From a virus: a stretch of 64,000 nt of DNA. This document shows, piece after piece, positions 1 to 64,000 of the stretch; position 1 is the first letter of the stretch; each line of letters starts with the position of its first letter. The position numbers were made by a program, and so were the translations under genes. Under the pieces are notes generated by a model. That model was not told where the DNA came from. It made no database searches and was given only the letters and a program-made list of their open reading frames with translations. Location: positions 7,814-71,813 of IMG/VR virus record IMGVR_UViG_3300046534_001281; one strand, written 5' to 3'.

Positions 1-375
1 GACACCATTGAGAATAGGTTTCTTGAGTTGTTGTAAAGCTCCGTTTGCGATAGAGTCACTTCTATCACTTAAAGCTAGCAACCTAGTTAAATTGGATTCG
101 TTATTAGGCCCTACCAATTCTTCGTAAAATTTACTAAACATTTCATTCTTTTTGTAAATGTTTAAAATGATTTTTTCCATCTCATCACTTTCGTCAAAAC
201 CTAAATCTTCGATTTCAAAATCCGAGGGGGTTGAATCTGGGTCCAGCGAATCTTCAAACCCTTCACCACTACCCATATCCTCTGGAGGACCGCCCCTTTC
301 GCGGTCCTTAAAAACACTATCATCTCTCTCGCTGAGAAGATGTTGGGAAAAAAGACTCTTTACCTTGTTACTCAT
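1..375 (-). CDS. acidic late protein, partial (runs off window); possible prohead core/internal protein
   Basis: Open minus frame MSNKVKSLFSQHLLSERDD...; preceded by TATAAATA-GTAAT-ATG (381-388); not in the ORF track. Confidence 0.6.
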   Translation of the reverse strand, partial: MSNKVKSLFSQHLLSERDDSVFKDRERGGPPEDMGSGEGFEDSLDPDSTPSDFEIEDLGFDESDEMEKIILNIYKKNEMFSKFYEELVGPNNESNLTRLLALSDRSDSIANGALQQLKKPILNGV

Positions 376-430
376 ATTACTATTTATACTAAAATACTTG
401 CAAAACCGGATTTCTTTGCTAATATAAATT

Positions 431-1345
431 ATGTCTACACAACCTATAGTTGACGAAACCAGCGTTCAAATCGAAAAGATTGCAAAAGCAATCAATAAAC
501 GGTGCAAACAACTGGATAATCAAGATAACCTTAAGCTGGAGGGTCAGGAGCAAGATTTCCTTAATATCGTCGAAAAAAGAACCGTCGAATCGGCTACAAA
601 ATACGACAAGCCAGTTGTATTAGTAGTTGTGACGAACTCATCCGAAGCAAAATATAAAGAAACTTCGGAATACAAAACAATCGAAAACCAGATCTATCTG
701 AATAGTGTTTATACTGGTGGCTCGGTAAAGACACCACTCACATTGGAGATTGTTGCGGATAACACCATGGGTTATTCTGCTGCATATAATAAGTTCTTTA
801 CTGAAAAGTATGAAGATCATTATGTGTGTTTCATTAAAGACGATGTTAGACTTACCGATATTAACTTCTTCCAGAAGCTACAAGAGGCTCATAGACGCTC
901 TGAAGTCGTTGGTGTCGCGGGGGCTACCCGAGTCCAGATCCCATTCACTGTTAAGAGTCCCACACTATGGACTGCTTTATCAGAGTTCCCCGACCCAAAA
1001 ACAGGAAAGCCCAGCAAACATCAATCGGGGTCGTATACCACATTTCTCGGAGGTAAAAGTATTGCTGTAAACTACGGGGCTTCTCCGGCAATTTGTAGAT
1101 TCATTGATGGTGTTTTGATGAGCTTTGATGTTTCCAAAAGTATTGGTTATGGCTTTAGTTTTGACGAAAGATTCCCTCTTGATCACCACGATCTTGCGGC
1201 TTGTCTTATTGCGGCTAAGAGTGGATTGAATATTTCGACTTGGCCTATTTCCATCGAGAAAACTACTTTCCCGAAAGATGTTGACACTACATGGAAGCAG
1301 AGCCATACTAAGTTTGTTCAGGTATACAAAGATTTCAAAATGTAA
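431..1345 (+). CDS. glycosyltransferase-like (GT-A/family 2-like) protein
   Basis: YNKFF..VCFIKDDVRL, VVGVAG, FIDGVLM, FDERF..HHDL motifs. Confidence 0.55.
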   Translation: MSTQPIVDETSVQIEKIAKAINKRCKQLDNQDNLKLEGQEQDFLNIVEKRTVESATKYDKPVVLVVVTNSSEAKYKETSEYKTIENQIYLNSVYTGGSVKTPLTLEIVADNTMGYSAAYNKFFTEKYEDHYVCFIKDDVRLTDINFFQKLQEAHRRSEVVGVAGATRVQIPFTVKSPTLWTALSEFPDPKTGKPSKHQSGSYTTFLGGKSIAVNYGASPAICRFIDGVLMSFDVSKSIGYGFSFDERFPLDHHDLAACLIAAKSGLNISTWPISIEKTTFPKDVDTTWKQSHTKFVQVYKDFKM

Positions 1346-1346
1346 T

Positions 1347-1520
1347 ATGAGTGCTGGTAAAGGATCAAAAGATACCCGCTCACCCGATTATGCGAAACGG
1401 GTGAGCGGGTGGGACCGAATTTTTGGTATGAATAAAAAAGATGCAGTTGAATCTATCGCCAAAAAGCCCACATTAGTAGAGCCACATATTAATGATATTA
1501 AAAAAAATGACACTGACTGA
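1347..1520 (+). CDS. small hypothetical protein
   Basis: MSAGKGSK..WDRIFG; starts just after the upstream stop. Confidence 0.45.
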   Translation: MSAGKGSKDTRSPDYAKRVSGWDRIFGMNKKDAVESIAKKPTLVEPHINDIKKNDTD

Positions 1521-1902
1521 CCATTTAAAAAACGTTGCAGAGCACAGAAAAGAGCCTGTTTATCATGGGGAGAAATTCCCCTTGTTTCTGGTAAACAGGT
1601 TTTTCTCTTTTGTTTCTGATCCTCATTGTAGGATTTTAAACCAGATGATTAATTATCCGCATTGGACAAATGTGGATGAAGAAACTAAACTGAAATTGCT
1701 ACAGTCGGTTCTACCCAAAGTTAAATACAATTATTATAGCCTGTTTAGTGGTTACGTCAAAAAACCCAAGATCGAAAGAAAAATTAAATCTGTTGACAAC
1801 ATCGAAAGACTGTGTAAGATGTTTGAAATATCCAAAAAAGAGGCAGAAGCTTATTTGGAAGATGAAAATGTCGAAGAGTTAATTAAGAATTATGAAAAGT
1901 AA
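1507..1902 (+). CDS. gp62: clamp loader small subunit (gp62-like)
   Basis: FPLFLVNRFFS..MINY..YVKK..FEISKKEAEAYL pattern and ~130 aa size like short T4-like gp62. Confidence 0.6.
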   Translation: MTLTDHLKNVAEHRKEPVYHGEKFPLFLVNRFFSFVSDPHCRILNQMINYPHWTNVDEETKLKLLQSVLPKVKYNYYSLFSGYVKKPKIERKIKSVDNIERLCKMFEISKKEAEAYLEDENVEELIKNYEK

Positions 1903-2125
1903 AGTAGATAAAAGTAAATGGGTAGTATCCAATATTTGCGGTATCAAGCCTTTTGAGACATACCCCGTGTGTTATATGGTAGAAGCTGGGTCCGAGATAG
2001 AAGCTAAGAAGGAATGTTTTAAATTACATTACGGCTATACCGATGATTCGAAGTTTGGTGCGGCAGATCGTAAAGAATTTAAAGCCGTAAAGATAGATGA
2101 TTTGGAAGTTGGGGAAATTTTTTAA
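1892..2125 (+). CDS. hypothetical protein
   Basis: ORF overlapping the upstream stop. Confidence 0.5.
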   Translation: MKSKVDKSKWVVSNICGIKPFETYPVCYMVEAGSEIEAKKECFKLHYGYTDDSKFGAADRKEFKAVKIDDLEVGEIF

Positions 2126-2260
2126 TCATGGAAGAAAAAAAAGACCAATGCAAACATATCACAGAAGACGGTAAATGTAAATTCGCCCCATACTGTAGGC
2201 CTGAACTCAAAACCGAGGAAGACTTTTGTAAAGAAAAAGATTGCTTCGTAACAAATTTTT

Positions 2261-2503
2261 ATGGCGACAAAAAAGGAAACCGCTAATATATGCGACCATT
2301 GCGGTAAAGAGCAAAGATTCCCTACAGAGCAAACAATGATTGGTGGACATCCTTTAAGTGGATGGGTATCGGTGAAGGAACACGGTGGAGGCACGGCATT
2401 GTCTCGGTTGAAACGAAAGAAAGAATTCGATTTTTGTGGATATGGTTGTCTGCGAGATGGTTTAGAGGATATTATAGATAGTAAAGAAGAAAATTGGTAT
2501 TGA
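2261..2503 (+). CDS. small Cys-pair (Zn-binding) hypothetical protein
   Basis: CDHC ... FCGYGC motifs. Confidence 0.55.
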   Translation: MATKKETANICDHCGKEQRFPTEQTMIGGHPLSGWVSVKEHGGGTALSRLKRKKEFDFCGYGCLRDGLEDIIDSKEENWY

Positions 2504-2672
2504 TAATTTATGAGGAAAGCCTAAAGTAGATATAGGGCGGGAGAAATGGCATAGGGTTCGTCACCGACTACTCATTTCTAAAAAACAGCGATCTACGTAT
2601 TCATTGTGGTGTGTCACACACTTTAAATAACACGATGGTAAGAACTGACTCCCTACTCATATAATTATTGAT

Positions 2673-3065
2673 ATGGCTATTAATAGAGATTTCTTTGAAA
2701 ATATCACTAAAAACAATGTAGTTGAGATGCGCTGGGTCCGTAGGCTCCCCGAAAGAGGTAACACCCTAACTCGAAGAGCTTTAGCTACAAACAGCTACAA
2801 TTTATTAAATTCTGAATTTGGTTTAAAGATTTTACGGTTCAGACCACCAACTCAGAAAAATCCAATCGATCAAAGGGTGCATAATCTCACCACATACTGG
2901 GATTGTTTTCGCAATTCTTATCGAAACGCCGCTTGTGAATCATTACATATGGTTAAAATTTGGCCAGTTACTAACGAAAAACAAATCAATGATTGGTGGA
3001 TCTATTTTAGGGATTATATCAGAGATATGACACCGCAAGAGAAAATCGCATTCATGGATAAATAG
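2673..3065 (+). CDS. conserved late hypothetical protein (SH3/WYL-like beta fold suspected)
   Basis: TAATTA-N5-ATG start; VVEMRWVRR..RRALATN motif. Confidence 0.55.
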   Translation: MAINRDFFENITKNNVVEMRWVRRLPERGNTLTRRALATNSYNLLNSEFGLKILRFRPPTQKNPIDQRVHNLTTYWDCFRNSYRNAACESLHMVKIWPVTNEKQINDWWIYFRDYIRDMTPQEKIAFMDK

Positions 3066-3070
3066 TCACG

Positions 3071-3101
3071 AAAAAGCCAACTTATAACAAGTTGGCTTTT
3101 T
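3071..3101. terminator. bidirectional intrinsic terminator
   Basis: AAAAAGCCAACTT-ataac-AAGTTGGCTTTTT between convergent genes. Confidence 0.85.
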
Positions 3102-3127
3102 CTTTGAATTTTAATTAAATATAATTT

Positions 3128-3808
3128 TTATTTAGCAGGTTGCTCGCCGACTTTAAGTCCATTTTGGCGACCAGATCCCTTAACGATAAGATGGCTGAGG
3201 ATATTAATCAGCTTCTGCGGAGTTCCGCTCTTGTCTTTACCGTTACCACCACCACTGCCAGTTTTACCAATTCCTCGGGTTCCTAGCTTATCATTTTGAA
3301 CAGTCTTACCTTTTACGACAAGATCGCCCAGTTTGTTGCTGAGAGCAGAAGGCGTTCCGTCGTTGCTCTCTTCAAGCTCAAGATCAAGCTCAACGTCAAG
3401 ATTCTCAACATCAGATCCATCCTCAGATCCCATAGAATCCTCAAGATATGCGTAAAGCTCTCTGATAACAGATGAAGGCACTTGGATCATATCATCCTCA
3501 CCACCTTCGTAGTCGATAGATGCTTCGTCCTCATACTCTCCTTCACCACCCATACCAAGGGATAGCTCGTCGTTTTCGGAGACCAAAGTATCACCATAAC
3601 ACGCATTGTAGATTTCGTTAAATTTAGAACCTACAGCCTTGCTTTGTGTATTTTCTTTGATAGTCTCGGTTTTAGGAGACACTTCGTTATTCTCAACAAT
3701 AACTTTTTTCTCAACAGGCTTAACCTTCTCTTCCACAAGAGTAGGGTTAATCATATTTTGAAACTTAGATTGAAGAGACTCATGGTTTTCGTCGTTGAAT
3801 ACGCTCAT
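3128..3808 (-). CDS. acidic late protein, probable prohead core/internal protein
   Basis: TAATTA-N5-ATG start; many L/I/V-x-E motifs; acidic middle; duplicated GTP..L.N.L..L.VKG motif at C-terminus. Confidence 0.55.
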   Translation of the reverse strand: MSVFNDENHESLQSKFQNMINPTLVEEKVKPVEKKVIVENNEVSPKTETIKENTQSKAVGSKFNEIYNACYGDTLVSENDELSLGMGGEGEYEDEASIDYEGGEDDMIQVPSSVIRELYAYLEDSMGSEDGSDVENLDVELDLELEESNDGTPSALSNKLGDLVVKGKTVQNDKLGTRGIGKTGSGGGNGKDKSGTPQKLINILSHLIVKGSGRQNGLKVGEQPAK

Positions 3809-3881
3809 GTCATTAATTATGCTTCGAAGTAATAAAATTTTATTTTTAACGTCAACTACTTGAAAACAACCAATATATAAT

Positions 3882-5357
3882 ATGGAACCCTCATCGGAAC
3901 TCAGAAAACCAAAAAAGCCAGATCAAAGTATTTTGATAGGCCAGCAAAATGATGCCTTCAACAGCCTTTTAAACTTTTTAGACAGCGGGGAAAGTATGTT
4001 CTGTCTGGAGGGATTTGCTGGCACAGGAAAAAGCTTTTTGACCAATATGCTCCTAGAACACAATATAGCCAAACACGGTAGCTTTATTTGTATGTCAGCA
4101 CCCACAAATAAAGCGGTTTCGGTTATCAAGAGAATGGCCGAATTTAGTTCTGATAATTTATCATACAATACCATCCATTCTTTACTAGGTTTGAGACCAT
4201 TTATCACCGACCACGGAACTGAAATGTTTGTCAAAGATACACAGTCCAAAAATAAAGTTGGCGAATTCGATCTTATCGTTGTTGATGAAGCTTCACAATT
4301 AGATGACCAACTATTCGTTTATCTGATGGAGGAATTAGATAATCATCCGCATTTGAAACTCATATTCGTGGGGGACGGTAAGCAACTACCTCCGGTGAAC
4401 CACTCTAGCTCTATACCTATGTGTCCCGAGAAGCGCAAAGCGTATAAGATCGGTTATACTAATCTCACCGAAATTGTTCGACAGAAAGAAGGAAATCCTA
4501 TCATCGAACTTTCGAAGCAATTTAGGGACAAGGTATATAATCCCAAAATGGATCTGAACGCTGAAAGGGAGGGTATTGTCGTGGTGACTACTAAAAATAG
4601 AAAAGCGGTTCTTAAAAAATTGTTTTGTTCCGAAGCATATGAGAAGGACGGTGACTTCTGTAGGGCCACTGCTTGGAGAAATGATACTGTGAATTTCTAC
4701 AATGAAGAAATTCGCAAAATGATCTATAAAGAAAGAATTCGCAAGAAGGTTAAAGGATATCGCGATGAGGGCTTAACTAATGATGCAATGATTCCACTCC
4801 TAACTAAGGAATTTCCTTTTTGGAAAAATGGTAAAATGAATCTACCGAAATACCTCGTTGGCGATAAGTTGATTGTCGATAAGCCTATTTTTGATGTTGA
4901 TACTAATCAGATCACATTCCAGACAAATGAAGAATTGATTATTGAAGATTATACAATCGAGAATAGGATGGGTAAGGAGAAAATGTATAAGTGTTATATT
5001 GCAGATGTTAAGAACATTTTTTCGGGTAAGAAGGAGCTTCTTGAAATGGTCCACGAAGACGATGATGCGAAGTATGAGCAACATAAGAACAAGCTGCGAC
5101 AGATGGCTCTTAATAACAAAAAAGGATCGAAACCTGCGAGAGCTGCTTGGGTCCATTATTATGATCTTGACAAAAGATTCGCTAGGCTCAAATATGCACC
5201 TTGTCTGACAACCTATAAGTCACAAGGGAGCACGTATGAGAATGTAATTCTCATAACTCCAGACATTCTCAGCCACCCAAAGGAGCAAGAAATGTTCCAA
5301 CACCTTTATGTTGGCGTGACACGGGCTAGAAAGAGAGCATTTCTTTTTGTTCATTAA
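3882..5357 (+). CDS. dda: Dda-like SF1B DNA helicase
   Basis: GFAGTGKS, APTNKAV, VVDEAS, GDGKQLPPV, YKSQGSTY, YVGVTRA. Confidence 0.92.
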   Translation: MEPSSELRKPKKPDQSILIGQQNDAFNSLLNFLDSGESMFCLEGFAGTGKSFLTNMLLEHNIAKHGSFICMSAPTNKAVSVIKRMAEFSSDNLSYNTIHSLLGLRPFITDHGTEMFVKDTQSKNKVGEFDLIVVDEASQLDDQLFVYLMEELDNHPHLKLIFVGDGKQLPPVNHSSSIPMCPEKRKAYKIGYTNLTEIVRQKEGNPIIELSKQFRDKVYNPKMDLNAEREGIVVVTTKNRKAVLKKLFCSEAYEKDGDFCRATAWRNDTVNFYNEEIRKMIYKERIRKKVKGYRDEGLTNDAMIPLLTKEFPFWKNGKMNLPKYLVGDKLIVDKPIFDVDTNQITFQTNEELIIEDYTIENRMGKEKMYKCYIADVKNIFSGKKELLEMVHEDDDAKYEQHKNKLRQMALNNKKGSKPARAAWVHYYDLDKRFARLKYAPCLTTYKSQGSTYENVILITPDILSHPKEQEMFQHLYVGVTRARKRAFLFVH

Positions 5358-5397
5358 AATCCTTGACAAAATAAGTGCTGTAGAGTATCATGCCGGT

Positions 5398-5511
5398 ATG
5401 AATAATAATTATGTTTCCGCCATTTGTGTGATCTGTTCTTGTGTATTACTAACACAAGGAATTTATATTGGTTTGTGTTTTTTGGTCGCCGCTGTTTGTC
5501 TCGCGGAATAA
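5398..5511 (+). CDS. 37-aa Cys-rich hydrophobic membrane peptide
   Basis: MNNNYVSAICVICSCVLLTQGIYIGLCFLVAAVCLAE directly behind a TTGACA..TATCAT promoter. Confidence 0.4.
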   Translation: MNNNYVSAICVICSCVLLTQGIYIGLCFLVAAVCLAE

Positions 5512-5569
5512 TCCTTGACAAAAGGTATTTTTTATTGTAAAAAGTGGTCTGGTAAAAAGAAATAAAATA

Positions 5570-6151
5570 ATGAGCGCATTAAGAGCATTTAAAAAAGCAG
5601 AAACAGACTTTGACAAGAAAGGCTGGGATACCATTTATCTCCTCCTAGATGTCCACGGAACGGTCTTGGTCCCAAATTGGGATGGGTTATCGACAGAGTT
5701 CTACCCACACTCTAAGGACGTTCTACAGCACCTAAGCAAGGATTCTCGTTATAGGATCATCATGTGGACTTGCTCCAAAAAGGAAGATCGTCTTGCATAC
5801 AAGAAATATTTTGAGGATCACGGAATTCGGATTGATTATATTAATGAGAATCCAGAGATGGAGGCTCGGCTCGATTGGGGGGATTATAGTGATAAACTTT
5901 ATTGCTCGATTTTACTTGATGATAAAGCGGGTTTTTGTGCTAATACCGAATGGTTGGAGCTTAAAGAATATTTGGGTCTTGGGCCGAAGCATTTTTGGTC
6001 CATTGATGATGGTGATAAATACACCTGCGAGCATCCAAATAATCAGGGATTGTATAAATGCGAAGGGGCTTATATTTTTACCAGTTTGGAATATATGTTG
6101 GAGAACCCTGATAAATTTACTTCGGCTGAACCTATCCCAGATATACTTTAA
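5570..6151 (+). CDS. HAD-superfamily hydrolase-like protein
   Basis: LLDVHGTV, IMWT, INENPE, LLDDKA motifs. Confidence 0.7.
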   Translation: MSALRAFKKAETDFDKKGWDTIYLLLDVHGTVLVPNWDGLSTEFYPHSKDVLQHLSKDSRYRIIMWTCSKKEDRLAYKKYFEDHGIRIDYINENPEMEARLDWGDYSDKLYCSILLDDKAGFCANTEWLELKEYLGLGPKHFWSIDDGDKYTCEHPNNQGLYKCEGAYIFTSLEYMLENPDKFTSAEPIPDIL

Positions 6152-6160
6152 TAAAATAAG

Positions 6161-7096
6161 ATGAATTTTGAAAACTTGTGCCCCTTCTACGAAGAAAAAA
6201 TAGAAAGTAATTCCTATAAATTTAGACTTCACAAAAAAAGTCCTTGGTTTATTTTTGACAAGGAGTATGTAGAAATTCTCTATAAGTTAGATATGATTTA
6301 TGTCCCTTATGAGGGGTTGATCGTCAGAGATAATGGATTCCGATTATCGGATGCTGTCCTAGAAATAACTAACATCTACGAAAGGGCTATCCACCTTAAG
6401 AACAATTTTATAGATTATAGAAAGGTAAATTTACTCAAAAAGCCGACACCTTTTGTTGAAAAGTATGCGGGTCATAAAGACCCTTTAGATCATTTTAGAG
6501 GTAATGACCGGTCAAATACACTTGCAACTATAAAGAGTAAACAAAAAAAGATCAGGCAGATTAGATCGAAAAATGATTACCACTTTAATAAAACAAATCC
6601 AAGATACTATAAGGAAAATTCTATTATAAGAAATTGGCGAGATCCAAATTTTAGAAAACATACCTTCAAAACACACCAATACTTTATTTTCGATAAAGAT
6701 TTGAGTGGCCGTTTTGAGGGTGTCCATAGAGTTAGACAAAAAAACAGAAGAGGTAATATGAGTGATATGTTTATCACTAGTATTTCTATTGAAAATAAAA
6801 GAATGCCGACTAGGTGTGCGTTTGGTCTTAAGTTCACAGAAAAGCAAGCCCTAATAAAAGCAATTCGGTGGAGGTTAAGTAAAATGAAAAATTTCGGATT
6901 AGAATTTACAACACCAACTCTAAAATGGCCCGAAATTATGAAGATGTGCGACGAACATCTTTCGGAGTTCCTATCAAAAGCTAAAGAATACGAATTTAGA
7001 AATAACCCATCATTCGAAGAAAAGGTGGGCATTTTCGAAGATCCGCTAAAAATACCATATCCTTTGAAAAATAAGTCTTTTCAAAGTGAAAATTGA
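6161..7096 (+). CDS. HNH/AP2-type homing endonuclease-like protein
   Basis: LDHFRGNDRSN HNH-like segment then GVHRV..KQALIKAIRWR AP2-like segment; basic. Confidence 0.45.
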   Translation: MNFENLCPFYEEKIESNSYKFRLHKKSPWFIFDKEYVEILYKLDMIYVPYEGLIVRDNGFRLSDAVLEITNIYERAIHLKNNFIDYRKVNLLKKPTPFVEKYAGHKDPLDHFRGNDRSNTLATIKSKQKKIRQIRSKNDYHFNKTNPRYYKENSIIRNWRDPNFRKHTFKTHQYFIFDKDLSGRFEGVHRVRQKNRRGNMSDMFITSISIENKRMPTRCAFGLKFTEKQALIKAIRWRLSKMKNFGLEFTTPTLKWPEIMKMCDEHLSEFLSKAKEYEFRNNPSFEEKVGIFEDPLKIPYPLKNKSFQSEN

Positions 7097-7415
7097 TACT
7101 ACAATGGAAAATATGAAAACTCCGATTAGGAAAATTGCCATCAAATATATTCAGGATTTCATTCCAGATCCAGATTATCCAGATGATGAAATTAGTGATG
7201 ACGATGCATACGTTTGTATTAACGAGTGTCATGGACAAGATCACCTCGACGATGACAACCTCATCGAATTCAGAAATATTGAAAATTCTGAAGAAATCAC
7301 TTGCCAACCCATCGAAAATATCTTAAAAGAACTCAAGCAAACGTTCGACTACACAACTGAAGAACTCGACGTTATTAGAACAACAATTATTAAAGAACTA
7401 TTTACAAACAATTAA
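7086..7415 (+). CDS. acidic hypothetical protein
   Basis: ORF in operon. Confidence 0.5.
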   Translation: MKIDTTMENMKTPIRKIAIKYIQDFIPDPDYPDDEISDDDAYVCINECHGQDHLDDDNLIEFRNIENSEEITCQPIENILKELKQTFDYTTEELDVIRTTIIKELFTNN

Positions 7416-7416
7416 A

Positions 7417-7794
7417 ATGAAAATATTTGAAGGAGGAAAATGGGGCGACAAGGTAAACTTTGTCGATGTGAACAATGTGTTCGTGGGGTATGATATGGGT
7501 CAGGATTGTTGCGAATACGCAGATTGGTTTATCTCGAACAACATCGAAAAGCAGACCGAACCAGTTGGGGTAGACTCGCCTGATGAGGATTATAGTGAAT
7601 GGGTATTTGACAGAGATTTTTTTCTAGAGCCTGAAGACTTCCAAGGACTTGACGATGGCGGGGTTGTTGTGTTTAGGTTGGTGAATGGTGATTCCGAAAA
7701 GTTCCTACATCTTTTTAACTCACACAACGGATATTACGGGCATGGGTTTGAATTTGGAATCGATGGCAAAGTTTTAAATGGCGATACCCTATAA
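7417..7794 (+). CDS. conserved phage hypothetical protein
   Basis: QDCCE ... HNGYYGH motifs. Confidence 0.6.
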   Translation: MKIFEGGKWGDKVNFVDVNNVFVGYDMGQDCCEYADWFISNNIEKQTEPVGVDSPDEDYSEWVFDRDFFLEPEDFQGLDDGGVVVFRLVNGDSEKFLHLFNSHNGYYGHGFEFGIDGKVLNGDTL

Positions 7795-7839
7795 AACTAT
7801 CTTGACAAAAATTAAAACACAAACTACAATTACAACGTA

Positions 7840-9282
7840 ATGAACAATATAATTTTACAGACCGACTCCTATAAACTAGGTGGACATTGGAACATGCTCA
7901 TCGAAGGGACCACTAAAGCTTATGGTTACGGGGAATGTCGTTTGGGTTCTAAATATCCATTTTCAATTTTTTTCGGACTCCAAGCCATTATACAAGAACA
8001 TCTTGCTGGTGTGGTAGTCGAACAATGGATGTTGGAAGAAGCTAAAGAAATTTCTCTGCATCATTTAGGGAGAGAAGAAGCTCTCAATATTAAAGGATGG
8101 CAACGAATTATCGATGTTCATGGAGGCAAACTACCTATCAAAATTAAAGCAGTTGCGGAAGGAATGAAAGTTCCTGTAGGAAATGCTCTTTTTGTTATCG
8201 AATCAACTGATGACGAATTGCCTTGGATTGGTCAATATGTCGAAGGACTTATTATGAAATTCTGGTATCCAACTACTGTTTGCACCCAGAGTTACCTCAC
8301 GGTAGAAATTGCCAAAAAGTATCAAGACCTCACATCGGATTTGGTTGACTTCCACAAGTTTATGATTCATGACTTCGGCTATCGTTCCGCAACATGCGAG
8401 AATGCTGCTGAGATTGGCGGAGGGGCGCATTTGGTTAATTCTTTAGGGACTGACACTGTTCCAGCTCTAAAGTGGCTCAAAACTCACTACAAGGCCGAAT
8501 ATAATGAAATTGGCTTTTCGGTTCCAGCCACGGAACATTTCATTGCAACTTCGTTTGGTGATGGGGGAGGTGAAACTGATTATGTCAAGTCGATGTTAGA
8601 TAAGTATCCTGACGGAATTTTATCTTTGGTATCTGATAGTTATGGAATCGAGAATTTTGTGACAAATGTGATTGGTGGTCTTAAATATGAAATCAGCAAG
8701 AGGCGGGAGGATAGTGACAATGAAATGACAGCATTAGTTATTCGACCAGACTCGCCTAGATTTGAAGGGGATACACACGAAGATCAGGTTTTGTGGATCA
8801 TTAAAGAACTTGGTAAAATCTTCGGATACGAAACTAACTCTAAGGGTTATAGATGCCTACCCCCATTTATCAAATGTCTTGATGGAGACGGGATTGCTTT
8901 TGAGGAGGTGGAAAATATCTACAAAATGTTAGCCGACAATGGTTGGTCTAGCCAAAACTGTTTACTTGGCCAAGGCTCTGGGCTACTCAACGACTGTGTA
9001 AGGGATACTCAAAGAGTTGCTATTAAATGTTCTGCTCAAATTCGCAATGGAGAACTACTTAATATTCAAAAGAATCCGTCAGACAAAACTAAAGCTAGCA
9101 AGACCGGATTGCTGAAGTTGGTTAAAATGACCGATGATGAGGGTGTTATGGGGTATCACACCATCAACCAGCTTCACCCATTATACCACGACCTTCGAGA
9201 TGAAATGTTACCCATTTTTGTAAACGGAGAACTGGTCAAGGAATATACTCTCCAAGAAGTTAGAAATAATACTAATTTGTAA
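7840..9282 (+). CDS. nadV: nicotinamide phosphoribosyltransferase (NAMPT)
   Basis: TDSYK, HDFGYR, GTDT, SVPATEH, VSDSY, IRPDS, GDGI, KASKTG. Confidence 0.92.
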   Translation: MNNIILQTDSYKLGGHWNMLIEGTTKAYGYGECRLGSKYPFSIFFGLQAIIQEHLAGVVVEQWMLEEAKEISLHHLGREEALNIKGWQRIIDVHGGKLPIKIKAVAEGMKVPVGNALFVIESTDDELPWIGQYVEGLIMKFWYPTTVCTQSYLTVEIAKKYQDLTSDLVDFHKFMIHDFGYRSATCENAAEIGGGAHLVNSLGTDTVPALKWLKTHYKAEYNEIGFSVPATEHFIATSFGDGGGETDYVKSMLDKYPDGILSLVSDSYGIENFVTNVIGGLKYEISKRREDSDNEMTALVIRPDSPRFEGDTHEDQVLWIIKELGKIFGYETNSKGYRCLPPFIKCLDGDGIAFEEVENIYKMLADNGWSSQNCLLGQGSGLLNDCVRDTQRVAIKCSAQIRNGELLNIQKNPSDKTKASKTGLLKLVKMTDDEGVMGYHTINQLHPLYHDLRDEMLPIFVNGELVKEYTLQEVRNNTNL

Positions 9283-10473
9283 TTAAAATTTAACATATTC
9301 GGAAATATTAATATCGAATAATTCTGTAGACCATCGACGATAAATCCTATGCTCTTTAAATTCCTCTAGAAGTTCTTGCTCTTTCGTGTAGCAATTAAAT
9401 AAGGTATTAGGTAATTCCTTTATGATTCGTATAGTTTTTATTTGACCTTTGGACTTGCTTCTAAGTTCGCATAAACGTTCATGAGCGGATTTAGTGGTTA
9501 TACCTACTTTATAGTAGTGCCCCTCGTTAATTTCTAATAAATATAAAAATGATTCTATATCGTGTTTATCTGGATATTGCTCAAAAAATAATTCATTATA
9601 CCCACCACAGTAAGAACCCGATCTATTCTTTTCCACTAAGCTGCATTTTGGACATATTTGTGTTAGGTGTTTCTCCGCAGATTTTGTATACAAACCATGT
9701 TCAGGGCATTTAACATCTATTTTGGAATCACAATTTTTATAATATAGATTATTGTAATCAGGAAAATTGTAATCGCGATCTTTATGTATAGACTCTAATT
9801 CAGATTTTAAAGTTGTCCAAGGTTTTCTAAATTTGCGAGATACAAACTCTTTAGAACATTCACCACACCCAGTTTTAGATGTTAAGTGATTTCGGGCTAT
9901 TTGTAGTGAAGAGCCATGCTCAGGGCATATAACTTCAACACTACTATCTACCTGATCGTTGAAGTGTAATATGTTATAACTAAATACATTTTTAAACTTT
10001 TTCTTAGCTTTCTCTAAAAACACATTTTTAGTAATCCTAACTCTAGGTTTCTTTTTTATTTTAGGTTTTGTAGAACACTTCCGACCGCATTGGGTGCATC
10101 CAAAAGCGTTCGGGGATAAATGTTTGTCAGGTGTTTGTTCAAACCAACCATGAATAGGGCAGTTAATTTTTATTTTAGTTTTATGGTTGAAAAAACTTTC
10201 GATATCATATTCATACTTCGTATCATATTTATTTCTGGCTTTTCGTAAGAACTTTTCCTTTCTAACATTCCTATATTTTTCCTTCACACACTCACCACAA
10301 CCAGTTTTCTCCAACAAATAACCAGTTACCGTATCGAAGCTCCCGTGAGTTTTACATAGTGCTGATGTTTTTTGGTTGCGATCAATATATTGGAAATCAC
10401 TCTCAAGACTAATAGAATCGCCAAACGTCTCGGTTATCCTTTGTAGGAACCACGGTGTGTCGAACTGCTTCAT
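9283..10473 (-). CDS. homing endonuclease with repeated CPxHG/CxxC Zn modules and C-terminal GIY-YIG-like domain
   Basis: Repeats INCPIHGWFEQ, ICPEHG, KCPEHG; C-term LYLL..YKVGIT..R..E. Confidence 0.75.
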   Translation of the reverse strand: MKQFDTPWFLQRITETFGDSISLESDFQYIDRNQKTSALCKTHGSFDTVTGYLLEKTGCGECVKEKYRNVRKEKFLRKARNKYDTKYEYDIESFFNHKTKIKINCPIHGWFEQTPDKHLSPNAFGCTQCGRKCSTKPKIKKKPRVRITKNVFLEKAKKKFKNVFSYNILHFNDQVDSSVEVICPEHGSSLQIARNHLTSKTGCGECSKEFVSRKFRKPWTTLKSELESIHKDRDYNFPDYNNLYYKNCDSKIDVKCPEHGLYTKSAEKHLTQICPKCSLVEKNRSGSYCGGYNELFFEQYPDKHDIESFLYLLEINEGHYYKVGITTKSAHERLCELRSKSKGQIKTIRIIKELPNTLFNCYTKEQELLEEFKEHRIYRRWSTELFDINISEYVKF

Positions 10474-10545
10474 TATAATAGTAGTTAGTGACGGATAACC
10501 GTTTAACTTAAAACATCGGTCTCTGGTAAAACTTTAAGAAACAGG

Positions 10546-10574
10546 TTGACATACCCCGTCAAATAGGGTATGTT
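10546..10574 (+). promoter_or_regulatory. sigma70-type promoter with internal inverted repeat
   Basis: TTGACA-N17-TATGTT; ACATACCC/GGGTATGT arms. Confidence 0.65.
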
Positions 10575-10590
10575 GACCTTAACAAAAAAT

Positions 10591-10836
10591 GCGGTGTTCG
10601 CAAGTAGCGAGCCTCAACTGTCTCACATTTTGTTCTCTGGATCTAGAGTAACAATTGGGGAGATCTCTCACGGAACTTTGTGGAGCTAATGAAAAAGCAG
10701 ATGCAAAAGGAAATGAGATGGGTTAGGAGTTAATGATTAGAGAATCTGGATGTTAAAATTTCAACACACCAGATTGGAATGATTGTCAGTAAATAACCAC
10801 CTTGGTCGGATGAACTAAAAACATCCCATCGCGCCA
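10591..10836 (+). ncRNA. putative structured ncRNA with tRNA-like paired termini and 3' CCA
   Basis: 5' GCGGTG pairs with 3' CATCGC-G-CCA; adjacent GGATG/CATCC stem; several internal hairpins; no ORF; own promoter. Confidence 0.5.
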
Positions 10837-10848
10837 ATTTCAAATAAC

Positions 10849-11184
10849 ATGAATGAATTTCAAAAGCGGTATACCGTCCTTAGAAAAAACCTTGAAACAG
10901 GTATAGTCGAAGGACATCTAGGAAAGCCGTATTATACATGGTCTCAACATCATTTGTATTTCCATACAAAAAAGTCAATTAACTACTCATCCAAAAACAT
11001 GGGGCAGTTCCTACGGTCTGACATTTATTGGTATGAGCAAAAAGAAAAAGCCGAACAAGGAAAATTGACACACAAATATTTCGCTGTTCGATTGAACTCT
11101 AAAAATTGTCCGATCAAAACGACCGCAAATATTGGTCAAAATAGAGATCCATATAATAAGATGCTCCGATTTGAACTAAAATGA
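10849..11184 (+). CDS. hypothetical protein
   Basis: ORF 111 aa. Confidence 0.55.
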   Translation: MNEFQKRYTVLRKNLETGIVEGHLGKPYYTWSQHHLYFHTKKSINYSSKNMGQFLRSDIYWYEQKEKAEQGKLTHKYFAVRLNSKNCPIKTTANIGQNRDPYNKMLRFELK

Positions 11185-11273
11185 AAAATTTCATCAAAGA
11201 AGTCATCCTAGCTGGATGTGGGGTATCTAGTCACCTATGTTGATAAACAATTCTGTTTCAGAAAAACTATAAT

Positions 11274-12245
11274 ATGAAAAACATAATTCCTGAAGGAAAG
11301 AAAGTCCGAGTTGTTGCACTCGGTTGTGGTTCTAAAATCCCAGAACTGCTTATGGGTGAAGGTTCCAGTGCATGGCTTCATTCTATTGAAATCTTGTATG
11401 ATTATGATTCGATTGCAGATTTTATACCCAATTTTAATTCCAAAGCAGAATTGGACGGGTTTGTTGATGAAACAGGTTTCAAAATTGTTAGTTCCGAATT
11501 TGCGTCTTATACTATGGAGGCTAAAAACTTCGATAAGGACGAAGATGTCATAACTTTTGTATTCACTGCTGCTCTAGGTTATAAAGGACAAAGAGATGGG
11601 CGGGTTAATCAGTTTTGCGTCAGCACCAGCGAAGGCATTGAAGAGGAAGTTATTTTGGATTCGAGTTTGTCAAGAGATAAACAAGAACAAGAAGTGGCCA
11701 ACTATATATTGAACTACTTCCTGATAGAGAAAACTAAAGTCATTTTTGCTGGCAGTTTCAATCCTTGGCACGAGGGTCACCAGACTATTCTAGATTCCCT
11801 CGGTAGTGACTCTAAGGCTTCCAATAGTCCCGTTGTAATTGATATCTCGGGAGAACACCCAGAAAAGGGTGTAATCGACCAGAAAGAGATTCAGGAAAGA
11901 ATTAATATTATCGAATCGGTTGAAACTGATACCGAATTTATGATTGTCCAAAGTGATGCTCCAAAATTTATTGACAAGTATCATTTCCACCAACCGCCAG
12001 AGGAATTTGGGTTTAAAGTGTTGATCGTATTTGTAATTGGATATGATGTCTGGGAAAAATACAGAAAGTCTTTCGAGAAAGAATTTGAAGGAATTGATGG
12101 CGCAAGCTTCTTGGTCTTCAATCGTTACACCAACTCCAGAAAGATCGCACCTTCCCCTATCCTCCACCCTGCCAGCTTTAAGAAGCAATTCTCTGAAGAG
12201 TTGTTGAACATTAGCTCAACTCAAATCCGAGATAAAAATGAATAG
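11274..12245 (+). CDS. NMN adenylyltransferase (HxGH nucleotidyltransferase) with N-terminal CinA-like region
   Basis: FAGSFNPWHEGH, FVIGYD, ISSTQIR; N-term LGCGS..GSSAWL. Confidence 0.75.
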   Translation: MKNIIPEGKKVRVVALGCGSKIPELLMGEGSSAWLHSIEILYDYDSIADFIPNFNSKAELDGFVDETGFKIVSSEFASYTMEAKNFDKDEDVITFVFTAALGYKGQRDGRVNQFCVSTSEGIEEEVILDSSLSRDKQEQEVANYILNYFLIEKTKVIFAGSFNPWHEGHQTILDSLGSDSKASNSPVVIDISGEHPEKGVIDQKEIQERINIIESVETDTEFMIVQSDAPKFIDKYHFHQPPEEFGFKVLIVFVIGYDVWEKYRKSFEKEFEGIDGASFLVFNRYTNSRKIAPSPILHPASFKKQFSEELLNISSTQIRDKNE

Positions 12246-12537
12246 TAACAAAGAATGGAAACCTGATTACACTATCACACCTAGAAGAATTGTATGCGCG
12301 GCGATGTCCAAAGAGGGACGTATCGTAACAGGAGCAAGACACTTTGATAAGGTTATGCGGAATCAAATGGAGGCTTCGGAAGGAGTCAAGTGGTGGAAAG
12401 ATTGCGAACAAGGCTTTATCGACCAGTTTGGTGACTTTTTAAATCGAGATGAAGCTTGGATTGTTGCCGAAGAACAGGAACAAATTAGGCGAGATGTAGG
12501 CACTACCGGACATCTCTATAGCGAAAACTTATATTAG
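12238..12537 (+). CDS. conserved phage hypothetical protein
   Basis: RIVCAA..GARH..QGFIDQ..LYSENLY. Confidence 0.65.
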   Translation: MNSNKEWKPDYTITPRRIVCAAMSKEGRIVTGARHFDKVMRNQMEASEGVKWWKDCEQGFIDQFGDFLNRDEAWIVAEEQEQIRRDVGTTGHLYSENLY

Positions 12538-12564
12538 AAAGATTAACAAAAGACGAAAAAATAT

Positions 12565-13092
12565 ATGACAAAACCAAAATTTAATAATACAGAAAACCCT
12601 TGCTTCACCTCCAAAGAAACTGGGAAAAAATTCTGGCACTCCCGCTCAATGGCGGTTTGTATCAGATTCCGAATCAAAACCAAAGAAGGTGTGTTCAAGC
12701 ACCTTGTTACTAAAAGAGGAGACGGCGTTAGCAATACCGGTAAGTTCTGTTTCCCGTGTGGTTATTTGGATTTCTCGGAAACTCTATTACAAGCCGCCCA
12801 ACGAGAACTCTTTGAAGAGGCTGGAATTTTTATTGACGACCCTTCAAATTTGAAGCTATATGAAGTTATGGATACACCTAAAAGAGATGAACTACAAAAC
12901 GTAACATTTCATTACGATGTTCTTGTTTCGGATAAAGGTGGTGTATTGTTGGATACGTATAGCCAATTTGTGGAACAACATATTAAAGCACATCAAAGCG
13001 AAGGAGAAGTCACCAAAGCTATGTTTGTCGAAAGTCCTGATGGCTTGGATATGGCATTTAACCACCAAGACAGATTCAAAACTACCCAATAA
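12565..13092 (+). CDS. Nudix hydrolase (ADP-ribose pyrophosphatase-like)
   Basis: Nudix box PCGYLDFSETLLQAAQRELFEEAGI; C-term AFNH. Confidence 0.88.
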   Translation: MTKPKFNNTENPCFTSKETGKKFWHSRSMAVCIRFRIKTKEGVFKHLVTKRGDGVSNTGKFCFPCGYLDFSETLLQAAQRELFEEAGIFIDDPSNLKLYEVMDTPKRDELQNVTFHYDVLVSDKGGVLLDTYSQFVEQHIKAHQSEGEVTKAMFVESPDGLDMAFNHQDRFKTTQ

Positions 13093-13093
13093 A

Positions 13094-13297
13094 ATGTTTA
13101 TTTATATAAAAACCATATTCTTCTTTATATTGTTCCTCATAGCTCTCCCTTGGATCACTACGCGGGACATTATAACAGGGGATATAAAAATAAACTTGGA
13201 AAATAACAACACAGGAGCAAATAGTCTATATCTGACTTGTGTTTTTAGTTTAGTTATTCAGATTATTGTTATTGGTTTCTTAATTCGGTTATACTAG
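13094..13297 (+). CDS. small two-TM membrane protein
   Basis: Two hydrophobic stretches; start follows the Nudix stop. Confidence 0.45.
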   Translation: MFIYIKTIFFFILFLIALPWITTRDIITGDIKINLENNNTGANSLYLTCVFSLVIQIIVIGFLIRLY

Positions 13298-15357
13298 ATT
13301 TCTTCTTCCTCTCCCTCGGGTGTTGGAGGAGCGGGTTCAGGCTCCAATCCTTCAGGCGGAACATCTTCAACAGGCTCTTCACCGAGATCATCTAAAGCAC
13401 CACCCGCATCTCCGAATTCGCCGACATCACCACCCCCACCGACACCCGAAGGTAAAGCAGAGCCACCACCCCCGACAGAACCCCCATCAGCAGGGATACC
13501 CGCTTCTGCTTGAGCATCTGCTCTGAAGTTTGGACCACCTTCTTCGATATTGGTAAGTTCCCATAATTGAGCCGCTTCAATCTTTTTCCACTCATGGTTG
13601 GCTCTGATTTCGTTATCAGTCCAGCCAAGTTCTCTTTTGGCTAAGAACCAGAATGAGAATTGGGGATTTGAAATCAAAGCATTGAAGTTTTCTTGTTTAA
13701 TACTTCTGAGTTGTTGCTCACGAAGTGCAAGAAAATTCGTAGGTAGGCTGAAACGAACTTTGATATCATTTTCTTTTAACTCAAATTGGCTCCAATAACT
13801 CATACCAAGAATCTTTTGGATATCGTCATCCGACTCTCCCGATTCTCTCAACTTCGGGGCATAAACTTGGTAGTGATAATTGCTCTCCACAAGTTTAATA
13901 TGCTCTTCAAATAATTTGGCGGGATCTTCCAAATTAGGTTGACTCAATACCTCTCCTTTTTGGTTTGCCTCCATTATTAGGCTGTTTTGACAAGACTCGT
14001 TGTGTAGCTTTAAACCCTTAAGTTTTAAATGGGTTATCAAACTTTTTTTAATAGCATATGCAAACTTTTTCTGGACAGACTCAATTCTTTCGGCAAACGC
14101 CAATTCCTGCATCGTAATAGTTGTCCCGTCACTTTGTGCTGCATCGGGATTTAGTCTGGTAATAGGGACATGCATCGATGAATAAACTTTTTGGTGGAAG
14201 TGATCTAACATACCGTTAAACCCCGAACCGAAAGCAGTAGAACCCGCTAAACGAGTAACAGAAGCTGCATTCCCATCCGATTTAGTGGGTATGTAAATAT
14301 CCTCGGTAATACCCATTGGGTTGGTTTTCTCTGTAATAACACCAGTTGCATCAACACCCTTATTTTTTTTGTGGGCGTTCATAATATTCTGCATGTAACG
14401 CTCTTCCGAGGGTCCGTCCATGTCTCCTGTAGGGATATTCCATAGAAGCCTCTCAGGGGCATTTACGAGAGCATTAATAACGATTGCATCTTCGATCAAG
14501 GAAAGTTTTCTTTGTGCTTTCTGGCCTTTAAGGATATAAGGTATAACAAATTGACCATCTACATCCCATTCACCAGAGTTACAATAGGTAACCTGACTAC
14601 GTGCCATAGGGATACTATCAAAAGAAGTAGTGGCTTGTTGCTTTCTCCTTTGATTACCTACCATATCATTGGCCGCATGTAAATCCGCATTGTTAGGCTT
14701 CCTTAACCAGAAAGCCTCGATTTCTTGGTTGTAGAAGTTTCTAAAAATTGGATCGACATTTTCTTGCGGAATTGCTTTGAAATCTAAAATACCCAACTCA
14801 GGTTTCTGGATAGAAAAAACGTTTTCAAAAGCCAATTCACCAGTGGTCACAAATTCAGTAAAATACTGCTGACCTTTCATATCAAGTTCGAAGAAGTCAA
14901 CAATCTTTTGTAATTCTTTATTAATAATGTCCACAACCTTATCGTCGTAATCACCCTCAAGCTCAACAACGATAGGTTTTTCTTCATGGGAAGATGCCAA
15001 ACAAGAAATCGCAATTTCATGAACACAGCCTTCAATTTCTTGTTCTTTACCGAGTTCTCTATAATCGGTAATTCTTTGTTGTTTTTGATTATTGAGGTTG
15101 AAACTCATCATCTGGCGAAATGACTTATCAGTCCAAATTGCCATAGTTGTTTTGTTACCGTCCTTACCTTTTAAGAATTCGGGGGTAACGGTGGAAACTG
15201 CCAGCTTATCAGTCTTGCGCGATCTACTGTCACCAACTGCATCAATTATAGAAGCCTTTCTAATTGCCTTATCTAATTCGGCAGTTTTGGAAGGATCATT
15301 CGACTCGTTGTGTTCTGTTTTTTCACCACCGGAGTGTAAATTAAAGAAGTTGGGCAT
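13294..15357 (-). CDS. gp20: portal vertex protein
   Basis: YREL..EIEGCVHEI, KLSLIEDAIVI..APER, MGITEDIYIP, VPITRL, ELAFA; late promoter 15363-15368. Confidence 0.9.
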   Translation of the reverse strand: MPNFFNLHSGGEKTEHNESNDPSKTAELDKAIRKASIIDAVGDSRSRKTDKLAVSTVTPEFLKGKDGNKTTMAIWTDKSFRQMMSFNLNNQKQQRITDYRELGKEQEIEGCVHEIAISCLASSHEEKPIVVELEGDYDDKVVDIINKELQKIVDFFELDMKGQQYFTEFVTTGELAFENVFSIQKPELGILDFKAIPQENVDPIFRNFYNQEIEAFWLRKPNNADLHAANDMVGNQRRKQQATTSFDSIPMARSQVTYCNSGEWDVDGQFVIPYILKGQKAQRKLSLIEDAIVINALVNAPERLLWNIPTGDMDGPSEERYMQNIMNAHKKNKGVDATGVITEKTNPMGITEDIYIPTKSDGNAASVTRLAGSTAFGSGFNGMLDHFHQKVYSSMHVPITRLNPDAAQSDGTTITMQELAFAERIESVQKKFAYAIKKSLITHLKLKGLKLHNESCQNSLIMEANQKGEVLSQPNLEDPAKLFEEHIKLVESNYHYQVYAPKLRESGESDDDIQKILGMSYWSQFELKENDIKVRFSLPTNFLALREQQLRSIKQENFNALISNPQFSFWFLAKRELGWTDNEIRANHEWKKIEAAQLWELTNIEEGGPNFRADAQAEAGIPADGGSVGGGGSALPSGVGGGGDVGEFGDAGGALDDLGEEPVEDVPPEGLEPEPAPPTPEGEEEEI

Positions 15358-15412
15358 ATTGGTAATTATAAGGTTTTTGTGGTTTTTCTACTAATATTGC
15401 ATAATTAACTAT

Positions 15413-16087
15413 ATGGCTGATGCTTATAGATTGCTAATTGACACTCATTCTAATTCTTTTGTTGAACCTATTATGGAACAGGCGAATAAAGATGAACCTA
15501 AAAAAATGTATCTAGAGGGGGTTTTTGCGGAAAGTGGTGTGAAAAATAAAAATGGACGTATTTACGATATCGAAGAGATGCGTAAAGATGTTGAAAGATT
15601 TAATGTAGAGAAAGTTAAACAAGGTCGTTCGTGTAATGAAATGGAACATCCCAGCAATCCGTCGATTAATTATGAAAGAGTTTGTGACAGGACGGTTGAG
15701 CTTAGAATGGAAAGCGACGGAACAGTATACGGTAAAGCTTTAATTTTAGATACGCCTATGGGTCGTTTAGAGAGAAGTTTGGTTGACGGCGGGGTTCGTG
15801 TGGGTAAATCATCTAGAGCATTAGGCCAATTGACGGAGAAAGCTGACGGCAATCACGTAACAGGTATGCATATTGTTTGCCATGATTCTGTAGAAGATCC
15901 TAGCTGCATTAAAGCATTAGTAGATCCTCTAATGGAGAATAGAGAATGGATCATCGGTAGTGACGGAAATTATATGCCAATGGCTTTTGATAAATTGACT
16001 CAAGAACTTTCCACACTACCTAAACACAACAGGGAAGAATATTTCCTAGAATGTTTCCAAAATTTGATGAAGACCATCAAAGGTTAA
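15413..16087 (+). CDS. gp21: prohead core protease
   Basis: YLEGVF..KNKNGRIY, EMEHP, GKA.ILDTPMG, G.SSRALG, D.VEDPS. Confidence 0.93.
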   Translation: MADAYRLLIDTHSNSFVEPIMEQANKDEPKKMYLEGVFAESGVKNKNGRIYDIEEMRKDVERFNVEKVKQGRSCNEMEHPSNPSINYERVCDRTVELRMESDGTVYGKALILDTPMGRLERSLVDGGVRVGKSSRALGQLTEKADGNHVTGMHIVCHDSVEDPSCIKALVDPLMENREWIIGSDGNYMPMAFDKLTQELSTLPKHNREEYFLECFQNLMKTIKG

Positions 16088-16112
16088 AATGGCGCGATAA
16101 CCAATTTTTTAT

Positions 16113-16151
16113 AAAATCCCGCCATAATCGCGCCATTATGACGGGATTTTT
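16113..16151. terminator. bidirectional intrinsic terminator
   Basis: AAAATCCCGCCATAAT...ATTATGACGGGATTTTT between convergent gp21 and gp15. Confidence 0.75.
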
Positions 16152-16158
16152 GGCGCGA

Positions 16159-17238
16159 TTAAAAGACCTTCAAGAATGGTTGGTGGCACTCACTATCAAC
16201 TTCAGTTGCAGTTGATAGTTTAGAACAACCACCGTGTCTGTTGATAACAAGGAAGTCGATATCATTTCCTTCGAACTCTTCCGGTATTTGAACTGCAATG
16301 GTGTTGGTGTTTAATACATCAAACGTTTCAAACATATACCCATCAAACGCAGGACAGTCTTCTGCGAATTTCTCCGAGGCAAAGAACGGGTCATAATTTT
16401 GAGTTACCAGACCATTACCATTCACCTGTAAAGCAAAGATTGCAGTGATATCACTCAGGTTATTACCATATAAAGTTACGTATTTTCCGGCCTTTATACA
16501 GTCGGGAACGATTTCTTGAATTTCTGGTTTAGCGGTAAGTGTGAACGTATCATCTACTTGTTCTGCCACGAAGACGCCACCCTGTTCGCTAATTGTGTTG
16601 ATATTAAATTCAATACAATTCAAAGGACTTACTTCGTTTTGTTCATCGCGAAAAACCCAACCTTCTAATGTTAGATTCATGGTTCCGATATTTCTAGCTT
16701 TCTGAGTAGAAGGTAGATCGGTCGGGAAATCGATATTAACATTACCATCCCACAAAACTTTACTAACAATCTTGTCATTCTCGAAGGGGTGTTTCCAAGA
16801 AACCATAATATCAGGATTGAATGCTGTTGTGTAGTGCGAGATTATTTGATCGAAGTCTGATTTCTTCGTGGTGACAATTTTAACAGTATAAGAAATTTTA
16901 ACAGGTGTTGGGTATTTATATGTTTTATAATTATCTGTCCCGTCCCAACCACCAACAGTTCTTTCTCTATTCTTAGCCGAGTTTTTGTCGAGATCTAAAT
17001 TGAAACCATTCATAAAAACAGAAACAATAGGCAGTTTAACATGGCCTTTAATGTTAATAGTTTCTTCTAGCTGTCTGGTTTTACCTCCAAACTTGATAGG
17101 AACCTTAATTTTCTTTATAATATCGCCCCGACTTCCGTTGGTATTGTAGTCATAGCGATTAATGACAACCCCGTTGAGAGCCGCCATCAAATGTAAAGTT
17201 AGATTAGTGATTTCATCATTAGATGCTTGATGTTCCAT
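16159..17238 (-). CDS. gp15: tail sheath stabilizer/terminator with C-terminal Ig-like extension
   Basis: IKVPIKFG, LPIVS, PTPVKISYTVKI..DFDQIISH..FNP, LTLEGWVF; start re-assigned to ATG 17238. Confidence 0.8.
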   Translation of the reverse strand: MEHQASNDEITNLTLHLMAALNGVVINRYDYNTNGSRGDIIKKIKVPIKFGGKTRQLEETINIKGHVKLPIVSVFMNGFNLDLDKNSAKNRERTVGGWDGTDNYKTYKYPTPVKISYTVKIVTTKKSDFDQIISHYTTAFNPDIMVSWKHPFENDKIVSKVLWDGNVNIDFPTDLPSTQKARNIGTMNLTLEGWVFRDEQNEVSPLNCIEFNINTISEQGGVFVAEQVDDTFTLTAKPEIQEIVPDCIKAGKYVTLYGNNLSDITAIFALQVNGNGLVTQNYDPFFASEKFAEDCPAFDGYMFETFDVLNTNTIAVQIPEEFEGNDIDFLVINRHGGCSKLSTATEVDSECHQPFLKVF

Positions 17239-17243
17239 AACAC

Positions 17244-17249
17244 TAATTA
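17244..17249. promoter_or_regulatory. palindromic late promoter TAATTA shared by divergent gp15 and gp14
   Basis: Exactly 5 nt to a start codon on each strand. Confidence 0.7.
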
Positions 17250-17254
17250 TATTT

Positions 17255-18022
17255 GTGTCAGCATTTAATCCATCAAGAGACAATATCATTACATTCGATC
17301 CGAACGTATTTGATAATAACCAACATATTGCTACGAGCGGTTTGGTTGGTTGTGATGCTAACAACCGAACTCAAGAACTATTTAGAGACTTGGCTAAAGA
17401 AGCCACAAATCTACACGGTCTTTCAGTTATTTATCATAGACAAGATTTTGACCCGAAAAAGGCCCATCCGATTTATGGAGAATCCAATGCTAAATTTTTA
17501 AAGGGCGAGGAAATGCGTGCTTTGGTTGACATCACGGTTGACTCAACAATGTTATCAGCAATTGGTATTGAGGCTTCTAACGAATTAACATTAGAAATTT
17601 CGTTTGAATCATTTGCAAACGCTTTTGGTGTAGGTATTTCACCACAAGCGGGAGACAAATTTGAAATTAAAGATCTTCTTTGTAATAGGCCATCAGGGTT
17701 TACCAAAATCATTTTTCAGGTTGAATCACAGGGTGATTCTGATTTGTTTGAGGTATATAAGCGTTGGCAGATTTTCGGAACCAGAAGTGATTTCTCATAT
17801 ATTGAAGGCGAACCTCAAGAAATTAGCTCAAATGATGTTATCGACTCCTCTTATGCTGGTCCGGTTGATCTTGTTACACACGAACCACTCGTAGATGATC
17901 CACAAGGGCAGTTTAACGCCCAAGAGCGGGATCTTGAGGAGTTAGCTAAGGATCAGTATAAAGAGGAAGACAGCGATGCTTATGGCGGCTATTATGATGA
18001 CGGAATTTATTTTGAAGAGTAA
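17255..18022 (+). CDS. gp14: neck protein
   Basis: EATNLHGLSVIY, IYGE..AKF, GIEASNELTL.IS..SF, PQAGD. Confidence 0.75.
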   Translation: MSAFNPSRDNIITFDPNVFDNNQHIATSGLVGCDANNRTQELFRDLAKEATNLHGLSVIYHRQDFDPKKAHPIYGESNAKFLKGEEMRALVDITVDSTMLSAIGIEASNELTLEISFESFANAFGVGISPQAGDKFEIKDLLCNRPSGFTKIIFQVESQGDSDLFEVYKRWQIFGTRSDFSYIEGEPQEISSNDVIDSSYAGPVDLVTHEPLVDDPQGQFNAQERDLEELAKDQYKEEDSDAYGGYYDDGIYFEE

Positions 18023-18024
18023 AT

Positions 18025-18453
18025 TCATAAATGCTTCGTGTTAATAATTTTAAATAGTTCTTCTTTTAATTCACCATCGATAGGATCATTCTCGATATCC
18101 ATAACACTCTTAGGTATTTCAAAAAACCTCTTATGGATATACTTCTTGTGGTTACTCAAGGCTGAGATGAAAATATTAACCACTGTATCCCACGGTATAT
18201 CTTCGTCATAGAAGTGGTGCCATTTAGTATCATTAACAATGATACTATCTTTGAACTGCCCTATAATATGTTCTGCCGTTATCCTAGCAAAAGCATTTAG
18301 TTGTCGTTTGGCGACATTAAGGACATCGTTTTCGATAAAATTATTATCAACCAAGAACTTTCTTAAAGATCTAGAAAAGATCTTATAGACCTTACTTGAA
18401 CCGACTAGAACAATCATTGATGTGATTGTCACACACAGTTGACCTAGAGTCAA
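18025..18453 (-). CDS. hypothetical protein
   Basis: ORF coupled to the upstream gene. Confidence 0.5.
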   Translation of the reverse strand: MTLGQLCVTITSMIVLVGSSKVYKIFSRSLRKFLVDNNFIENDVLNVAKRQLNAFARITAEHIIGQFKDSIIVNDTKWHHFYDEDIPWDTVVNIFISALSNHKKYIHKRFFEIPKSVMDIENDPIDGELKEELFKIINTKHL

Positions 18454-18938
18454 CCAATAAAACCTGCGGCTAGCTCTTTTATTCTGTCAGGCAGAGTAAA
18501 ATCAATCGAACCCTCTTCGAATTTCTTCTGAAGAGCCTTAGGTGGTTTGTTCTGTCTGAACCCAGCAAATCCATTTAAGAAATCATCACGGAATACAGAA
18601 TGAGAATTCATAATATATAAATTCTCGAAATAGTTCAATTCCCATTGACTCTCAACAATTCTCAATATTTCTCTCTCAACGGGAATACCCAATTCCAACC
18701 ACTTATTAAGTGATTCAGACGAAGAGGTATAATCCCTCCATTTACTATCAACGTAACAGATACGTTTTCTTTTGAAACCTTTGAGTGGTGCTCTCTTAAT
18801 TCTCTTTCGAAACTTCTTAATCCCGATGTAGTAGTTGAGTTTTTCTGTATCGGGATTTTTGATAGTCATCAAATACACAAACCCATGATCGTTTTCACTA
18901 GGTTCAAAATCTTCAGGTATACCTGTCCATGCGTTCAT
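18450..18938 (-). CDS. GIY-YIG family nuclease-like protein
   Basis: GFVYLMT..YYIGIK, WRDYTSSS, REIL, E..N. Confidence 0.75.
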   Translation of the reverse strand: MNAWTGIPEDFEPSENDHGFVYLMTIKNPDTEKLNYYIGIKKFRKRIKRAPLKGFKRKRICYVDSKWRDYTSSSESLNKWLELGIPVEREILRIVESQWELNYFENLYIMNSHSVFRDDFLNGFAGFRQNKPPKALQKKFEEGSIDFTLPDRIKELAAGFIG

Positions 18939-18946
18939 AGATGTAG

Positions 18947-19189
18947 TTAAGATTTCTTTTTCTTTTTACAACCACATGGCTTCTTACATTTACATTTCAC
19001 CTTTTTAGCTCCTGCGGGGATTCTAGCATCACCAGTAGCATAGAAATCATTATTAGTAGGGTCTACCGAATTACCGAACTCACCATTAACGGGTTGTTGC
19101 TCAACTCCGGTGACTTCGGCAGTGAAAACTCCAGAAGATGTCATCTCTTCCAAATTGGCAATAAGTTGCTCGAATTTAGTATTTTCCAT
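18947..19189 (-). CDS. 80-aa late protein mimicking the major capsid N-arm
   Basis: 21/27 aa identical to gp23 residues 98-124; TAATTA-N5-ATG; Lys/Cys tail. Confidence 0.75.
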   Translation of the reverse strand: MENTKFEQLIANLEEMTSSGVFTAEVTGVEQQPVNGEFGNSVDPTNNDFYATGDARIPAGAKKVKCKCKKPCGCKKKKKS

Positions 19190-19240
19190 AAAGTTAATTA
19201 GTAAATTAAAAAGTTAGGTGCGTAGAACATAATTAATAGC

Positions 19241-20131
19241 ATGGAAAAATTATTCGAGAGCCTATTCAGCGACCAAGAGGGTGTGTTTTCTGAATCTACC
19301 CAAAAATCTATTATGGAGGCATTCGATGCCAAAGTATTAGTAGTAGCCGAAGAAAGATCCATTCTCGCAACCGAAGCTATGGATAAGAGCCATACTATCA
19401 TGTTACAGCAACTTGTAGAAAGTCACAATACAAAGCTTAAGACTGAATTGAAATCTCTTGAAGAGTCAATTGATACCGAGCATACAGAAAAGGTTGAAAA
19501 CCTTTTTGTTAAGCTTGATGAAGATCGTGCCCACAAATTACAAGGGGTTAAAGATTACTACGAAGGTCTGCTTAATGAGTCTGTTAAGACCGAGAGTGAT
19601 GTTCTGGTCGAAGCTGTTGATAAGTTTCTTGATACATGGTTGGAAGAAAAAGTTCCTACTGAGTTTCTAGAGGAAGCGGCTAAGAAAGATTATAGCCAAG
19701 ACCTTCTTAAGAAGATTTCAAACCTAGTTGGTATTAATGAGTCGGTTGATTCTGATATCAGAGAAGGTCTTACGGATGCCCGCAATCTTATTGATCGCCA
19801 AAGCAAGATTATCGACGATCTTAAAAAGGATAACTTCCTTCGTGAATCTACTAACAAACTTCCAGTGCTTGAAAAACAGCAAATTATGGAAAGCTTCGAA
19901 GGACACGACTTTGAATTTACTAAAAGGAATTTTAGTTTTCAACAAAAACAAATCTCTAAAGACAAAGAAGCTTCTGATCGTGTAGTTCAGGAACAAACTT
20001 CTAGTCAAAATGTTGATCAATCCCGAGTGCTTAATGAGCAAGTAGGGGTGGATAAAGAAGAGGAACCTAAATCTGTGTTGGCGGGTTGGGCAGAAATGTT
20101 AAATAGCGGTTACGGTGTTTACGGACGTTAA
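19241..20131 (+). CDS. gp22: prohead scaffold protein
   Basis: Helical, acidic; VDKFLDTWLEE; many LxE|S sites; immediately upstream of gp23. Confidence 0.8.
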   Translation: MEKLFESLFSDQEGVFSESTQKSIMEAFDAKVLVVAEERSILATEAMDKSHTIMLQQLVESHNTKLKTELKSLEESIDTEHTEKVENLFVKLDEDRAHKLQGVKDYYEGLLNESVKTESDVLVEAVDKFLDTWLEEKVPTEFLEEAAKKDYSQDLLKKISNLVGINESVDSDIREGLTDARNLIDRQSKIIDDLKKDNFLRESTNKLPVLEKQQIMESFEGHDFEFTKRNFSFQQKQISKDKEASDRVVQEQTSSQNVDQSRVLNEQVGVDKEEEPKSVLAGWAEMLNSGYGVYGR

Positions 20132-20172
20132 TATTTCTTAAAAAATAAACAAACACTACAAAATATAATAAT

Positions 20173-21720
20173 ATGAATGCATATGATATCGACCTCACCT
20201 CGAAGCAACGCGAGGAAAGAGTCCTAAAGACATGGCAACCTCTTCTTGAATCCACAGATACAACTCTTCGTGGTTTCAAGAATACCAAACAGGCTGTCCA
20301 AACCGCTGTTCTCTTAGAGAATCAGTACCGCCACATGGCACAGAACCCAGATACTTATGGTGCTCTCCCTACCCTTAATCAGGTTATCGGAGAATCCCTT
20401 AATACTCAAGGAACTTTCCATGCGTATGGTAATGGTGATGCTGCTTTTGGAGCAACACTTAATCAGCCAGTAAATGGCCAGTATGGTAATACTGTTTCCC
20501 CTACCAATAATGACTTCTATGCAAGAGGTGATGCTCGTCTTCCGAACGTGGTTATGCCAATGATTCGCAGAACGTTCCCAGAACTACTTGCTAATGAGAT
20601 TGTTGGAGTTCAGCCTATGTCTTCCCCCGTTGGAATGGCGTTTGCTCTTCGCTTCCAATATGATTCTGAGTCACTTGCTGATTTCTCTCCTGACGGCGGG
20701 AACACTGCTAACAGTGCCCCTCCTGCTTATAGAACTGCTAGTAATGGTGTTGAAGCATCACACAACCATCTTAACACTGCGTTCACCGGAACATTGAATG
20801 CCGATCTCGACGGTATCGAAGCTGGTGTATCTCAAGCTAACGGTGTTGATACTGATACTGCTGACTTTGCATACCCTGCACAAGATCAAGGTGTCGCTCG
20901 TCTACTCGCAGATGTTGAACTTACTACTGATATTCCTCAGATGAGTCTCACCATCGAAAAGACCGCAGTTGAAGCCGGTTCTCGTAAACTTGCTGTTAAG
21001 TTCTCTTTGGAACTTGAGCAAGATCTTCAGAACATGCACTCAATCTCGGTTGATGATGAAATGACTAACATGATGTCTTATGAATTGCAAGCTGAAATTG
21101 ATCGCGAGCTTCTTATGAGAATTATCAAGTCCACTCTTTCGGCTGGACCAGAACGTGGTTACACAATCTGGAATCCTGCTAATGCAGATGGTCGTTGGTC
21201 CGCAGAACGTTCGGTTAACTTGTGGCAAGCAATTCGTGTTCAATCACGTTTGGTTGGTCTTCGTAACAGACGTGGAGCTGCCAACTTCGCAGTTGTAACT
21301 CCTTATGTTGCGGCTATCCTTGAAACTCTTCCTAACTTCAAAGCTTTCGAGATTGATGCAAACGTTGAGCAAGTATTCGGTAACTCTCGCGCAGGAACTC
21401 TTGGAGCACTTAAGGTGTTCGTTGATACCCGCTCTGAGTCTCAGTATCAGTCCGCTATCCGTGATACCCGTGTTGACTATATCCTTCTTGGTTATAAAGG
21501 CGCAGATACAGGTGATTGTGGTTTGGTTTATCTCCCTTACATCCCAGTTCAGGTGCAACGCACTATGGCTGCGAATGATTTCGGACAGAGAATCGGCCTA
21601 TCCACTAGATATGCTATCGCCGCAAATTTGAACGGGTCTAGCAATTATTACCATATGATAATAATGAAAGGGCTTACTGACGGTATCGATGGAACCGAAA
21701 CTAAGCAATTTGCTTGGTAA
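20173..21720 (+). CDS. gp23: major capsid protein
   Basis: LLENQ, RRTFPELLANEIVGVQPM, SRKL..ELEQDL, EIDRE, LGYKG, YLPYIP, TRY. Confidence 0.97.
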   Translation: MNAYDIDLTSKQREERVLKTWQPLLESTDTTLRGFKNTKQAVQTAVLLENQYRHMAQNPDTYGALPTLNQVIGESLNTQGTFHAYGNGDAAFGATLNQPVNGQYGNTVSPTNNDFYARGDARLPNVVMPMIRRTFPELLANEIVGVQPMSSPVGMAFALRFQYDSESLADFSPDGGNTANSAPPAYRTASNGVEASHNHLNTAFTGTLNADLDGIEAGVSQANGVDTDTADFAYPAQDQGVARLLADVELTTDIPQMSLTIEKTAVEAGSRKLAVKFSLELEQDLQNMHSISVDDEMTNMMSYELQAEIDRELLMRIIKSTLSAGPERGYTIWNPANADGRWSAERSVNLWQAIRVQSRLVGLRNRRGAANFAVVTPYVAAILETLPNFKAFEIDANVEQVFGNSRAGTLGALKVFVDTRSESQYQSAIRDTRVDYILLGYKGADTGDCGLVYLPYIPVQVQRTMAANDFGQRIGLSTRYAIAANLNGSSNYYHMIIMKGLTDGIDGTETKQFAW

Positions 21721-21741
21721 GTTTTAATACCTAAAAATTCC

Positions 21742-21775
21742 AAAGAGCGTAACTTAAATGTTACGCTCTTTTTTT
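21742..21775 (+). terminator. intrinsic terminator after gp23
   Basis: AAAGAGCGTAAC-ttaaat-GTTACGCTCTTTTTTT. Confidence 0.9.
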
Positions 21776-21810
21776 GTTGACAAAGGTAGCAATTTGGTTA
21801 TATTTGTCTT

Positions 21811-22122
21811 GTGAAAAAAGGTGGTAATGAAACATTCATTAAAAAATCAAAACAAAAATTTGGCGATAGATACACCTATGGAGAAACAGTTTACAGTGGC
21901 TCAAAAACCCCTCTAAGCTTTCGTTGTAAGGAACATCAAACTCTGATTACATTAACACCAGAATCCCATTATAGGAGTAAGAACGGTGGTTGTAAAAAAT
22001 GTTTTACTGCTTCTTATAGAAAAGACTCGTCTTATTTCATCGAAAAGTCTAAAAAGCAATTTCCCGATAAATTTGAATATGCAAGGTCACGGGTTCAACC
22101 GAATCTGGGATTGCGGAAATAA
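21811..22122 (+). pseudogene. truncated homing-endonuclease fragment
   Basis: FIKKSKQKFGDRYTY..CKEH..GCKKC module like those at 9283 and 62040, ending with no nuclease domain. Confidence 0.6.
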
Positions 22123-22184
22123 TGTTTGGATTTGGGAAGATAAATCTTGACGTAACTCAGGAATAGTGGTAATATACCTACGTT

Positions 22185-22670
22185 GTGAGAGATTACCAGA
22201 TGAATAACGTGTATGAAGCAGAAGACTTGGCCTTTGAAGGCGAGGGATTTATCAACGAACTCACCAAAGAAGAAACAGAGAAAAAAGTCTGGGATATCCT
22301 TAATTCGGAATTCGTATTCGAATTAATCGAAGAATATAGTTTTGTAAACGAGGTGGACGCAGATTTCACAATAACCCTAAACGATAAACGACACAAATAC
22401 CCTAAAGCAGACGAGACGGGTGTGGTTTTTGCGGAGAACTCAAGATCCAACATTATTGTTTTACATGAACTGGCACACTCGCTGACTATGCATTCGTATT
22501 GTGAATCAACCACCCCTGAAGGTGTAAAATTCACGCCACATGGACCGCATTTTGCTTTCGTTTACCTCAAGCTTGTAGAAGAATTCTTAGAAGAAGAGTA
22601 TCTAAACCTGCTAGCTGCATTCATTTCAACAGATGTAGATTCAACTCCAGAAGAAATCAAAACTAAATAA
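22185..22670 (+). CDS. HEXXH zincin metallopeptidase-like (SprT-like) protein
   Basis: VLHELAH ... HGPHF. Confidence 0.7.
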   Translation: MRDYQMNNVYEAEDLAFEGEGFINELTKEETEKKVWDILNSEFVFELIEEYSFVNEVDADFTITLNDKRHKYPKADETGVVFAENSRSNIIVLHELAHSLTMHSYCESTTPEGVKFTPHGPHFAFVYLKLVEEFLEEEYLNLLAAFISTDVDSTPEEIKTK

Positions 22671-22673
22671 ACT

Positions 22674-22997
22674 ATGACTAAAAAAGAAGCAGACGTAATA
22701 ATCGAAAAGCTGTCAGAATCGGATAATCCGGATTACCCCGCAGCAAAGACCGAAGAACACGAAGATGGCGGATTTAACTTATTCGAATCTTTACCTGTAG
22801 AGTATCGGCTGAAAGCCGTCCTCACAAAGGATATTGTAATGGGTGAAGGAATCGTCGCTTATCGATATGAGAGAAATGACACACTTGAGGATGGATGGTT
22901 CCGGTCTTCTGCGGTCACTAAGATTGAAGAGGGGGACTCAGATGAAACACTAGTCTCTACGAGAAACAGCATCTACAAAATCACACCTAACAAATAA
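22674..22997 (+). CDS. hypothetical protein
   Basis: WFRSSAVTKI..TRNSIY motif. Confidence 0.55.
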   Translation: MTKKEADVIIEKLSESDNPDYPAAKTEEHEDGGFNLFESLPVEYRLKAVLTKDIVMGEGIVAYRYERNDTLEDGWFRSSAVTKIEEGDSDETLVSTRNSIYKITPNK

Positions 22998-23302
22998 TGA
23001 AATATTTTATACTACCACTATTGCTCATTAGCCTGTCTTCTTGTGTTCCGCATTCGTATGTTCAAACTACGGAATATTCGGCGACAGGTGAGGTTGTTTC
23101 AAATTCTAAAGAGACCACCCCAACCGCGTCAGAACCCGTAAGACGAGTCGTGGTAAGGCGACAATACACCCCACCAGTATATTACACACGTTCTCCTTGG
23201 TGTTCCCAAACATCCTATGTTGACCCTTACCCTTGGTTGTCTAATAGAAGTTGCTATAGGTTCCCGACATATAGAGTATGGCACGGTGGGGGAATTCGCT
23301 AG
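22997..23302 (+). CDS. putative lipoprotein
   Basis: MKYFILPLLLISLSS|C lipobox-like signal. Confidence 0.55.
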   Translation: MKYFILPLLLISLSSCVPHSYVQTTEYSATGEVVSNSKETTPTASEPVRRVVVRRQYTPPVYYTRSPWCSQTSYVDPYPWLSNRSCYRFPTYRVWHGGGIR

Positions 23303-23811
23303 TCGATATCAATAACCTTTGGTTCATCCTCTGACTTTTCGATCTTATCAAGACCCTTAAGGCAGTCGGTGATCCCGCCATAAAAATGGTTATTGTTTTG
23401 GGTATTAGTTACTATTTTTTTAGTGTCGCCTCTCTTTTCTAATTCGATTAGTTTGTGTTCTAACTTAATATCAGCCATTGCCTTATCGTGGGCCATCTTT
23501 TCTTTCCTTGCTTCTCTGGCATCTAGCTTTCCTGCTGTGTTGTTAGCGTGTCCTATTAGGGCAGCAAGACCTTGGAGAGTTGATTCGTAGGTGTCGCCAG
23601 CTTCGACTTTATCGATTAATTCATTAGTAGCCCTTTTTAACTTATCAGCGACATCACTTAATGTTGAATAGAATGTGTCAACGACATTATCCTCATTAAT
23701 TCTTTCTGCTTCTTTTTGGATTCTGGGGGTTTTCTCTGGCAATTGATCCAATTCCAAGGTATCATCCTCTAATTCTGCCAAAAGATCGTCTAAGTCATCT
23801 GATTCGCTCAT
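23299..23811 (-). CDS. gp16: terminase small subunit
   Basis: Helical core and C-term TQNNNHFYGGITDCLK resembling T4-like gp16; TAATTA-N5-ATG. Confidence 0.6.
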   Translation of the reverse strand: MSESDDLDDLLAELEDDTLELDQLPEKTPRIQKEAERINEDNVVDTFYSTLSDVADKLKRATNELIDKVEAGDTYESTLQGLAALIGHANNTAGKLDAREARKEKMAHDKAMADIKLEHKLIELEKRGDTKKIVTNTQNNNHFYGGITDCLKGLDKIEKSEDEPKVIDID

Positions 23812-23867
23812 AAAAATAATTAGGTATTTTACTTGTCAAAACCAACTTTTACTTATATACTAAACAA

Positions 23868-24629
23868 ATGACCGAAGACATGGAACCAAAAAACAAAGAC
23901 AGACCCGTAATTTTGGCGGGTGACACCCACGGGGATTTTACCGCATTACATCGTTATCTGAAACAAGGGGTGTTGGATGATTCTTTGCTTATTCAGGTCG
24001 GTGATTTTATGGGGTTTGATGCTAAAGTTTGGGACGGGGATAAGAGTAAGTCTAAAATGTTTCGAAGTTTGGAAATTTTAAACAAATCGCTCCAAGCGCA
24101 TAATTGTTTTCTGGAAGCTATTCGCGGGAATCACGAAAATCCCGACTGGTGGTCCGACTCTAAAATGAATCAAGATTTTAATCAAACTTTTAGTAATATT
24201 ACACTCTTACCAGATTACTATAGTAAAACTATTAATGGTAAAAAAATTCTATTCCTAGGCGGTGGCGTATCGGTTGATCGCCATGTAAGAGTTCCAAATG
24301 TATCTTATTGGAAAGAAGAGGAAGTTAGCGAGCCAAGATTTACCCTAACTGAACACGATATTCTTATTTCACACACTTGTCCTAGTTATTTTAACTTTGG
24401 ACCTAAAAATAAAGAAAGTCTTTTGATGCGCTGGGCGCATGCGAATGATCCCGAACTTGAGGATGATTTGGTGCGAGAACGAGAGATTATGGATCACGTT
24501 GTTCAAGTCACTCAAGTAAAAAATATTTACGGAGGACATTTCCACCACACTTCCAAAGAAGAGAAAAATGGCGTCAAATACCAATGTCTGGATATTGATG
24601 AACTACAAGAATTAACATTTGATGAATAG
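23868..24629 (+). CDS. calcineurin-like metallophosphoesterase
   Basis: GDTHG, VGDF, RGNHE, SHTCP, GHFH. Confidence 0.9.
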   Translation: MTEDMEPKNKDRPVILAGDTHGDFTALHRYLKQGVLDDSLLIQVGDFMGFDAKVWDGDKSKSKMFRSLEILNKSLQAHNCFLEAIRGNHENPDWWSDSKMNQDFNQTFSNITLLPDYYSKTINGKKILFLGGGVSVDRHVRVPNVSYWKEEEVSEPRFTLTEHDILISHTCPSYFNFGPKNKESLLMRWAHANDPELEDDLVREREIMDHVVQVTQVKNIYGGHFHHTSKEEKNGVKYQCLDIDELQELTFDE

Positions 24630-25227
24630 GAAAATTTATATTGACTTGGATGAGACCTTGATCAACTCACATGGAGTGTGGGAATCCAACATAGACATCA
24701 ACACAGACTTTAACTACTGGGAATGGCAATGTGTGGATGGTGTTGGATATTCCATGCATGTAGAGCGTTTCGTAACATATCTTAGACCGTTTGCCTTAGA
24801 GTTCGTGAAGGAACTACAGGACGAATATGGTTTAGATAACGTATTTATTCTAACTGCTGCCTCTGATGATTATGCAATTGCTATTATCGATCACTTCAAT
24901 TTTGATATTCCTAGAGGGCAGATCCTAGCAAGACAACATTACACTGGATCTAACCCTATTCTAAATAAACGAGATCCGGTAGATAATCCAGTATTGATCG
25001 ACAACCAATACCACAGCGAACCTAATGCAAAAAAGAAAATTAAATTTCTGGGAGGTTCTAAGGCCGTTAAATACCACAACATCGAACCGTTTTACGTTAG
25101 TTTGAACTCAACACCAGAACATAGCGACCATAAACAAGTATTTAAACAGATTTCTGATGCCGTTCGGGATGTTAATAGAGGCGTTATTATGCACGTTTCT
25201 AGACACAAAGGAAAAGAATACCTCTAA
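24619..25227 (+). CDS. HAD/FCP1(NIF)-like phosphatase
   Basis: IDLDETLI, LRPFA, ILTAA, LIDN. Confidence 0.8.
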   Translation: MMNRKIYIDLDETLINSHGVWESNIDINTDFNYWEWQCVDGVGYSMHVERFVTYLRPFALEFVKELQDEYGLDNVFILTAASDDYAIAIIDHFNFDIPRGQILARQHYTGSNPILNKRDPVDNPVLIDNQYHSEPNAKKKIKFLGGSKAVKYHNIEPFYVSLNSTPEHSDHKQVFKQISDAVRDVNRGVIMHVSRHKGKEYL

Positions 25228-25361
25228 GTCGTTGAAAATCAGTGAAAAGCAATTTTTATTTAAAATAGAATAGTTTTTACTGGACAAAATCTCATTTTAG
25301 GTTAAGTTGTTGGTGTTGGAGGGGAACAAACCTCCACAACAACCCTAAACTACCTAATAAC

Positions 25362-26447
25362 ATGTCCCACTGTATTGAAGCTAATGATAAGATCCTCGTC
25401 CCAGCCGTAACCGGATACTCCGCATGGCACGGACTTGAAACCCCAATCCTCGGCGGGATCACTCTTGAGAGTGTCCAAGAAGAAGGTCTCCACTTCCCAC
25501 TCTGCATTCACGAATGTCTCTCGTTGGATAAGGACGGCAATACCCACCAAGTGGACGGTCGCCAAATTGTCTGCGCTGACGTTTCAGAACGTCCCGACAT
25601 TCCCCGCGACTTTATCCATCTCAACGTTCCCACTAAGCGGTATACGCTTATTGAGAATGAGCGGGTCTGGGAAGCAATGGCATCTTCGCTCGAAGGAGTT
25701 ACTGACTACAAGGTTTCTTGTGTCGGAACACTCGGAGGTCTTAAGCGTTACTTCATCTCAGTTGAGCTTGGTGACGATTCTCGGACCACCATCAACGGGG
25801 ATGAGTTCCACTCTCACCTGAACTTCATCACATCCCACGATGGATCTATGGCTTTTGAAGCTCATGACTCTAACGTTCGGATCGTTTGCCAAAACACTCT
25901 CAATTGGAGCATGGCGGCAAAGCACAATCTCGGTCTCAGTGTCCACCACAATGCCAAGAATACCGATCTTCGTCTCAAAGGAGTTGAGCAAATGATCCAA
26001 GATGTCATGGCTGGTCGTGCAACATTCGCTGATGTCATGGTCAACTTCGCAGCAATCGAAGCTGATGCTGAGTTGGCACGGGGAATCGTTAGCGGTTACT
26101 ACTCCAACCTCCCAGCCTTTAACAAAACCAAAGGGTTCTCAACCAAGGCTCGTAACCATATCGACAACATCGTTGAGTTGTCCTCAACTGGGCGGGGCAA
26201 CCACGGTAAGAGTGTTTACGACATTGTCAACGGGGCAACTGAGTTCTACACTTCAGGACTCGGAGTAGGTAATGATCGGGGAGACAATCGCGGAAAGCAA
26301 GTCTTCTCTTCACAGTTTGGAACAGCTTCCCGCCACAAGGCAAACTTTGTAAGCCTTGTTCGTGAGAATGTAGGTAACGGTAACCTGAAAGAGTTCGCTG
26401 ATGCTGGCAACAGGGCTTACGAAATCGAGGTCGCAGCAGCTAACTAA
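25362..26447 (+). CDS. DUF932/DUF945-like phage/plasmid protein
   Basis: AWHGL, RYTLIEN, SHDGS, VRIVCQNTL, NGATEF. Confidence 0.8.
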   Translation: MSHCIEANDKILVPAVTGYSAWHGLETPILGGITLESVQEEGLHFPLCIHECLSLDKDGNTHQVDGRQIVCADVSERPDIPRDFIHLNVPTKRYTLIENERVWEAMASSLEGVTDYKVSCVGTLGGLKRYFISVELGDDSRTTINGDEFHSHLNFITSHDGSMAFEAHDSNVRIVCQNTLNWSMAAKHNLGLSVHHNAKNTDLRLKGVEQMIQDVMAGRATFADVMVNFAAIEADAELARGIVSGYYSNLPAFNKTKGFSTKARNHIDNIVELSSTGRGNHGKSVYDIVNGATEFYTSGLGVGNDRGDNRGKQVFSSQFGTASRHKANFVSLVRENVGNGNLKEFADAGNRAYEIEVAAAN

Positions 26448-26469
26448 AGTTAACAACTTTTCATAACAC

Positions 26470-26502
26470 AATCTCTCACCTCGAAAGGGGTGAGAGATTT
26501 TT
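26470..26502 (+). terminator. intrinsic terminator
   Basis: AATCTCTCACCTC-GAAA-GGGGTGAGAGATTTTT. Confidence 0.9.
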
Positions 26503-26539
26503 CATTGACACCATAAACTTTAACTGGTAATATATAGCC

Positions 26540-27088
26540 ATGTTAACCATAGAAGAAACCAAAGAATGGGCCAAGGAACAACATGATGCTATCGGACAGA
26601 AGCGAGCAGACGGGGCTCCTTATTGGACTCATGTCTTCCGTGTAGCCAAAACTGTATCGGATTATTATAAAGACGAACCAGATCACGATATCGTTGTTAA
26701 GGCTGCCTTATGCCACGACATCATTGAAGACACGCCAGTAAACTTCGAAGAGTTGGTGCAGAAAATTGGAATAATAGCTTCATCGATTGTAATTGAAGTC
26801 ACGAATCAATACACTAAAGAGGATTATCCTAAATGGGATCGAAAAAAGCGTAAGGAGGGTGAGGCGAAAAAGCTCGGACTCGCTTCCTTTAATGCCAAGG
26901 TGGTCAAGCTTGCCGATATTATTGACAACCTTTCTGATGTAGATGAAAAGCGACCAAAAATGGCCAGTAAATATAAAAAGGAAAAGGGTTGGGTTTTGGA
27001 CCGGATGGTGGAAGACATGCCATTCATTGTCAATACTGATATCTTCAAACGAGCAAGGTGGCTTCAAACGAGCAAGGTGGTTGGCTAA
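26540..27088 (+). CDS. HD-domain (p)ppGpp-hydrolase-like protein (SpoT-HD/Mesh1-like)
   Basis: H..QKR.DG.PYWTH..RVA, AALCHDIIEDT, VKLADIIDN. Confidence 0.85.
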   Translation: MLTIEETKEWAKEQHDAIGQKRADGAPYWTHVFRVAKTVSDYYKDEPDHDIVVKAALCHDIIEDTPVNFEELVQKIGIIASSIVIEVTNQYTKEDYPKWDRKKRKEGEAKKLGLASFNAKVVKLADIIDNLSDVDEKRPKMASKYKKEKGWVLDRMVEDMPFIVNTDIFKRARWLQTSKVVG

Positions 27089-27096
27089 TTAGAGAC

Positions 27097-27603
27097 ATGT
27101 CAATGTTTAATTGGGAATTATTTACAGAGGAAACAAACGTAAAGCTGCAAGGTTTATTGGACAAATATGATATTGAATATTATGTCGATCATACCACCGA
27201 GTCTAAATATTATTACAAAGAAATCGCCACCTACCAAAGTGAATTTGGCGGCGAACCATTTTTAAGAGTAAAGTGGGGCCAAGATAGGCATTCAACCATA
27301 GACATCCTTGATAGGTCTGAAGGCACTGTTACCGAGTCTCTAGTTTTCGGAGAACCCGACTCCAAGTTAGAAGATTTTGAAGTCTTTAGCGGTATTGATA
27401 ATGTAGAAGATTTTGTCCCAGACACAGAAGACTTTTCGTCCGTATACCACTTAAAAAATGGGGATTTTGATGATCCTGTTAAACGGAACGATATGTTCCC
27501 CGATTCCGAGGTTGAGGCTTACAGGACGAAATTCTTCGAAAACCAGATTGACGCAGTCACCGATCTTTTGATCGAGATTAAAGAAGAATATGAAGAGATG
27601 TGA
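27097..27603 (+). CDS. acidic hypothetical protein
   Basis: ORF; start re-assigned downstream of the HD stop. Confidence 0.55.
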   Translation: MSMFNWELFTEETNVKLQGLLDKYDIEYYVDHTTESKYYYKEIATYQSEFGGEPFLRVKWGQDRHSTIDILDRSEGTVTESLVFGEPDSKLEDFEVFSGIDNVEDFVPDTEDFSSVYHLKNGDFDDPVKRNDMFPDSEVEAYRTKFFENQIDAVTDLLIEIKEEYEEM

Positions 27604-27641
27604 GCGGAAGAAGAGGAGGACGAAAATGAATAATTAAAGAT

Positions 27642-28367
27642 ATGCCCAAGTTTAAAGAATTCTACCAAAGCTTTATCAAAGAGACTCCCGACTCTACCAT
27701 AGACTCTGCCGGAAATATAGTAGATTATGATGACGTAGGGGAGACATATACCTTCCTTATAGATAAGAAAACGGGCGAAAGTATTTGGGCCAAAACTATA
27801 CAAGATGGTCTATCGGTGACTCATAACAATTTGTATTCATGGGTTAGTTTTTCCAACACCCACGAAGATTATGAAGAATTTGGTATAGAGGTAATTAGCC
27901 ATTTAGGTAAAGATTCCACCGAACGGCTTAAGATGAATGGTGCGGGTTCCAGCAGAACTGCCGATGGGACTTTTATAGGTGGTAGGATTTTTAAAAGTTC
28001 CAACGTCATCTCGTTTTGGAATACAGAGGTTACCGTTAAAGAGCACTCAAAAATAATTAAAGATTTCATCGAAAATGACATGAAAATGAATTCCGATGAA
28101 ATTAACTACGATCTAATCGATATTGGTGGTAATAAAACTGCATCTACCTTATTCGGGACACAGGATGTTGATGAAGACAGGCTATCGCCAGAAGAGATCA
28201 AGAGATTGATGGAAATTCAACACATAGACCCATTAGCCAAGAAAAAGCTTAGACAGAATGCTGTGTTGGATGACGAAGGCACACCTAGAATGAGAGATTG
28301 GCGACACAACCTCATGAGGAGGTTGAGTGATAGTGTTGAGCATAATACAACAACTAAATTGGTATAA
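27642..28367 (+). CDS. putative internal head protein (CTS-like N-terminus), paralog A
   Basis: TAATTA-N5-ATG; MPKFKEFYQSFIKE; GRIF..ISFWNT. Confidence 0.65.
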   Translation: MPKFKEFYQSFIKETPDSTIDSAGNIVDYDDVGETYTFLIDKKTGESIWAKTIQDGLSVTHNNLYSWVSFSNTHEDYEEFGIEVISHLGKDSTERLKMNGAGSSRTADGTFIGGRIFKSSNVISFWNTEVTVKEHSKIIKDFIENDMKMNSDEINYDLIDIGGNKTASTLFGTQDVDEDRLSPEEIKRLMEIQHIDPLAKKKLRQNAVLDDEGTPRMRDWRHNLMRRLSDSVEHNTTTKLV

Positions 28368-28375
28368 TTAAAGAT

Positions 28376-29044
28376 ATGCCCAAGTTTAAAGAATTCTATA
28401 ATACCTTCCTCAAAGAATCTCCAGACACCTTCAAACATCAAGGTGAATCTATTCATTGGAAACAGGCAGGTAATGGTATAACTTTTACTCTATGGAATGA
28501 CCACGGGGTTTATGGTAATACCTCTGATGGAATTTTCCACGGACATACTACGGAGATTTTCACAGGAGAATTACCACACTCCAATTACCCCGATGCGAAA
28601 TGGTGGAACGGTGAGCCTACAAAGGACGTTAAGGAGGCTTTGAGGCAAATCAGTCACGGCTCTAAGGATGGCCTTTCGATCCACCGTGCGATGGATGGTA
28701 AGGTTCTAGCGGGTAGGGTATTTCCTAAATATAAAACTATTAGTTTTTGGAATACTGCGGAAGAAGGTTTGAGAGATGTCAAGATGTTGGAAAGTTTCTT
28801 GAAAGATATTGGTGTCGAAATGACAGATTATGCATATGATTTTATCAACAAGAAAGACCCGATCCAATTTGGACAAAACGGAGCAGCAACGAATGATGGT
28901 GATTTGTCAAAGGAAGAGATCGATGAGCTTATGCAGGTTCAACACTTTGACCCGATAGCAAAGAAAAAGCTTAGACAGAATGCTGGATACATAAAGTCTA
29001 AGCTCCCCCTTGGTTATAGCGTATTCAGTAGAAATTCAGATTAA
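28376..29044 (+). CDS. putative internal head protein (CTS-like N-terminus), paralog B
   Basis: TAATTA-N5-ATG; MPKFKEFYNTFLKE; GRVF..ISFWNT. Confidence 0.65.
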   Translation: MPKFKEFYNTFLKESPDTFKHQGESIHWKQAGNGITFTLWNDHGVYGNTSDGIFHGHTTEIFTGELPHSNYPDAKWWNGEPTKDVKEALRQISHGSKDGLSIHRAMDGKVLAGRVFPKYKTISFWNTAEEGLRDVKMLESFLKDIGVEMTDYAYDFINKKDPIQFGQNGAATNDGDLSKEEIDELMQVQHFDPIAKKKLRQNAGYIKSKLPLGYSVFSRNSD

Positions 29045-29130
29045 TGAACAATTTCTAAATTTAATTTTCTCCTAAAAAGAGTGAAAATAAACCTTGCAAA
29101 ATAAGAAAAACCATTATACTATAACGACTC

Positions 29131-29643
29131 ATGAATAAAACACTGAAAGACCTACTACAGGAGAAAGAAGAAAATGAATTTTCTATCGCGGAAGCAAAAA
29201 AACAAATCGAAAAAGAAGCTGCGGCTTTTTATGAACAATACCTTAAAGGTCGATTTAATAAGTTCCCTGAAGGAAAAGGGGCCAATATGGTGGTCACCTA
29301 TGAAGAAAATGGACACCAGTTTTGGGCTGTAAATGATATTGTATTAGAAGATGGGTATTGTATCTTTTTTGAATCAACCGCTTCGGGTATACAATATCCG
29401 GCTAATATGTTGAACCTAAGGCCAGAACTGGGCAACGGTTATCTAGGAGATGCAGAGGATTCCGAAACAGGGCCTTTTGATATCGCCAATCTTTTGGCAA
29501 GTTTGGAGAGGATTGTAGAAGAGGGATTTGCGGTCCCCGAAAACTCCAACCTAACGGCTACTGGATTTGCGGTCCCCGAAAACTCCAACCTAACGGCTAC
29601 TAATCTGGAAAAGCTTTATACCGTGTTGCATCCAAAAGGGTAA
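29131..29643 (+). CDS. hypothetical protein with 13-aa tandem duplication
   Basis: Early promoter; GFAVPENSNLTAT x2. Confidence 0.6.
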   Translation: MNKTLKDLLQEKEENEFSIAEAKKQIEKEAAAFYEQYLKGRFNKFPEGKGANMVVTYEENGHQFWAVNDIVLEDGYCIFFESTASGIQYPANMLNLRPELGNGYLGDAEDSETGPFDIANLLASLERIVEEGFAVPENSNLTATGFAVPENSNLTATNLEKLYTVLHPKG

Positions 29644-30126
29644 GCCTATTGGCAATTATATATGTTGGAATCACACAACAAGATGTGTAAAGTAATTCTG
29701 ATAGTTGTTACCCTTCTGACTCCTTCTTGTGTTAGTAGTCATATAAGGAAAGCAGAGGGTTCTGAAAATATCAGGAACCTACCGATTATTCGCAATTTGC
29801 ATTGACCGTATCAATCGCTTTGGGCATCCAATTTAATTTAATATAATGATCCTTTTTACTTGGTTTGTATCCCTTTTCGTTAAAGATAAAATATGTCAGT
29901 GGTCGGATATCAACAGTGTTGGGGTTGGCCCAATCACCAGCCGCATCTGTAAATACGGCAGAGAGAAAGCATATCTCTTCCAACATAATGATGGTAGATA
30001 TTTTCCTAGTTTTATGGACAACACACCAGAACATCCTAATTTTTCTTTTGAAGATCTGGATGAAGCAAAAGAATTTGTCGAAGACTACTTGACACAATCC
30101 AAATAACCTGCTAACATACCATAGTA

Positions 30127-31581
30127 ATGAGCCTACTAACAATCCTAAACCAAATCTCCAGCGTAAGCGGAACCAACGACAAGTTGGATATTCTCCGCGA
30201 CAACAAAGACAATGCCTTTTTGAAGGAGGTATTTTATTACGCACTCAACCCACATATTAACTTCTACCTTCAAGAGAAATCTATTCCTGAAATTGGAGTC
30301 CCTTTTGAAGATATTATTTTAGATGAGCAATCACTTGATTCATACCTTAGTCCTTTCTACAACAGAGAAGTTACGGGGAATGCAGCCAAAGAATTGCTGG
30401 CTACGCATTTCAATTATTTGTCTAATGACAATGCCGAAGTTTTGAAGCGAATCATTCTCAAAGATTTGAAATGTGGTATTTCGGGGAAGGGTGCTAATAA
30501 AGTTTGGAAAGGTCTGATTCCAGAATTTGGTTACATGCGTTGCTCCGGTCCTAATAAGGAAGGTAATATCAAATACCCCGCTATTGTGCAGACCAAAGCT
30601 GATGGTGCGTTTTGTAACGTCATCATCCGTAACGGAGTGGTTGAGTTTTTGACTCGGAATGGAAGTCCTTTTTTGTTACCAACTCTTGCAGATGTATTTC
30701 TTACACTAGGTGCGGACAACATGGTCTTTACCGGAGAGCTAACAGTTCTTGACGGTGAAGGGAAAGTTCTAAATCGTAAAACGGGGAACGGTATGGTTAA
30801 TAAGCTAATCAAAAGAGACCAAACCACAGAAAGCCACGAAGAAAAACTCAGAAATGCCAATCCAAAACAGCGGGTAAGGCTTAATGAAAAATTTGAGAAA
30901 CATGTTGGGGATCTTGAGATGATCGAGGATCACACCATTATCGACTTATGGGACGCAATTCCCCTTGATCTGTGGGAAGGTGGTTTGGATAAGACACCTT
31001 ACGTTAAAAGGATGGAGAATCTAATTTTTCATATGTTCACAAATGATCGCAAGAAGATCAATATCATCGAAACCAAAAGAGTTAATAACAAGATTCAAGC
31101 ACAAGATTTTTACGGACGAATGATTGCCGAAGGTAAGGAAGGAGCAGTTCTTAAAAACACCGACATGCCTTGGAAGGATGGCACATCCACACAACAGGTA
31201 AAACTTAAACAAGTTTTGGATTGTGATCTAGAAATCGTCGGTTGGTATAAGGGGAAGCAAGAATCGGAATTCAAGCACGGCATCGGAGGATTCAATCTAA
31301 GAAGCTCTTGTGGTCTTCTGGAGGTGAATGTCGGATCGGGTCTAACAAGAGCCGAGAGAGGCTTAGAGCTTGCCAATCCAGACAATGTGGCTGAAGGACT
31401 CCAACCCATTGCAGGATTTGACTTTGATCAATACACCGGTAAGATTGCCGCTATCCAATTCAACGAATGCGGTCAAGCCAAAGGAAAAGAAATTTGGAGT
31501 TTGTTCCTTCCAATCCTTGTAGAAGTTCGGGAAGATAAGACCGAAGCTGATGATCTGGTAAAAATCCAAAGTCAGAAATAA
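30127..31581 (+). CDS. gp30: ATP-dependent DNA ligase
   Basis: QTKADG, FTGEL, EGAVLK, VKLK, VNVGSG, SLFLP..VREDK. Confidence 0.95.
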   Translation: MSLLTILNQISSVSGTNDKLDILRDNKDNAFLKEVFYYALNPHINFYLQEKSIPEIGVPFEDIILDEQSLDSYLSPFYNREVTGNAAKELLATHFNYLSNDNAEVLKRIILKDLKCGISGKGANKVWKGLIPEFGYMRCSGPNKEGNIKYPAIVQTKADGAFCNVIIRNGVVEFLTRNGSPFLLPTLADVFLTLGADNMVFTGELTVLDGEGKVLNRKTGNGMVNKLIKRDQTTESHEEKLRNANPKQRVRLNEKFEKHVGDLEMIEDHTIIDLWDAIPLDLWEGGLDKTPYVKRMENLIFHMFTNDRKKINIIETKRVNNKIQAQDFYGRMIAEGKEGAVLKNTDMPWKDGTSTQQVKLKQVLDCDLEIVGWYKGKQESEFKHGIGGFNLRSSCGLLEVNVGSGLTRAERGLELANPDNVAEGLQPIAGFDFDQYTGKIAAIQFNECGQAKGKEIWSLFLPILVEVREDKTEADDLVKIQSQK

Positions 31582-31620
31582 CTTGACTCAAGCAGTAAAG
31601 TGTGTTTAAGTAACCCTGTT

Positions 31621-32031
31621 ATGAAAAATAAATACGGATATATTTCGCTAGAATCCCACCCCTTCTCGGAAGCGGAGGATATTTTAACCAAGGCATGCGA
31701 GGTTAGTAGATTTCATGGAAGGAAATTGATGTGGCTGAGGTTGATAAGACACGGTGGCTCGAAATTAGTATGTCCATACACAAGTAAAACCCCACACACC
31801 ATTAGACACGACCTAAGAAATCAAAAACGTGGTGGTTATACTTTTCACTGGAATATTTATTCTGAAGACGGGTCGCTACTGACCATTGACCACATCATTC
31901 CACAATCAAAAGAAGGAAGTAAAACTCACATCTCCAACCTCCAAGTTATGGAGTCTGCCGCAAATCGCGAAAAAGGCGATTTGGATGTTGATTCTAATTG
32001 GAAGGCTATTAATAATGGAACAGGCAAATAA
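31621..32031 (+). CDS. HNH endonuclease
   Basis: LTIDHIIPQSKEG..NLQVM..AN..KG; start at GTT-ATG 31621. Confidence 0.8.
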   Translation: MKNKYGYISLESHPFSEAEDILTKACEVSRFHGRKLMWLRLIRHGGSKLVCPYTSKTPHTIRHDLRNQKRGGYTFHWNIYSEDGSLLTIDHIIPQSKEGSKTHISNLQVMESAANREKGDLDVDSNWKAINNGTGK

Positions 32032-32195
32032 AAAACTCATCCTATGTTCGTATCAACTTCCTCGGGAGTCGGGTGAATATGACATTAAAAATAATTCAGG
32101 ATGCAATAACGGCGAAGGTCGAATGTATTTTGATCCTAAAACTGGCTGGGATATCCCCGACATGATTAAATCATTTTATAAAGTAATTGGTTGGT

Positions 32196-32672
32196 ATGAA
32201 AAAGAAACAATTTTTAGTTGAGATCGAAATTCCTGATGGAACAGGTGATCTGTGCTGGGACCAAGACGAAACAGGCTTGCAAGCATTTCATGATTGTGTT
32301 GCCAGTGTTTTGTGTCAAGTTAGTTTTCAACAGCTTATATCAGCACTAGCCGAAAGACAAGAGTATCAAGACTTTATCAAAAGACAAAATGATGTCAGAG
32401 ATTCATTTAAAGTAATCGAACCAATCGCAGATTCTTGTAGAACCAAATTCACCACAGAAGAAATCCGAGAATACATTAAGGGATTCACATGGGCTGATGG
32501 TGATGGCGAGGTTACTGGTGCTGATTTGCATAACGCATACCTAATGCTTGAAGACCACCAAGATGGTATTGAAGGCTACTTCGAAAGACAAGACTATTAC
32601 AAACAACAATCTGAAGAGCGTATCGCAATCCAAGAAATGGAAAGGGAGGAGCTTGAGGATGACTATATTTAA
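32196..32672 (+). CDS. hypothetical protein
   Basis: ORF in operon. Confidence 0.55.
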   Translation: MKKKQFLVEIEIPDGTGDLCWDQDETGLQAFHDCVASVLCQVSFQQLISALAERQEYQDFIKRQNDVRDSFKVIEPIADSCRTKFTTEEIREYIKGFTWADGDGEVTGADLHNAYLMLEDHQDGIEGYFERQDYYKQQSEERIAIQEMEREELEDDYI

Positions 32673-32687
32673 AACAAAAATACAAAA

Positions 32688-33092
32688 ATGAACTACAACA
32701 AAGCAATTATTGCCGGAAATCTCACAGCAGACCCTAATATTCGAGAAACAAAAAAAGGAACGATTGTAGCACAATTCTCTTTGGCTCTTAACCATAGGCG
32801 AAAGGATGGTTCAGAAGAGACTTCCTTTATTGATGTAACTTTCTTCGGAAAGAATGCAGAAACAATTAGGGATCACGTCACTAAAGGTCGGAACATCCTC
32901 GTTGAAGGTCGTTTGAAGCAGGAAACTTGGGATGCTCACGATGGAACCAAACGTTCAAAGGTCGTTGTGATCGGTGAAACTTTTAAGTTCATTGAAACTT
33001 TTAAGTTCATTGATTCCCTAAAAAAGCAAGACGTTGTAAAACCAGCCCAAAAATCTGGTGCAAAATATGACGTTGAAGATATTCCTTTTTAG
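32688..33092 (+). CDS. ssb: bacterial-type single-stranded DNA-binding protein
   Basis: NKAIIAGNLTADP, KGRNILVEGRL, C-term DIPF. Confidence 0.95.
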   Translation: MNYNKAIIAGNLTADPNIRETKKGTIVAQFSLALNHRRKDGSEETSFIDVTFFGKNAETIRDHVTKGRNILVEGRLKQETWDAHDGTKRSKVVVIGETFKFIETFKFIDSLKKQDVVKPAQKSGAKYDVEDIPF

Positions 33093-33125
33093 GATACTTC
33101 ATTATTGAAATAGATAATTAACATT

Positions 33126-33914
33126 ATGAACACAAATAATTTTGACAAAAAAATAAAGAGCATTTTCGAAAATGCTATAGCAACAAGGGACCATACCATC
33201 GAATTGTTTAAAGACACTAGAAGTGGGCGTAAGCTTTCTAAGAAAAAGGCTCAAGAGATTTTTAGTAATACCATTTTAGCTGAATCTGTTTTTAACGTCC
33301 AACTATATGAGGCGGCAGAAACTAGTGATATCCAATTCGAAATCTCAGAACCCGAAAACCCAAATATAGAGTTGTTGGAGTTCTTTGCTGAATCTCTAAG
33401 AACAACTTACCGAGCATTTACACTAGAACAATACACTGTCGAAGAGATGAAGGCTTTTAGAGTATTTGTTGTTTCGGTTGGCGGCGAAATTAAAGAAGCT
33501 GGTTTTGCTTTGAAACCTTATAACGGGGGTGCTCATAGTGAAGTTGTTGCGGTTCATAAAAACCCGTTGTCAGGAAATATTGGTAAAGTTGCCGATGTAT
33601 TCATGAAGGAATCCAAGAGGGAAGGTGGTAAATTTTTAGACCATTTTGATGGGCCACTTTCGAACATTTATGATTTGAATGGATTTAGTGTCTATAAAAT
33701 ATACGAATGGGATGACCAGTATATGCCCGATGGTTGGAACAAGTCAGAAGAAGCAATTAATATTCGTGAACAAAAAACCATTTATAGTCCCTTTGTAGGT
33801 ATTGAAGATGCGGATATTAAGATTGACTACTATAGTTTCAAAGGGTTTTCCTTCGAAAGGAAGTTCGCCCAATACAGAACTGGTGCGGTTGACGTTGTAG
33901 CCCGAAAGATCTAA
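33126..33914 (+). CDS. late GNAT-like protein, putative internal head protein
   Basis: TAATTA-N5-ATG; N-term FDKKIKSIFE; GGKFLDHFDG.LSNIY..NGF..WDDQYMPDGW. Confidence 0.5.
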   Translation: MNTNNFDKKIKSIFENAIATRDHTIELFKDTRSGRKLSKKKAQEIFSNTILAESVFNVQLYEAAETSDIQFEISEPENPNIELLEFFAESLRTTYRAFTLEQYTVEEMKAFRVFVVSVGGEIKEAGFALKPYNGGAHSEVVAVHKNPLSGNIGKVADVFMKESKREGGKFLDHFDGPLSNIYDLNGFSVYKIYEWDDQYMPDGWNKSEEAINIREQKTIYSPFVGIEDADIKIDYYSFKGFSFERKFAQYRTGAVDVVARKI

Positions 33915-33933
33915 AATAAATTACTTTTAACTG

Positions 33934-33963
33934 GACAAGGTAACCTTAATCGGTTACCTTGTC
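33934..33963 (+). promoter_or_regulatory. palindromic early promoter cassette
   Basis: GACAAGGTAACC-ttaatc-GGTTACCTTGTC; -35 TGGACA, -10 TACCTT. Confidence 0.8.
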
Positions 33964-34028
33964 TTCGTTATGAAAAAAGGAACCATTAAACATCTCCGAG
34001 CCACATGCCCAAGAATAAGTCTAAAACA

Positions 34029-34295
34029 ATGACTCGTAGAAAATATATACAGGACTTAATCCATGAGCGGTTGTGTGTATCGGTTAAGTATTCTCCTCTT
34101 ACGGATGATGAGAAAAAACGTTTGAGGGAATTGCGCGGTATCTTAGAAAAGGTAAACGTGTCTCCCAGAATTGTAAATTGGGGTCTTTGGAAGGTTCACG
34201 TTTATCGCTATCCTCGTAGCTGGATTGCTACAATCGGACGGAGACAAATAGGCGGAACAAATCTAAAAGAATTGTTGACTTATCCCAAAAAATAG
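34029..34295 (+). CDS. hypothetical protein
   Basis: Start overlaps (ATGA) the stop of a 20-aa ORF at 33970. Confidence 0.5.
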   Translation: MTRRKYIQDLIHERLCVSVKYSPLTDDEKKRLRELRGILEKVNVSPRIVNWGLWKVHVYRYPRSWIATIGRRQIGGTNLKELLTYPKK

Positions 34296-34312
34296 AGTAA
34301 CTTAAAGTTGTT

Positions 34313-34777
34313 ATGAATGAAAAAGATTTAGATTTAAACCTTGATGGATTCAAGGTTGGGGCGCAACTTGCTGTTGTCAAGATTAAAGGGGGTATCCTAG
34401 AGTATTGCGGTCTACGGAAAATATACTTATGGGATAAACTTATGGGATTTTGGAGAACCGAGGGGAATATGAAAATTCCTGTTGACGGTAAAGGTTATTA
34501 TGCCATGTCTCCAAACAAGAACAAGCCTCATTTTTATTATAGTGCAAATCCTGAGCATATCCTTGCTGCGAAAGATTCTGCTACAAAAGCAAAGGCTATT
34601 CGTATCAAAAAAGATGCGGTAGAATTGGCTCGTTTTAATGAGTTTGAGGGTAAGCTGAATGCTCTTTTGAAGGAGTATGGTGCTGAAATTGGAGCAGAGC
34701 AACTTAGCGGTGATGACCAAGGCGTTGAAGTTGGCTGGTATATTTCTTTAGGAAAAAATAATAAAGAAATGATTTAA
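34313..34777 (+). CDS. early hypothetical protein
   Basis: TTGACT..TAACTT..GTT-ATG. Confidence 0.65.
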   Translation: MNEKDLDLNLDGFKVGAQLAVVKIKGGILEYCGLRKIYLWDKLMGFWRTEGNMKIPVDGKGYYAMSPNKNKPHFYYSANPEHILAAKDSATKAKAIRIKKDAVELARFNEFEGKLNALLKEYGAEIGAEQLSGDDQGVEVGWYISLGKNNKEMI

Positions 34778-34819
34778 ACCATTTTAATCTAGACAAGGTA
34801 GCAATAACGTGTCTTCGTT

Positions 34820-35311
34820 ATGAACGATAAAACACCACAACGTCTCCCGATCTCAGCCGCAAACCGACCAGTGGAGGTCATTAGCTATTGGAAATCCACT
34901 GGGGGATTACTGTTAAACCCCCCTTATCAAAGAGGGGATGTTTGGGGTAAAATTCGCCAAAGAAATTTGATAAGGTCCGTTATTATAGGCATTCCGATTC
35001 CAGCAATTATTATTAATGACCGAGCGAGGGCTGGGTGGGACGAACTAATTGATTGTGCGGTAATCGACGGAAAGCAACGCATGACCGCGATTTTGGATTT
35101 CTTAGAAAGTAAATTGGAAGTGCCCGCTTGTTGGTTCGGTCTTGGGGATGGTAACATGCTGTTTAAAGACCTCCCTATTGGTCGTCAGCGATGTTTTAGG
35201 AGCATACCAATACCCTTTGCCGAAGGTCAATTAGAGAGCTTAGAGGCGGAACAAGAAGTGTTTGAGCTTGTTAATTTCGGAGGAGTGCCGCAAGGGGAGA
35301 GTGATTTTTAA
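34820..35311 (+). CDS. stand-alone DUF262 (ParB/Srx-like) domain protein
   Basis: PPYQRGDVW, IPIPAI, VIDGKQR, FELVN. Confidence 0.85.
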   Translation: MNDKTPQRLPISAANRPVEVISYWKSTGGLLLNPPYQRGDVWGKIRQRNLIRSVIIGIPIPAIIINDRARAGWDELIDCAVIDGKQRMTAILDFLESKLEVPACWFGLGDGNMLFKDLPIGRQRCFRSIPIPFAEGQLESLEAEQEVFELVNFGGVPQGESDF

Positions 35312-35369
35312 ATAAACTCATTTTAATCTGGACAAGGTAGCTTTAATAGGCTACCTTGTCTTCGTTATG
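35309..35369 (+). repeat. stop-promoter-start cassette, copy near-identical to 36564-36625
   Basis: TAA-ATAAACTCATTTTAATCTG-GACAAGGTAGC-tttaatag-GCTACCTTGTC-TTCGTT-ATG. Confidence 0.9.
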
Positions 35370-36566
35370 AACAACGTCACCATCCCAACCAGCCGACTTG
35401 CAGAGTTCAACAAGAACATCCTCAAGCTTAATAAGAAAGCTGCCCGTCTCAACTTTCCTGTAGTCGAGGTTGAAATTGGAGTTCCTCGCTTTGAAACTCA
35501 AATCATCCGTTCTGTATTTGATAAGGATGGAACTGAACATACCGTTGAAGTTGTTGACATCGCTTTCAGTGACGTGTCCCTTGGTTTTGAGGTCTACAAG
35601 CTCATCGGTTTGACTGAAAATGTTGAAGGTATCGATATCCTCCACAACTTCACCGAAGGTCTTGTAGACCTCTCAGAGGAGCGCGGAACATGTGCTTGTG
35701 ATCACTGTAACATCAATCGTCGTCGCAACAAAGTGTTCTTCGTTTCCAAGAAAGGTGAAGATGGTTTCAAGCGTGTTGGTTCGTCTTGTGTCAAGGATTT
35801 CTTCCCATTTGAATCTGGTAATATTCTTCAGCGATTCAACTTCATCGAAGACATCTTCCAATTCTTCAACGATAGCAGAGGCTGGGATTGTTTCGGTGAT
35901 AACACACCAAGAGCATATCGGGTTGACGACATCTTGGCCTTGACATGCCGTTTGGCGCGGGAGGCTGGATACACTTCAGGCAGAAAAGCTGAAGAATACG
36001 GATACCAATCAACCAAGGCACAGGTTTTGGATGTTTTCTTTGACAAGAAGAAAAGCATGGATCTCACCGATGCCGATATCACGAAAGCAGAGCGGATTCT
36101 GGAGTGGTTTAATTCTAATGATGAGGAATCCTCATATTTCGAGAACTGCCGCCAGATCGTCGCTAAGGGCTACTGTGCATCAAAACTGATCGGCTACATC
36201 GTCGGTCTATATGGTGCTTGGAATTACTTCACACAAAAGAAGGAAGCAGCTAAAGCAAATACTTCAAAACATATCGAGAAGACAGGGAAACGTCAGAATT
36301 TCCAAGGTGTTATTGAGTCTGTGAAAACCTTCGAATCTGCGTATGGCGTTGGTTATATCACCAGAGTAAATTGTGACGGCAATGTTGTGATTTACTTCAA
36401 CCAACTCAATATCAAAGATTTCTCTTATTCTGATTTGGAAGACTTCGTAGGACTGGTAGTTAATTTCGATGCCGCTGTCAAGGAACACTCGGAGTTCAAC
36501 GAGGTGAAGCAAACCCAAATCTCAAGAGCTACCAAGGTGAAGTTGCTCGAAGAGGCAACGGTGTAA
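35367..36566 (+). CDS. conserved early phage protein (CDHC Zn motif, C-terminal OB-like domain)
   Basis: CDHCNINRRRN, VGSSCVKDF, VKEHSEFNEVKQTQISR. Confidence 0.7.
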   Translation: MNNVTIPTSRLAEFNKNILKLNKKAARLNFPVVEVEIGVPRFETQIIRSVFDKDGTEHTVEVVDIAFSDVSLGFEVYKLIGLTENVEGIDILHNFTEGLVDLSEERGTCACDHCNINRRRNKVFFVSKKGEDGFKRVGSSCVKDFFPFESGNILQRFNFIEDIFQFFNDSRGWDCFGDNTPRAYRVDDILALTCRLAREAGYTSGRKAEEYGYQSTKAQVLDVFFDKKKSMDLTDADITKAERILEWFNSNDEESSYFENCRQIVAKGYCASKLIGYIVGLYGAWNYFTQKKEAAKANTSKHIEKTGKRQNFQGVIESVKTFESAYGVGYITRVNCDGNVVIYFNQLNIKDFSYSDLEDFVGLVVNFDAAVKEHSEFNEVKQTQISRATKVKLLEEATV

Positions 36567-36625
36567 AATAAACTCATTTTAATCTGGACAAGGTAGCTTT
36601 AATAGGCTACCTTGTCTTCGTTATG
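36564..36625 (+). repeat. stop-promoter-start cassette
   Basis: Direct repeat of 35309-35369. Confidence 0.9.
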
Positions 36626-36829
36626 GAGATCGATTTTTTATACCAGTTGGCGCACCGCCATTTAATGCATATGGATGACCCTTGGCGATGTGATTTTTGT
36701 GATTCGGGGTGTAACTGTGATCAAATAAATCTCGAAGGTTTAGCCGAGGATAACACCAGTCTCTTTCCAGATAAAACCTTACCTGAGGTTATATTATTGA
36801 TTCAAGACAAGTATTTCGATATTTCTTAA
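36623..36829 (+). CDS. small Cys-rich early protein
   Basis: Starts at the cassette ATG. Confidence 0.6.
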   Translation: MEIDFLYQLAHRHLMHMDDPWRCDFCDSGCNCDQINLEGLAEDNTSLFPDKTLPEVILLIQDKYFDIS

Positions 36830-36885
36830 AATATCCCATCTTAATTCTTGACAAATAACGAAAAATAGAATAAGTTCTAATCGTT

Positions 36886-37227
36886 ATGAGAAACAACCTA
36901 CTAGCCAAAGATCGCAAGAGAATCAACAACATCCTTGCCAAGAATGATTTCACTTCAGGTCGTAACCGCTCAAAGTCCGTCTGTGGCGTTATTTCGGTCC
37001 TTACAGAGCTTTTGTCTGATAATGGTATCAGCTTAGACATGATCACTGGAGACCAGCTACTAGCCTCTACGGGGACTCTACGGGCTAGTTTTCGCCCAAC
37101 CCATACGGAACCATTCGAGGAACATCCTCAGTTTGAAAATAGCATCGTTTCTTTCTCTTGGCACACTGATCCTAGAGATGGTCTGGTTGACCTTTCCAAG
37201 GCTGAAGTTGTCGCATACCTTTCCTAA
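36886..37227 (+). CDS. early hypothetical protein
   Basis: Early promoter GTT-ATG; C-term EVVAYLS. Confidence 0.65.
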   Translation: MRNNLLAKDRKRINNILAKNDFTSGRNRSKSVCGVISVLTELLSDNGISLDMITGDQLLASTGTLRASFRPTHTEPFEEHPQFENSIVSFSWHTDPRDGLVDLSKAEVVAYLS

Positions 37228-37260
37228 AATTAAATTTAAATTTAAACTTAAAATATTGTT

Positions 37261-37743
37261 ATGACTACTAAAGAAGAAATGAAGCAAATTCTTTCAGATA
37301 TGCAGACCGATCCAGCCAAATTTGTGGAGCATTTGGCTTCTCTAGTCACTCTATGTGAGGATATCTGTAAAGACCCCGAGCCACCAAAACCTGTTGTGGC
37401 AGAGCGATACGCAATCAGGGTTGCAGATCGCTCCAATAGAACTCACTATTATCTTAGAGGAGCTTTCGCGGGACAAGAGTATTGGACCAAGGATGCGACA
37501 GATCCCTTTATTCTCGTCAGTTCTAAGGAAGGTGCGGAAGCAGCTATTGTGGAACTCGATTCACTAAATCGGGCAGAAATGGTCAAACGAGACTTGGTAA
37601 TTCGCCCAACAAATTATTCAGAATTCATCCCTGCATCTGGAAGTTTTTATATAGAACTGACCAATCCAAAAGAAAGCAACCAAAAGCAACCACCAGAACC
37701 CGATTGTAAGTTCTGTGATGGTGGCCATACTTACGCTGGTTAA
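37261..37743 (+). CDS. early hypothetical protein
   Basis: GTT-ATG start. Confidence 0.6.
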   Translation: MTTKEEMKQILSDMQTDPAKFVEHLASLVTLCEDICKDPEPPKPVVAERYAIRVADRSNRTHYYLRGAFAGQEYWTKDATDPFILVSSKEGAEAAIVELDSLNRAEMVKRDLVIRPTNYSEFIPASGSFYIELTNPKESNQKQPPEPDCKFCDGGHTYAG

Positions 37744-37799
37744 AATAAACTCATTTTAATCTGGACAAACGTTCAAAAATAAGTTAACTTATCTTCGTT

Positions 37800-38318
37800 A
37801 TGAGAATTAAATTTGCAGCAGAGAGTTCACCAAGATTTACTAACCACGGGTGTATTGGTGATGGGTGGGGCGTAGATCTTATCAAGATGGTAAAAGAAGG
37901 TTTGAAGCAAATCACCCACACCCACTCGAAACTTCTAGTCAAAAGCGCACTTCGGAAAGCGATTTCAACTAAAGATCCACACTCTTTCTGGAACGCTCTC
38001 AGTAAGAAGGAAGCTAACCATATTCGCATCGCAGCAAAGCGCATGGTGTCGGGTAGGTATAGCCCAACTCAACTTCTTAATTGGAGGGAAGCTCAATCAG
38101 GGTGTCTCAAAGATTCTCTGGATCATATTTTGGAAATCTTGGCTTACAAATTTGACCACGATTCGTATCTTGCGGATTATGTTCGGGGCTACCGTTTCTA
38201 CGGTATGTCAAATGAGGATGCAACTCTCCGTTTTGAAAAATACCATCAAGGGCTTTTAGATATAGAATACGTTAAAAACGTATACGATGGTGTTAAATAT
38301 TGGGGAAATAAAAAGTAG
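37800..38318 (+). CDS. early hypothetical protein
   Basis: Preceded by a cassette-type promoter 37741-37799. Confidence 0.65.
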   Translation: MRIKFAAESSPRFTNHGCIGDGWGVDLIKMVKEGLKQITHTHSKLLVKSALRKAISTKDPHSFWNALSKKEANHIRIAAKRMVSGRYSPTQLLNWREAQSGCLKDSLDHILEILAYKFDHDSYLADYVRGYRFYGMSNEDATLRFEKYHQGLLDIEYVKNVYDGVKYWGNKK

Positions 38319-38571
38319 GATTAATTATTATGAAAAAACATCAGATTAACGTATGTTTCGAAGACGGGTATATTGTTTTTAGGAATATATACGGAGAGTT
38401 GTTGTGGTCGGAATTTTCCGATGACCTTACGGATTTTCCTGTAGCGGTAGATCTTACTGAAGTAATAGACCGTAAAGACAAATCGGTAGATAGAGTGAAG
38501 AAGTCTGGAAAGTTTGAGATTCAAGCGACTTATAAATGTGGACAAAGAACAAATTAATTTATTTTAATGTG

Positions 38572-38601
38572 GACAAGGTAACCTTAATCGGTTACCTTGT
38601 C
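38572..38601 (+). promoter_or_regulatory. palindromic early promoter cassette
   Basis: Same palindrome as 33934-33963. Confidence 0.8.
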
Positions 38602-38607
38602 TACGTT

Positions 38608-38991
38608 ATGAACAACGTCACCATCCCAACCAGCCGACATAAAATCACTCAAGTCCTTGCTTACATCGATGATGTTTGGGCTTACAACAATCCAGAGATG
38701 TGCGATATGGATAATCCAACTGGTGATATTTATCATCGTCGTTGTTTGATTGTCGCGACTACTGAAGGTGGTCGCCGTTTCATCCTCCAAGATTTTAATA
38801 AAGATCCCGAAGATATTGATAAGGCTGAGTCTTTCGCAAAGCGCATTCTCGCAGTTGGTTCAATTGATTTGGCACGTTGGAACGAGACTTACGAGGTTTA
38901 TGGTTCTTCTGATTGGCAGTTTGCCGACCAGCAACGACAGTTTGCTCATGAGAGCAACCCACACACCAAAGGGACCGTTCGGGATTATTAA
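38608..38991 (+). CDS. early hypothetical protein with N-terminus identical to the 35367 gene
   Basis: Start re-assigned to the cassette ATG; MNNVTIPTSR shared. Confidence 0.65.
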   Translation: MNNVTIPTSRHKITQVLAYIDDVWAYNNPEMCDMDNPTGDIYHRRCLIVATTEGGRRFILQDFNKDPEDIDKAESFAKRILAVGSIDLARWNETYEVYGSSDWQFADQQRQFAHESNPHTKGTVRDY

Positions 38992-39011
38992 AATAAAATA
39001 ACTTTTATCTA

Positions 39012-39041
39012 GACAAGGTAACATTAACGTGTTACCTTGTC
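39012..39041 (+). promoter_or_regulatory. palindromic early promoter cassette
   Basis: GACAAGGTAACA-ttaacg-TGTTACCTTGTC. Confidence 0.8.
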
Positions 39042-39047
39042 TTCGTT

Positions 39048-39503
39048 ATGCAATCAGACAAATACAAAAACTCCAAAGGAGAACAAATCGAATTCGCCAT
39101 GCTTGTGTCCACTCGCCCGAACTTACGGGGTGGGAGACATAGTATGATGTCGCACGTAGGTCTAGGAGCATTGGAGACGATGTTTGACAAGTGTGAGGTT
39201 GACGAAAGTGTAACAAGCCTGAATCTTTTTTACCCCGAACGGTGGACTAACATTTTGGAGCAGAGAGCAATCCCTCTAAAAATGCTAGCGTGCTTCCCGA
39301 ATTTAACCAAAGTTGATATTGAAACCCATTCGGTTTATATTATCCAATCCGTCCATTCTGAGCACATCGGAATCACTGATATGGATTTACAGGAAACCTA
39401 TACCGAAACCTCAAAGATTGAGGTAGAAACTCGATATTGCGAATCCGACAAAGGCGGAAATAACGGGCTGATGGTGTTTGGTGGGTCGATTAGGGGAAAA
39501 TAA
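39048..39503 (+). CDS. early hypothetical protein (degenerate ABC/AAA C-terminal-like motifs)
   Basis: FYPER ... IETHSVYIIQ. Confidence 0.55.
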   Translation: MQSDKYKNSKGEQIEFAMLVSTRPNLRGGRHSMMSHVGLGALETMFDKCEVDESVTSLNLFYPERWTNILEQRAIPLKMLACFPNLTKVDIETHSVYIIQSVHSEHIGITDMDLQETYTETSKIEVETRYCESDKGGNNGLMVFGGSIRGK

Positions 39504-39708
39504 TATGCCATTCATGAGGATTTATAAAGCCGAGGATTTATGGCACAGACATGGTTGTGTTGCTTTAGATACGGCAAAGGAACTAGAGCAACGTATTATG
39601 GGATCTATTGGACCTCCAGATCCACCAAGACATACGATGTGTCCAATTTGTTTTCTTTTCAAAAATAAACTTGACTCTAAATCAAAAATGAGTTAAGTTC
39701 TAATCGTT

Positions 39709-40059
39709 ATGAGAAACAATATCACCACATTAAACCGCTCCGAACTAGTTGGCCTTATCGCTTCCGCTAAAAAGGAAGAAGTTCGCAGATGTGATGCCGA
39801 TTATGCCTCAAGTTTCGAAGGAATTTTGGCTCTTGATGAAAGTGGCGAGCGAGCAGTGGTAGAGCATGTTTACTGGGCTAAGGATGGGCAAGCTTGTCCT
39901 CCAATTAAACTTCTGAAGAAACTCTTCGAAGATTACCCAAAAGCCCACACCTTGTCTATTGAAGGCACTGTAAGATTTCTAGGCGGATATGGTAACATCG
40001 CTACTCAAAGAGAAGAATCTGAGAATGCTGGATATTGGAGCGTTGAAATTAATCGATAA
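39709..40059 (+). CDS. early hypothetical protein
   Basis: TTGACT..TAAGTT..GTT-ATG. Confidence 0.65.
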   Translation: MRNNITTLNRSELVGLIASAKKEEVRRCDADYASSFEGILALDESGERAVVEHVYWAKDGQACPPIKLLKKLFEDYPKAHTLSIEGTVRFLGGYGNIATQREESENAGYWSVEINR

Positions 40060-40113
40060 TAAAGGCAGAAAGTTCTGGACAAATAACCAAAAATAGATTA
40101 ACTTCTAATCGTT

Positions 40114-40305
40114 ATGAGAAACCCAGTTAAACTTACCAAGACCGAAAACGGATACACCGCAACTTTCTTCAAACTATCCCTCGGTCGTGAATACACATAC
40201 AGTATCGTTAAATGCCATGGAAAGGGATACCAGCTTGATGAATTGTATTACGAGACTCTTACCGAAATCAAAACCGACATTTTGTTTTATTCCAAAAGTG
40301 CCTAA
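40114..40305 (+). CDS. small early hypothetical protein
   Basis: TGGACA..TAACTT..GTT-ATG. Confidence 0.6.
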   Translation: MRNPVKLTKTENGYTATFFKLSLGREYTYSIVKCHGKGYQLDELYYETLTEIKTDILFYSKSA

Positions 40306-40350
40306 TAAAATATTGACATTTCGTTAAAAATGAGTTAACTTATCTTCGTT

Positions 40351-40689
40351 ATGAAAAACGAAGTGATTAAACGCAAAGACATCGACGGAGATGATGAACT
40401 AGTCATATTCGTCGAGGATTATTCAGTGACCGCATACCTAGATGTGGGATACAACCACTCGTCCATATCCTTCGGACTGACTTCGGAAATGGATGCTGAC
40501 GTGTCGTGGATGGACACTTTAACAGGACGCGGAGCATTCCGAACAATAGCTCTTTTAAAATCTGCGATCTCCGATTTGATCAGAGAGATTGAGAAAATGG
40601 GTTTTGAATGGAACGTGTCTTGTTGCGAACGTAGGGCAAAACTCTATTCAAGATACCTTCCAGAAGACAAAATTAGAATCGTAAACTAA
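40351..40689 (+). CDS. early hypothetical protein
   Basis: TTGACA..TAACTT..GTT-ATG; RRAKLYSRYL. Confidence 0.65.
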   Translation: MKNEVIKRKDIDGDDELVIFVEDYSVTAYLDVGYNHSSISFGLTSEMDADVSWMDTLTGRGAFRTIALLKSAISDLIREIEKMGFEWNVSCCERRAKLYSRYLPEDKIRIVN

Positions 40690-40730
40690 AGTTTGACAAA
40701 CGTCCGAAGATAAGTTAACCTATCCCTGTT

Positions 40731-41033
40731 ATGAAAAAGATTACTGAACTCAAGTTTGAAGTCGTTGCTGAAATTTTCCACAAAGCATTCGCTGCGTATG
40801 GCCATGGTAGTGTCTGGGATATTAGCTTCACTAGTTGTGGTGAGATCTACATCCACCTTGGAGGCAACGAAAAGGTATTTAAATATACCGATAATCCCGT
40901 CGTTAAAATCCACGAAGGTTTTGTTCGGTTAACCAGCACCGAAGGAGAGGAATTTCGTCTATTGGTTCTAACACCAACCGAATTTGTTTCCAACAATCCA
41001 ATCATCAAAAGAGCAATTGAAGCTCAAAAATAA
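40731..41033 (+). CDS. early hypothetical protein
   Basis: TTGACA..TAACCT..GTT-ATG. Confidence 0.65.
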   Translation: MKKITELKFEVVAEIFHKAFAAYGHGSVWDISFTSCGEIYIHLGGNEKVFKYTDNPVVKIHEGFVRLTSTEGEEFRLLVLTPTEFVSNNPIIKRAIEAQK

Positions 41034-41317
41034 AGATATGGTTAAAGATATTAAAAAAATAGGAGGGGTAATTTCTCTCAAAGAATTAGTAGCCCCTAAT
41101 TATTTTCAAATAGAGGGCGAGGAAGATAAATTATACGTTGTATATCATGATGACAAAACCAACCATCATAAAATCGATGAGTTGGATTTAGACACCTATA
41201 TTAAGAAATCTCTTTTCAGAATTAACTTCAACCCCTCGGAAAAAGTTCAATTAGTTGAAGTTACTTTTGAAGTATAAACGTTGACAAACACAAACCCTCT
41301 GTTAATCTAAAGAAGTT

Positions 41318-41521
41318 ATGAGCCTCGAATATACTATACAAGATCGCAAATCGGAACTCAAAGGTCAGTGGAAAGCTGAATACAATAGAACCAACGATGA
41401 TTTCTATCCCGATAACGAAGACTCTAAAGTTTTATTCGAGATGAATGTCCGATTGGCTGAAGAACTCGACAGACTTAAAGAAGAACTTTCCGAATTAAAA
41501 TCGAAATTAGTCCTTGACTAA
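41318..41521 (+). CDS. small coiled-coil early protein
   Basis: TTGACA..TAATCT..GTT-ATG. Confidence 0.6.
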   Translation: MSLEYTIQDRKSELKGQWKAEYNRTNDDFYPDNEDSKVLFEMNVRLAEELDRLKEELSELKSKLVLD

Positions 41522-41551
41522 TCCAACCAAATATATTAAAGTAAAAACACA

Positions 41552-42301
41552 ATGAATCCAAAACTACACGAACTCCTAGCCGTTGAAGGCAAACTCGAAG
41601 GTCAATCCAAAAAAGTCGTTGGCGACTTGACTCAGACCTTTCATAAGAAGCGACATCACTTTGAAGAAAAGACAGTCGTATTCACGCCGAACGCAGAAGG
41701 TGAGCGAACAGTCACCGAAGCACAGTCGGACATTCAAACCACTGTTGATAAGGAACTTAAGTGGGTTACTGATCACCTCACCAATTCCCTTGATGCTTCG
41801 TATCAAGTGGCTGAGACCAACACACAAGCAAGAGCAGATATCATCTTGACTGATGGAACAATCGTTGCTAAAAACGTCCCCGCTACAGCACTCCTTGAGC
41901 TTGAGAAGCGTGTTTCTGAAATCGCTGATCTCCTTAAGAACATCCCAACTCTTGATCCTGCTAAAGGATTCAGTCCAGACACTGCCCGTGGTGATGGTTA
42001 CTTCCAAGCAAGGGAAGTAACTAAAGGACGAACCAAAAAGGTTAACAAGCCAATTGTTCTTTATGATGCAACCGAAAACCATCCTGCACAGACTCAGATC
42101 GTGACAGAAGATGTTGAAGTCGGTAAGATTCAAGAGCAAGAATGGTCAAGCCTGTTCACTCCTGCTAAGAAGTCAGCCTTGATCAACAAAGCCGAGGTTT
42201 TGGAGCGAGCAGTTCGCCAAGCACGTTCAAGAGCCAACGAGCAACCAGTAGATCAAACCAAGACAATCGCCAAGCAAATCTTGAGCGCAATCTTTGACTA
42301 A
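41552..42301 (+). CDS. conserved helical protein of unknown function, directly upstream of a tRNA-like ncRNA
   Basis: KLHELLAVE, NTQARADI, VPATALLELEK, IPTLDP, LYDATENHPAQ, AR.RAN; codon usage like highly expressed genes. Confidence 0.8.
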   Translation: MNPKLHELLAVEGKLEGQSKKVVGDLTQTFHKKRHHFEEKTVVFTPNAEGERTVTEAQSDIQTTVDKELKWVTDHLTNSLDASYQVAETNTQARADIILTDGTIVAKNVPATALLELEKRVSEIADLLKNIPTLDPAKGFSPDTARGDGYFQAREVTKGRTKKVNKPIVLYDATENHPAQTQIVTEDVEVGKIQEQEWSSLFTPAKKSALINKAEVLERAVRQARSRANEQPVDQTKTIAKQILSAIFD

Positions 42302-42306
42302 ACAAA

Positions 42307-42596
42307 TTTCGGGCGGAAGTGGTGGTCACTCGTAAAAATAAGCCACCACTTCTTAAACCTAAGCTAAAGGTAATATTCAAGTTTAAACTCAATTTAAAGT
42401 TATTACCCGAAGGCTAAACCCAGAGAACATGAAAAGCAAATGAAATAATCGATAAAACACCTGTGTGCGTTGATTCGAATTCAACCACGGACTCCAGCTA
42501 AATAATACAAGTCCGTGTAGCTCAGTGGTAGAGCAGCAGTTTCAAGTTTACATATTGGTTCGATTTCCTTGCGAAGTTCATCCATGTTCAACATAA
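42307..42596 (+). ncRNA. circularly permuted tRNA-like (YrlA/Y-RNA-like) structured RNA
   Basis: T arm 42469-42485, acceptor 3' strand+TCCA 42486-42496, acceptor 5' strand 42511-42517, D arm 42520-42534, long closing stem 42425-42464/42536-42589. Confidence 0.8.
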
Positions 42597-42632
42597 GAAA
42601 GGTCGCAATAGGATATGTGCGGCCTTTCGTTT
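42597..42632 (+). terminator. intrinsic terminator
   Basis: GAAAGGTCGCA...TGCGGCCTTTC-GTTT. Confidence 0.7.
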
Positions 42633-42691
42633 GCCCTGATACCAAAATAAACCTTGACTTCAGGCTAAAAATAGATTAAAGTCTCCTTGTT

Positions 42692-42916
42692 ATGAAAAAC
42701 CTACCGAAACGAGTCACCACAGTCACCAAAAAGCTTAAAACCTCCAACCCGTGGGGGTTAGGTGATCGAATTTCAGAAGCTTTTGAAGCCAACTGGGATA
42801 CCGCCGAAAGAGACATTTCCAAACTGTATAAAGAACAGTGGGTTATTGATTTTTGTGAAAAAGTGAATCTGTCGCCTCGTTTCTTTATCAAAAATCTGGT
42901 TGGAATCGCCCTATAA
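42692..42916 (+). CDS. small early hypothetical protein
   Basis: TTGACT-N17-TAAAGT-N6-GTT-ATG. Confidence 0.6.
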   Translation: MKNLPKRVTTVTKKLKTSNPWGLGDRISEAFEANWDTAERDISKLYKEQWVIDFCEKVNLSPRFFIKNLVGIAL

Positions 42917-42934
42917 TATAATTTAAAAAAAATC

Positions 42935-43168
42935 ATGATCACAAAATCAAAAGACATTAACGGAAACTCAATTGCCAAATTCACCAAGAAAGGTGAGCGA
43001 GGGTTTTCTGTCCAAACTTGTGGAAATATGCCAGTCGCACACCGACACTCAAAGGAAAGCTGGAAAGCTGAATTTATGCAACGGAATATTATGGTTGAGT
43101 TGCAGGACTATATTTCACAATTCGGAACAGAACGTCAAAAAAGACTGCTTGGTGTAAAAAGTTCTTGA
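42935..43168 (+). CDS. small hypothetical protein
   Basis: ORF in operon. Confidence 0.55.
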   Translation: MITKSKDINGNSIAKFTKKGERGFSVQTCGNMPVAHRHSKESWKAEFMQRNIMVELQDYISQFGTERQKRLLGVKSS

Positions 43169-43202
43169 CTCTGACCTAAAAATAGATTAAATTATCCCTG
43201 TT

Positions 43203-43433
43203 ATGAAACATTACTACGCAATGAGTTGGAGTCACGGAAGAGCAGCCTGTGCCAATACCGGAAATCGGTATGGTGTTGAATACTACGCATTTTCCCGAAA
43301 AGAAAGGGATGAATGGTGTGAAGATGGTGGAGATTTTACCAGTTCTCCCAATTGGAGAGAGGCAGTCAAGTCAAATGATCCCGAACTTCGTAGGGCTATT
43401 AAAAGCGACGAAGTCCAGTATACCAATAGCTAA
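43203..43433 (+). CDS. small early hypothetical protein
   Basis: Early promoter GTT-ATG. Confidence 0.6.
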   Translation: MKHYYAMSWSHGRAACANTGNRYGVEYYAFSRKERDEWCEDGGDFTSSPNWREAVKSNDPELRRAIKSDEVQYTNS

Positions 43434-43477
43434 TAAACCTTGTCTCTGAATCAAAAATAGGTTAAATTATCCCTGTT

Positions 43478-44143
43478 ATGAAAACAAAAGCAATCCACGC
43501 ATTAGTCGCATCAACAACTCTCATCATGGGGTTGGTTGTATATACAGAAACCACAACCCCAACGGTTAAAGATGTTCCAATTTTGGTTAAGCCGAATATT
43601 AAACCTACCGATATCCCTATTTTGGTTAAACCCAATAGACTCCCTACCGATATCCCTATTTTGGTTAAACCTAATATTAAACATACCAAAATCGACTATC
43701 ATGAAGAAATGATTAAGGGTGTTAAATATTTCGAGGGCTTCCGCTCAAAACCTTACTTTTGCAGCGGAAAAGTGAAAACTATTGGCTATGGCTGCACCGA
43801 TCCTGCAATTACTCGAAAGGGTTATATTTCAGAAAAGGGGGCGGATAAACTTCTACGAAAAACACTCCATAAAATTAGGGTTAGGGTTTTGAAGAGTGTC
43901 GATGTTGATTTGACTGAATGGCAGCTCGCTGCGCTTACCAGCTTCGCCTTCAATGCAGGGATGGGTAGTCTGGAAACATTAATTGGCCAAAAGGATCGCC
44001 TAAATGACGGGAATTATGGTAGCGTTGTTATTGTCATGCCTCTTTATCGAAACGCAGGTGGAAAAATTCGGAAAGGATTGGTCCTCCGTAGAGCTTGGGA
44101 AGTCGAACTTTATGAGGGAAAAATCATTACCGAAAGATCTTGA
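43478..44143 (+). CDS. GH24 lysozyme with N-terminal membrane anchor and 12-aa repeat linker
   Basis: FEGFRSKPYFCSGKVKTIGYG, ALTSFAFNAG, GLVLRR.WE; D[VI]PILVKPN x3. Confidence 0.9.
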   Translation: MKTKAIHALVASTTLIMGLVVYTETTTPTVKDVPILVKPNIKPTDIPILVKPNRLPTDIPILVKPNIKHTKIDYHEEMIKGVKYFEGFRSKPYFCSGKVKTIGYGCTDPAITRKGYISEKGADKLLRKTLHKIRVRVLKSVDVDLTEWQLAALTSFAFNAGMGSLETLIGQKDRLNDGNYGSVVIVMPLYRNAGGKIRKGLVLRRAWEVELYEGKIITERS

Positions 44144-44177
44144 CTCTAGTTCAAAAATAGATTAAAGTCTCTTTGTT

Positions 44178-44498
44178 ATGAAAAACCTCACACCACAAAA
44201 CGAGCAGGACATTTTGACCCTAGTTAAAACTCACATGGACGACACCGTAGGGTTGGAGAATCTTAGCGTGTTACTGGCTCATGGACAGTCCATCAGGGTT
44301 CGCTCCACCCGCAAAATGCCGCCTAAGGATAAAGTGGGTATGTTCGGGTTCTCCTCGGTCGAACAGTGGAAAGCGGAGTGTATTCAGGAGTGGCAGTATG
44401 ACGTGGACGATTTGATCGACAAATTGGACCAAGAACTGGGTATTGATTTTGAACTCGATAGCGTTGGCCCTTCGGGATTCGCTTTAATTACTGTATAA
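44178..44498 (+). CDS. early hypothetical protein
   Basis: Early promoter GTT-ATG. Confidence 0.6.
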   Translation: MKNLTPQNEQDILTLVKTHMDDTVGLENLSVLLAHGQSIRVRSTRKMPPKDKVGMFGFSSVEQWKAECIQEWQYDVDDLIDKLDQELGIDFELDSVGPSGFALITV

Positions 44499-44552
44499 TA
44501 ATCCTTGACTTCGAATCGAAAAAGACTTACATTTGCTTACATTACATTTGTT

Positions 44553-44895
44553 ATGAAAACACTTAGCTACATTATTGAAGACGGAAAACGAATCAAAGCA
44601 CCTGATTCCTTAGAGCATTATTACCACAAAACCGTATGGATTTCGGTTTGAATATCAACGTTACAAATCAATAATGGTTGAACAATATTATAAAGAGAAC
44701 CCAGACCATGAAGCATGGATGGGAATTGACTACGACTGTGGCTATCAGAGCTTTAGCGTGATTGATGCGGCTATTTCTGACGAATTCCCAGACTCATGGA
44801 ACCAGAGAGTCGCTAACACTTGGCCTGATGAAGGCACTTGGGTTATGGTTAAGCGAGGTAAATGGATTCTTCTTTGTAACTTCACTTGGGATTAA
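44553..44895 (+). pseudogene. probable frameshifted early gene
   Basis: Promoter ATG frame stops at 44651; the +1 frame is open from ~44614 into ORF 44674-44895 across an A run near 44628. Confidence 0.4.
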
Positions 44896-44950
44896 AATTT
44901 ATCCGGACAAACCATTAAAAACAATCTAACTTATCTAACTTATCTACGTT

Positions 44951-45442
44951 ATGAAAAATAAAAGAGCCGCAGAAATTCAAGAACGAGTCATTCGATTCAA
45001 AAACAATCAAGATTATATTGTCAGCTTCATGTCAGGGTATGACGTGAATACCACTCAGGATCGTTGGGATAATCGCATACATACATTTACAAAGGAGGTG
45101 TTCGCAACCATTTACAAAACGGTTCCTTACAAAAATACTTTCGGGGTTATTAAAACCAAGAGAGTTTTGGTATCGTCATTTTCAGTTAAGGTTCCTTGTG
45201 ATGAATGTCAATATGAAATCAAGGCTAAACTCATCGACGATTCCGATGAATTCTACGACACCTTGAATAAACGTTTCTGGTCTTTATCTAAAGTTCTTGA
45301 AATTTCATGGATCGATGAGAAGATTAGGGAAAATTTAGATACAGAACTCAATATCCACCACAAAGCAGAAAATCAAAAAATCCACTATGCTATTGGCTGT
45401 GGCGTTGCAGCAGAGCATTTGGAAGAAATCGAAGAATTTTAA
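44951..45442 (+). CDS. early hypothetical protein
   Basis: Early promoter GTT-ATG. Confidence 0.65.
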   Translation: MKNKRAAEIQERVIRFKNNQDYIVSFMSGYDVNTTQDRWDNRIHTFTKEVFATIYKTVPYKNTFGVIKTKRVLVSSFSVKVPCDECQYEIKAKLIDDSDEFYDTLNKRFWSLSKVLEISWIDEKIRENLDTELNIHHKAENQKIHYAIGCGVAAEHLEEIEEF

Positions 45443-45738
45443 AATAAACTCATTTTAATCTGGACAAACCATTAAAAACAATCTAACTTATGAAAAACAC
45501 AAAAACTATTTGGATCGAAAACCTACAACTCTGGCTTGACTGTTGTATCCTACCACAAGATGCAACACAGCCCTCGGTCAATATTATGAATCCTTATAGG
45601 GACGGTGACGGTGATTGGATGGTTATCGTATCAACTAACCACGATTTCCAAACATTATGCTACGAAAGATCACGTAAGCAAAAATAAATTCGTTTTAATC
45701 TGGACAAGGTAACCGAAATAGATTACCTTGTTCTTGTT

Positions 45739-46407
45739 ATGAAAAATCAAAACTTCGCTTCCGTTTCGTCCCTCGCAAATACATACGGAGAAACCAACGA
45801 CTGTGTTGTCAAGGCGGTTAGCCTAATCACAGAGCATCCTTACGAGAGGGCACACAATCACTGCCGTCTTAACGGTAGAGATAGCCATGAAGGTTGTGAA
45901 GCCTTTAAAATGCTCGAAGAGGCTGGTGTTAAGCTTGCTTTAATCTTCCAAAAGACTCGCTATAACAATTGTCCATACGGTAAGACCGTAATGAACCTCA
46001 GTGGTTTCAATCGCAATAAGAAATATATTGCGATTACTTCCGGTCATGCTCTTGCTATTATTAATGGCAAAGTTGAGGATTGGACTGCTACGCGGCAACA
46101 CCGCGTCTTGTGGATTTATGAGTGTGATACCGACAATCTGTCCAATAGCTTCCTCAACACCGAGGAGAGTGTCATAATCAACAAAAAGAAGCGCAAGCCT
46201 AGAGCCTCTCAAATCAGATGGGAGCTTGTTTATGAAAATACCGATGAGCATGGCGATATCATCGAAACTGAAGTTGTTGCTTCTTATAAGCGCAAGCCTA
46301 CGAGAGTTTGGCGTAACATTAAACACACCTTTATAAAGGGTAGGGAGGAGACTTTAGGCAAACTTTGCATCCGCAATCTTGAGGATAATACTTACCATTA
46401 CGGGTAG
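45739..46407 (+). CDS. putative papain-like Cys-His-Asp enzyme
   Basis: NDCVVKAVS ... GHALAIINGKVEDW; preceded by imperfect palindromic cassette 45703-45732. Confidence 0.55.
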   Translation: MKNQNFASVSSLANTYGETNDCVVKAVSLITEHPYERAHNHCRLNGRDSHEGCEAFKMLEEAGVKLALIFQKTRYNNCPYGKTVMNLSGFNRNKKYIAITSGHALAIINGKVEDWTATRQHRVLWIYECDTDNLSNSFLNTEESVIINKKKRKPRASQIRWELVYENTDEHGDIIETEVVASYKRKPTRVWRNIKHTFIKGREETLGKLCIRNLEDNTYHYG

Positions 46408-46448
46408 AAAGTTCTTGACAAAAGAAAAATTTCAATTATGATAAAGAT

Positions 46449-46621
46449 ACGTTCCACCTTATCAGTGGATAGTGGGAGGCGGAAAAACCCACGAAGAAGT
46501 CTGGTGATTTAGACAAACACGCTGTAGGTAATCCTCGCGATAGTAGTAGCGTAAGTGGGCAACGACATTAGTTTAATTACAGTGATATGTATCGTATTCC
46601 TTTTCGAAGGTGTCCACCTAC
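46449..46621 (+). ncRNA. structured 5' leader / small RNA candidate
   Basis: Five consecutive hairpins plus a CCTT-TTCG-AAGG stem-loop, downstream of TTGACA..TATGAT. Confidence 0.45.
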
Positions 46622-46641
46622 TAAATTTTCCCCTAACCAAA

Positions 46642-46851
46642 ATGAAAACACCACAAGTTAGTTGGAGTGAAGTTGAAGCTCCCAAAATCACAGGCAAACG
46701 ACCTACAAGACTCTCCAAAGAGAGGGCTACCGAAATGGCCGAAGAAAACAACCAAAATGACGATGACGGGTGGGTTTATGTCGTTGAACCACTCAATCAA
46801 CATTACGTTGTAACAGTATTTGAATACGAAACATTAATAGGAACACTTTAG
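46642..46851 (+). CDS. small hypothetical protein
   Basis: Start re-assigned after the structured leader. Confidence 0.55.
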   Translation: MKTPQVSWSEVEAPKITGKRPTRLSKERATEMAEENNQNDDDGWVYVVEPLNQHYVVTVFEYETLIGTL

Positions 46852-46855
46852 AATT

Positions 46856-47044
46856 ATGATACAGAAAACTATCAAAGAAACAATCATGGAACGAGATCAG
46901 ATCTCTTCAACCGAAGCTGATGAATTGATCCAAGATGCGGTCGAAGATTTCAGGGAAAATCCTGATGATCCAGAAGAGACTCTACAGGAGTGGTTTGGGC
47001 TGGAACCTGACTGGGTTATTGAGTTCCTTTACCTCACCACTTAA
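46856..47044 (+). CDS. small acidic phage protein
   Basis: IMERDQIS..EA..DPEE.L.EWFGLEPDW; acidic, possible DNA mimic. Confidence 0.6.
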   Translation: MIQKTIKETIMERDQISSTEADELIQDAVEDFRENPDDPEETLQEWFGLEPDWVIEFLYLTT

Positions 47045-47079
47045 ACACAAAGAAATCCGAGCTATAATAAGATCCTCTT

Positions 47080-47628
47080 ATGAAAGAACTAATAAGAAAA
47101 TTAATGGATCGCTCATTCAAAAAGGGGTCAAAATTCGACACATCCTATATTGAGTATAGACTTGAAGAAAGTTTTATAACAAACAATTCTATTAAATTTA
47201 CTTTTGTTGATAAAAATGTTTTTGAAGATGTCGGGTTAGGTAAAACTGTGTGTTTAGGGGTAAGGTCTTTATGTGTCGATAAATTGGATGATCCTGTGGC
47301 AGAGATTGAGTGTGAATTTAAATTGCGAATTATTCAAATGTGTCTTAACCATGAAAGGTTTACCACAACGGACAATTTACCTGAAGCCAAACCCAATCAA
47401 TGGGTGATTAACGGAATTACGGGGGATGTTAAATACAGAATAATTGGCACATCTCCAGCTTTAAAAATATATTGCGGGGATTTCATTTATATGGATAACG
47501 TCAATGTTTATAGGAGTAGATATGCGCATGAACCCCTTACTGGCGACTCGTTTTTATACATTTTAAAAAATAATGGAGATGGTGTGATAAATACACCAAA
47601 GCAAAATAATACGAAAATGCTTGTATAA
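47080..47628 (+). CDS. hypothetical protein
   Basis: ORF 182 aa. Confidence 0.55.
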   Translation: MKELIRKLMDRSFKKGSKFDTSYIEYRLEESFITNNSIKFTFVDKNVFEDVGLGKTVCLGVRSLCVDKLDDPVAEIECEFKLRIIQMCLNHERFTTTDNLPEAKPNQWVINGITGDVKYRIIGTSPALKIYCGDFIYMDNVNVYRSRYAHEPLTGDSFLYILKNNGDGVINTPKQNNTKMLV

Positions 47629-47691
47629 ACAGCCCTCGAATTACAGAAAGTCCTTGACGTAAATCCAAAACCCTGTTAATTTCTCCTCGTT

Positions 47692-47976
47692 ATGATAAAC
47701 CTCACATTCTCTCAAACCAAAGCATTCATCACAATCTGCAAGGCAGAACTTAGCGTTATCGATACGGAGGATAGTTTGTATCCTGACGAGTATTGTGTCA
47801 AGGTGGACAATCCTGAAGATTTCAAGGCTCTCATTGATTCGGGTTTGGTTGGCTCTTGGAAGAATGGAGTTTGTGGTAAAACTACCACCGAAGGCTGGTT
47901 GGCTATGGCCACTAGAAAGGGTATGGAAAAATATCTTGGGGAGGAGTCTTTCCGCGACATTTACAACTGCATCTAA
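47692..47976 (+). CDS. early hypothetical protein (wHTH-like size)
   Basis: Early promoter GTT-ATG. Confidence 0.6.
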   Translation: MINLTFSQTKAFITICKAELSVIDTEDSLYPDEYCVKVDNPEDFKALIDSGLVGSWKNGVCGKTTTEGWLAMATRKGMEKYLGEESFRDIYNCI

Positions 47977-48038
47977 ATTCAGTTTAATACACCTTTTATC
48001 TTGACCCAAACCCAAAATCGTGCTAATCTTTCCTCGTT

Positions 48039-49232
48039 ATGAAAAACCTCCTCTCACAAGAAGATGCCCAAGCAATCGTTTCCAAGGCTAGCAACATCTA
48101 CGGTAGCCGTTTTGGATCAACCCTAGCCAACGTCATTAACGTTCCGCCAGTCTATGTTTCAAAGGTGAAAAAGTTCGCATCATCTGGAGACGTTACAGAC
48201 CTCCCTTCGAAGAATTGCTTCGCCAAGTTCCTCGCTTTCCTCGGCTCTTCTAATAAAGAAGCTCCGATCAAGCCAGCCAACAACCCTAGTAATTCGGCGG
48301 AATATGGTCTCGTAGTTACTCTCAAAAACAAAAAGACCAACCGGTTTGAATCTGGTGTCTCGGTTTCCGATGCGGATCTTAAAGAGCATTACAATGGTGA
48401 TCTTGGCTCGGATTCAGCTTTGACTGATGCGGAGATTTTGAATGAGATTCAAACCAACTTCAATATCGTTCGTCGCTCAGTTTCGTCAATGTTCTCCGAG
48501 AATGGTTGCGTATCTGGCCTCGTAGTGTCCGGTCCCGCTGGTTGCGGTAAGTCCTTTAACATCGAACAGCAGATTAAAGAGGAAGCAGTAAAGGCTGATA
48601 TAGACTTCAAGGTGACCCATCTCAAGGGGGCTAACATGTCCTATACTGGACTGTATTCTCTCCTCTTCAAACATCGCAACGGTGGAGTCATCGTATTTGA
48701 TGACTCCGACAAGCTTTGGGAAGACTCCGACATGCTTAACACCTTCAAGGCTGCAATGGATACGTCCTCAAAGCGTTTCCTTTCTAATGCTAGTGGTGGT
48801 CGCTGGGTTCAAGATTTGGCAGACTCCGAAGGTGTTGAACTTGAGGATGTTCGTGAGTTTGAATTCAAAGCCAAGATCATCTTCATCACCAACAAAGATA
48901 TCGGTGTTCACGTAGAAGCTAAGAAGAAGAACCATGAGCACTTCGCAGCCATCATCGACCGTTCACTCTATATTGACCTTGAGATGTTCTCACTTCGCGC
49001 CAAGTATCTCTGGTGTGAGTATGTCTTCATGGACTTTATCGCACCGCAGTTGGGATTCTCCGATGACCTTACATTGGAAGTGATGGAGTATGTTTCGGAC
49101 AATCGCTACAACCTCCGTGACGTTAGTGTTCGCGGAATTGAAATGATTGCCAAGTTCGCTGCTGATCCTGAGTTCAAAGATGGAGCTTGGAAGACTTTGA
49201 TTCGTAAGACCAAGTTCAAGAAGAACCGCTAA
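48039..49232 (+). CDS. AAA+ ATPase with N-terminal HTH-like region
   Basis: Walker A GPAGCGKS, Walker B IVFDDSD, IFITN, arginine finger IDRS. Confidence 0.85.
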   Translation: MKNLLSQEDAQAIVSKASNIYGSRFGSTLANVINVPPVYVSKVKKFASSGDVTDLPSKNCFAKFLAFLGSSNKEAPIKPANNPSNSAEYGLVVTLKNKKTNRFESGVSVSDADLKEHYNGDLGSDSALTDAEILNEIQTNFNIVRRSVSSMFSENGCVSGLVVSGPAGCGKSFNIEQQIKEEAVKADIDFKVTHLKGANMSYTGLYSLLFKHRNGGVIVFDDSDKLWEDSDMLNTFKAAMDTSSKRFLSNASGGRWVQDLADSEGVELEDVREFEFKAKIIFITNKDIGVHVEAKKKNHEHFAAIIDRSLYIDLEMFSLRAKYLWCEYVFMDFIAPQLGFSDDLTLEVMEYVSDNRYNLRDVSVRGIEMIAKFAADPEFKDGAWKTLIRKTKFKKNR

Positions 49233-49250
49233 ATTTTATCATAACACCGA

Positions 49251-49287
49251 GAATTCCCTTCAGGCTGAGTGGTCTGGAGGGAATTTT
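49251..49287. terminator. intrinsic terminator
   Basis: GAATTCCCTTCAGGC...GTCTGGAGGGAATTTT between convergent genes. Confidence 0.7.
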
Positions 49288-49313
49288 CATTTACTCGAAG
49301 GATCGAAATCGAC

Positions 49314-49973
49314 TTAATTGAGCGGATCGAAAATAACTAAACCTCCGGCGCTGTCAAAACCAAAATTTTCTTCATGGATGTCGTTTTGAGCCACCCCTTT
49401 AATCCCCATTATGGTCTGTCCAAACTCCACCACTTGGGCATATGTCCTACCATACTCCCGAAACAACGCATCTAACTCTTCAATTAAACCCCTATCTTCC
49501 GCAAAACTATCCCCTCTCATGATGTCATGAACAATTTCCTGTAAGTCCATAACTTTAGTGATAGATAATAATTCCCTACCAAATTCATAGTTACGGTCCT
49601 CATCCACCACTAGACGCTCCATAACATATAGTTCAACCTCCTCATCAAGAGAAAGACTTGCGTGTTTTAATATACGAGGGAATAAAGGATTTGATAAACT
49701 CTGCTCCTTGGAAGCAAATGTTTTGAATAGCGGATCATCAAAAGCTAGCTTAACAACATAACCGCCAGATGAACCACTATACACATCAGCAAAACTACCT
49801 CCACCGATCCATTTACCGCCAAGCTTCGTTATATATTCCGAAGCCTTATCCTTCCACTCTGAAGCACTATCAGAACTAAAACGACTCATATCAGTTAAAT
49901 CCTTAATGATCTTATTGGCCAGTGAAAGTCGCTCCTCAATCACAGTTTCGTAATAATCTTTGAATTCACCCAT
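49314..49973 (-). CDS. T7 gp0.7-like protein kinase 1 with CTS-like N-terminus
   Basis: GGGSFADVY, YVVK, YVMERL, DIHEEN, IFDP; TAAATA-N5-ATG at 49973. Confidence 0.8.
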   Translation of the reverse strand: MGEFKDYYETVIEERLSLANKIIKDLTDMSRFSSDSASEWKDKASEYITKLGGKWIGGGSFADVYSGSSGGYVVKLAFDDPLFKTFASKEQSLSNPLFPRILKHASLSLDEEVELYVMERLVVDEDRNYEFGRELLSITKVMDLQEIVHDIMRGDSFAEDRGLIEELDALFREYGRTYAQVVEFGQTIMGIKGVAQNDIHEENFGFDSAGGLVIFDPLN

Positions 49974-50175
49974 ATAACTATTTACCCCAAACAAACACCC
50001 AGATCGAAAAGCGTCAAATCCAGATATATTACAAAGAATCTCCGAAAATGACCCTAGCTGAGATTCACCAAGATTTAAACCACTTCAAGCAAGATGAAGA
50101 AAAAACTGGATTTATGGGATTTAGTTAAAGAAAGATCTTGATTTAAAACCAAAATGGGGTTAAGATCGCCTCGTT

Positions 50176-50724
50176 ATGAAAAACTCCATCACCGCAAACG
50201 AAGAGATCCAAAACTTCATCAAAGATCTTCGCGAAAAGACTGCACTTATTAGCAACATCCACATTTGCCCTGTTTCTAGCTCCGCATCATTTAGCGGTGG
50301 TTACACCCGTATCAATATTGAATTTTACCGCAAGGGTCAACGTTCAAAAGATTTCCGATCATGGGTTTCGGTTGACAAAGACGGGAAGTGGCAAGCTAAA
50401 CTCGAAGCTAAACTCGAATTAGCTAAAATTGAGCTTGACAAAGAGTTTGAACTTCGTGCTGCCCGTGAAAAGGCTATAAATGACAAAAAGGCTAAAATTG
50501 TTACCCTTGTAACCAAATATGGCACACGTTTGGTTGAGTTGGGTGTGTGGTCTTCCATTGAAGCTAGGGGGCCTTCTCGGCACCACAAGTCTAAGATTGA
50601 GGTGCAGGAGTTGTCTTCTGGTGGTCATATTTTAGTATTTCTTGGAAAGAAATTTCCAATCGACAAGTTGGAAGAATTGGCACAGGCAGAGGCAACCGTC
50701 AATGATATTCTTGAAAAGATTTAA
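50176..50724 (+). CDS. early hypothetical protein
   Basis: Early promoter GTT-ATG. Confidence 0.65.
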   Translation: MKNSITANEEIQNFIKDLREKTALISNIHICPVSSSASFSGGYTRINIEFYRKGQRSKDFRSWVSVDKDGKWQAKLEAKLELAKIELDKEFELRAAREKAINDKKAKIVTLVTKYGTRLVELGVWSSIEARGPSRHHKSKIEVQELSSGGHILVFLGKKFPIDKLEELAQAEATVNDILEKI

Positions 50725-50748
50725 AGGAAAATATATCCCCTTTACTTT

Positions 50749-50778
50749 GACAAGGTAACTAAAATGGGTTACCTTGTC
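50749..50778 (+). promoter_or_regulatory. palindromic early promoter cassette
   Basis: GACAAGGTAACT-aaaatg-GGTTACCTTGTC followed by TTCGTT-ATG (31-aa ORF 50785-50880). Confidence 0.75.
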
Positions 50779-50936
50779 TTCGTTATGAAAAACAAAGAAG
50801 CAATCGCAGTCATCATCGCAGAAGGGCGGAAGTCATTCACCGACCCTAAATTAGCTTCAGAAGCGGAACCATCATACTGATGCTGCCAGTCTTCGTGCAA
50901 TGCTTTAAACTTGCACGAGTTAGATTAAATAATACT

Positions 50937-51242
50937 ATGGACAGCACAAAAGCCAAAAAACTAATCAAAGATAATGGTGGCTCTGTATTTAAGACAGAAG
51001 ATGGATGGAGTGCAAGGCTCGCCACTTCAGATGAGTATGAACTTTTCACAGACCGCGAATTGATCAAGGTTGCTAGAGATTACTATACTTCGGAAAACAT
51101 CCGAAGCTATAAAAAATACGTTAAACAATTCGGAAGAAGGAAAAACCGCAGAGCCACTAGGGATGCTATCGCCCACGAAAACTTCGAGTCTATTCCCCCA
51201 AATAAACGGACCAAAGATGAGGATGTCTGGGGCTGGGATTAA
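50937..51242 (+). CDS. basic late hypothetical protein
   Basis: TAAATA-N5-ATG at 50937. Confidence 0.55.
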   Translation: MDSTKAKKLIKDNGGSVFKTEDGWSARLATSDEYELFTDRELIKVARDYYTSENIRSYKKYVKQFGRRKNRRATRDAIAHENFESIPPNKRTKDEDVWGWD

Positions 51243-51880
51243 GAAATCGGGTCGAATATAACCAGACCACCTTCGTTATCAAATCCGAAGTTTCCGCCAT
51301 GTGCATCATTTCTGGTGTTTCCGACTATCTTACTCAGATGCATTGCAAAGTCTCTCAAATCATCATAGCTCCGGTTCACCTGTTTTAAAACAGCATCAAC
51401 CTTATCGATTTGATCTCGGTAAAGATGTCCACCTTCAGCCAAACGAGATATGATGCCCTTTAAATCCATACCAATCTCTTCTTTAAGAGTGTCGATCAAT
51501 TTATAATTGAAGTCACGGTCAACCTTCAACCTCTGGATAATATAAACACCGATTGTTGTTGTGTCGATTTTGTATTGTTTTCCGTGTAGGATTTTAGGGA
51601 AGATTGGGTTAGCTATACCGCCAATACCTTCAAAGAATTGGTGGTAACGTCTATCGTCTTCAGATATCCTAACAACATAACCACCTGTCTTGCCGCCATA
51701 GACATCAGCAAAAATTCCACTGTCAATGTGTTCACCTTTACTAGACAGCAATCCCTCCATTTGTTTTATAAATTCTGCCACATTAGATTGGTCTAGATTG
51801 TCAATCTCTTCTACAATATGGCTTGCTATGTCAAGCCTTTCCTCTACTAGATTTTGATAATATGTCTTGAAAGAACCCAT
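51239..51880 (-). CDS. T7 gp0.7-like protein kinase 2 (Lys-to-Arg variant) with CTS-like N-terminus
   Basis: SGIFADVY, YVVR, DAHGGN, IFDP; TAATTA-N6-ATG. Confidence 0.75.
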   Translation of the reverse strand: MGSFKTYYQNLVEERLDIASHIVEEIDNLDQSNVAEFIKQMEGLLSSKGEHIDSGIFADVYGGKTGGYVVRISEDDRRYHQFFEGIGGIANPIFPKILHGKQYKIDTTTIGVYIIQRLKVDRDFNYKLIDTLKEEIGMDLKGIISRLAEGGHLYRDQIDKVDAVLKQVNRSYDDLRDFAMHLSKIVGNTRNDAHGGNFGFDNEGGLVIFDPIS

Positions 51881-52094
51881 AGTAAGTAATTACTTGAATT
51901 TTGTTTCAAATTCCCTTGACTAGTGACACAACCCAGAATACTATAAGAATATACCTTACCCCAGTAAGCGGAAAATTTAGTCAAAATAATGTAGGTAGTC
52001 TTTTATACAAAGAAACCTGATTATTTTAACAAAAAGAGACAAATAAAATACCCGTAATACTAGGGGGTGGTTACATCAGGCCAAAACAAATAAA

Positions 52095-52355
52095 ATGAAT
52101 AATACAGTGAACTATAACCCGAAGAAAACGAATGCATACACCCATCATTGTGGTGACTTGTTTGAGGATCGCAGAGATGGAGAAATCTACATATTGATTA
52201 ACTATTTCTTTGAGGCTAAACGCTTATACGGATTGTTCTGTCTTGAAGATGGCACAGTTTACGATGATGGACTGGAGCTAGTAAATGGACTACTCCCCTC
52301 CGAGGCTGTGGAAGATCTAAACCACCTTGGAAAAAGACATATCGAAATATCCTGA
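52095..52355 (+). CDS. small hypothetical protein
   Basis: ORF after a long leader. Confidence 0.55.
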   Translation: MNNTVNYNPKKTNAYTHHCGDLFEDRRDGEIYILINYFFEAKRLYGLFCLEDGTVYDDGLELVNGLLPSEAVEDLNHLGKRHIEIS

Positions 52356-52437
52356 CATTCCCTTAAATCTACACTAGAATAACTTCGATATGATTACAGT
52401 AACACCCAAAGAATTAAGAACTGTAGTGGTTTAAAGT

Positions 52438-53097
52438 ATGAGTATATTAATACCTTGGAGTGGCGGATTGGATTCGACCAAGCTGCTCATTGATGCATTG
52501 GCTGCTGGCCATACCGTCTATCCAGTCTATTTTGAATGTAAAAACAACGTTGCCAAAACCAAGAAGGAAAAGTCGGCAATCAAAAAGATCCACAAGTCTT
52601 TGATGAAACGTTATAAAGATACGCTCACGGATATCAAGTTCCCCGTAACTATATTTCTGAACGTATGCACGGAAGAGGTAACCTTGAAGCAACCTCCACT
52701 CTGGGTGTTGGGCATCATCTACTCAATCACTAAAGATATAGATGAAGTTCATATCGGTTATGTTCAGAACGACTGCGCCGTCTCTTGGATACAGGAAATC
52801 AAAAAGCTTTACCAATCTTACAAGCCGTTCACTTCCCTCAAGAAACTACCGAAACTAAAGTTTCCCCTTATTAAAGAATACAAGAATAGTATCTGGAAAT
52901 CATTAGAACATTATGACTTCGAGAGGCAGAACACTCATTTCTGTGAATATGGCGCGGATTGCGGGGAATGCGAACCTTGTAAGAGATACAAATATGATGG
53001 GTTGTTTGAAGTTTATAATAGGAACAAACCCTTAGCCTCAGCCATTAATTCAGTAGATCATTTAAACCCGATAGAAGAAACAATACAAATACCTTGA
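52438..53097 (+). CDS. queC: QueC-like PP-loop ATPase (7-cyano-7-deazaguanine synthase family)
   Basis: WSGGLDST; C-term FCE..CGECEPC Zn motif. Confidence 0.7.
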   Translation: MSILIPWSGGLDSTKLLIDALAAGHTVYPVYFECKNNVAKTKKEKSAIKKIHKSLMKRYKDTLTDIKFPVTIFLNVCTEEVTLKQPPLWVLGIIYSITKDIDEVHIGYVQNDCAVSWIQEIKKLYQSYKPFTSLKKLPKLKFPLIKEYKNSIWKSLEHYDFERQNTHFCEYGADCGECEPCKRYKYDGLFEVYNRNKPLASAINSVDHLNPIEETIQIP

Positions 53098-53351
53098 AAA
53101 ACCAAATAACAATTCAATTCCCAACAGAAGAACACGCCAAACGATTCGCTAGTTGGCTATGTAATGCAGGTGAACAAGATTACTATGAAGATATGTATGA
53201 ACAAAACCACAGACAACCTATCGAAGAAGTCAACCTATGTTATCATGGGGTAGAAGATACTGAGCTTGCCTTAAATGATGCCAAGCGTTATGGTAAATTC
53301 ATGGAAGATGGTATCGTCCGCGCCATCGGTAGAGAAAATCCCGTCTGGTAG
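53094..53351 (+). CDS. small conserved phage protein
   Basis: F.SWLCNAGEQDY. Confidence 0.6.
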   Translation: MKNQITIQFPTEEHAKRFASWLCNAGEQDYYEDMYEQNHRQPIEEVNLCYHGVEDTELALNDAKRYGKFMEDGIVRAIGRENPVW

Positions 53352-53365
53352 AAATAATTGAGCCG

Positions 53366-54106
53366 TTAACCTAATTTGGTTTGCCACTCATTCATTATAT
53401 CGTGAAACTCTTGTGTTGTCTTTGTGGTCCTGTAAGGAATGCTATCAACCTTTAGGCGACTTGTTATCTGTGAAAACTTACGTTCCGACTCAACATATTG
53501 CCAATTCACAATAGCCTCAACAACCTCATAGTTATCAACGACAACCTCATTGTATCCATATGCGGAGTCAATGAAAATGTCATGAGATGAGTAGAACTTG
53601 GATATGTTGTTCAAGAACCATGCCTCTAATGCTTTGATGTATTGATTCACATCCTTGGAACCGTCCACTATACTTTTCAAGTCGGTCTTATCTTCGATAT
53701 CCAGCCTACTATTCTTAAGAATGGTGGTAATAGGTATCCATCGCAAACCACCATTATCGGGTAGTGAACCCATATCACTCCTTCTACCAAAGAGTGCTCG
53801 CCCTTTCAAGATTAAAGCATTGCCCATACTCTGAACACCAAGAAAATTCTTTTCAAAGCTTGTGGTTGTGGATAGTTGTCTCCTTCTGGTGTTCTGACTA
53901 TCCAACACATTTATAAGACCATCCGAATCTGTGAAGTGCGCAACCAACATTGGATGGAACCAACCCAAGGCTTTTGACACAGTAGGGGTAAGCGGTAAAT
54001 TTATAGATTCCTCTTTTGAGAGATCAACAGCAGATCTTTGCCATTTAGCACTAATCTTACTTTTCTCCAAAATAAGGTCATCGTAATACTGCTTAAAGCT
54101 GGTCAT
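53366..54106 (-). CDS. putative internal head protein, ADP-ribosyltransferase-like
   Basis: TATAAATA-N5-ATG; MTSFKQYYDDLILE; AHFT, LSTT, YNEVVV. Confidence 0.5.
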   Translation of the reverse strand: MTSFKQYYDDLILEKSKISAKWQRSAVDLSKEESINLPLTPTVSKALGWFHPMLVAHFTDSDGLINVLDSQNTRRRQLSTTTSFEKNFLGVQSMGNALILKGRALFGRRSDMGSLPDNGGLRWIPITTILKNSRLDIEDKTDLKSIVDGSKDVNQYIKALEAWFLNNISKFYSSHDIFIDSAYGYNEVVVDNYEVVEAIVNWQYVESERKFSQITSRLKVDSIPYRTTKTTQEFHDIMNEWQTKLG

Positions 54107-54201
54107 ATCTTTATTTATACTAAACTCATTGACTACTAGGTTCTCGTTGTTTTAATAACTTAGTTGTATTGTTGTATTGTTTCTGTTAGCATAACGGGAC
54201 A

Positions 54202-54804
54202 ATGAACCCATTCAGAATTACCCTATTCGATGTTGAAACCACAGGATTTCTTAATAAAGACAATCGACTTGTTCAATTCGCAGCACACTCTTTGATGTTG
54301 CACCCTACCAACTTCCAAGCTTTCACGGTGCAGGAATTCTCATCTCTTGTGAAATGTGATATTCCCGTTCCAGACAGAGCCAGATCGATTCATGGAATAT
54401 CACAAGCAATGACTAGATTTGGTGTAGATGAAAAATCAATCTGCCGATGGTTCAATAATGCTTGTAATACTTCAGATTATATGGTGGCTCACAACTATAG
54501 TTTTGACCACAATTTCATGGAGGAAGTCTTCACAAGAAACAAACTCATCTTTCCAGACATTAAGAACAAGATCTGCACAATGAGAGAATCCGCCGAGTTC
54601 TGTCAGATACCCAAGAACAACAACATAACAGGTTACAAACACCCAAAGCTAATTGAACTACACCAACATCTGTTTAATGAAGGATTTGATGGAGCACACG
54701 ATGCCCTTGTAGATGTCAAGGCCACTAAGAGATGTTTGGTTGAGTTAATCGCCCAAGGCGTTATAAAACTCAACCATACCGAAGACTTACTCAGTAACAT
54801 CTAG
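54202..54804 (+). CDS. DEDDh 3'-5' exonuclease (DnaQ-like)
   Basis: FDVETTG, VAHNYSFD, AHDALVDV. Confidence 0.92.
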   Translation: MNPFRITLFDVETTGFLNKDNRLVQFAAHSLMLHPTNFQAFTVQEFSSLVKCDIPVPDRARSIHGISQAMTRFGVDEKSICRWFNNACNTSDYMVAHNYSFDHNFMEEVFTRNKLIFPDIKNKICTMRESAEFCQIPKNNNITGYKHPKLIELHQHLFNEGFDGAHDALVDVKATKRCLVELIAQGVIKLNHTEDLLSNI

Positions 54805-54835
54805 TCAGAATTAAAGCAATCAAATCTTTGTGAAG

Positions 54836-55498
54836 TTAAGAGATCGGATCGAAAAACACCAATCCACCAGAAGAGTCCAAACCAAAGTTTTCATGATGCA
54901 GGTCATTCTCATGATGACCGGTGATCTTGAAAAATAATCTGGCGAAATCATAGAATTCATCAAAAGTTCTATTATACTTCTCAAAGAATGCATCGATCTG
55001 ATCCTGTTTACCAAGAGACAGGTAATAGTATTGTTTCTTCAGTATATTCTCTATAAAATCTTCGAACCCATACTGTGATCCGGTTATATCCTCAAGCTCT
55101 CCAAGAATTGCCAAGTTTCGATTTTCGCTAACAACAAGACGCTCCAGAACATAGATGTCCATCATACGCTCCAACTGAATAGAGCGATGTTCCACTATCT
55201 TTGGAAGGAATGGATTATCATCGCCTTGAATCCCTTTATAGAATTTTCTAAATGCGGTATCGTTATTGGCAATCTTCACAACATAACCACCAGATTCACC
55301 ACCATAGACAGAAGAGAAGAAACCTTTACCTAAAAACTTACCACCCGCCTCCTTCAATATTGCTTCGGCTTGATCCATGAATTCATATTCGTGGTCTGTT
55401 TGTATATTGGATAGTTCATCGGCAATAGCAGTTGCAATGGATCGCTTTTCTAGTAAGGTGGAAAGTTGTTGATCTACAAATGATTCGAATTTACTCAT
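54836..55498 (-). CDS. T7 gp0.7-like protein kinase 3 with CTS-like N-terminus
   Basis: GKGFFSSVY, YVVK, YVLERL, DLHHEN, FFDP; TAATTA-N5-ATG at 55498. Confidence 0.8.
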   Translation of the reverse strand: MSKFESFVDQQLSTLLEKRSIATAIADELSNIQTDHEYEFMDQAEAILKEAGGKFLGKGFFSSVYGGESGGYVVKIANNDTAFRKFYKGIQGDDNPFLPKIVEHRSIQLERMMDIYVLERLVVSENRNLAILGELEDITGSQYGFEDFIENILKKQYYYLSLGKQDQIDAFFEKYNRTFDEFYDFARLFFKITGHHENDLHHENFGLDSSGGLVFFDPIS

Positions 55499-55609
55499 AA
55501 TATTAATTATCCAATCGAGGCAATGGTTCAAGGATGGTAGACTTAAACTAATTTCAGATTTAATGCAGAAAGATCTTGACGTTAATCCAAATCTAGGCTA
55601 GTATTCGGC

Positions 55610-55771
55610 ATGTCCAACCTCACCGACACAATCGCATCAGAGTCATCACCAATGGATGCAGAATACGCAATAGGTATTCTGGCCCAAAATGGAATTGAGG
55701 CATTTAAAGAATGTCTGGAAACTTTTGCGGCACCCTCCGTTGTATGTGCAATCCTAAAACTTGTAAAATGA
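55610..55771 (+). CDS. 53-aa early protein
   Basis: Leaderless ATG after TTGACG..TAGTAT; ATGA-coupled to the Nudix gene. Confidence 0.5.
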   Translation: MSNLTDTIASESSPMDAEYAIGILAQNGIEAFKECLETFAAPSVVCAILKLVK

Positions 55772-56145
55772 AGACTTTTGCAGTATTCGTAGTAGCTCTA
55801 ACCGAGAGCGGAAACTGGGCAGCAACAACCCGACCTAATGGCGGTATTGGTCTTGCTGGCGGAAAACTCGACGATGGAGAAACCCCACAAGAAGCTGCTA
55901 TTCGAGAAGCATACGAGGAGGGTTGGGTAATTTGTCCCGATAGCCTAATACTCATCCATGAGCAAGAAGTAGACGGAAAACCTGTGGAATATTATGTCTC
56001 AACCAAAACTGCCGTGATGCTGAAGGTTTGGAAGGAACAGGACAGACTGATGCCTGTTGCTGTTGATTACTACCAATTGTTGAATAGCGGGTTCGGTAAT
56101 GAGAATGCAATGCCGAAAGCAAAACTCAAACTTGAAGAATTATGA
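55768..56145 (+). CDS. Nudix hydrolase
   Basis: GGKLDDGETPQEAAIREAYEEG. Confidence 0.88.
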   Translation: MKTFAVFVVALTESGNWAATTRPNGGIGLAGGKLDDGETPQEAAIREAYEEGWVICPDSLILIHEQEVDGKPVEYYVSTKTAVMLKVWKEQDRLMPVAVDYYQLLNSGFGNENAMPKAKLKLEEL

Positions 56146-56378
56146 TTTACACTAAACAAGGCAAGGAGATTCGCCCTAGACACGGATTAACGTTGGAAGC
56201 TGGGTGTATGGTTTTTCGGGATAATAAGTGGGAAACCCTCAAAAGCGACCACATTGTCGTTATTACAACTCGTCGAGATGGATTATGCCAGTCGGTAGAG
56301 CGGGAAATCGAAATAAAAATGAAATAGATGCAGAAAGATCTTGACCCAAACTCAGTTTCGGGTTAAGGTCTTCTCGTT

Positions 56379-57089
56379 ATGAAAAATAAAGCGACCCACA
56401 ACGGAACCTGCCAGTGCTGCGGAAACTCACAAGCTGTTTCACCATTACTTAGTAACCACGGTTACACTGTAGATTTCGGTTACTTCAACGGAACCTGCCG
56501 TGGAGCCAATGCACAGCCACTGGAGGAGAGTAGAGACCTTAGCGACAAACTTGTCCTTGAACTCCGCAACGAAGCCAAAAGGCTTGCAGCGTTGACCAGC
56601 GAGAACATCAAGTCAATCACAATCAAGGTTAGCAACAACCGCTTCCGCCATGCTCGCATCGAAGCGACCGAAACGGTAAGCTCACAAGAAGAGATCAACC
56701 TTCTCTGCGAAACCCACGAACATTCCGAACTGTTCGAAGCCAATTACGGGGAAAACAGCTACCATGCGAAATATAGCGGGAACAACTTCGCAGATAAATC
56801 CAAGGCTCAACTAGAACTGTTTCACCGCCAATCTGGGTTGATGAAAGAACATGCCGAAACAATGTATGAAAGAGCAAACCTCACCACCGGCAAGAAAGCT
56901 CTTGAGCCAAGAGCAAAATCAAAGGACAAGGTTCGATTCAACATCCCTAACCGCAGGAGGCATCCAATCGACGCAAAAGCGGGTTGGGATCGTGTTGAAG
57001 CAATGAAAGAGTCTGGTGAATTCCTTCGTGTTACCACTCGTCGCGAGCGATACAACAACTCTTACAACGCTGTTGCAACTCCAAAGTAA
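56379..57089 (+). CDS. early Zn-finger-like phage protein
   Basis: GTCQCCG..HGY..GTCRG; early promoter GTT-ATG. Confidence 0.65.
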   Translation: MKNKATHNGTCQCCGNSQAVSPLLSNHGYTVDFGYFNGTCRGANAQPLEESRDLSDKLVLELRNEAKRLAALTSENIKSITIKVSNNRFRHARIEATETVSSQEEINLLCETHEHSELFEANYGENSYHAKYSGNNFADKSKAQLELFHRQSGLMKEHAETMYERANLTTGKKALEPRAKSKDKVRFNIPNRRRHPIDAKAGWDRVEAMKESGEFLRVTTRRERYNNSYNAVATPK

Positions 57090-57101
57090 AACTTAAACAA
57101 T

Positions 57102-57137
57102 AAAGAACCCCCTAATCATAAATTAGGGGGTTCTTTT
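57102..57137. terminator. bidirectional intrinsic terminator
   Basis: AAAGAACCCCCTAAT-cataa-ATTAGGGGGTTCTTTT. Confidence 0.9.
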
Positions 57138-57165
57138 GTTGACACCGTTAGTATAACTCAAGTCG

Positions 57166-57858
57166 TTAGAAGGATATCGGATCAAAGATAATCAAATGAC
57201 CATCCTTGTTAAAACCAAAGTTTGCACTGTGGACATCAAGGCTATCGGACTTGGTGGTTTTCCGTAATATCTCAACAAATTCCATGAGCTGTTCCAAGGT
57301 TCTGCCGTGCTGTCTCAGAACATTGTCAAAATTGCTCAATTGCTCCTCCGATAATATGTCTCTTAGGACAGCATCAATGATATCAATCAAAGTGAAATCA
57401 TCACTACGCATTTCTTTTCCCCACACCGATTGAGACGCCTTTCGTAGGAACTGCATATTAGATGATGCAGTGCTTTTAAAGTCAACCTTTAAACGTTCTA
57501 AAACATAGATGTCAATCATTAAATATTCGCTGTGCTCCAAAACAATATGTTTCTCTATCTTAGGAAACAGAGGATTGTCATATTTACCCATGTTCAAAAA
57601 GAACTGACGACCCGTGCGATCATTAACAGCAACCTTAACAACATAACCACCGCTGTCACTACCATACACATTAGCAAAATTACCCTTACCCAAATTCTCA
57701 CCACCGTGATCTTCCATTATATCGCTAACAACGGCATCAACATCATCTTTGGTTAACTCCTTGTCTGATTGCAAACTATCGCGAATCTCCGTAGCAATAG
57801 CGCCAGCAATAGATCTGCGTTCTTCTAATATTTGTTGGTAGTAATCTTTAAACCTCAT
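57166..57858 (-). CDS. T7 gp0.7-like protein kinase 4 with CTS-like N-terminus
   Basis: GKGNFANVY, YVVK, YVLERL, DVHSAN, IFDPISF; TAAATA-N5-ATG. Confidence 0.8.
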   Translation of the reverse strand: MRFKDYYQQILEERRSIAGAIATEIRDSLQSDKELTKDDVDAVVSDIMEDHGGENLGKGNFANVYGSDSGGYVVKVAVNDRTGRQFFLNMGKYDNPLFPKIEKHIVLEHSEYLMIDIYVLERLKVDFKSTASSNMQFLRKASQSVWGKEMRSDDFTLIDIIDAVLRDILSEEQLSNFDNVLRQHGRTLEQLMEFVEILRKTTKSDSLDVHSANFGFNKDGHLIIFDPISF

Positions 57859-57881
57859 TATTCTATTTAATAATTACCTTC

Positions 57882-58385
57882 ATGAAGTTACAAGCCTTGC
57901 TAGATAAAATTCTAAAAGAAGCATTCGATTCCTCAGTTGTTTATAGGCGAGATGATTGGGGAACTGAAGACGAAGAAACTGGAGAGTATATACCACACCC
58001 AAATGAGATAGCCTATTTCACCGTTGAGGGTGTGGATTACATGTGGGTGGCCAAAGAGAACCGATATAGCGACACTGTGTTCGAGATAGTGTTTGGAGTC
58101 GATAAGAAGGAGACGAACAACAGGGGAGCATCTATGATCGATATAGGCATGACCCAAACAGGCAACGCAATGTCTGTATTCTCCACAGTATTAGAAATCA
58201 CCAACGATTTCGTAGAACGCTTTGAAACCGTAATGTCAATCACTTTCACATCAAAGGAAGAGGAAGAGTCTAGAACCAGATTGTATGATACACTCACAAA
58301 AGGGGATTATATAGAAAACTTCGAATTATCAGATAAACATCTGATACACGGAGAATGGAGTTATACTATGAATAGAGTAAGATAA
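57882..58385 (+). CDS. putative internal head protein
   Basis: TAATTA-N5-ATG; N-term LLDKILKE; TGNAMSVFSTV..RTRLY. Confidence 0.6.
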   Translation: MKLQALLDKILKEAFDSSVVYRRDDWGTEDEETGEYIPHPNEIAYFTVEGVDYMWVAKENRYSDTVFEIVFGVDKKETNNRGASMIDIGMTQTGNAMSVFSTVLEITNDFVERFETVMSITFTSKEEEESRTRLYDTLTKGDYIENFELSDKHLIHGEWSYTMNRVR

Positions 58386-58393
58386 ATAGAATC

Positions 58394-58987
58394 ATGGGTA
58401 AATTCAAAGAGTTCTTCAAGGAACAATATCAGACAACAACAGTTCAAGATATCATAGATAACCTGAAGGAGGAACAAGATGACGAATGGTTCGACGAAGA
58501 TAATGGTATAGAAGAGTTTATACAAAATGTAAGCGAATCTGAATTGGAAGAAGCATTCCCAAATATCTATTCTGATTACTTCGGTGATCCATCAAAATAC
58601 AAAGGAACGGTGTATCATCACACAACAGAGGATAACAAACAGTCTATATTAACACAGGGTATACAACCATCCGATATAACCAGAGGTATATCCAATCGTT
58701 CCACAGGATCAGCAACATTCACATCAGCCGAGATTGATGAAAGCGAATCTTATGGTAATGTCATATTTGAAATAGATCTAGAAAAGGCAATAGAAATCAA
58801 CCCCGATATAACCACAGGACTGGAACCACCTATTGAAGATTCAATCAGAAGGAAGAATCTTGCTAACATATTAGAAGTGGAAGATCAAGGACAATTTGAA
58901 CCAGACTCATCAGATGGATTAAGGGAAGATACATTGGTTGTATATGGGCATATACCAAGAGAGGCAATAGAGTTGCTTGAGTTTTAA
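58394..58987 (+). CDS. putative internal head protein, ART-fold (Tpt1/DarT-like H-type)
   Basis: MGKFKEFFKE; VYHHT..ILTQGIQP, FTS, YG..FEID, GHIPREAI. Confidence 0.6.
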   Translation: MGKFKEFFKEQYQTTTVQDIIDNLKEEQDDEWFDEDNGIEEFIQNVSESELEEAFPNIYSDYFGDPSKYKGTVYHHTTEDNKQSILTQGIQPSDITRGISNRSTGSATFTSAEIDESESYGNVIFEIDLEKAIEINPDITTGLEPPIEDSIRRKNLANILEVEDQGQFEPDSSDGLREDTLVVYGHIPREAIELLEF

Positions 58988-59042
58988 CATAAGGAGAACA
59001 GCCCAATAGACCTTGGGTTATCATTAAGTATAAAATAAGAAC

Positions 59043-59528
59043 ATGAAACAATTCGATACATTTATTAAATCTATATTACAGGAGTGGGTATTACCTAGTG
59101 GTGAGATGAAAACTTTGAAACAACTGCGTGAAACTTCCGGTTCATTATACACCCGAACAGTAACGGGGGAGAACACTGTGGAACATTGGAACAAAGAACT
59201 ACCCGCATTCATAGAGAAGATGTATGAAGAGCGAGGTATTCGAGTCACAGAGGAGGAGAACGGTGTTCGCATCCATGATGGATTTAATCGCTTTGTTCGA
59301 AAACCTTTATTTGACGAGACCCCCATAGACCTCGAAGTCTATTTTGATCGTGACGGCACATTCAAAACCGTGATCGATGATAAAATATTTCATGGCCCTA
59401 AGATTACAAGGGGTGATCTAACTGGTGACGGGTTTAGTGTCAGAGGTAATGGTAATACTTTGGTGTATAAACTGAAGAACTTAGAACCCAAACCTGAGCC
59501 TGTAAAAAAAGGTGAGTGGTGGGAATAA
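59043..59528 (+). CDS. putative internal head protein
   Basis: MKQFDTFIKSILQE; AAAATA-N5-ATG. Confidence 0.55.
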   Translation: MKQFDTFIKSILQEWVLPSGEMKTLKQLRETSGSLYTRTVTGENTVEHWNKELPAFIEKMYEERGIRVTEEENGVRIHDGFNRFVRKPLFDETPIDLEVYFDRDGTFKTVIDDKIFHGPKITRGDLTGDGFSVRGNGNTLVYKLKNLEPKPEPVKKGEWWE

Positions 59529-59616
59529 AGGATATATTACAACAATATTTATAGGGATGCCATATGAGGCAATAGAGTTGCTTGAGTTTTAACATAAGGG
59601 AACAATAAATAATAAT

Positions 59617-60111
59617 ATGGCTGAGGAAAACGATTGGATTAATATAGTTAGTGACGAGTTTAGAACTTGGTTTAACGAAACCTATAAGGATAAGCTCAAC
59701 TATAAAGAGGTTCAGTTGAAGAACGAACCTTTCGTCGGTTTCGAGTTCACAGATGCATCCACTGCACCATGGAGTGTGCAATCCACCAGTGCAATAACTG
59801 GCTATGACACTGAGCGAAAACTAGAATTTGATTCTGCGTTCCCAAACGACGACGATTCATATAATCTAGCAACGGTTATGGTTAGAAAGAAATGGGAACC
59901 GCATCCATTGGGAGACTTCAAGTCGTTCGAACCTATTGAACCCAACTTGATGGAAGGTCAGGCAAAACCAAAACTGAAAGCATTCATAGCACAGTTGATA
60001 TATGACAACAGAGAAACTATGTTGGAATATGGTAGAGATGCCCTTGAACTGTTCAAAGAGAGGCTTTCTCCAAACATAGACGAATATATAAGAACAAACA
60101 CCACGGACTAG
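59617..60111 (+). CDS. late hypothetical protein
   Basis: TAAATA-N5-ATG. Confidence 0.6.
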   Translation: MAEENDWINIVSDEFRTWFNETYKDKLNYKEVQLKNEPFVGFEFTDASTAPWSVQSTSAITGYDTERKLEFDSAFPNDDDSYNLATVMVRKKWEPHPLGDFKSFEPIEPNLMEGQAKPKLKAFIAQLIYDNRETMLEYGRDALELFKERLSPNIDEYIRTNTTD

Positions 60112-60159
60112 TTTAAAGATATACTCTAATATAAGATCACTTTAAAGTTAAATAATAAC

Positions 60160-60522
60160 ATGGGCAAATTCAAAACATTCCTAGAAGACTATAGACCAAG
60201 ACGTAGTAAGTATGCCAAGTGGACTGATATCAATGGTAAGCCTCTACCTATGAATAGGCATAAGCTTAACGATTACCTAACCCAAGATTCCTATATCAGG
60301 AGAACAAAGGACGGTGAGGAATATCACACACCATTCATACCTACCGATGGTTTATTAACCAAGGCTGATTTACAAAACATCGGAGACGAGGTTTTCTACA
60401 AGTATCTCAACGATGAACAGATAGAGCAGGTTAACCAGCACTGGTTGGAAAATTATGGAGTGACATATGAAGTAGACTATCCACCATCATCCCTTGGTTA
60501 TGAATTAGAGGATAGAATTTAA
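60160..60522 (+). CDS. putative internal head protein
   Basis: MGKFKTFLE; TAAATA-N5-ATG. Confidence 0.6.
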   Translation: MGKFKTFLEDYRPRRSKYAKWTDINGKPLPMNRHKLNDYLTQDSYIRRTKDGEEYHTPFIPTDGLLTKADLQNIGDEVFYKYLNDEQIEQVNQHWLENYGVTYEVDYPPSSLGYELEDRI

Positions 60523-60535
60523 GGTAAATAGAATC

Positions 60536-61159
60536 ATGGGCAAATTCAAAGAGTTCTTCAATGAACAACGACAGACATCTTATAAGATTATAGATGCAAG
60601 CGGCTCATATACTAATAGAGCAAGCCAACTGCTAAAAAATAAGGTAATGTTAGGTGCAGAAGGTAATGATCAATTCGGATATGCTCTAACATTAACACTA
60701 CCCAACCAAGAACTCAAAGATTACTTCGAAACTAATACTATTATATTGAGGAGGTATGATAAGTTCGAAGAAACAACAGAACCTAATAACAACAAACAAT
60801 ATCACCAACAATCATTAACCGATTCAACAGAGGTTGATTCTCTTGTAGCTGAATGGGTGGCATTCGCTAAACCCGATGATAAACAAAGAGCAATCCATAT
60901 TATCAACAGACAACCACAACTACAAGAGGATAACTTAGAAGAACATAAGGAACATTATGGTAATAGCGAGTATGTCAATATATATCGTGGTGGTGAACTC
61001 AACAAGGAAACAGCAGAGATCCTATCATTTACACTAGACCCCGATAAAACTACCATCTTCGGATCTAATAATAAGTTCACGGTAAAAAGAGAGGATATCT
61101 TCTGGACACTGTTTTCAATAGAGGATGAGGTTTGGGTTGACGTTAAATTCACTAAATAA
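60536..61159 (+). CDS. putative internal head protein, R-S-E type ADP-ribosyltransferase-like
   Basis: MGKFKEFFNE; IYRG, LSFT, EDEV. Confidence 0.6.
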   Translation: MGKFKEFFNEQRQTSYKIIDASGSYTNRASQLLKNKVMLGAEGNDQFGYALTLTLPNQELKDYFETNTIILRRYDKFEETTEPNNNKQYHQQSLTDSTEVDSLVAEWVAFAKPDDKQRAIHIINRQPQLQEDNLEEHKEHYGNSEYVNIYRGGELNKETAEILSFTLDPDKTTIFGSNNKFTVKREDIFWTLFSIEDEVWVDVKFTK

Positions 61160-61208
61160 GGTCTTGACTTGGGAATTTATTAATAAACGTGTAAGGGTAA
61201 ATAAGAAC

Positions 61209-61571
61209 ATGACCAAGTTTGATACACTGCTACTAGAAATAACCAAAAAACAAATGAATGCAATTGATGCTAAATGGAGGAAGGGTAAACAGGAACTCGC
61301 AGACACCATTGCTAAACATGAAAGAGGCGAGTATGAACATTCCGCAGAGTATATCAACAAGTATGGTATTAAGAGGGATTGGCTCATTGCTTATAAGCTT
61401 ACCAATATAACCCCTGACGACGATGGTCCTAATAGATATAACTGGGATGCATACTCTAAAGACCAGAAGCATGGTAATGATAGAGTGTTGAAAGATGCAA
61501 CAACAGAAGAAGCCAAAGCATTTGCAAAAGAGAATGGACTTGAGGTTAAGCCATCAAGCATTCTGTTTTAA
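61209..61571 (+). CDS. putative internal head protein
   Basis: MTKFDTLLLE; TAAATA-N5-ATG at 61209. Confidence 0.6.
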   Translation: MTKFDTLLLEITKKQMNAIDAKWRKGKQELADTIAKHERGEYEHSAEYINKYGIKRDWLIAYKLTNITPDDDGPNRYNWDAYSKDQKHGNDRVLKDATTEEAKAFAKENGLEVKPSSILF

Positions 61572-61588
61572 CAAGTATAAATAGAATC

Positions 61589-61996
61589 ATGGGCAAATTC
61601 AAGGAGTTCTTCAATGAACAACAAGCAAGAGTCGGTGTTCATATTAATGATAAGGTTGTTCCTTGGACAGATTGGATATTAGATGGAACCAAAACTATAG
61701 AGACTCGCAATACCAATTCCCTTAAGAGTTTAATAGGACATAGAGTTGGTATTATAAGAACTGGTGTTAAAGGCGGGGCAGCATTGGTGGGATATGTTAC
61801 AATAGGAGAACCCTTGATATATAGAACCATTGAAGATTTCAATGAGGATATAGAGAAGCATAGAGTTGATACAAACTATAAAGGATTCGAGTTTAGAGAT
61901 ATGAAGTTCGGTTATCCTATGTTAAAACCAGAAAGAATCGAACCAGTCTATGGTATACCATTCAAAGGTAATATGGTGACTCGACCTTTGATGTAA
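61589..61996 (+). CDS. ASCH-domain protein with CTS-like N-terminus
   Basis: PWTDWILDGTKTIETR, LVGYVTIG; TATAAATA-N5-ATG. Confidence 0.75.
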   Translation: MGKFKEFFNEQQARVGVHINDKVVPWTDWILDGTKTIETRNTNSLKSLIGHRVGIIRTGVKGGAALVGYVTIGEPLIYRTIEDFNEDIEKHRVDTNYKGFEFRDMKFGYPMLKPERIEPVYGIPFKGNMVTRPLM

Positions 61997-62039
61997 TAAA
62001 GACCTTGTGTTGGTTTTCTTTTCTGGTTATTGTTTGTGT

Positions 62040-63128
62040 ATGGCTATAAGAAAACAGTTTTCTATTGAACATCATTTCCCTCATCTCAAAGATAGATTTG
62101 AATTGTTGACAGGATATACCAATGACCAATACAAATTAGAACTGGTTGATAATAATGGGTTGGTCCACATAGAAGTAGCATGTTCATTACAGCGTAAAAC
62201 ATGGAAACCTATTATTCGAACTGCTAAAGACAAGACTGCATTTTGGATAGGTAAAGCTAAAGAGGTGCATGGCGACACTTATGATTATAGTAAGACCGTG
62301 TATAACGGAGTCGGTAAACATCTTACTATTACATGTCCTATCCACGATAAAGACTTTATACAACGTGAACAAGTGCATCTCAAAAAGTGTGGTTGTCCTA
62401 CTTGTAAGGTTGAGAAGGTAACTAAATTCAACAAAAGGAAGTATAATATCGATATGTTTACGTCTTTCGTAAAACTATATAAGGATCGCTATGAATTGGT
62501 ATCCCCCTATACAGTCAAAAACAGGTTAACTATAGCAGATTTAGAGAATGGCGGTGAACTCCACCATATGGTTGTTAACTCTTTTAGAAATGGATGTTCC
62601 CCTTCTTTCAAAAGTGTGATAGACAAAGATACCTATCAACTTAAAAGATACAATGAACTTCATGGTCAATTCTCCTATCCTGATTTCAAATACAAAAATG
62701 CTTATAGTAATATACAAATAATATGTCCTAAGCATGGGTTGTTTGAATGCTCATCTTCTAACCATCTTAGCGGTGCGGGATGTCCTTTGTGTAGAGTTTC
62801 GAGAGGAGAAAGAATTATTACCAACTATCTAACTAAACATGACATATCATTCATATCACAGAAGAAGTTCGAAACGTGTAAGAACATCAACCACCTACCT
62901 TTTGATTTCCATATAACTGATACCAACATTCTAATTGAGTTTGACGGGAAACAACACTACAAGCCTGTTCCACATTGGGGTGGTGTAGAGAACCTAAAGA
63001 AGATACAGAAGAATGACCAAATCAAAACCAAATGGGCGGAACAGAATGAATACAGGTTAATACGCATCAAATACACCAAGTTAAAGAAGATTGATTCCAT
63101 TTTGGATGAGGTCTGTTTGTCCTTATAA
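62040..63128 (+). CDS. homing endonuclease with Zn modules and C-terminal PD-(D/E)xK (Vsr/DUF559-like) nuclease
   Basis: VHGDTYDYSK..TCPIH, CPKHG; SRGE..LPFDF..IEFDGKQH..D..K..LIRI. Confidence 0.8.
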   Translation: MAIRKQFSIEHHFPHLKDRFELLTGYTNDQYKLELVDNNGLVHIEVACSLQRKTWKPIIRTAKDKTAFWIGKAKEVHGDTYDYSKTVYNGVGKHLTITCPIHDKDFIQREQVHLKKCGCPTCKVEKVTKFNKRKYNIDMFTSFVKLYKDRYELVSPYTVKNRLTIADLENGGELHHMVVNSFRNGCSPSFKSVIDKDTYQLKRYNELHGQFSYPDFKYKNAYSNIQIICPKHGLFECSSSNHLSGAGCPLCRVSRGERIITNYLTKHDISFISQKKFETCKNINHLPFDFHITDTNILIEFDGKQHYKPVPHWGGVENLKKIQKNDQIKTKWAEQNEYRLIRIKYTKLKKIDSILDEVCLSL

Positions 63129-63150
63129 AAGTATCAAAGCTTGTAGTGGG

Positions 63151-63213
63151 TCAAGCGAAGCATTGAATTGAATCAAGAATTAAAGATAAATTAAGCTGGG
63201 GGTATTAAAGTAT
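63151..63213. repeat. isolated copy of the 80-bp repeat unit
   Basis: TCAAGCGAAGC.TTGAATTGAA.CAAGAATT..GATAAATTAAGCTGGGGGTATTAAAGTAT. Confidence 0.85.
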
Positions 63214-63251
63214 ATTGGATTAAAGGTTATATAGAAAGAATAAATAGTATT

Positions 63252-63677
63252 ATGTTCAGTAAGGGAGAAATACACCAGATCATCAAAGATGTGTTAAAAA
63301 ACAATACTATAGATTATGATCGTTTTGTTGTTTCAGATATTAAGAACGAAGAAAGACGGAAAAGTTATTTCGATATACAATTACACGATGAACATTACCC
63401 CTATGATCTGAAGAAGATTGCCTTCGTTTCAATTGAGTTTCTGGAAGGCAACAAATCACTGAAGATCTTAGAAATAACCGACTGGGCCAAAAATTACAGA
63501 AGTTTCATCATCAAACCCAAAAGAGTTGGTGATTTCAAAGCTTTCTCTAAATTGGAGGATTTCAATATGTATGAATACAACAGAACCACATTTGATACAA
63601 TAACCATTGAAAGCAAAGAAAGAGGTGAAGAGATGATTCGGGATTATATCAGTAAAATCTTGAGCCATCTGAAATAA
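63252..63677 (+). CDS. late hypothetical protein
   Basis: TAAATA-N5-ATG. Confidence 0.6.
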   Translation: MFSKGEIHQIIKDVLKNNTIDYDRFVVSDIKNEERRKSYFDIQLHDEHYPYDLKKIAFVSIEFLEGNKSLKILEITDWAKNYRSFIIKPKRVGDFKAFSKLEDFNMYEYNRTTFDTITIESKERGEEMIRDYISKILSHLK

Positions 63678-63710
63678 ATCTTGACACCTACTACAGTTAA
63701 AAGTCAATTT

Positions 63711-63913
63711 GAGGATGAATTAAGCTGGGGGGTATTAAAGTATTAAAACTTGGGTTAGATCAAGCGAAGCCTTGAATTGAAGCAAGAATTGAGGATAAAT
63801 TAAGCTTGGGGGTATTAAAGTATTAAAACTTGGGTTAGATCAAGCGAAGCCTTGAATTGAAGCAAGAATTGAGGATAAATTAAAGATAAATTAAGCTTGG
63901 GGGTATTAAAGTA
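63711..63913. repeat. 80-bp tandem repeat (~2.5 copies)
   Basis: Units start at 63711, 63791, 63871; third copy has an 11-nt internal duplication. Confidence 0.9.
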
Positions 63914-64000
63914 GCCCCTTCTATCAAATTGATATCAAATTCTTCTATCATAACATACCTTAAGCAAAAAGTCAAGCCCCAATACTCAAACCAAATTGAT

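Follow-up and report, generated by a model that had tools for sequence, protein, structure and literature searches.

Here, we found that a short gene next to the head genes of an uncultured T4-like virus encodes a protein of 80 amino acids (the mini-protein) in which a capsid-targeting-like leader is followed by a copy of the N-terminal segment of gp23, the major capsid protein, and by a basic tail. Judged from these sequence features, and with a little better than even confidence, the mini-protein is a late, capsid-targeted internal head protein that is processed by gp21 and whose basic tail binds DNA. The window, i.e., the whole stretch of 64,000 nucleotides that was analyzed, comes from an IMG/VR viral record of 71.8 kb with a completeness rating of 32%. 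In the explanation that we favor, the leader, and perhaps also the gp23-like segment, would dock the mini-protein inside the prohead, on its acidic scaffolding core, and gp21 would cut off the leader behind Glu15. The resulting basic product of about 65 residues would bind DNA and remain in the head, as basic internal proteins do in T4, and it may exit with the DNA at infection.

The mini-protein gene lies at 18947..19189 on the (-) strand, starts with ATG and encodes 80 amino acids before the stop codon, as described in an earlier note on this DNA; the exact protein sequence is also present as P0001 in a protein collection. As claimed in that note, it is transcribed divergently from gp23 and from the gp22-like ORF (19241..20131). 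The 21 identities over 27 positions that had been reported with gp23 residues 98-124 (nt 20464-20544) were reproduced for mini-protein residues 32-58. In addition, BLASTP aligned mini-protein residues 14-58 with gp23 residues 74-124 (26/51 identities, E=1e-15), so the likeness extends further than was seen before and well past chance. It starts exactly at the predicted protease sites of both proteins, which are L-E-E/M in the mini-protein and I-G-E/S in gp23. The gp23-like segment of the mini-protein, which is supported by BLASTP and hhalign, covers residues 16-58 (19016..19144, (-) strand), is rich in small residues and has motif 1 at its end, with NDFYATGDARIP as its core motif. The copied segment in gp23, residues 74-124 (20392..20544, (+) strand), runs from the predicted cleavage site to the conserved start of the N-arm. 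When window gp23 is aligned with T4 gp23, residues 128-150 fall opposite T4 residues 96-118 and the copied segment falls opposite T4 residues ~61-92, which places it in the stretch that runs from the cleavage site of T4 gp23 (Glu65) to the N-arm, i.e., at the N-fist, which is given as residues 66-91 of T4 gp23 (PMC7136217).

A decaying duplicate had been raised as an objection, and the gene does not behave as one: over the 27-codon core, synonymous sites between the mini-protein gene and its own gp23 gene are saturated (pS 0.72) and dN is 0.15. The same core compared between the mini-proteins of the window and of L002, a relative described below, gives a dN of 0.19 and a dS of 0.91. The mini-protein did not match the Pfam Gp23 family (PF07068), and the part of gp23 that aligns with it by hhalign is only the N-terminal region, residues 74-136. 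Membership in the Gp23 capsid family was ruled out, as the mini-protein is without the HK97-fold body. The mini-protein is predicted to be disordered (low-confidence ESM Atlas model, pLDDT 0.31), and a search of the ESM Atlas returned unnamed viral clusters only, with scores of at most 0.85.

The leader comprises residues 1-15 (MENTKFEQLIANLEE; 19145..19189, (-) strand) and ends in an L-x-E site of the gp21 type. Its description as a leader like a capsid-targeting sequence ending in LEE (L13-E14-E15) was borne out. In T4, leaders of 10-19 residues send internal proteins into the core and gp21 cleaves following L/I-x-E, and varied basic proteins with capsid-targeting leaders are described for T4-related phages (PMC9026906). 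The leaders of the mini-protein family are 8-17 residues long, and the terminal [LI]xE is found in 22 of 24 members; the two members without it are L041 and L049, and the start of L049 may be miscalled. Family leaders resemble the leader of T4 IPII/IPIII (MKTYQEFIAE, translated from the T4 record), a likeness that spans about 10-15 residues only, and an example is the L012 leader (MKSFKQYILE). The leader pattern is present in 7 of the 106 ORFs of the window, and shuffled N-termini averaged 0.14 matches and never exceeded 2, with 0 of 500 shuffles reaching 7; this comparison is indicative only, since the pattern was composed after the mini-protein and T4 leaders had been viewed.

Behind the gp23-like segment, residues 59-80 (18950..19015, (-) strand) form a basic tail with 11 K, no D or E and a CxC..CxC arrangement, and the tail KKVKCKCKKPCGCKKKKKS is present as the earlier note stated. 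The K/R-rich character of the tail is common to all relatives, and the four-Cys CxC..CxC pattern is confined to the window protein and P0002. Six window ORFs of 219-262 aa also have capsid-targeting-like leaders ending in [LI]xE, namely 27642-28367(+), 28376-29044(+), 33126-33914(+), 49314-49973(-), 53366-54106(-) and 57166-57858(-), with MPKFKEFYQSFIKE at 27642 and MTSFKQYYDDLILE at 54106(-) as example leaders. From their sequences, these six ORFs are candidate internal head proteins. Two of them, at 49314 and 57166, gave weak matches (4.8e-5 and 1.6e-9, respectively) to a PHROG whose annotation is 'protein kinase and inhibitor of host transcription'.

The presumed processing enzyme, a gp21-type prohead protease, is encoded at 15413..16087 on the (+) strand (Pfam Peptidase_S77, 3e-18; PHROG head maturation protease, 5.9e-46). 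Pfam and PHROG searches also identified the portal (13294-15357, (-)), a gp15-like gene (16159-17364, (-)) and a neck protein gene (17255-18022, (+)). The gp22-like scaffold gene on the (+) strand matched no Pfam family and no informative PHROG family; it was assigned from its position, size, acidity (pI 4.7) and [LI]xE sites (n=14), and its product is 49% identical to that of the ORF in the same position of L002. The major capsid protein gp23 (515 aa; 20173..21720, (+) strand; Pfam Gp23, 2.3e-77) is only ~30% identical to any gp23 of a GenBank phage, and all 2584 of the 2584 matching records are below 60%. Region 17000-22200 had zero matches to GenBank phages at the DNA level (blastn), which together with the divergence of gp23 points to a deep-branching, uncultured T4-like lineage. 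Across 13294-18022, the strands alternate (portal -, gp21 +, gp15-like -, neck protein +) and the T4 order is co-linear, and the 5′-ends of the gp15-like and neck ORFs overlap by ~110 nt. Directly 3′ of gp23, a 103-aa ORF (21811-22122(+)) matched endonuclease/HNH PHROGs (1.1e-8) and is preceded by a sigma-70-like TTGACA...TATATT; in the T4 record, segD is located downstream of gene 23.

The mini-protein gene had been credited with its own late promoter, and this was upheld in part. A lineage-specific late-type motif, CTAATTA, is found at -12 from the ATG (19195..19201, (-) strand), but the T4 late box TATAAATA is absent near the gene; the window has six matches to this box, zero of them near the mini-protein gene, a number that was equaled in 38 of 100 shuffles. 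The genes for the portal, gp21 and gp22, along with about nine other ORFs, likewise have [AC]TAATTA at exactly -12, and HTAATTA has just 48 occurrences on both strands of the window. Outside the window, CTAATTA is found at -12 from the mini-protein gene of G001 and ATAATTA at -15 from that of L002, and in the other clade the exact TATAAATA is present upstream of the mini-protein genes of L021 and L028. Taken together, these promoter motifs suggest that the mini-protein gene may be expressed late.

Fixed-distance motifs are found at other genes of the window as well. A total of 13 ORFs have [AC]TAATTA at -12, for example 15357(-), 15413, 19241, 27642, 28376 and 33126, and ~14 ORFs have TTGAC[AT] at -38 from the ATG, for example 7840, 26540, 30127, 36886 and 39709. 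No Shine-Dalgarno sequence was evident by eye at these ORFs. Together, these features suggest that the late promoter is specific to the lineage and that the mRNAs are leaderless or nearly so. Upstream of gp22, L002 (7049) has the T4-type TATAAATA and the window (19241) has ATAATTA, so the late motif seems variable inside this clade.

The possibility that the mini-protein is absent from relatives had also been raised, and relatives were found in at least 11 metagenomic T4-like lineages (about 11 when delimited by sequence grouping), with small members of 58-104 aa. The protein P0002 (81 aa) is 68% identical to the window mini-protein and keeps the CxC..CxC tail, and the only close IMG/VR relative is L002, with a 77-aa ORF in the same place beside gp22/gp23. 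A profile search of 1.84 billion representatives returned 18 proteins at E<=1e-3, including small ones and five longer ones. Scanning IMG/VR with a degenerate motif yielded 38 loci, which comprise 20 gp23 N-termini that share the motif and 18 ORFs with the plan of the mini-protein (one 282 aa long, the other 17 in the range of 73-88 aa), and four further mini-proteins were found in the records G001, G002, G003 and G005, of which G003 is 227 kb and rated complete. When a profile of 19 mini-proteins was compared with a profile of 17 gp23 sequences, hhalign gave a probability of 97.8% (E 8.9e-13) over gp23 residues 74-136. In this alignment, the basic stretch is inserted after motif 1 (DFYAxGDARLP) and ahead of motif 2 (PMIRRTFP), the latter of which probably lies at the start of the Gol region of T4 gp23. 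The pattern D-x-Y-A-x-G-D-x-R-x-P is invariant across the 17 aligned gp23 sequences and is retained in most mini-proteins, and several mini-proteins retain motif 2 downstream of the basic stretch (for example ...VPLIRRTFPGM in G005). The mini-proteins of G002 and G003 have lost motif 1 and retained motif 2, which indicates that motif 1 is dispensable for some members.

Five longer members (P0006, P0017, P0020, P0021 and L028 509-1357) have unrelated C-terminal domains of 80-200 aa past the basic stretch. These domains may be cargo fused to a common N-terminal module, and their presence is compatible with the N-terminal part being an encapsidation module. Against GenBank phages (tblastn), the window mini-protein gave one spurious match (E=0.8) and the L013 and L012 mini-proteins gave none. 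Pfam and PHROGs gave no family for the window mini-protein, P0006, P0017, P0020, P0021, L028 and the ORFs flanking the L013 mini-protein gene, the sole exceptions being a sub-threshold DUF5661 match in P0020 and DUF6267 in a distant ORF. In the titles, abstract openings and passages of the literature that were covered, no small protein copying the N-terminus of a capsid protein was found described.

Co-variation of the mini-protein with its cognate gp23 had been proposed as a check, and the comparison was made over the 24 variable residues ahead of motif 1 in seven genome pairs. The window mini-protein scored 77, 89 and 72 against gp23 of its own clade and 2-18 against mini-proteins of the other clade; likewise, window-clade mini-proteins scored 63-89 against window-clade gp23 and 2-21 against other-clade mini-proteins. 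The G006 mini-protein scored 60 against its own gp23, and the G001 mini-protein has diverged. The cognate pairing was equaled by 122 of 5040 permutations, and the cognate gp23 was ranked first in 2 of the 7 pairs. In G006 and G008, the mini-protein is identical and the gp23 bodies are 89% identical, but the gp23 segments differ. These results show that the mini-protein tracks gp23 at the level of the clade, and strict one-to-one pairing was not seen in the seven pairs. The tracking might result from co-evolution of the two proteins on a common partner, from gene conversion now and then, or from an origin that was repeated. In L052 and L053 (the gp23 of G006 and G008), the segment from the cleavage site to motif 1 is strongly divergent, which suggests that this part of the capsid protein evolves rapidly or recombines.

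The earlier note, whose observation of the mini-protein gene itself was confirmed, had overlooked a constant neighbor. A gene for a SegE-like GIY-YIG protein of 162 aa (18450..18938, (-) strand; Pfam PF19835, 1.3e-14) lies 8 nt downstream of the mini-protein gene; it has no promoter motif of its own, and the mini-protein gene upstream bears one. In 23 of 23 loci (the 18 mini-protein loci of the IMG/VR scan plus the window, G001, G002, G003 and G005), the SegE-like gene adjoins the mini-protein gene. In 22 of them it is co-directional and directly downstream, and in G001 the pair is arranged tail-to-tail. In G004, the SegE-like gene is present with no adjacent mini-protein gene. Across 10 sequences including T4 SegE, F19, Y21, Y36, G38, E104, N121 and R127 are invariant, and the GIY, YIG, Glu and Asn positions of the catalytic domain are conserved in the SegE-like copies. 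The alignment of the nine phage copies (136-163 aa) stops about 85 residues short of the T4 SegE C-terminus; these copies have the catalytic domain only and not the C-terminal DNA-binding domain.

The T4 seg genes are described as mobile and as served by upstream promoters, and T4 segE sits between inh and uvsW (T4 record; PMC2988022). The pair of mini-protein and SegE-like genes lies beside gp22 in the window clade and elsewhere beside UvsY/UvsW-like genes, which were recognized by eye from their N-termini. T4 Inh, the neighbor of segE, was considered as a relative of the mini-protein and rejected, since it is acidic and by eye unrelated. The distribution of the SegE-like gene (18450-18938(-) in the window, and L054, L055, L056 and L057) is neither sporadic nor multi-copy: it is present once in each of 5 of 5 related records and in the same neighborhood across lineages. 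Between the window and L002, the SegE-like proteins are 61% identical, compared to 69% for gp23 and 55% for the neck protein. The SegE-like gene thus looks like a resident gene and not a sporadic mobile element, and by analogy the plainest reading is that it would be an old resident endonuclease gene that borrows the late-type promoter of the mini-protein gene.

Before expansion, the N-terminal region of T4 gp23 is described as being inside the prohead, probably on the core (PMC9546572), and as moving outward only upon expansion (PMC9546572, PMC9958956). The gp23 copy in an internal head protein could be a second core-docking element, a competitor of gp23 or a latch that binds the lattice. Since encapsidation requires the leader alone, the reading of the mini-protein as an internal head protein leaves the retention of the gp23 copy and its clade-level tracking unexplained, and the constant SegE-like neighbor is also unexplained by it.

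Other explanations were weighed against the same evidence. It is unlikely that the cleaved segment acts in trans as an N-fist, filling gp23 N-fist sites on the shell as a cement or as a filler of symmetry-broken sites with its tail touching DNA. The copied segment is positionally equal to the T4 N-fist plus the start of the N-arm, the T4 N-fist touches four subunits (PMC9958956), and a common, clade-specific binding surface would yield the observed tracking between mini-protein and gp23. However, the ordered N-fist of T4 sits on the outside of the capsid, and capsid-targeted proteins are found in its interior (PMC9958956, PMC9546572), and no precedent is known for a polylysine tail that faces outward or for a peptide that passes through the shell. 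Tracking is also seen at the clade level only, as the differing gp23 segments of G006 and G008 illustrate. The portal-facing N-fists of T4 are disordered, their partner being missing (PMC7136217), which means that N-fists are in surplus there and not in shortage, and no vacant acceptor sites are known. In addition, each of the 5 records covered, the complete G003 among them, has a single Gp23-family gene, which leaves no N-fist-less penton or vertex paralogue that would keep sites vacant; a gp24-type vertex paralogue without an N-fist was sought and none was present among the 5 records. With portal-facing N-fists unpaired and a single Gp23-family gene, the earlier proposal of an N-arm supplied in trans at the portal vertex gained no support. 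It is quite unlikely that the mini-protein is a transient assembly factor, which would enter the core, compete with the gp23 N-terminus for the scaffold, tune curvature or size as proposed for gp67/gp68, and then be cleaved and expelled. The leader, the cleavage site and the late-type promoter apply equally to such a factor, head-length determination in T4 is linked to the contacts that the N-terminal region of gp23 makes with the gp22 core (PMC9546572), and T4 gp67, described as a likely size determinant, also has 80 aa, a helical N-terminus and a highly charged tail (PMC9026906). Against it stand the absence of any similarity to gp67 (no alignment at E<=100), the tail being basic and not acidic, and the single [LI]xE site, compared to T4 core proteins that are cut into several fragments (PMC9026906); a polycationic product of 65 residues would also be expected to stay associated with DNA.

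Two further explanations place the mini-protein outside head assembly. A decoy that titrates a host defense sensor of the gp23 N-terminal region, which the earlier note had offered as an alternative, is very unlikely. Capsid-triggered defenses exist: the Gol segment of T4 gp23, which lies within the first quarter of the protein, activates Lit via EF-Tu (PMC3014915). Some mini-proteins retain motif 2, and the mini-protein follows the gp23 of its clade. Nevertheless, the window mini-protein is without motif 2, the uncultured lineage has no known defense partner, and no sequence feature demands a decoy, for which no evidence was found and which would leave the leader, the protease site and the basic tail unaccounted for. 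Also very unlikely is the view that the ORF is a functionless passenger or relic of a mobile cassette of the SegE-type homing endonuclease that captured a 5′ fragment of gp23. The constant adjacency to the SegE-like gene, co-directional and immediately downstream in all loci but one, the occurrence of the pair in two genomic contexts (gp22 and UvsY/UvsW), and the mobility of T4 seg genes together with their use of upstream promoters (PMC2988022) fit such a cassette. In contrast, the mini-protein is under purifying selection and its plan is conserved across at least 11 lineages, and the promoter belongs to the mini-protein gene and not to the seg-like gene. The SegE-like gene is single-copy in all five records and its divergence matches that of its neighbors (61% identity vs 69% for gp23), which argues for vertical inheritance and not for sporadic spread. 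The tail-to-tail pair in G001 and the seg gene without a mini-protein in G004 also do not fit a passenger.

A further possibility, which we hold only tentatively, is that the mini-protein is a separate copy of the N-terminal latch of gp23 and co-evolves with the gp23 of its clade. After entry into the prohead and trimming by gp21, it would bind the surface for the gp23 N-terminus on the shell or scaffold and tether the polycationic tail and, in the longer members, a cargo domain to the capsid lattice, and the SegE-like nuclease could be a functional partner rather than a selfish element. If true, this would be a new way to anchor DNA-condensing or injected cargo via mimicry of the capsid protein. 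Virus assembly is studied with the T4 head as a model, and foreign proteins are already loaded into heads by means of T4 capsid-targeting leaders. The mini-protein is a natural and widespread small protein that combines a capsid-targeting-like leader with a copy of the capsid N-terminus, which suggests that the N-terminal segment of gp23 may be able to bind the scaffold or neighboring subunits in a portable manner and that evolution has reused this function. The mini-protein offers a simple handle for finding the binding partner of the gp23 N-terminus in the prohead, and it identifies a large, uncultured lineage of T4-like phages with several candidate internal proteins and unusual fixed-distance promoters.

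Compared with known systems, and returning to the reading as an internal head protein, the mini-protein may be classed as a variant among T4-type internal head proteins by its working likeness to them and by sharing part of their defining features. Like T4 IPI, IPII and IPIII, it is small and basic and has a short, similar leader ending in L/I-x-E, and its setting is also like theirs, with a putatively late gene, a gp21 protease and a gp22-type core. Unlike those of IPI, IPII and IPIII, the mature part of the mini-protein combines a gp23 N-terminal paralogue with a polylysine tail of low complexity, is predicted to be disordered and is dissimilar to theirs. These T4 proteins are described as 'not highly conserved' (PMC9026906), whereas the mini-protein is widely conserved across lineages. 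T4 gp67, a prohead core protein with a proposed role in head shape, is like the mini-protein in its 80 aa and its charged, low-complexity tail; its helical N-terminal part has L/I-x-E sites, and gp67 resembles residues 51-78 of gp23 weakly and without significance (E=0.6). In contrast to the mini-protein, gp67 has an acidic tail and its gene lies between genes 20 and 68, not beside seg; homology between the two was rejected, as BLASTP gave no alignment and the mini-protein matched no PHROG or Pfam family. With the N-fist/N-arm of T4-type gp23, the mini-protein shares a homologous segment that starts at the maturation cleavage site, but it is without the entire HK97-fold body and has a basic insertion or tail instead. 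The neighbor gene is like T4 segE in its Pfam SegE_GIY-YIG domain and in lying near uvsW/uvsY in most relatives. Unlike T4 SegE, its product of 136-163 aa is without the C-terminal part of ~85 residues, and the gene is single-copy, syntenic and, in mini-protein loci, always beside the mini-protein gene.

Follow-up and report, generated by a model that had tools for sequence, protein, structure and literature searches.

At least 13 genes in the window, the whole 64,000-nt stretch of viral DNA analyzed here, share the N-terminus M-x-x-[F]-[K/D/E]-x-[F/Y/L]-hydrophobic…hydrophobic-x-Glu, and we put at about 65% the probability that it is a T4-type capsid-targeting sequence (CTS) whose tagged cargos are packaged, cut after the Glu and delivered together with the DNA. 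Position 4 is Phe in the 13 leaders (in the 57858 gene the Phe stands at position 3), F, Y or L follows three residues later, and the leaders stop at residues 9-17 with [LIVF]-x-E or -E-E. A strict N-terminal regex matched 8 of the 119 genes on the 71.8-kb contig (crude gene calls), whereas 1000 shuffles gave 0.1 matches on average and never more than 3, and its core occurred just 7 times inside proteins in 21,773 aa; a looser regex matched 12 of the 119 genes. Every start at which a previous sequence-only reading of this DNA had placed the leader did carry it, the 13 strong ones as well as three weaker ones.

On the plus strand, the strong leaders (predicted cut marked by a slash) open the genes at 27642..28367 (241 aa, MPKFKEFYQSFIKE/T), 28376..29044 (222 aa, MPKFKEFYNTFLKE/S), 58394..58987 (197 aa, MGKFKEFFKE/Q), 59043..59528 (161 aa, MKQFDTFIKSILQE/W), 60160..60522 (120 aa, MGKFKTFLE/D), 60536..61159 (207 aa, MGKFKEFFNE/Q), 61209..61571 (120 aa, MTKFDTLLLE/I) and 61589..61996 (135 aa, MGKFKEFFNE/Q). 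The 61209 start is an internal ATG after a TAAATA box, the longest ORF around it starting at 61125. On the minus strand, where genes are named below by their starts, they open 49314..49973 (219 aa, MGEFKDYYETVIEE/R), 51239..51880 (213 aa, MGSFKTYYQNLVEE/R), 53366..54106 (246 aa, MTSFKQYYDDLILE/K), 54836..55498 (220 aa, MSKFESFVDQQLSTLLE/K) and 57166..57858 (230 aa, MRFKDYYQQILEE/R). Weaker candidates were found at 33126..33914 (+) (262 aa, MNTNNFDKKIKSIFE/N, with a late box and no family) and 57882..58385 (+) (167 aa, MKLQALLDKILKE/A, with a late box), and a further weaker leader, MENTKFEQLIANLEE, starts the 80-aa product of 18947..19189 (-). As claimed earlier, the cargos are unrelated: after removal of the first 20 residues, BLASTP resolved the 13 proteins into 9 families, linking only 27642 with 28376 (37% identity) and the four genes starting at 49973, 51880, 55498 and 57858, which excludes common descent of whole genes. 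Such a leader was present in only 4 of the best 150 homologs of the 58394 cargo. By sequence comparison, then, the tag is modular, joined here to nine cargo families and mostly missing from homologs of one of them.

The leader closely resembles that of the T4 internal proteins (IPs), whose capsid-targeting sequence was described by Mullaney and Black in 1996 (cited in PMC9026906 and PMC3012670). In the T4 record, the N-terminus of IPI reads MKTFKEFTSTTTPVSTITE/A (MKTFKEF…ITE/A) and IPII and IPIII start MKTYQEFIAE/A; F-K-E-F at positions 4-7 is common to IPI, MGKFKEFFKE and MPKFKEFYQSFIKE. According to PMC9026906, residues 4 and 7 of the T4 signal serve targeting and residues 8 and 10 processing, in propeptides of 10-19 residues; the leaders here are 9 to 17 aa long and are likewise aromatic at 4 and 7 and hydrophobic at 8, with Glu in the predicted cut site. 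In both systems a conserved tag precedes unrelated cargos, and the genome encodes a gp21-family protease. In contrast to the three IPs plus Alt of T4, however, at least 13 tagged genes occur here in a 72 kb fragment, scattered over both strands among early genes, and whereas T4 IPs are small basic proteins, the cargos here mostly fall within 120-246 aa and include enzyme-like proteins. By analogy, the leader set would be an unusually rich instance of the already known T4 CTS/internal-protein system. Giant phages offer a second parallel: PMC5694885 describes for phiKZ, 201phi2-1 and SPN3US many head-internal proteins cut after Glu by a gp21-related protease, and conserved N-termini of diverged paralogs that are thought to target the prohead. 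The propeptides described there mostly exceed 100 residues and end in A/S/G-x-E, unlike the short, T4-like leaders with hydrophobic P3 found here.

A set of T4-type head genes lies on the contig as well. A prohead protease of the T4 gp21 family (15413..16087, +) matched Pfam Peptidase_S77 at 3e-18 (66.5 bits, cut-off 27) and is 30% identical to T4 gp21, with ELNHP and GVSSRGLG of T4 aligned to EMEHP and GKSSRALG; it is the presumed leader-processing enzyme. A T4-type portal protein (13294..15357, -; Pfam Portal_T4, 2.8e-61), gp15 and a gp23-like major capsid protein (20173..21720, +) are encoded as well. The capsid protein has a candidate maturation site, VIGE73/S, and is merely 28% identical to T4 gp23 (E 1e-41), with tblastn identities of about 30-32% to cyanomyovirus capsid proteins. 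The gene at 19241..20131 (+), whose product starts MEKLFESLFSDQE, had no Pfam or PHROG family; since it directly precedes the capsid gene and has a late box, we infer that it is scaffold-like. The claim of a capsid-targeting-like leader ending at Glu was upheld by the likeness to T4 IPI, IPII and IPIII, the Peptidase_S77 gene, constraint at the peptide level, the late box and recurrence elsewhere.

Under the proposed mechanism, the CTS would be a short, amphipathic stretch at the N-terminus, aromatic at 4 and 7 and with a hydrophobic-x-Glu end. Tagged proteins would be made late in infection alongside the head proteins, the tag would dock them on the scaffold core as the prohead assembles, and the gp21-family (Peptidase_S77) protease would cut after the leader Glu. 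Mature cargos would then stay with the DNA inside the head and be carried along into the next host; they would comprise the four kinase paralogs of gp0.7 type, an ADP-ribosyltransferase resembling Tpt1/DarT and no fewer than seven further families. Since the tag sits on many late genes, kinase-like and ADP-ribosyltransferase-like ones included, a large protein kit is probably shipped with the DNA. If so, the cargos could act ahead of phage gene expression, in host takeover or counter-defence. The sequence-only reading as a whole is partly supported; that the cargos are docked, packaged, cut after the Glu and ejected or injected, and that they have a role in the host or against its defences, we infer.

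That reading had listed kinase, ADP-ribosyltransferase (ART)-like, GNAT-like and ASCH cargos, and the first two labels are supported as fold-level leads. The four kinase-like paralogs share a Gly-rich loop, VVK and D-x4-N…D, and the chain stops just past a DFG-like FDP. The 57858 product matched phrog_15752 (T7 gp0.7-type kinase) at 1.6e-9 over residues 34-230 and phrog_2828 at 3.1e-5, the 49973 product matched phrog_15752 at 4.8e-5, and an AF2 model of the latter (pLDDT 83) retrieved kinases only among Foldseek and VIA matches. In T7, gp0.7 is synthesized early, following entry, whereas the four paralogs here have late boxes and CTS-like leaders. The 58394 cargo has a Tpt1/KptA-DarT-like ART fold. 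Likened by fold, it recalls T4 Alt, an ART-fold enzyme with a Glu-ending propeptide (MELITELFDE…) that is packaged and delivered with the DNA; at 197 aa, however, its nearest relatives are Tpt1/KptA and DarT, which have nucleic-acid targets, not protein-modifying ARTs. The ASCH match of 61589 remained below the Pfam cut-off (17.2 against 21.2 bits), and Pfam and PHROG family searches found no GNAT-like cargo in the window. For 27642 no Pfam family was found and the Atlas gave no usable lead.

The leader might instead target the prohead core while most cargos work in the head or its assembly, as parts of the core or scaffold or in condensing DNA, and are degraded or stay undelivered, like T4 gp22, gp67 and gp68; we regard this as unlikely. 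The leader alone is no proof of delivery because these degraded T4 core proteins have similar termini, and PMC5694885 lists Glu-ending N-termini for gp22 (MLKEQLIAE), gp67 and the protease itself. The scaffold-like 19241 product also matches the loose regex, and no enzyme fold could be recognised in seven of the cargo families. The 80-aa product of 19189 looks structural: its leader is followed by a copy of capsid-protein residues 74-124 (51% identical) and a Lys/Cys-rich tail, and it is probably head-internal. That its leader end LEE/M aligns with the predicted capsid-protein cleavage site VIGE/S favours the CTS reading. On the other hand, the four kinase-like paralogs and the ART-fold protein are enzymes, for which a head full of DNA offers no obvious task, and in T4 itself IPI, IPIII and Alt, which carry a CTS, exert their effects in the host, as described in PMC3012670 and 10.1101/2022.04.14.488369. 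Moreover, the 58394 domain recurs within giant polyvalent-type proteins of 1,500-5,600 aa, and both scanned proteins of ~1,500 aa with this domain contained ART-PolyVal and GNAT domains. Polyvalent proteins, which occur in phages and conjugative elements (PMC5512222), and the tagged cargos share a proposed logic, that effector domains travel with the DNA; in the former, many domains share one polypeptide, whereas here each effector has one small tagged gene.

The sequence-only reading had assigned a late promoter motif to all leader genes. A TA[AT][AT]TA box was found 5-7 nt before the ATG in 12 of the 13, as in the head genes, while 59043 has the variant TATAAAATA instead. The leader was present in 12 of the 31 genes with the box but in just 1 of the 88 without it (Fisher p 1.6e-7), and none of the 21 early-promoter genes had it. 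From this promoter-like box alone, the leader genes would probably be late. In 28 of the 31 box genes the box end lies 5 nt ahead of the ATG, and only 9 of the 119 genes have a Shine-Dalgarno-like 4-mer; because the box adjoins the ATG and such 4-mers are few, the mRNAs are probably leaderless.

In leaderless mRNAs the first codons could matter for initiation, and the conserved start could accordingly be a nucleic-acid element (late-promoter, initial-transcribed, leaderless-translation or a PeSL-like recombination cassette) with the peptide as by-product. The leaders of 58394, 60536 and 61589 are near-identical in DNA from the box to about codon 11 (about 45 nt), so the number of independent cases is overstated, owing to recent duplication or to recombination of cassettes, and cassette shuffling by PeSLs is documented for T4-type phages in PMC2839356. 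We nevertheless consider this account quite improbable. Conserved positions use both synonymous codons (in the window, TTT 5 and TTC 8 for F4, AAA 7 and AAG 3 for K5; both synonyms at each conserved codon among 84 distinct IMG/VR copies), which identifies the peptide as the conserved entity, and residues are exchanged conservatively (F/Y and I/L/V). Nineteen more box genes, and 21 early ones, are leaderless too yet do not have the motif, and T4 IP genes encode the same peptide after an ordinary 5' region with no adjacent box, whereas here a late-type box abuts the ATG. Finally, Glu at position 10 is enriched in an IMG/VR scan that selected only for the box and M-x-x-FKEF: among 78 unique N-termini, 32 have it (background 5.8%). 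A cassette role and a peptide role may coexist.

The same scan bore out the suggestion that the leader is a predictive tag, with tag plus box in 29 + 91 = 120 stretches, compared with 1 stretch for a permuted control. Position 8 was F, Y, I or L in 59 of the 78 N-termini, and hydrophobic-x-E fell within residues 7-20 in 66 of them, compared with 18% of internal windows. Peptidase_S77 was detected in 8 of 14 pattern-bearing records searched and in 3 of the 4 that are at least 90% complete; it was not found in the other 6, including a 94%-complete one (G015), so the tag, or a chance look-alike, also exists without a detectable gp21 homolog. That the N-terminal helix is some other protein signal shared by descent (an oligomerisation handle, autoinhibitory propeptide or degron) with no capsid link is very improbable, since, although both AF2 models give a low-confidence helix preceding the fold, which suits the CTS as well, and its binding partner is hypothetical, the leader specifically matches the experimentally defined T4 signal at positions 4, 7, 8 and 10 and co-occurs with S77 protease genes.

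The phage itself is uncultured and distantly T4-like; DNA runs labelled ice metagenome were the sole runs with it, and no RNA run had it. In two relatives, G001 and G002 (capsid protein 69% identical), 12 leader genes were counted by eye; homologs of only 2 of these are present here. G002 contains a leader-bearing homolog of 27642 and an ortholog of 19241 that precedes the capsid gene, and a 620-aa leader protein of G001 matched ART-PolyVal at 3.5e-6 (28.3 bits, under the cut-off of 31.2). A 61589 homolog in IMG/VR (locus L032) starts with the leader MFTFKEFFLE, and all 5 kinase-family homologs outside the window have a leader ending in …E/[RK]LS.

The sequence-only reading had described late genes whose products share a short N-terminal leader (the tag) ahead of unrelated cargos, and all 13 strong leaders were present in the window. 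Named by gene start, with a trailing minus for the minus strand and a slash before the first predicted mature residue, these are 27642 (MPKFKEFYQSFIKE/T), 28376 (MPKFKEFYNTFLKE/S), 49973- (MGEFKDYYETVIEE/R), 51880- (MGSFKTYYQNLVEE/R), 54106- (MTSFKQYYDDLILE/K), 55498- (MSKFESFVDQQLSTLLE/K), 57858- (MRFKDYYQQILEE/R), 58394 (MGKFKEFFKE/Q), 59043 (MKQFDTFIKSILQE/W), 60160 (MGKFKTFLE/D), 60536 (MGKFKEFFNE/Q), 61209 (MTKFDTLLLE/I) and 61589 (MGKFKEFFNE/Q). F at position 4 (position 3 in 57858-) with F, Y or L three residues on was found in 13/13 leaders, as was a [LIVF]-x-E or -E-E ending within residues 9-17. A strict Met-anchored regular expression matched 8 of 119 crudely called genes, against 0.1 on average and never more than 3 in 1000 within-protein shuffles, and the unanchored motif core occurred 7 times in 21,773 internal positions. 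Once the proteins had been shortened by their first 20 residues, BLASTP (E <= 1) joined only 27642 with 28376 and the four paralogs 49973-, 51880-, 55498- and 57858- with one another; the 13 genes thus comprise 9 unrelated cargo families, in agreement with the earlier claim.

Systems of this kind are already known. The capsid-targeting sequence (CTS) and internal proteins (IPs) of T4 date from 1996 (PMC9026906, PMC3012670), and diverse IPs behind a conserved CTS have been described in T-even phages (PMC3012670, PMC9026906). The T4 internal head proteins all enter the scaffolding core via the CTS, after which gp21 strips their propeptides (PMC5694885). IP propeptides are 10-19 residues long and the first 10 residues of IPIII are enough for incorporation; targeting of IPIII involves mainly residues 4 and 7 and processing residues 8 and 10, with Asp at position 10 stopping processing but not targeting (PMC9026906). 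A term search of Nolan et al. 2006 (PMC1524935) found no mention of internal proteins or the CTS. In the T4 record, IPI starts with MKTFKEFTSTTTPVSTITE/A, IPII and IPIII with MKTYQEFIAE/A, Alt with MELITELFDE… and gp22 with MLKEQLIAE…, and gp23 contains …SFLTE/AEIGG. The likeness to this sequence that had been proposed was evident: short window leaders match residue for residue (F4, F7, F8 and E10 in MGKFKEFFKE) and have FKEF in common with IPI, whereas long ones reach hydrophobic-x-E at residues 12-17 and IPI does so at residue 19. All 13 leaders carry the aromatic targeting positions (4/7) of a CTS and a hydrophobic residue two before the Glu that would end the propeptide.

The virus contig measures 71,813 bp, of which the window covers positions 7814-71813. 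The window encodes a T4-type portal (Portal_T4, 13294-15357, minus strand; 2.8e-61), a prohead protease (Peptidase_S77, 15413-16087; 3e-18, scoring 66.5 bits where the cut-off is 27) and a major capsid protein of gp23-like type (20173-21720); its neck proteins include a gp14-like head-closure protein (phrog_679) and a gp15-like tail sheath stabiliser. A search of the window for tRNAs was negative. Among 2,584 phage records, the capsid protein is closest to those of cyanomyoviruses (~30-32% identity); it is 28% identical to T4 gp23 and 69% identical to the capsid proteins of two related IMG/VR fragments, G001 and G002. CheckV rated these fragments 30% complete at 70 kb and 17% complete at 39 kb, so the contig probably represents about one third of a genome of some 200 kb. 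Several DNA runs labelled ice metagenome contain the same sequence; the sequencing-run search listed no RNA runs containing contig sequence, and a near-identity DNA search with two window stretches found no match in the phage collection.

The S77 protease is 30% identical to T4 gp21, and the T4 motifs ELNHP and GVSSRGLG, which presumably hold the catalytic His and Ser of this family, align with EMEHP and GKSSRALG. The gp21-family enzyme expected alongside CTS-type internal proteins is therefore found in the same phage. We place the probability that the leader works by the T4 mechanism at roughly 65%, judging from sequence features. A tagged protein would be made late and dock via its CTS on the scaffolding core, the S77 protease would cut the leader after the Glu, and the trimmed cargo would stay with the DNA and be ejected into the next cell. 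Some of the tagged proteins may be assembly or DNA-condensing components and not effectors, a rival reading that is rather unlikely. Complex prediction for the scaffold-like protein (gene 19241, before the capsid gene) with residues 1-40 of the 58394 product returned no answer (score 0.00), which counts neither way for binding. No PHROGs family could be assigned to the scaffold-like gene or to 19189-, 33126, 27097, 59617 or 23811-.

The 80-aa product of 19189- (18947-19189, minus strand) consists of a CTS-like leader, MENTKFEQLIANLEE, a capsid-like stretch and a Lys/Cys-rich tail, KKVKCKCKKPCGCKKKKKS. In its middle part, residues 74-124 of the capsid protein, which directly follow the predicted maturation cut, recur as a copy with 51% identity, and the alignment sets the end of the leader (LEE/M) on VIGE73/S of the capsid protein, approximately where T4 gp23 is cut according to the alignment with T4 gp23. 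It may be an internal protein that binds DNA and is held at the site to which the capsid N-arm binds.

A late promoter motif had been ascribed to every leader gene. The late-type box TA[AT][AT]TA just before ATG was found on 12 of the 13, and 59043 has the variant TATAAAATA. TATAAATA is the T4 late promoter, and transcription from the box would start about at the ATG. Leaders occur on 12/31 box genes compared with 1/88 others (Fisher p 1.6e-7) and on 0/21 early-promoter genes, and the portal, protease, scaffold-like and neck genes share the box with the leader genes. With this promoter-like element (12/13 plus one variant), the leader genes may be expressed late, together with those of the prohead proteins. 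Weaker box-bearing candidates start at 27097 (MSMFNWELFTEE), 2673 (MAINRDFFE) and 375- (MSNKVKSLFSQHLLSE), and upstream of the window (-1949 to -1467, minus strand) a 160-aa gene has the leader-like start MKRFDQIIEE/IAG without a clear late box.

IMG/VR was scanned with a DNA pattern that required only TAAATA, a spacer, ATG and M-x-x-F-K-E-F, which matched 29 stretches with a 6-nt and 91 with a 5-nt spacer (120 in total), compared with a single match for a control in which four codons were permuted. All 109 retrieved sites (29 with the 6-nt spacer and 80 of the 91 with the 5-nt spacer) open ORFs, of 29-585 aa. Among the 78 distinct N-termini from these sites, the unselected position 8 is F, Y, I or L in 59 and Glu occupies the equally unselected position 10 in 32 (against a background of 5.8%; binomial p 1e-19); 66 have hydrophobic-x-E somewhere in residues 7-20, compared with 18% of internal control windows. 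The tag in IMG/VR thus behaves like a CTS at positions outside the search pattern. Peptidase_S77 was found in 8/14 of the pattern-bearing records searched (3/4, 2/5 and 3/5), including 3/4 of those at least 90% complete; none was found in the pattern-bearing record G015 (94% complete).

Gene starts contig-wide are probably nearly leaderless at the mRNA level (e.g., window 36846-36888, 40074-40116, 58381-58396 and 61576-61591). The box ends 5 nt upstream of ATG in 28/31 box genes, early promoters follow the arrangement TTGACA-17-TAnnnT-9 nt-ATG in 18/21 cases, and a Shine-Dalgarno-like 4-mer precedes only 9/119 genes; the box-ATG arrangement recurs in the 120 IMG/VR stretches. As box or promoter almost abuts the ATG, most mRNAs would be nearly without a 5' leader and their first codons open to nucleic-acid constraint. 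A literature search on leaderless starts in combination with T4-like late promoters returned nothing relevant in titles and abstract beginnings. The conserved start could accordingly be a pure nucleic-acid or cassette element, and the leaders of 58394, 60536 and 61589 have nearly the same DNA between the box and about codon 11, indicating that recent duplication or cassette exchange also plays a part. Yet both synonymous codons are used in the window leaders (F4, TTT 5 and TTC 8; K5, AAA 7 and AAG 3) and in 84 distinct IMG/VR copies (F4 25/59, K5 68/16, E6 25/59, F7 65/19), replacements are conservative (F/Y and I/L/V), the motif is missing from 19 further box genes and from all 21 early genes, though these are equally leaderless, and in the T4 record the IP genes have the same peptide behind an ordinary upstream region. 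All of this argues against nucleic-acid constraint as the source of the motif, and a purely nucleotide-level explanation, which fits the data poorly, is very improbable. An unrelated peptide signal fits poorly as well and is the least probable explanation.

The early genes share a start of their own, MKN, MRN or MNN (ATGAAAAAT…), behind the early promoter (window 36886, 39709, 40114, 40351, 44178, 45739, 48039, 50176, 56379 and others), which may mean that the opening codons of leaderless early mRNAs are constrained. Early promoters enclosing an inverted repeat (GACAAGGTAGC…GCTACCTTGTC) right before the ATG recur nearly verbatim at three genes (window 35327-35366, 36583-36622 and 39008-39047) and resemble the promoter-stem-loop (PeSL) cassettes described for T4-type phages (PMC2839356).

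The kinases announced among the cargos correspond to the four paralogs, for which a kinase-like label is justified by profile matches and catalytic motifs. Their identity to the first paralog, 49973-, is 33-39%. The phrog_15752 profile (T7 gp0.7-type kinase) matched 57858- (1.6e-9) and 49973- (4.8e-5); 51880- had no PHROG match at 0.001 or below, and Pfam gave no family for any of the four. Eleven residues are invariant in 9 sequences (G59, V64, Y65, G70, G71, V73, V74, D198, H200, N203 and D216), and the paralogs keep a Gly-rich loop, GGYVVK with the beta-3 Lys, D198-x-H-x-x-N203 (the D-x4-N loop) and F-D216-P with the DFG Asp. The D/N/D spacing of 5 and 13 is that of PKA. The AlphaFold 2 model (pLDDT 83, pTM 0.80) retrieved only kinases or an aminoglycoside phosphotransferase among the Foldseek matches listed, all of them weak (E ~1e-3, TM 0.23-0.33), and the best VIA match (Z 6.6, 132 residues aligned, rmsd 4.4) lies under the caution line of 8. 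The chain stops right after the DFG-like motif, making the C-lobe atypical. The family has only 8 members in a collection of 5.8 billion proteins; each of the five non-window members opens with a leader that ends in …E/[RK]LS. When the PDB was searched by sequence with the kinase alignment, with 58394 and with the 27642 pair, no match reached E 0.4 or lower.

An ADP-ribosyltransferase (ART) fold, as proposed earlier among the cargos, was recovered for 58394. In the AlphaFold 2 model (pLDDT 88), Foldseek ranks 1-12 were Tpt1/KptA proteins (best E 7e-4, probability 1.00), followed by DarT and other ARTs, with TM scores of only 0.33-0.38. The match to Pfam PTS_2-RNA (Tpt1/KptA), at 16 bits (E 0.013), stays below the cut-off of 26, the homolog P0010 reaching 21 bits, and 58394 is therefore called ART-fold and Tpt1/DarT-like, not a family member. 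Residues ~30-196 make up a domain that is widespread (487 representatives at E <= 1e-3) and also occurs inside proteins of 1,500-5,600 aa; two ~1,500-aa homologs that were scanned contain ART-PolyVal and GNAT domains as well. A tblastn search of the phage collection with the 58394 protein gave no match. Only 4 of the 150 best homologs of the domain bear a T4-type leader, and 35 of the 150 (within P0018-P0155) have another conserved start, MNWYK.AQ or M(N)WY[KR].[AS]Q…F.F. The same effector domain thus seems to be given different N-terminal tags in different lineages, and the latter start may be a second delivery or packaging tag in another phage group. The window also carries an NAD+ salvage set of NAMPT (7840-9282; NAMPT_N 1e-25), a cytidylyltransferase-like NMNAT candidate (11274-12245; 4.7e-6) and a Nudix protein (12565-13092; 8e-10), which could feed a packaged, NAD+-using ART or offset NAD+-depleting defences.

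Two further labels found no firm support. The supposed ASCH cargo, 61589, scored 17.2 bits against the Pfam ASCH cut-off of 21.2 (E 0.0087), its homolog at IMG/VR locus L032 had no Pfam match at 0.01, and no GNAT-like cargo was found in the window, GNAT domains being confined to certain distant homologs of the domain in 58394. Pfam returned nothing above cut-off for 10 cargos, and an Atlas search with 27642 gave no lead (score at most 0.83, TM at most 0.35). Two other window genes encode a GmrSD_N (DUF262-type) domain protein (34820-35311; 9.8e-15) and a QueC-like protein (52438-53097; 1.8e-12), hinting, from sequence, at 7-deazaguanine-type DNA modification; both relate to restriction and anti-restriction, the field in which T4 IPI operates. 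In T4, IPI* blocks GmrSD, and IPIII is required on one E. coli strain (PMC3012670; 10.1101/2022.04.14.488369).

In G001 and G002, 12 leader genes were recognised by eye, all with the box (e.g., MQSFKEYFLTE, MISFQAYFLTE, MRHFTDYFQDPISE, MNSFKEYVKFLIE, MSTKFNRMLHIIEE and MESFSDYFRQQALLE). Only 2/12 have homologs in this contig, which is no measure of turnover as all three records are fragments. The 620-aa G001 protein starting with MNSFKEYVKFLIE recalls T4 Alt through a sub-threshold ART-PolyVal match (3.5e-6). One loose regular expression counted tagged genes at 12/119 in this contig compared with 6/102 in G001, 2/80 in G002, and 2/229 and 7/295 in two 96%-complete, S77-bearing genomes (shuffle means 0.6 and 0.8), making the contig unusually rich in them. 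Pfam matches were found in 3/17 tagged IMG/VR proteins scanned (10 at E 0.001 and 7 at 0.01, of 78 distinct), namely a P-loop kinase (AAA_33/Zeta_toxin), DUF6267 and a weak cytidylyltransferase.

More tentatively, with the odds slightly against it as one joint reading, the CTS could be an ancient label used almost universally in the T4 superfamily and not just in T-even phages, one that marks hundreds of unrelated, virion-delivered first-strike effectors, with this phage as an extreme case. The label would then be readable from sequence alone as M-x-x-F-K-E-F-hydrophobic-x-E directly behind a late box, the tagged proteins would be mostly of unknown kind and in uncultured phages, and this phage would stand out for carrying 13 or more tagged genes in 72 kb, pre-made kinases and an ADP-ribosyltransferase of the nucleic-acid type among them. 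On the same reading, the box-plus-leader unit might in addition serve as the recombination cassette by which the kit is continually altered. Capsid-borne proteins act before any phage gene is read and are thus how a phage first responds to restriction and other immediate defences; few are known because finding them requires proteomics on virions from cultured phages. Should the tag function as in T4, packaged effectors of uncultured phages could be recognised from sequence alone, which would offer a practical and testable way to mine injected host-takeover and anti-defence proteins from metagenomes; one degenerate DNA pattern already yielded 120 stretches, and most of the 109 retrieved ORFs are without a known family. 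The phage would add gp0.7-like kinases and a Tpt1/DarT-like ART to the packaged set, neither having a counterpart among the T4 packaged proteins described in the available parts of PMC3012670, PMC9026906 and PMC5694885. Literature searches, which covered main texts and few subscription journals, found no CTS survey beyond T-even and giant phages. New here are the same tag in a very distant lineage, the number and enzyme-like nature of its cargos, and the wide occurrence of tag plus late box across IMG/VR with CTS-like residues at unselected positions. A tagged-gene cluster is also present in a group of IMG/VR phages comprising locus L030 (2821-3444 and 1469-2824) and its relatives L033, L047, L048 and L053, where the tags are MRSFKEFFYE, MISFKTYLLSE (on a DUF6267 protein, 3.3e-48), MKSFKLFVE (on the protein with the weak cytidylyltransferase-like match, 0.0011) and MKTFKEFVMQE.

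Follow-up and report, generated by a model that had tools for sequence, protein, structure and literature searches.

The window analysed here, the whole stretch of 64,000 nucleotides, belongs to an uncultured, deep-branching T4-like phage. Its gp23 shares about 31% identity with the gp23 of any cultured phage. A search for near-identical sequences among cultured phages gave no match, and a search of the whole window against Rfam at gathering thresholds also gave none. The elements described below span 31.6-56.4 kb, 3′ of the structural block, in a hyperplastic region among small accessory genes, and most of these cargo genes have no function assigned by Pfam or PHROG. One of them (35367..36566, + strand) encodes a 399-aa protein belonging to phrog_2319, function not assigned. 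This protein has no match in Pfam or among solved structures, its atlas neighbours include viral hypothetical proteins only, and its gene lies between two identical cassettes.

The region contains seven palindromes of 30-31 bp, at the places where the original prediction had put them, while 0.04 would be expected by chance (100 shuffles). The pattern GGACAAG-N18-CTTGTC, with one mismatch or none, matches at 33933, 35330, 36586, 38571, 39011, 45702 and 50748, and both strands match at each site, giving 14 matches at seven sites. The perfect palindrome arms are 9-13 nt long, and the distance between half-sites is constant at 12 nt among the palindromic copies. All seven cassettes are oriented along the + strand as putative promoters. 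Cassette 1 (33912..33972) starts with the stop codon at 33912-33914, has arms at 33934-33945 and 33952-33963, and ends in the ATG at 33970, which opens an ORF of only 20 aa. Cassette 2 (35309..35369; arms 35331-35341 and 35350-35360) precedes the gene of the 399-aa protein, and cassette 3 (36564..36625), on the other side of that gene, is identical to it. The identity covers the 41 nt of 35329-35369 and 36585-36625 and about 60 nt by direct reading, so the near-identical copies reported around 35367-36566 are real. In cassette 4 (38555..38638) the stem pairs over 19 nt (38565-38583 with 38590-38608), two extra changes having extended it. This copy is chimeric: its stem-loop is that of cassette 1, and its 3′ flank together with the first 31 coding nucleotides is that of the 35367 gene. 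Cassette 5 (38989..39050; arms 39011-39023 and 39030-39042) has an inner C-G pair replaced by A-U, and cassette 6 (45685..45741) is imperfect, its stem containing a G.U pair and a C.A mismatch. Cassette 7 (50722..50787) has TTGACA as its −35 box and a start codon at 50785, which opens a second very short ORF, of 31 aa, abutting the ORF at 50880.

Two further elements are related to these. A decayed copy (34775..34822, + strand) keeps the left arm GACAAGGTAGC and an ATG at 34820 and has lost the right arm, apparently through a deletion of 8 nt when compared with the 39011 copy; it folds no better than shuffled sequence. Another hairpin promoter, built on a stem of its own, is predicted at 56327..56381 (+ strand); here the −35 box and the block upstream of it pair, imperfectly and with G.U pairs, with the −10 box and what follows it. 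The decayed copy (34785-34822), the different-stem promoter (56327-56381) and the larger promoter family described below had been overlooked earlier. The site at 21779, proposed as a related one, has the left arm in common with the palindromes but offers just six complementary bases and has a normal leader.

The boundaries of the elements are as first described. The AT-rich block begins exactly at the ORF ends 33914, 35311, 36566, 37743, 38991 and 45442, which bears out the claim that it starts with the stop codon of the previous gene, and GTTATG closes every palindromic element and opens an ORF, as expected of elements ending in the next ATG. The block holds stop codons in all three frames, and the complete spacer measures about 55 nt. 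The genes ending at these blocks showed no paralogy in a blastp comparison at 1e-4.

The palindromes account for the smaller part of a set of about 28 promoters, all on the same strand and of early type, with the form TTGAC, 17 nt, TAAnnT, 9 nt, ATG. The consensus of 39 aligned sites has the −35 box, the −10 box and GTTATG at fixed spacing; the −35 box is TTGAC or TGGAC, the spacer is 17 nt, and the −10 box is TAAnnT, or TACCTT in the palindromes. Judged from these letters, the boxes are sigma-70-like with a spacing of about 17 nt, as in PeSL elements. Non-palindromic promoters of the type TTGAC-N17-TAAnnT-N9-ATG are predicted on the + strand across 31583..48041, with start codons at 31621, 34313, 36886, 37800, 39709, 40114, 40351, 40731, 41318, 42692, 43203, 43478, 44178, 47692 and 48039. 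Further ones occur at 50138 and ahead of two ORFs outside the hyperplastic region, at 7840 and 30127. The pattern TKGAC-N28-32-GTTATG has 21 exact matches forward and none in reverse in the record, and 11 forward and one in reverse in a relative with 69% gp23 identity. No Shine-Dalgarno sequence was found in the elements, and among 87 genes of the window the strict motif precedes none and the loose motif four, against a background of 15%. Transcription would start at a conserved purine located 3 nt ahead of the ATG, yielding a near-leaderless mRNA.

The energies predicted for the RNA hairpins of the palindromic copies lie between −16 and −29.5 kcal/mol; none of 200 shuffles equalled any of the six distinct copies. 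Cassette 4 has the most stable fold (−29.5 kcal/mol, z −10), with −23.5 kcal/mol (z −7.2) for cassette 1, −23.2 kcal/mol (z −7.1) for cassette 2, −19.7 kcal/mol for cassette 5 and −16.2 kcal/mol (z −4.4) for cassette 6; the folds of three promoters that are non-palindromic or decayed do not stand out from shuffles. The + strand RNA of the 56327..56381 site reaches −23.2 kcal/mol (z −5.1), again unequalled in 200 shuffles, and its − strand fold is weak. The + strand fold is the more stable one in 9 of 10 distinct elements, against 7 of 32 non-palindromic promoters and 188 of 400 random 51-mers, and the mismatches in the stems are G.U pairs on the sense strand. Other stems of 17-22 pairs, at the 56341 site and at two promoters of a different phage (L038), are centred on the same point, and a promoter of L032, a 5.9 kb metagenome relative, has an unrelated 11-bp stem in the same position, followed by five Ts. 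This makes four or five independent stems of up to 22 pairs at one promoter position in three records. In the element L032rc_2990 the hairpin is kept though the −35 box and the ATG are lost.

The covariation of the arms is weaker than was implied. The three variants GTAACC/GGTTAC, GTAGC/GCTAC and GTAACA/TGTTAC are all present, but in the GACAAGGTA family only 3 pairs are changed on both sides, against 1.5 in shuffles, a number reached by 29 of 500 shuffles, and the covariation score was equalled in 8 of 500. Seven of 20 pairs are invariant in this family, and the A-U to G-C change counts as a single event because it is common to orthologous copies. There are two or three compensatory changes, and the covariation within the family is thin.

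Such conservation might reflect an operator: by binding the half-sites GACAAGGTA and TACCTTGTC, a dimeric phage or host protein would turn some of the early promoters on or off. Across eight distinct copies the nine outer pairs vary hardly or not at all, the half-site distance never departs from its fixed value, and both promoter boxes (−35 and −10) lie within the palindrome, where repressors classically bind. Wholly different stems at the same position, however, would each need a protein of their own; the changes at inner positions are compensated, the stem at 38571 reaches past the half-sites, one-strand G.U mismatches are irrelevant for duplex binding, and L032rc_2990 has no promoter left to regulate. 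Because unrelated stems share a position, the hairpin is retained in L032rc_2990, the G.U pairs lie on the sense strand and some changes are compensatory, a hairpin is favoured over a fixed operator, which we consider unlikely. The original preference for a hairpin or cruciform over an operator is upheld for the hairpin and not for the DNA cruciform: the sense-strand G.U pairs and the better + strand fold point to an RNA hairpin in read-through transcripts, and the poorer fold of the − strand indicates that it is not a two-sided cruciform that has been conserved.

It is rather unlikely, too, that the palindromy has no function and arose by chance near-complementarity of the −35 bases and those after the −10 box, perfected by template switching during replication and spread by duplication. 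All GACAAGGTA copies plainly come from one ancestor, the formal covariation signal is weak, and the 34785 copy, with one arm lost, still precedes a gene. The hairpin is absent from about 20 of the 28 promoters, being carried by about a quarter, and in G001, the closest large relative, there is one weak hairpin at the most, so the hairpin can be dispensed with. A functionless origin nevertheless has to account for the independent stems at the same position, for a hairpin that outlasts promoter loss, and for a strand bias opposite to that of the background.

Rho-independent terminators, like the palindromic elements, combine a stable hairpin with U-rich sequence behind it, and the plain terminators of this phage (3070-3102, 21742-21771 and 57102-57136) have stem lengths and loops similar to those of the palindromes. 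In the window elements, however, the hairpin is made of the promoter boxes of the next gene and is followed by TTCGTTAT or a similar tail, whose U-tract is weak and broken up by other letters (4-5 U of 8). A terminator scan flagged one of the seven palindromic sites. The hairpin promoters of L032 and L038 are followed by 4-5 consecutive Ts.

Further copies were sought in several collections. The scan of IMG/VR with the palindrome gave five loci and that with the right arm and leader seven, all of them unrelated hairpins or coding matches. The metagenome scan found one true relative, L032, besides an unrelated, terminator-like match (L033). Broader promoter patterns yielded only G001 and G002, the latter a phage with hairpin promoters and no detectable relation to the window phage; two other loci obtained with them (L039 and L040) looked like chance matches. 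Protein-guided searches with the 399-aa gene and the DUF7873 gene led to phages outside the group, and the three DUF7873 loci, with 49-62% G+C, have ordinary Shine-Dalgarno leaders, none of the three showing the promoter type of the window.

The gene order has been reshuffled in L032. Homologues of three window genes, 56379, 35367 and 41552, stand side by side there, and the 399-aa gene lies between palindromes of the same type, though next to other genes. Homology between L032 and the window breaks off at four points, all of them in promoter spacers, so the breaks coincide with the elements, as had been proposed for relatives. This is partly expected because the spacers are the sole non-coding DNA, and rearrangements that spare genes must fall there. 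Non-palindromic promoters are also found at breakpoints. The homologue of 48039 is relocated in G001, and the contigs of four other runs, nearly identical elsewhere, diverge where the 37261-37743 gene begins and ends. Over 31500-51400 the contigs of these four runs contain no joint across 35370-36566 or elsewhere; they are short and of low depth, break at repeats and are unable to show rare forms, so that this result has no bearing on circles or deletions. Three odd contig joins with inserted letters were also seen, with thin support.

Exchange at these sites could also proceed through DNA, with a cruciform or single-strand hairpin cut and recombined by a structure-specific enzyme in an integron-like manner, as the original prediction preferred. 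The synteny breaks and the chimeric copy at the elements agree with this, as do the identical copies on both sides of a single gene and the mini-circle crossovers that were mapped within the stem-loop in RB49 (PMC2839356). Integron attC arrays share with the window small unrelated genes, imperfect palindromes between them and one strand that folds better. The attC sites possess extrahelical bases and core sites. The window stems, unlike these, are short and perfect and seem to have neither feature, and every cassette carries its own promoter rather than depending on a common one. The original statement that no recombinase is visible holds: no match to the tyrosine and serine recombinase families (PF00589 and PF00239) was found in the 71.8 kb record, which is about 32% complete, and the controls matched. 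With a promoter in each cassette, no integrase found and breaks at non-palindromic promoters as well, the integron-like array is not upheld, and recombination through a DNA structure seems improbable.

The closest parallel is the PeSL cassettes, with which the elements agree in every sequence feature tested except the Shine-Dalgarno sequence. The stop codon, the boxes, the stem-loop, the region and the break positions all match, which supports the idea of stop-promoter-start cassettes of the PeSL kind. According to Arbiol et al. 2010 (PMC2839356), the PeSLs of RB49/phi1 start with a stop codon in an AT-rich block and have a stem-loop that overlies the −35 and −10 boxes or lies between them, and one such stem-loop terminated transcription in a lacZ assay. 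Common to both sets are the start at the upstream stop, sigma-70-like boxes, the 17-nt spacer, the end at the next start codon, G-T pairs in the stems, and a location in hyperplastic ORFan clusters at the borders of indels and replacements. The window elements differ in lacking a Shine-Dalgarno sequence, with the ATG 9 nt past the −10 box, in having a single stem of 12-19 pairs over both boxes, present in about a quarter of promoters, and in belonging to a phage far from RB49. In T4/PST and KVP40/nt-1 the stem-loop lies just 5′ of the promoter, which has a Shine-Dalgarno sequence after it (Comeau et al. 2014, PMC4122927). This layout is seen here only at 42598-42692 and in L032rc_2990. These PeSLs also have in common with the window composite promoter-terminator motifs in hyperplastic regions, adjoining swapped ORFs and degraded 'half' copies (PMC4122927).

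It seems probable, at roughly 0.6, that the palindromes are the hairpin-bearing subset of the approximately 28 sigma-70-type early promoters, that the hairpin is an attenuator or terminator, and that the elements are crossover points following PeSL logic. In the palindromic copies the −35 side of the promoter is complementary to the −10 side, and the promoter's own transcript would not contain the hairpin. Transcripts reading in from upstream would form a hairpin of 12-19 pairs with U-rich sequence behind it, and the hairpin would thereby insulate each cassette. It may overlie the promoter because the leaderless layout leaves no other room. The conserved elements, of about 60 nt, could then serve the ordinary homologous recombination of the phage as crossover points, so that cassettes are shuffled by the same logic as with the PeSLs of RB49/phi1, T4/PST and KVP40/nt-1.

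Motifs of late (T4-type) promoters, too, run into start codons at fixed distances, suggesting that the phage is largely leaderless. A bolder and distinctly more doubtful reading is that the lineage expresses nearly all its genes from leaderless mRNAs or mRNAs with 3-nt leaders. The spacers of about 55 nt would then be complete, frame-independent modules that both express and insulate, terminator hairpins would have no place but over the promoter, and palindromic promoters would be preferred crossover points in a gene-cassette system free of recombinases.

The PeSL idea of portable promoter-terminator spacers and modular exchange is extended by these elements to a T4-like lineage about as distant from T4 as the cyanophages. 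They represent an extreme compaction of the PeSL, with stop codon, promoter, hairpin and start codon within about 55 nt and the promoter boxes themselves forming the hairpin. If the leaderless reading is true, this would be a natural case of a translation start set by promoter position alone; it would bear on how accessory genes move between phages yet stay expressed, and would be relevant to gene calling in uncultured phages.

The seven promoter palindromes of the original prediction (30-31 bp, GACAAGGTA family; sites 33933, 35330, 36586, 38571, 39011, 45702 and 50748) were all recovered, with 14 matches over both strands against 0.04 expected, and two of the copies are identical to each other. 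The AT-rich block upstream of them was said to begin with the stop codon of the preceding gene, and this proved exact at six different genes. No paralogy was found among these six, so what recurs is the spacer itself rather than a duplicated end of a gene. Direct reading of the sequence finds TAA in all three frames of the block, and GTTATG closes every element, so that each does end in the next ATG. A decayed copy at 34785 has kept only the left arm. The supposedly related element at 21779 also has the left arm in common with the family, but little else. The 163-aa ORF at 34820-35311, which terminates at a palindromic cassette, resembles GmrSD_N/DUF262-type proteins over their first part alone (positions 17-167 in a PHROG profile of 417 positions); the partial match, together with the end at the cassette, suggests that it may be a truncated gene.

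The hairpin-promoter cassettes are a real feature and a variant of the promoter-early stem-loop cassettes (PeSLs) of T4-type phages. As defined by Arbiol et al. (2010, PMC2839356), a PeSL comprises an upstream stop codon in an AT-rich region followed by -35 and -10 boxes, a stem-loop that can take any of five positions, among them between the boxes or over them, and a Shine-Dalgarno sequence with the start codon at the 3′ end; PeSLs are enriched among ORFans of hyperplastic regions and sit at indel borders. They have since been extended to T4/PST and KVP40/nt-1, and degraded copies were described (Comeau et al. 2014, PMC4122927). The window elements possess all the sequence features of PeSLs except the Shine-Dalgarno sequence. 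Another hairpin, at 42598-42640, lies directly upstream of a promoter at 42654, as stem-loops do in the classical PeSL layout. Its counterpart in L032, a 5.9 kb metagenome contig of a relative, lies at ~4100-4145 (reverse strand); the stem is unlike in the two sequences, with a T.G pair kept in both.

The palindromes could be read as a fixed-sequence operator or as a hairpin, and the original prediction preferred the latter because of covarying arms. Folding energies of the six distinct GACAAGGTA copies range from -16 to -29.5 kcal/mol, better than any of 200 shuffles; for the decayed copy and for two ordinary promoters, folding was on a par with shuffles. Within the family 82.5% of cells pair, falling to 24-50% once the partner column is slid. 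Both partners have changed in three pairs, compared with 1.5 in shuffles, but 29 of 500 shuffles reached this number, 8 of 500 matched the covariation score, and one double change is common to orthologous copies and represents a single event. The formal support for covariation inside the family is therefore modest. Stronger evidence comes from outside the family, and from the 38571 copy, in which each of two extra changes makes a pair out of a mismatch. In an L032 promoter, the -35 and -10 sides are joined by an 11-bp stem of unrelated sequence, with five Ts coming next, and the promoter at 56341 has a further, different stem sequence that pairs over ~20 positions. In another large phage, G002 (locus L038), two promoters of the same style form stems of 22 and 19 pairs about the same centre. 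L032 also keeps one GACAAGGTA hairpin despite the loss of its -35 box and ATG, with a new promoter coming after it. Unrelated stems at the same point of the promoter favour a hairpin over an operator. The G002 record is 139.6 kb long, and its hairpins, at 850-916 and 14090-14156 of L038, span the whole promoter with 19-22 pairs; T4 portal and gp23 were not detected in it, and the host of this phage may be of the same kind.

A hairpin could act in DNA, as the cruciform proposed earlier, or in RNA. The fold of the + strand RNA beats that of the - strand in nine of ten distinct elements, and in 7/7 elements caught by a fixed rule. Ordinary promoters run opposite (+ fold more stable in only 7/32), and random 51-mers are about even (188/400). 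Besides, most non-Watson-Crick positions in the stems read as G.U on the sense strand. A two-sided cruciform fits these observations poorly, while a hairpin in transcripts reading in from the upstream gene would be consistent with both. The promoter's own transcript would begin downstream of the hairpin, which would fold in read-through transcripts as an attenuator. The tail past the stem is U-rich to a moderate degree only, and a simple terminator scan flagged one of the seven sites; the hairpin is therefore called here a putative attenuator, by analogy with the PeSL stem-loop. One PeSL stem-loop terminated transcription in a lacZ test, as reported by Arbiol et al. (2010, PMC2839356).

Gene order in relatives is consistent with shuffling at these elements. 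Homologues of the window genes at 56379, 35367 and 41552 stand side by side in L032 (reversed), with nucleotide identities of 77%, 69% and 73%, respectively. The four edges of homology fall 10 nt before an ATG, at a stop codon with the AT-rich block, directly past a palindrome and immediately ahead of a promoter. The 399-aa gene at 35367-36566 has a palindrome on either side in both sequences, with differing neighbours. The 38571 element is chimeric: its stem-loop is that of the 33933 copy, and its 3′ flank and the first 31 coding bases match the 35367 gene, after which similarity stops abruptly. In G001, a large relative and, with L032, one of the only two members of this clade that were recovered, the homologues of 43478-46856 are preceded rather than followed by that of 48039. 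Contigs of other runs, otherwise nearly identical to the window, depart from it at 37224-37256 and 37739-37756, which bound a single 160-aa gene, as well as at several further gene ends and at five points within genes; none of the loose ends listed for them lies inside a palindrome. That breaks fall in spacers is to be expected in part, as there is little non-coding DNA besides them, and breaks also occur at hairpin-less promoters. The likely substrate of crossover is therefore the conserved spacer and not the hairpin as such. The original prediction had suggested an integron-like array with no visible recombinase; indeed, no tyrosine or serine recombinase was found in the 71.8 kb of the incomplete record, and, with hairpin-less promoters also at breaks, the integron analogy is not needed.

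The record is estimated to be ~32% complete, the window being its positions 7814-71813, and contigs at least 99% identical are present in four more runs labelled ice metagenome. The window codes for a T4-type portal, gp23 major capsid protein and gp15-like tail sheath stabiliser, as well as a helicase, an ATP-dependent ligase and NAMPT. No cultured phage has a gp23 more than ~32% identical to that of the window, the best matches being cyanomyoviruses, and searching cultured phages for near-identical DNA gave no match. Four paralogous genes of ~220 aa (49314-49994, 51239-51880, 54836-55531 and 57166-57858, all on the - strand), 34-38% identical, are interleaved with + strand genes; one of them was checked against Pfam and had no match. 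In the lysozyme-domain gene 43478-44143, the N-terminal part contains three 39-nt tandem repeats (43571-43693), and dispersed and tandem repeats of ~80 nt lie close to the window end (63100-63913). A Y RNA-like YrlA (RF02553) match at 42446-42569 (+), of 33 bits, below the gathering threshold of 69 (local E-value 1e-5), is situated in the 390-nt gap past the DUF7873 gene (41552-42301). It includes D- and T-arms like those of tRNAs. The region is conserved in L032, and contigs of three runs diverge within the match, at 42534.

The palindromic elements are a minority of one larger promoter family. The pattern TKGAC-N28-32-GTTATG occurs 21 times forward and 0 times in reverse in the record, and slightly looser rules give ~28 promoter sites between 31.6 and 56.4 kb; two further promoters of the family stand before the genes for NAMPT and ligase. 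Aligned, 39 sites from three records give the consensus TTGAC, a spacer with a conserved A run, TAAnnT, six mostly pyrimidine bases, G, TT and ATG. The conserved purine lies seven bases past the -10 hexamer, the distance at which sigma-70 polymerase usually starts, and from this we infer that mRNAs of the family carry a 3-nt leader. The Shine-Dalgarno sequence is missing from the family and almost everywhere else in the window: under a strict definition 0/87 genes have one (background 3.8%), under a loose one 4/87 (background 15%). In other phages, the leaders of DUF7873 gene homologues contain an ordinary Shine-Dalgarno sequence.

A late-promoter-like motif, ATAA[AT]TA, whose geometry we liken to that of T4 late promoters, occurs 41 times in the window. 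In 17 cases the ATG of an ORF of at least 60 aa follows at exactly 5 nt, with no other distance from 0 to 12 nt represented; examples are 15357(-), 17238(-), 19241, 27642, 28376, 58394 and 61589, and among these ORFs are the portal and gp15-like genes. On the T4 analogy, late mRNAs would start at the A of the ATG. Six genes (27642, 28376, 58394, 60160, 60536 and 61589), most of them directly after the late-type motif, share an MxKFK(E/T)F N-terminus. T4 internal proteins have a common N-terminal capsid-targeting peptide, which this start recalls. A literature search on leaderless transcripts with T4-like phages or late promoters found no leaderless T4-like phage described. The predicted leaderless layout, extending over the entire phage, is a more surprising lead than the hairpin cassettes.
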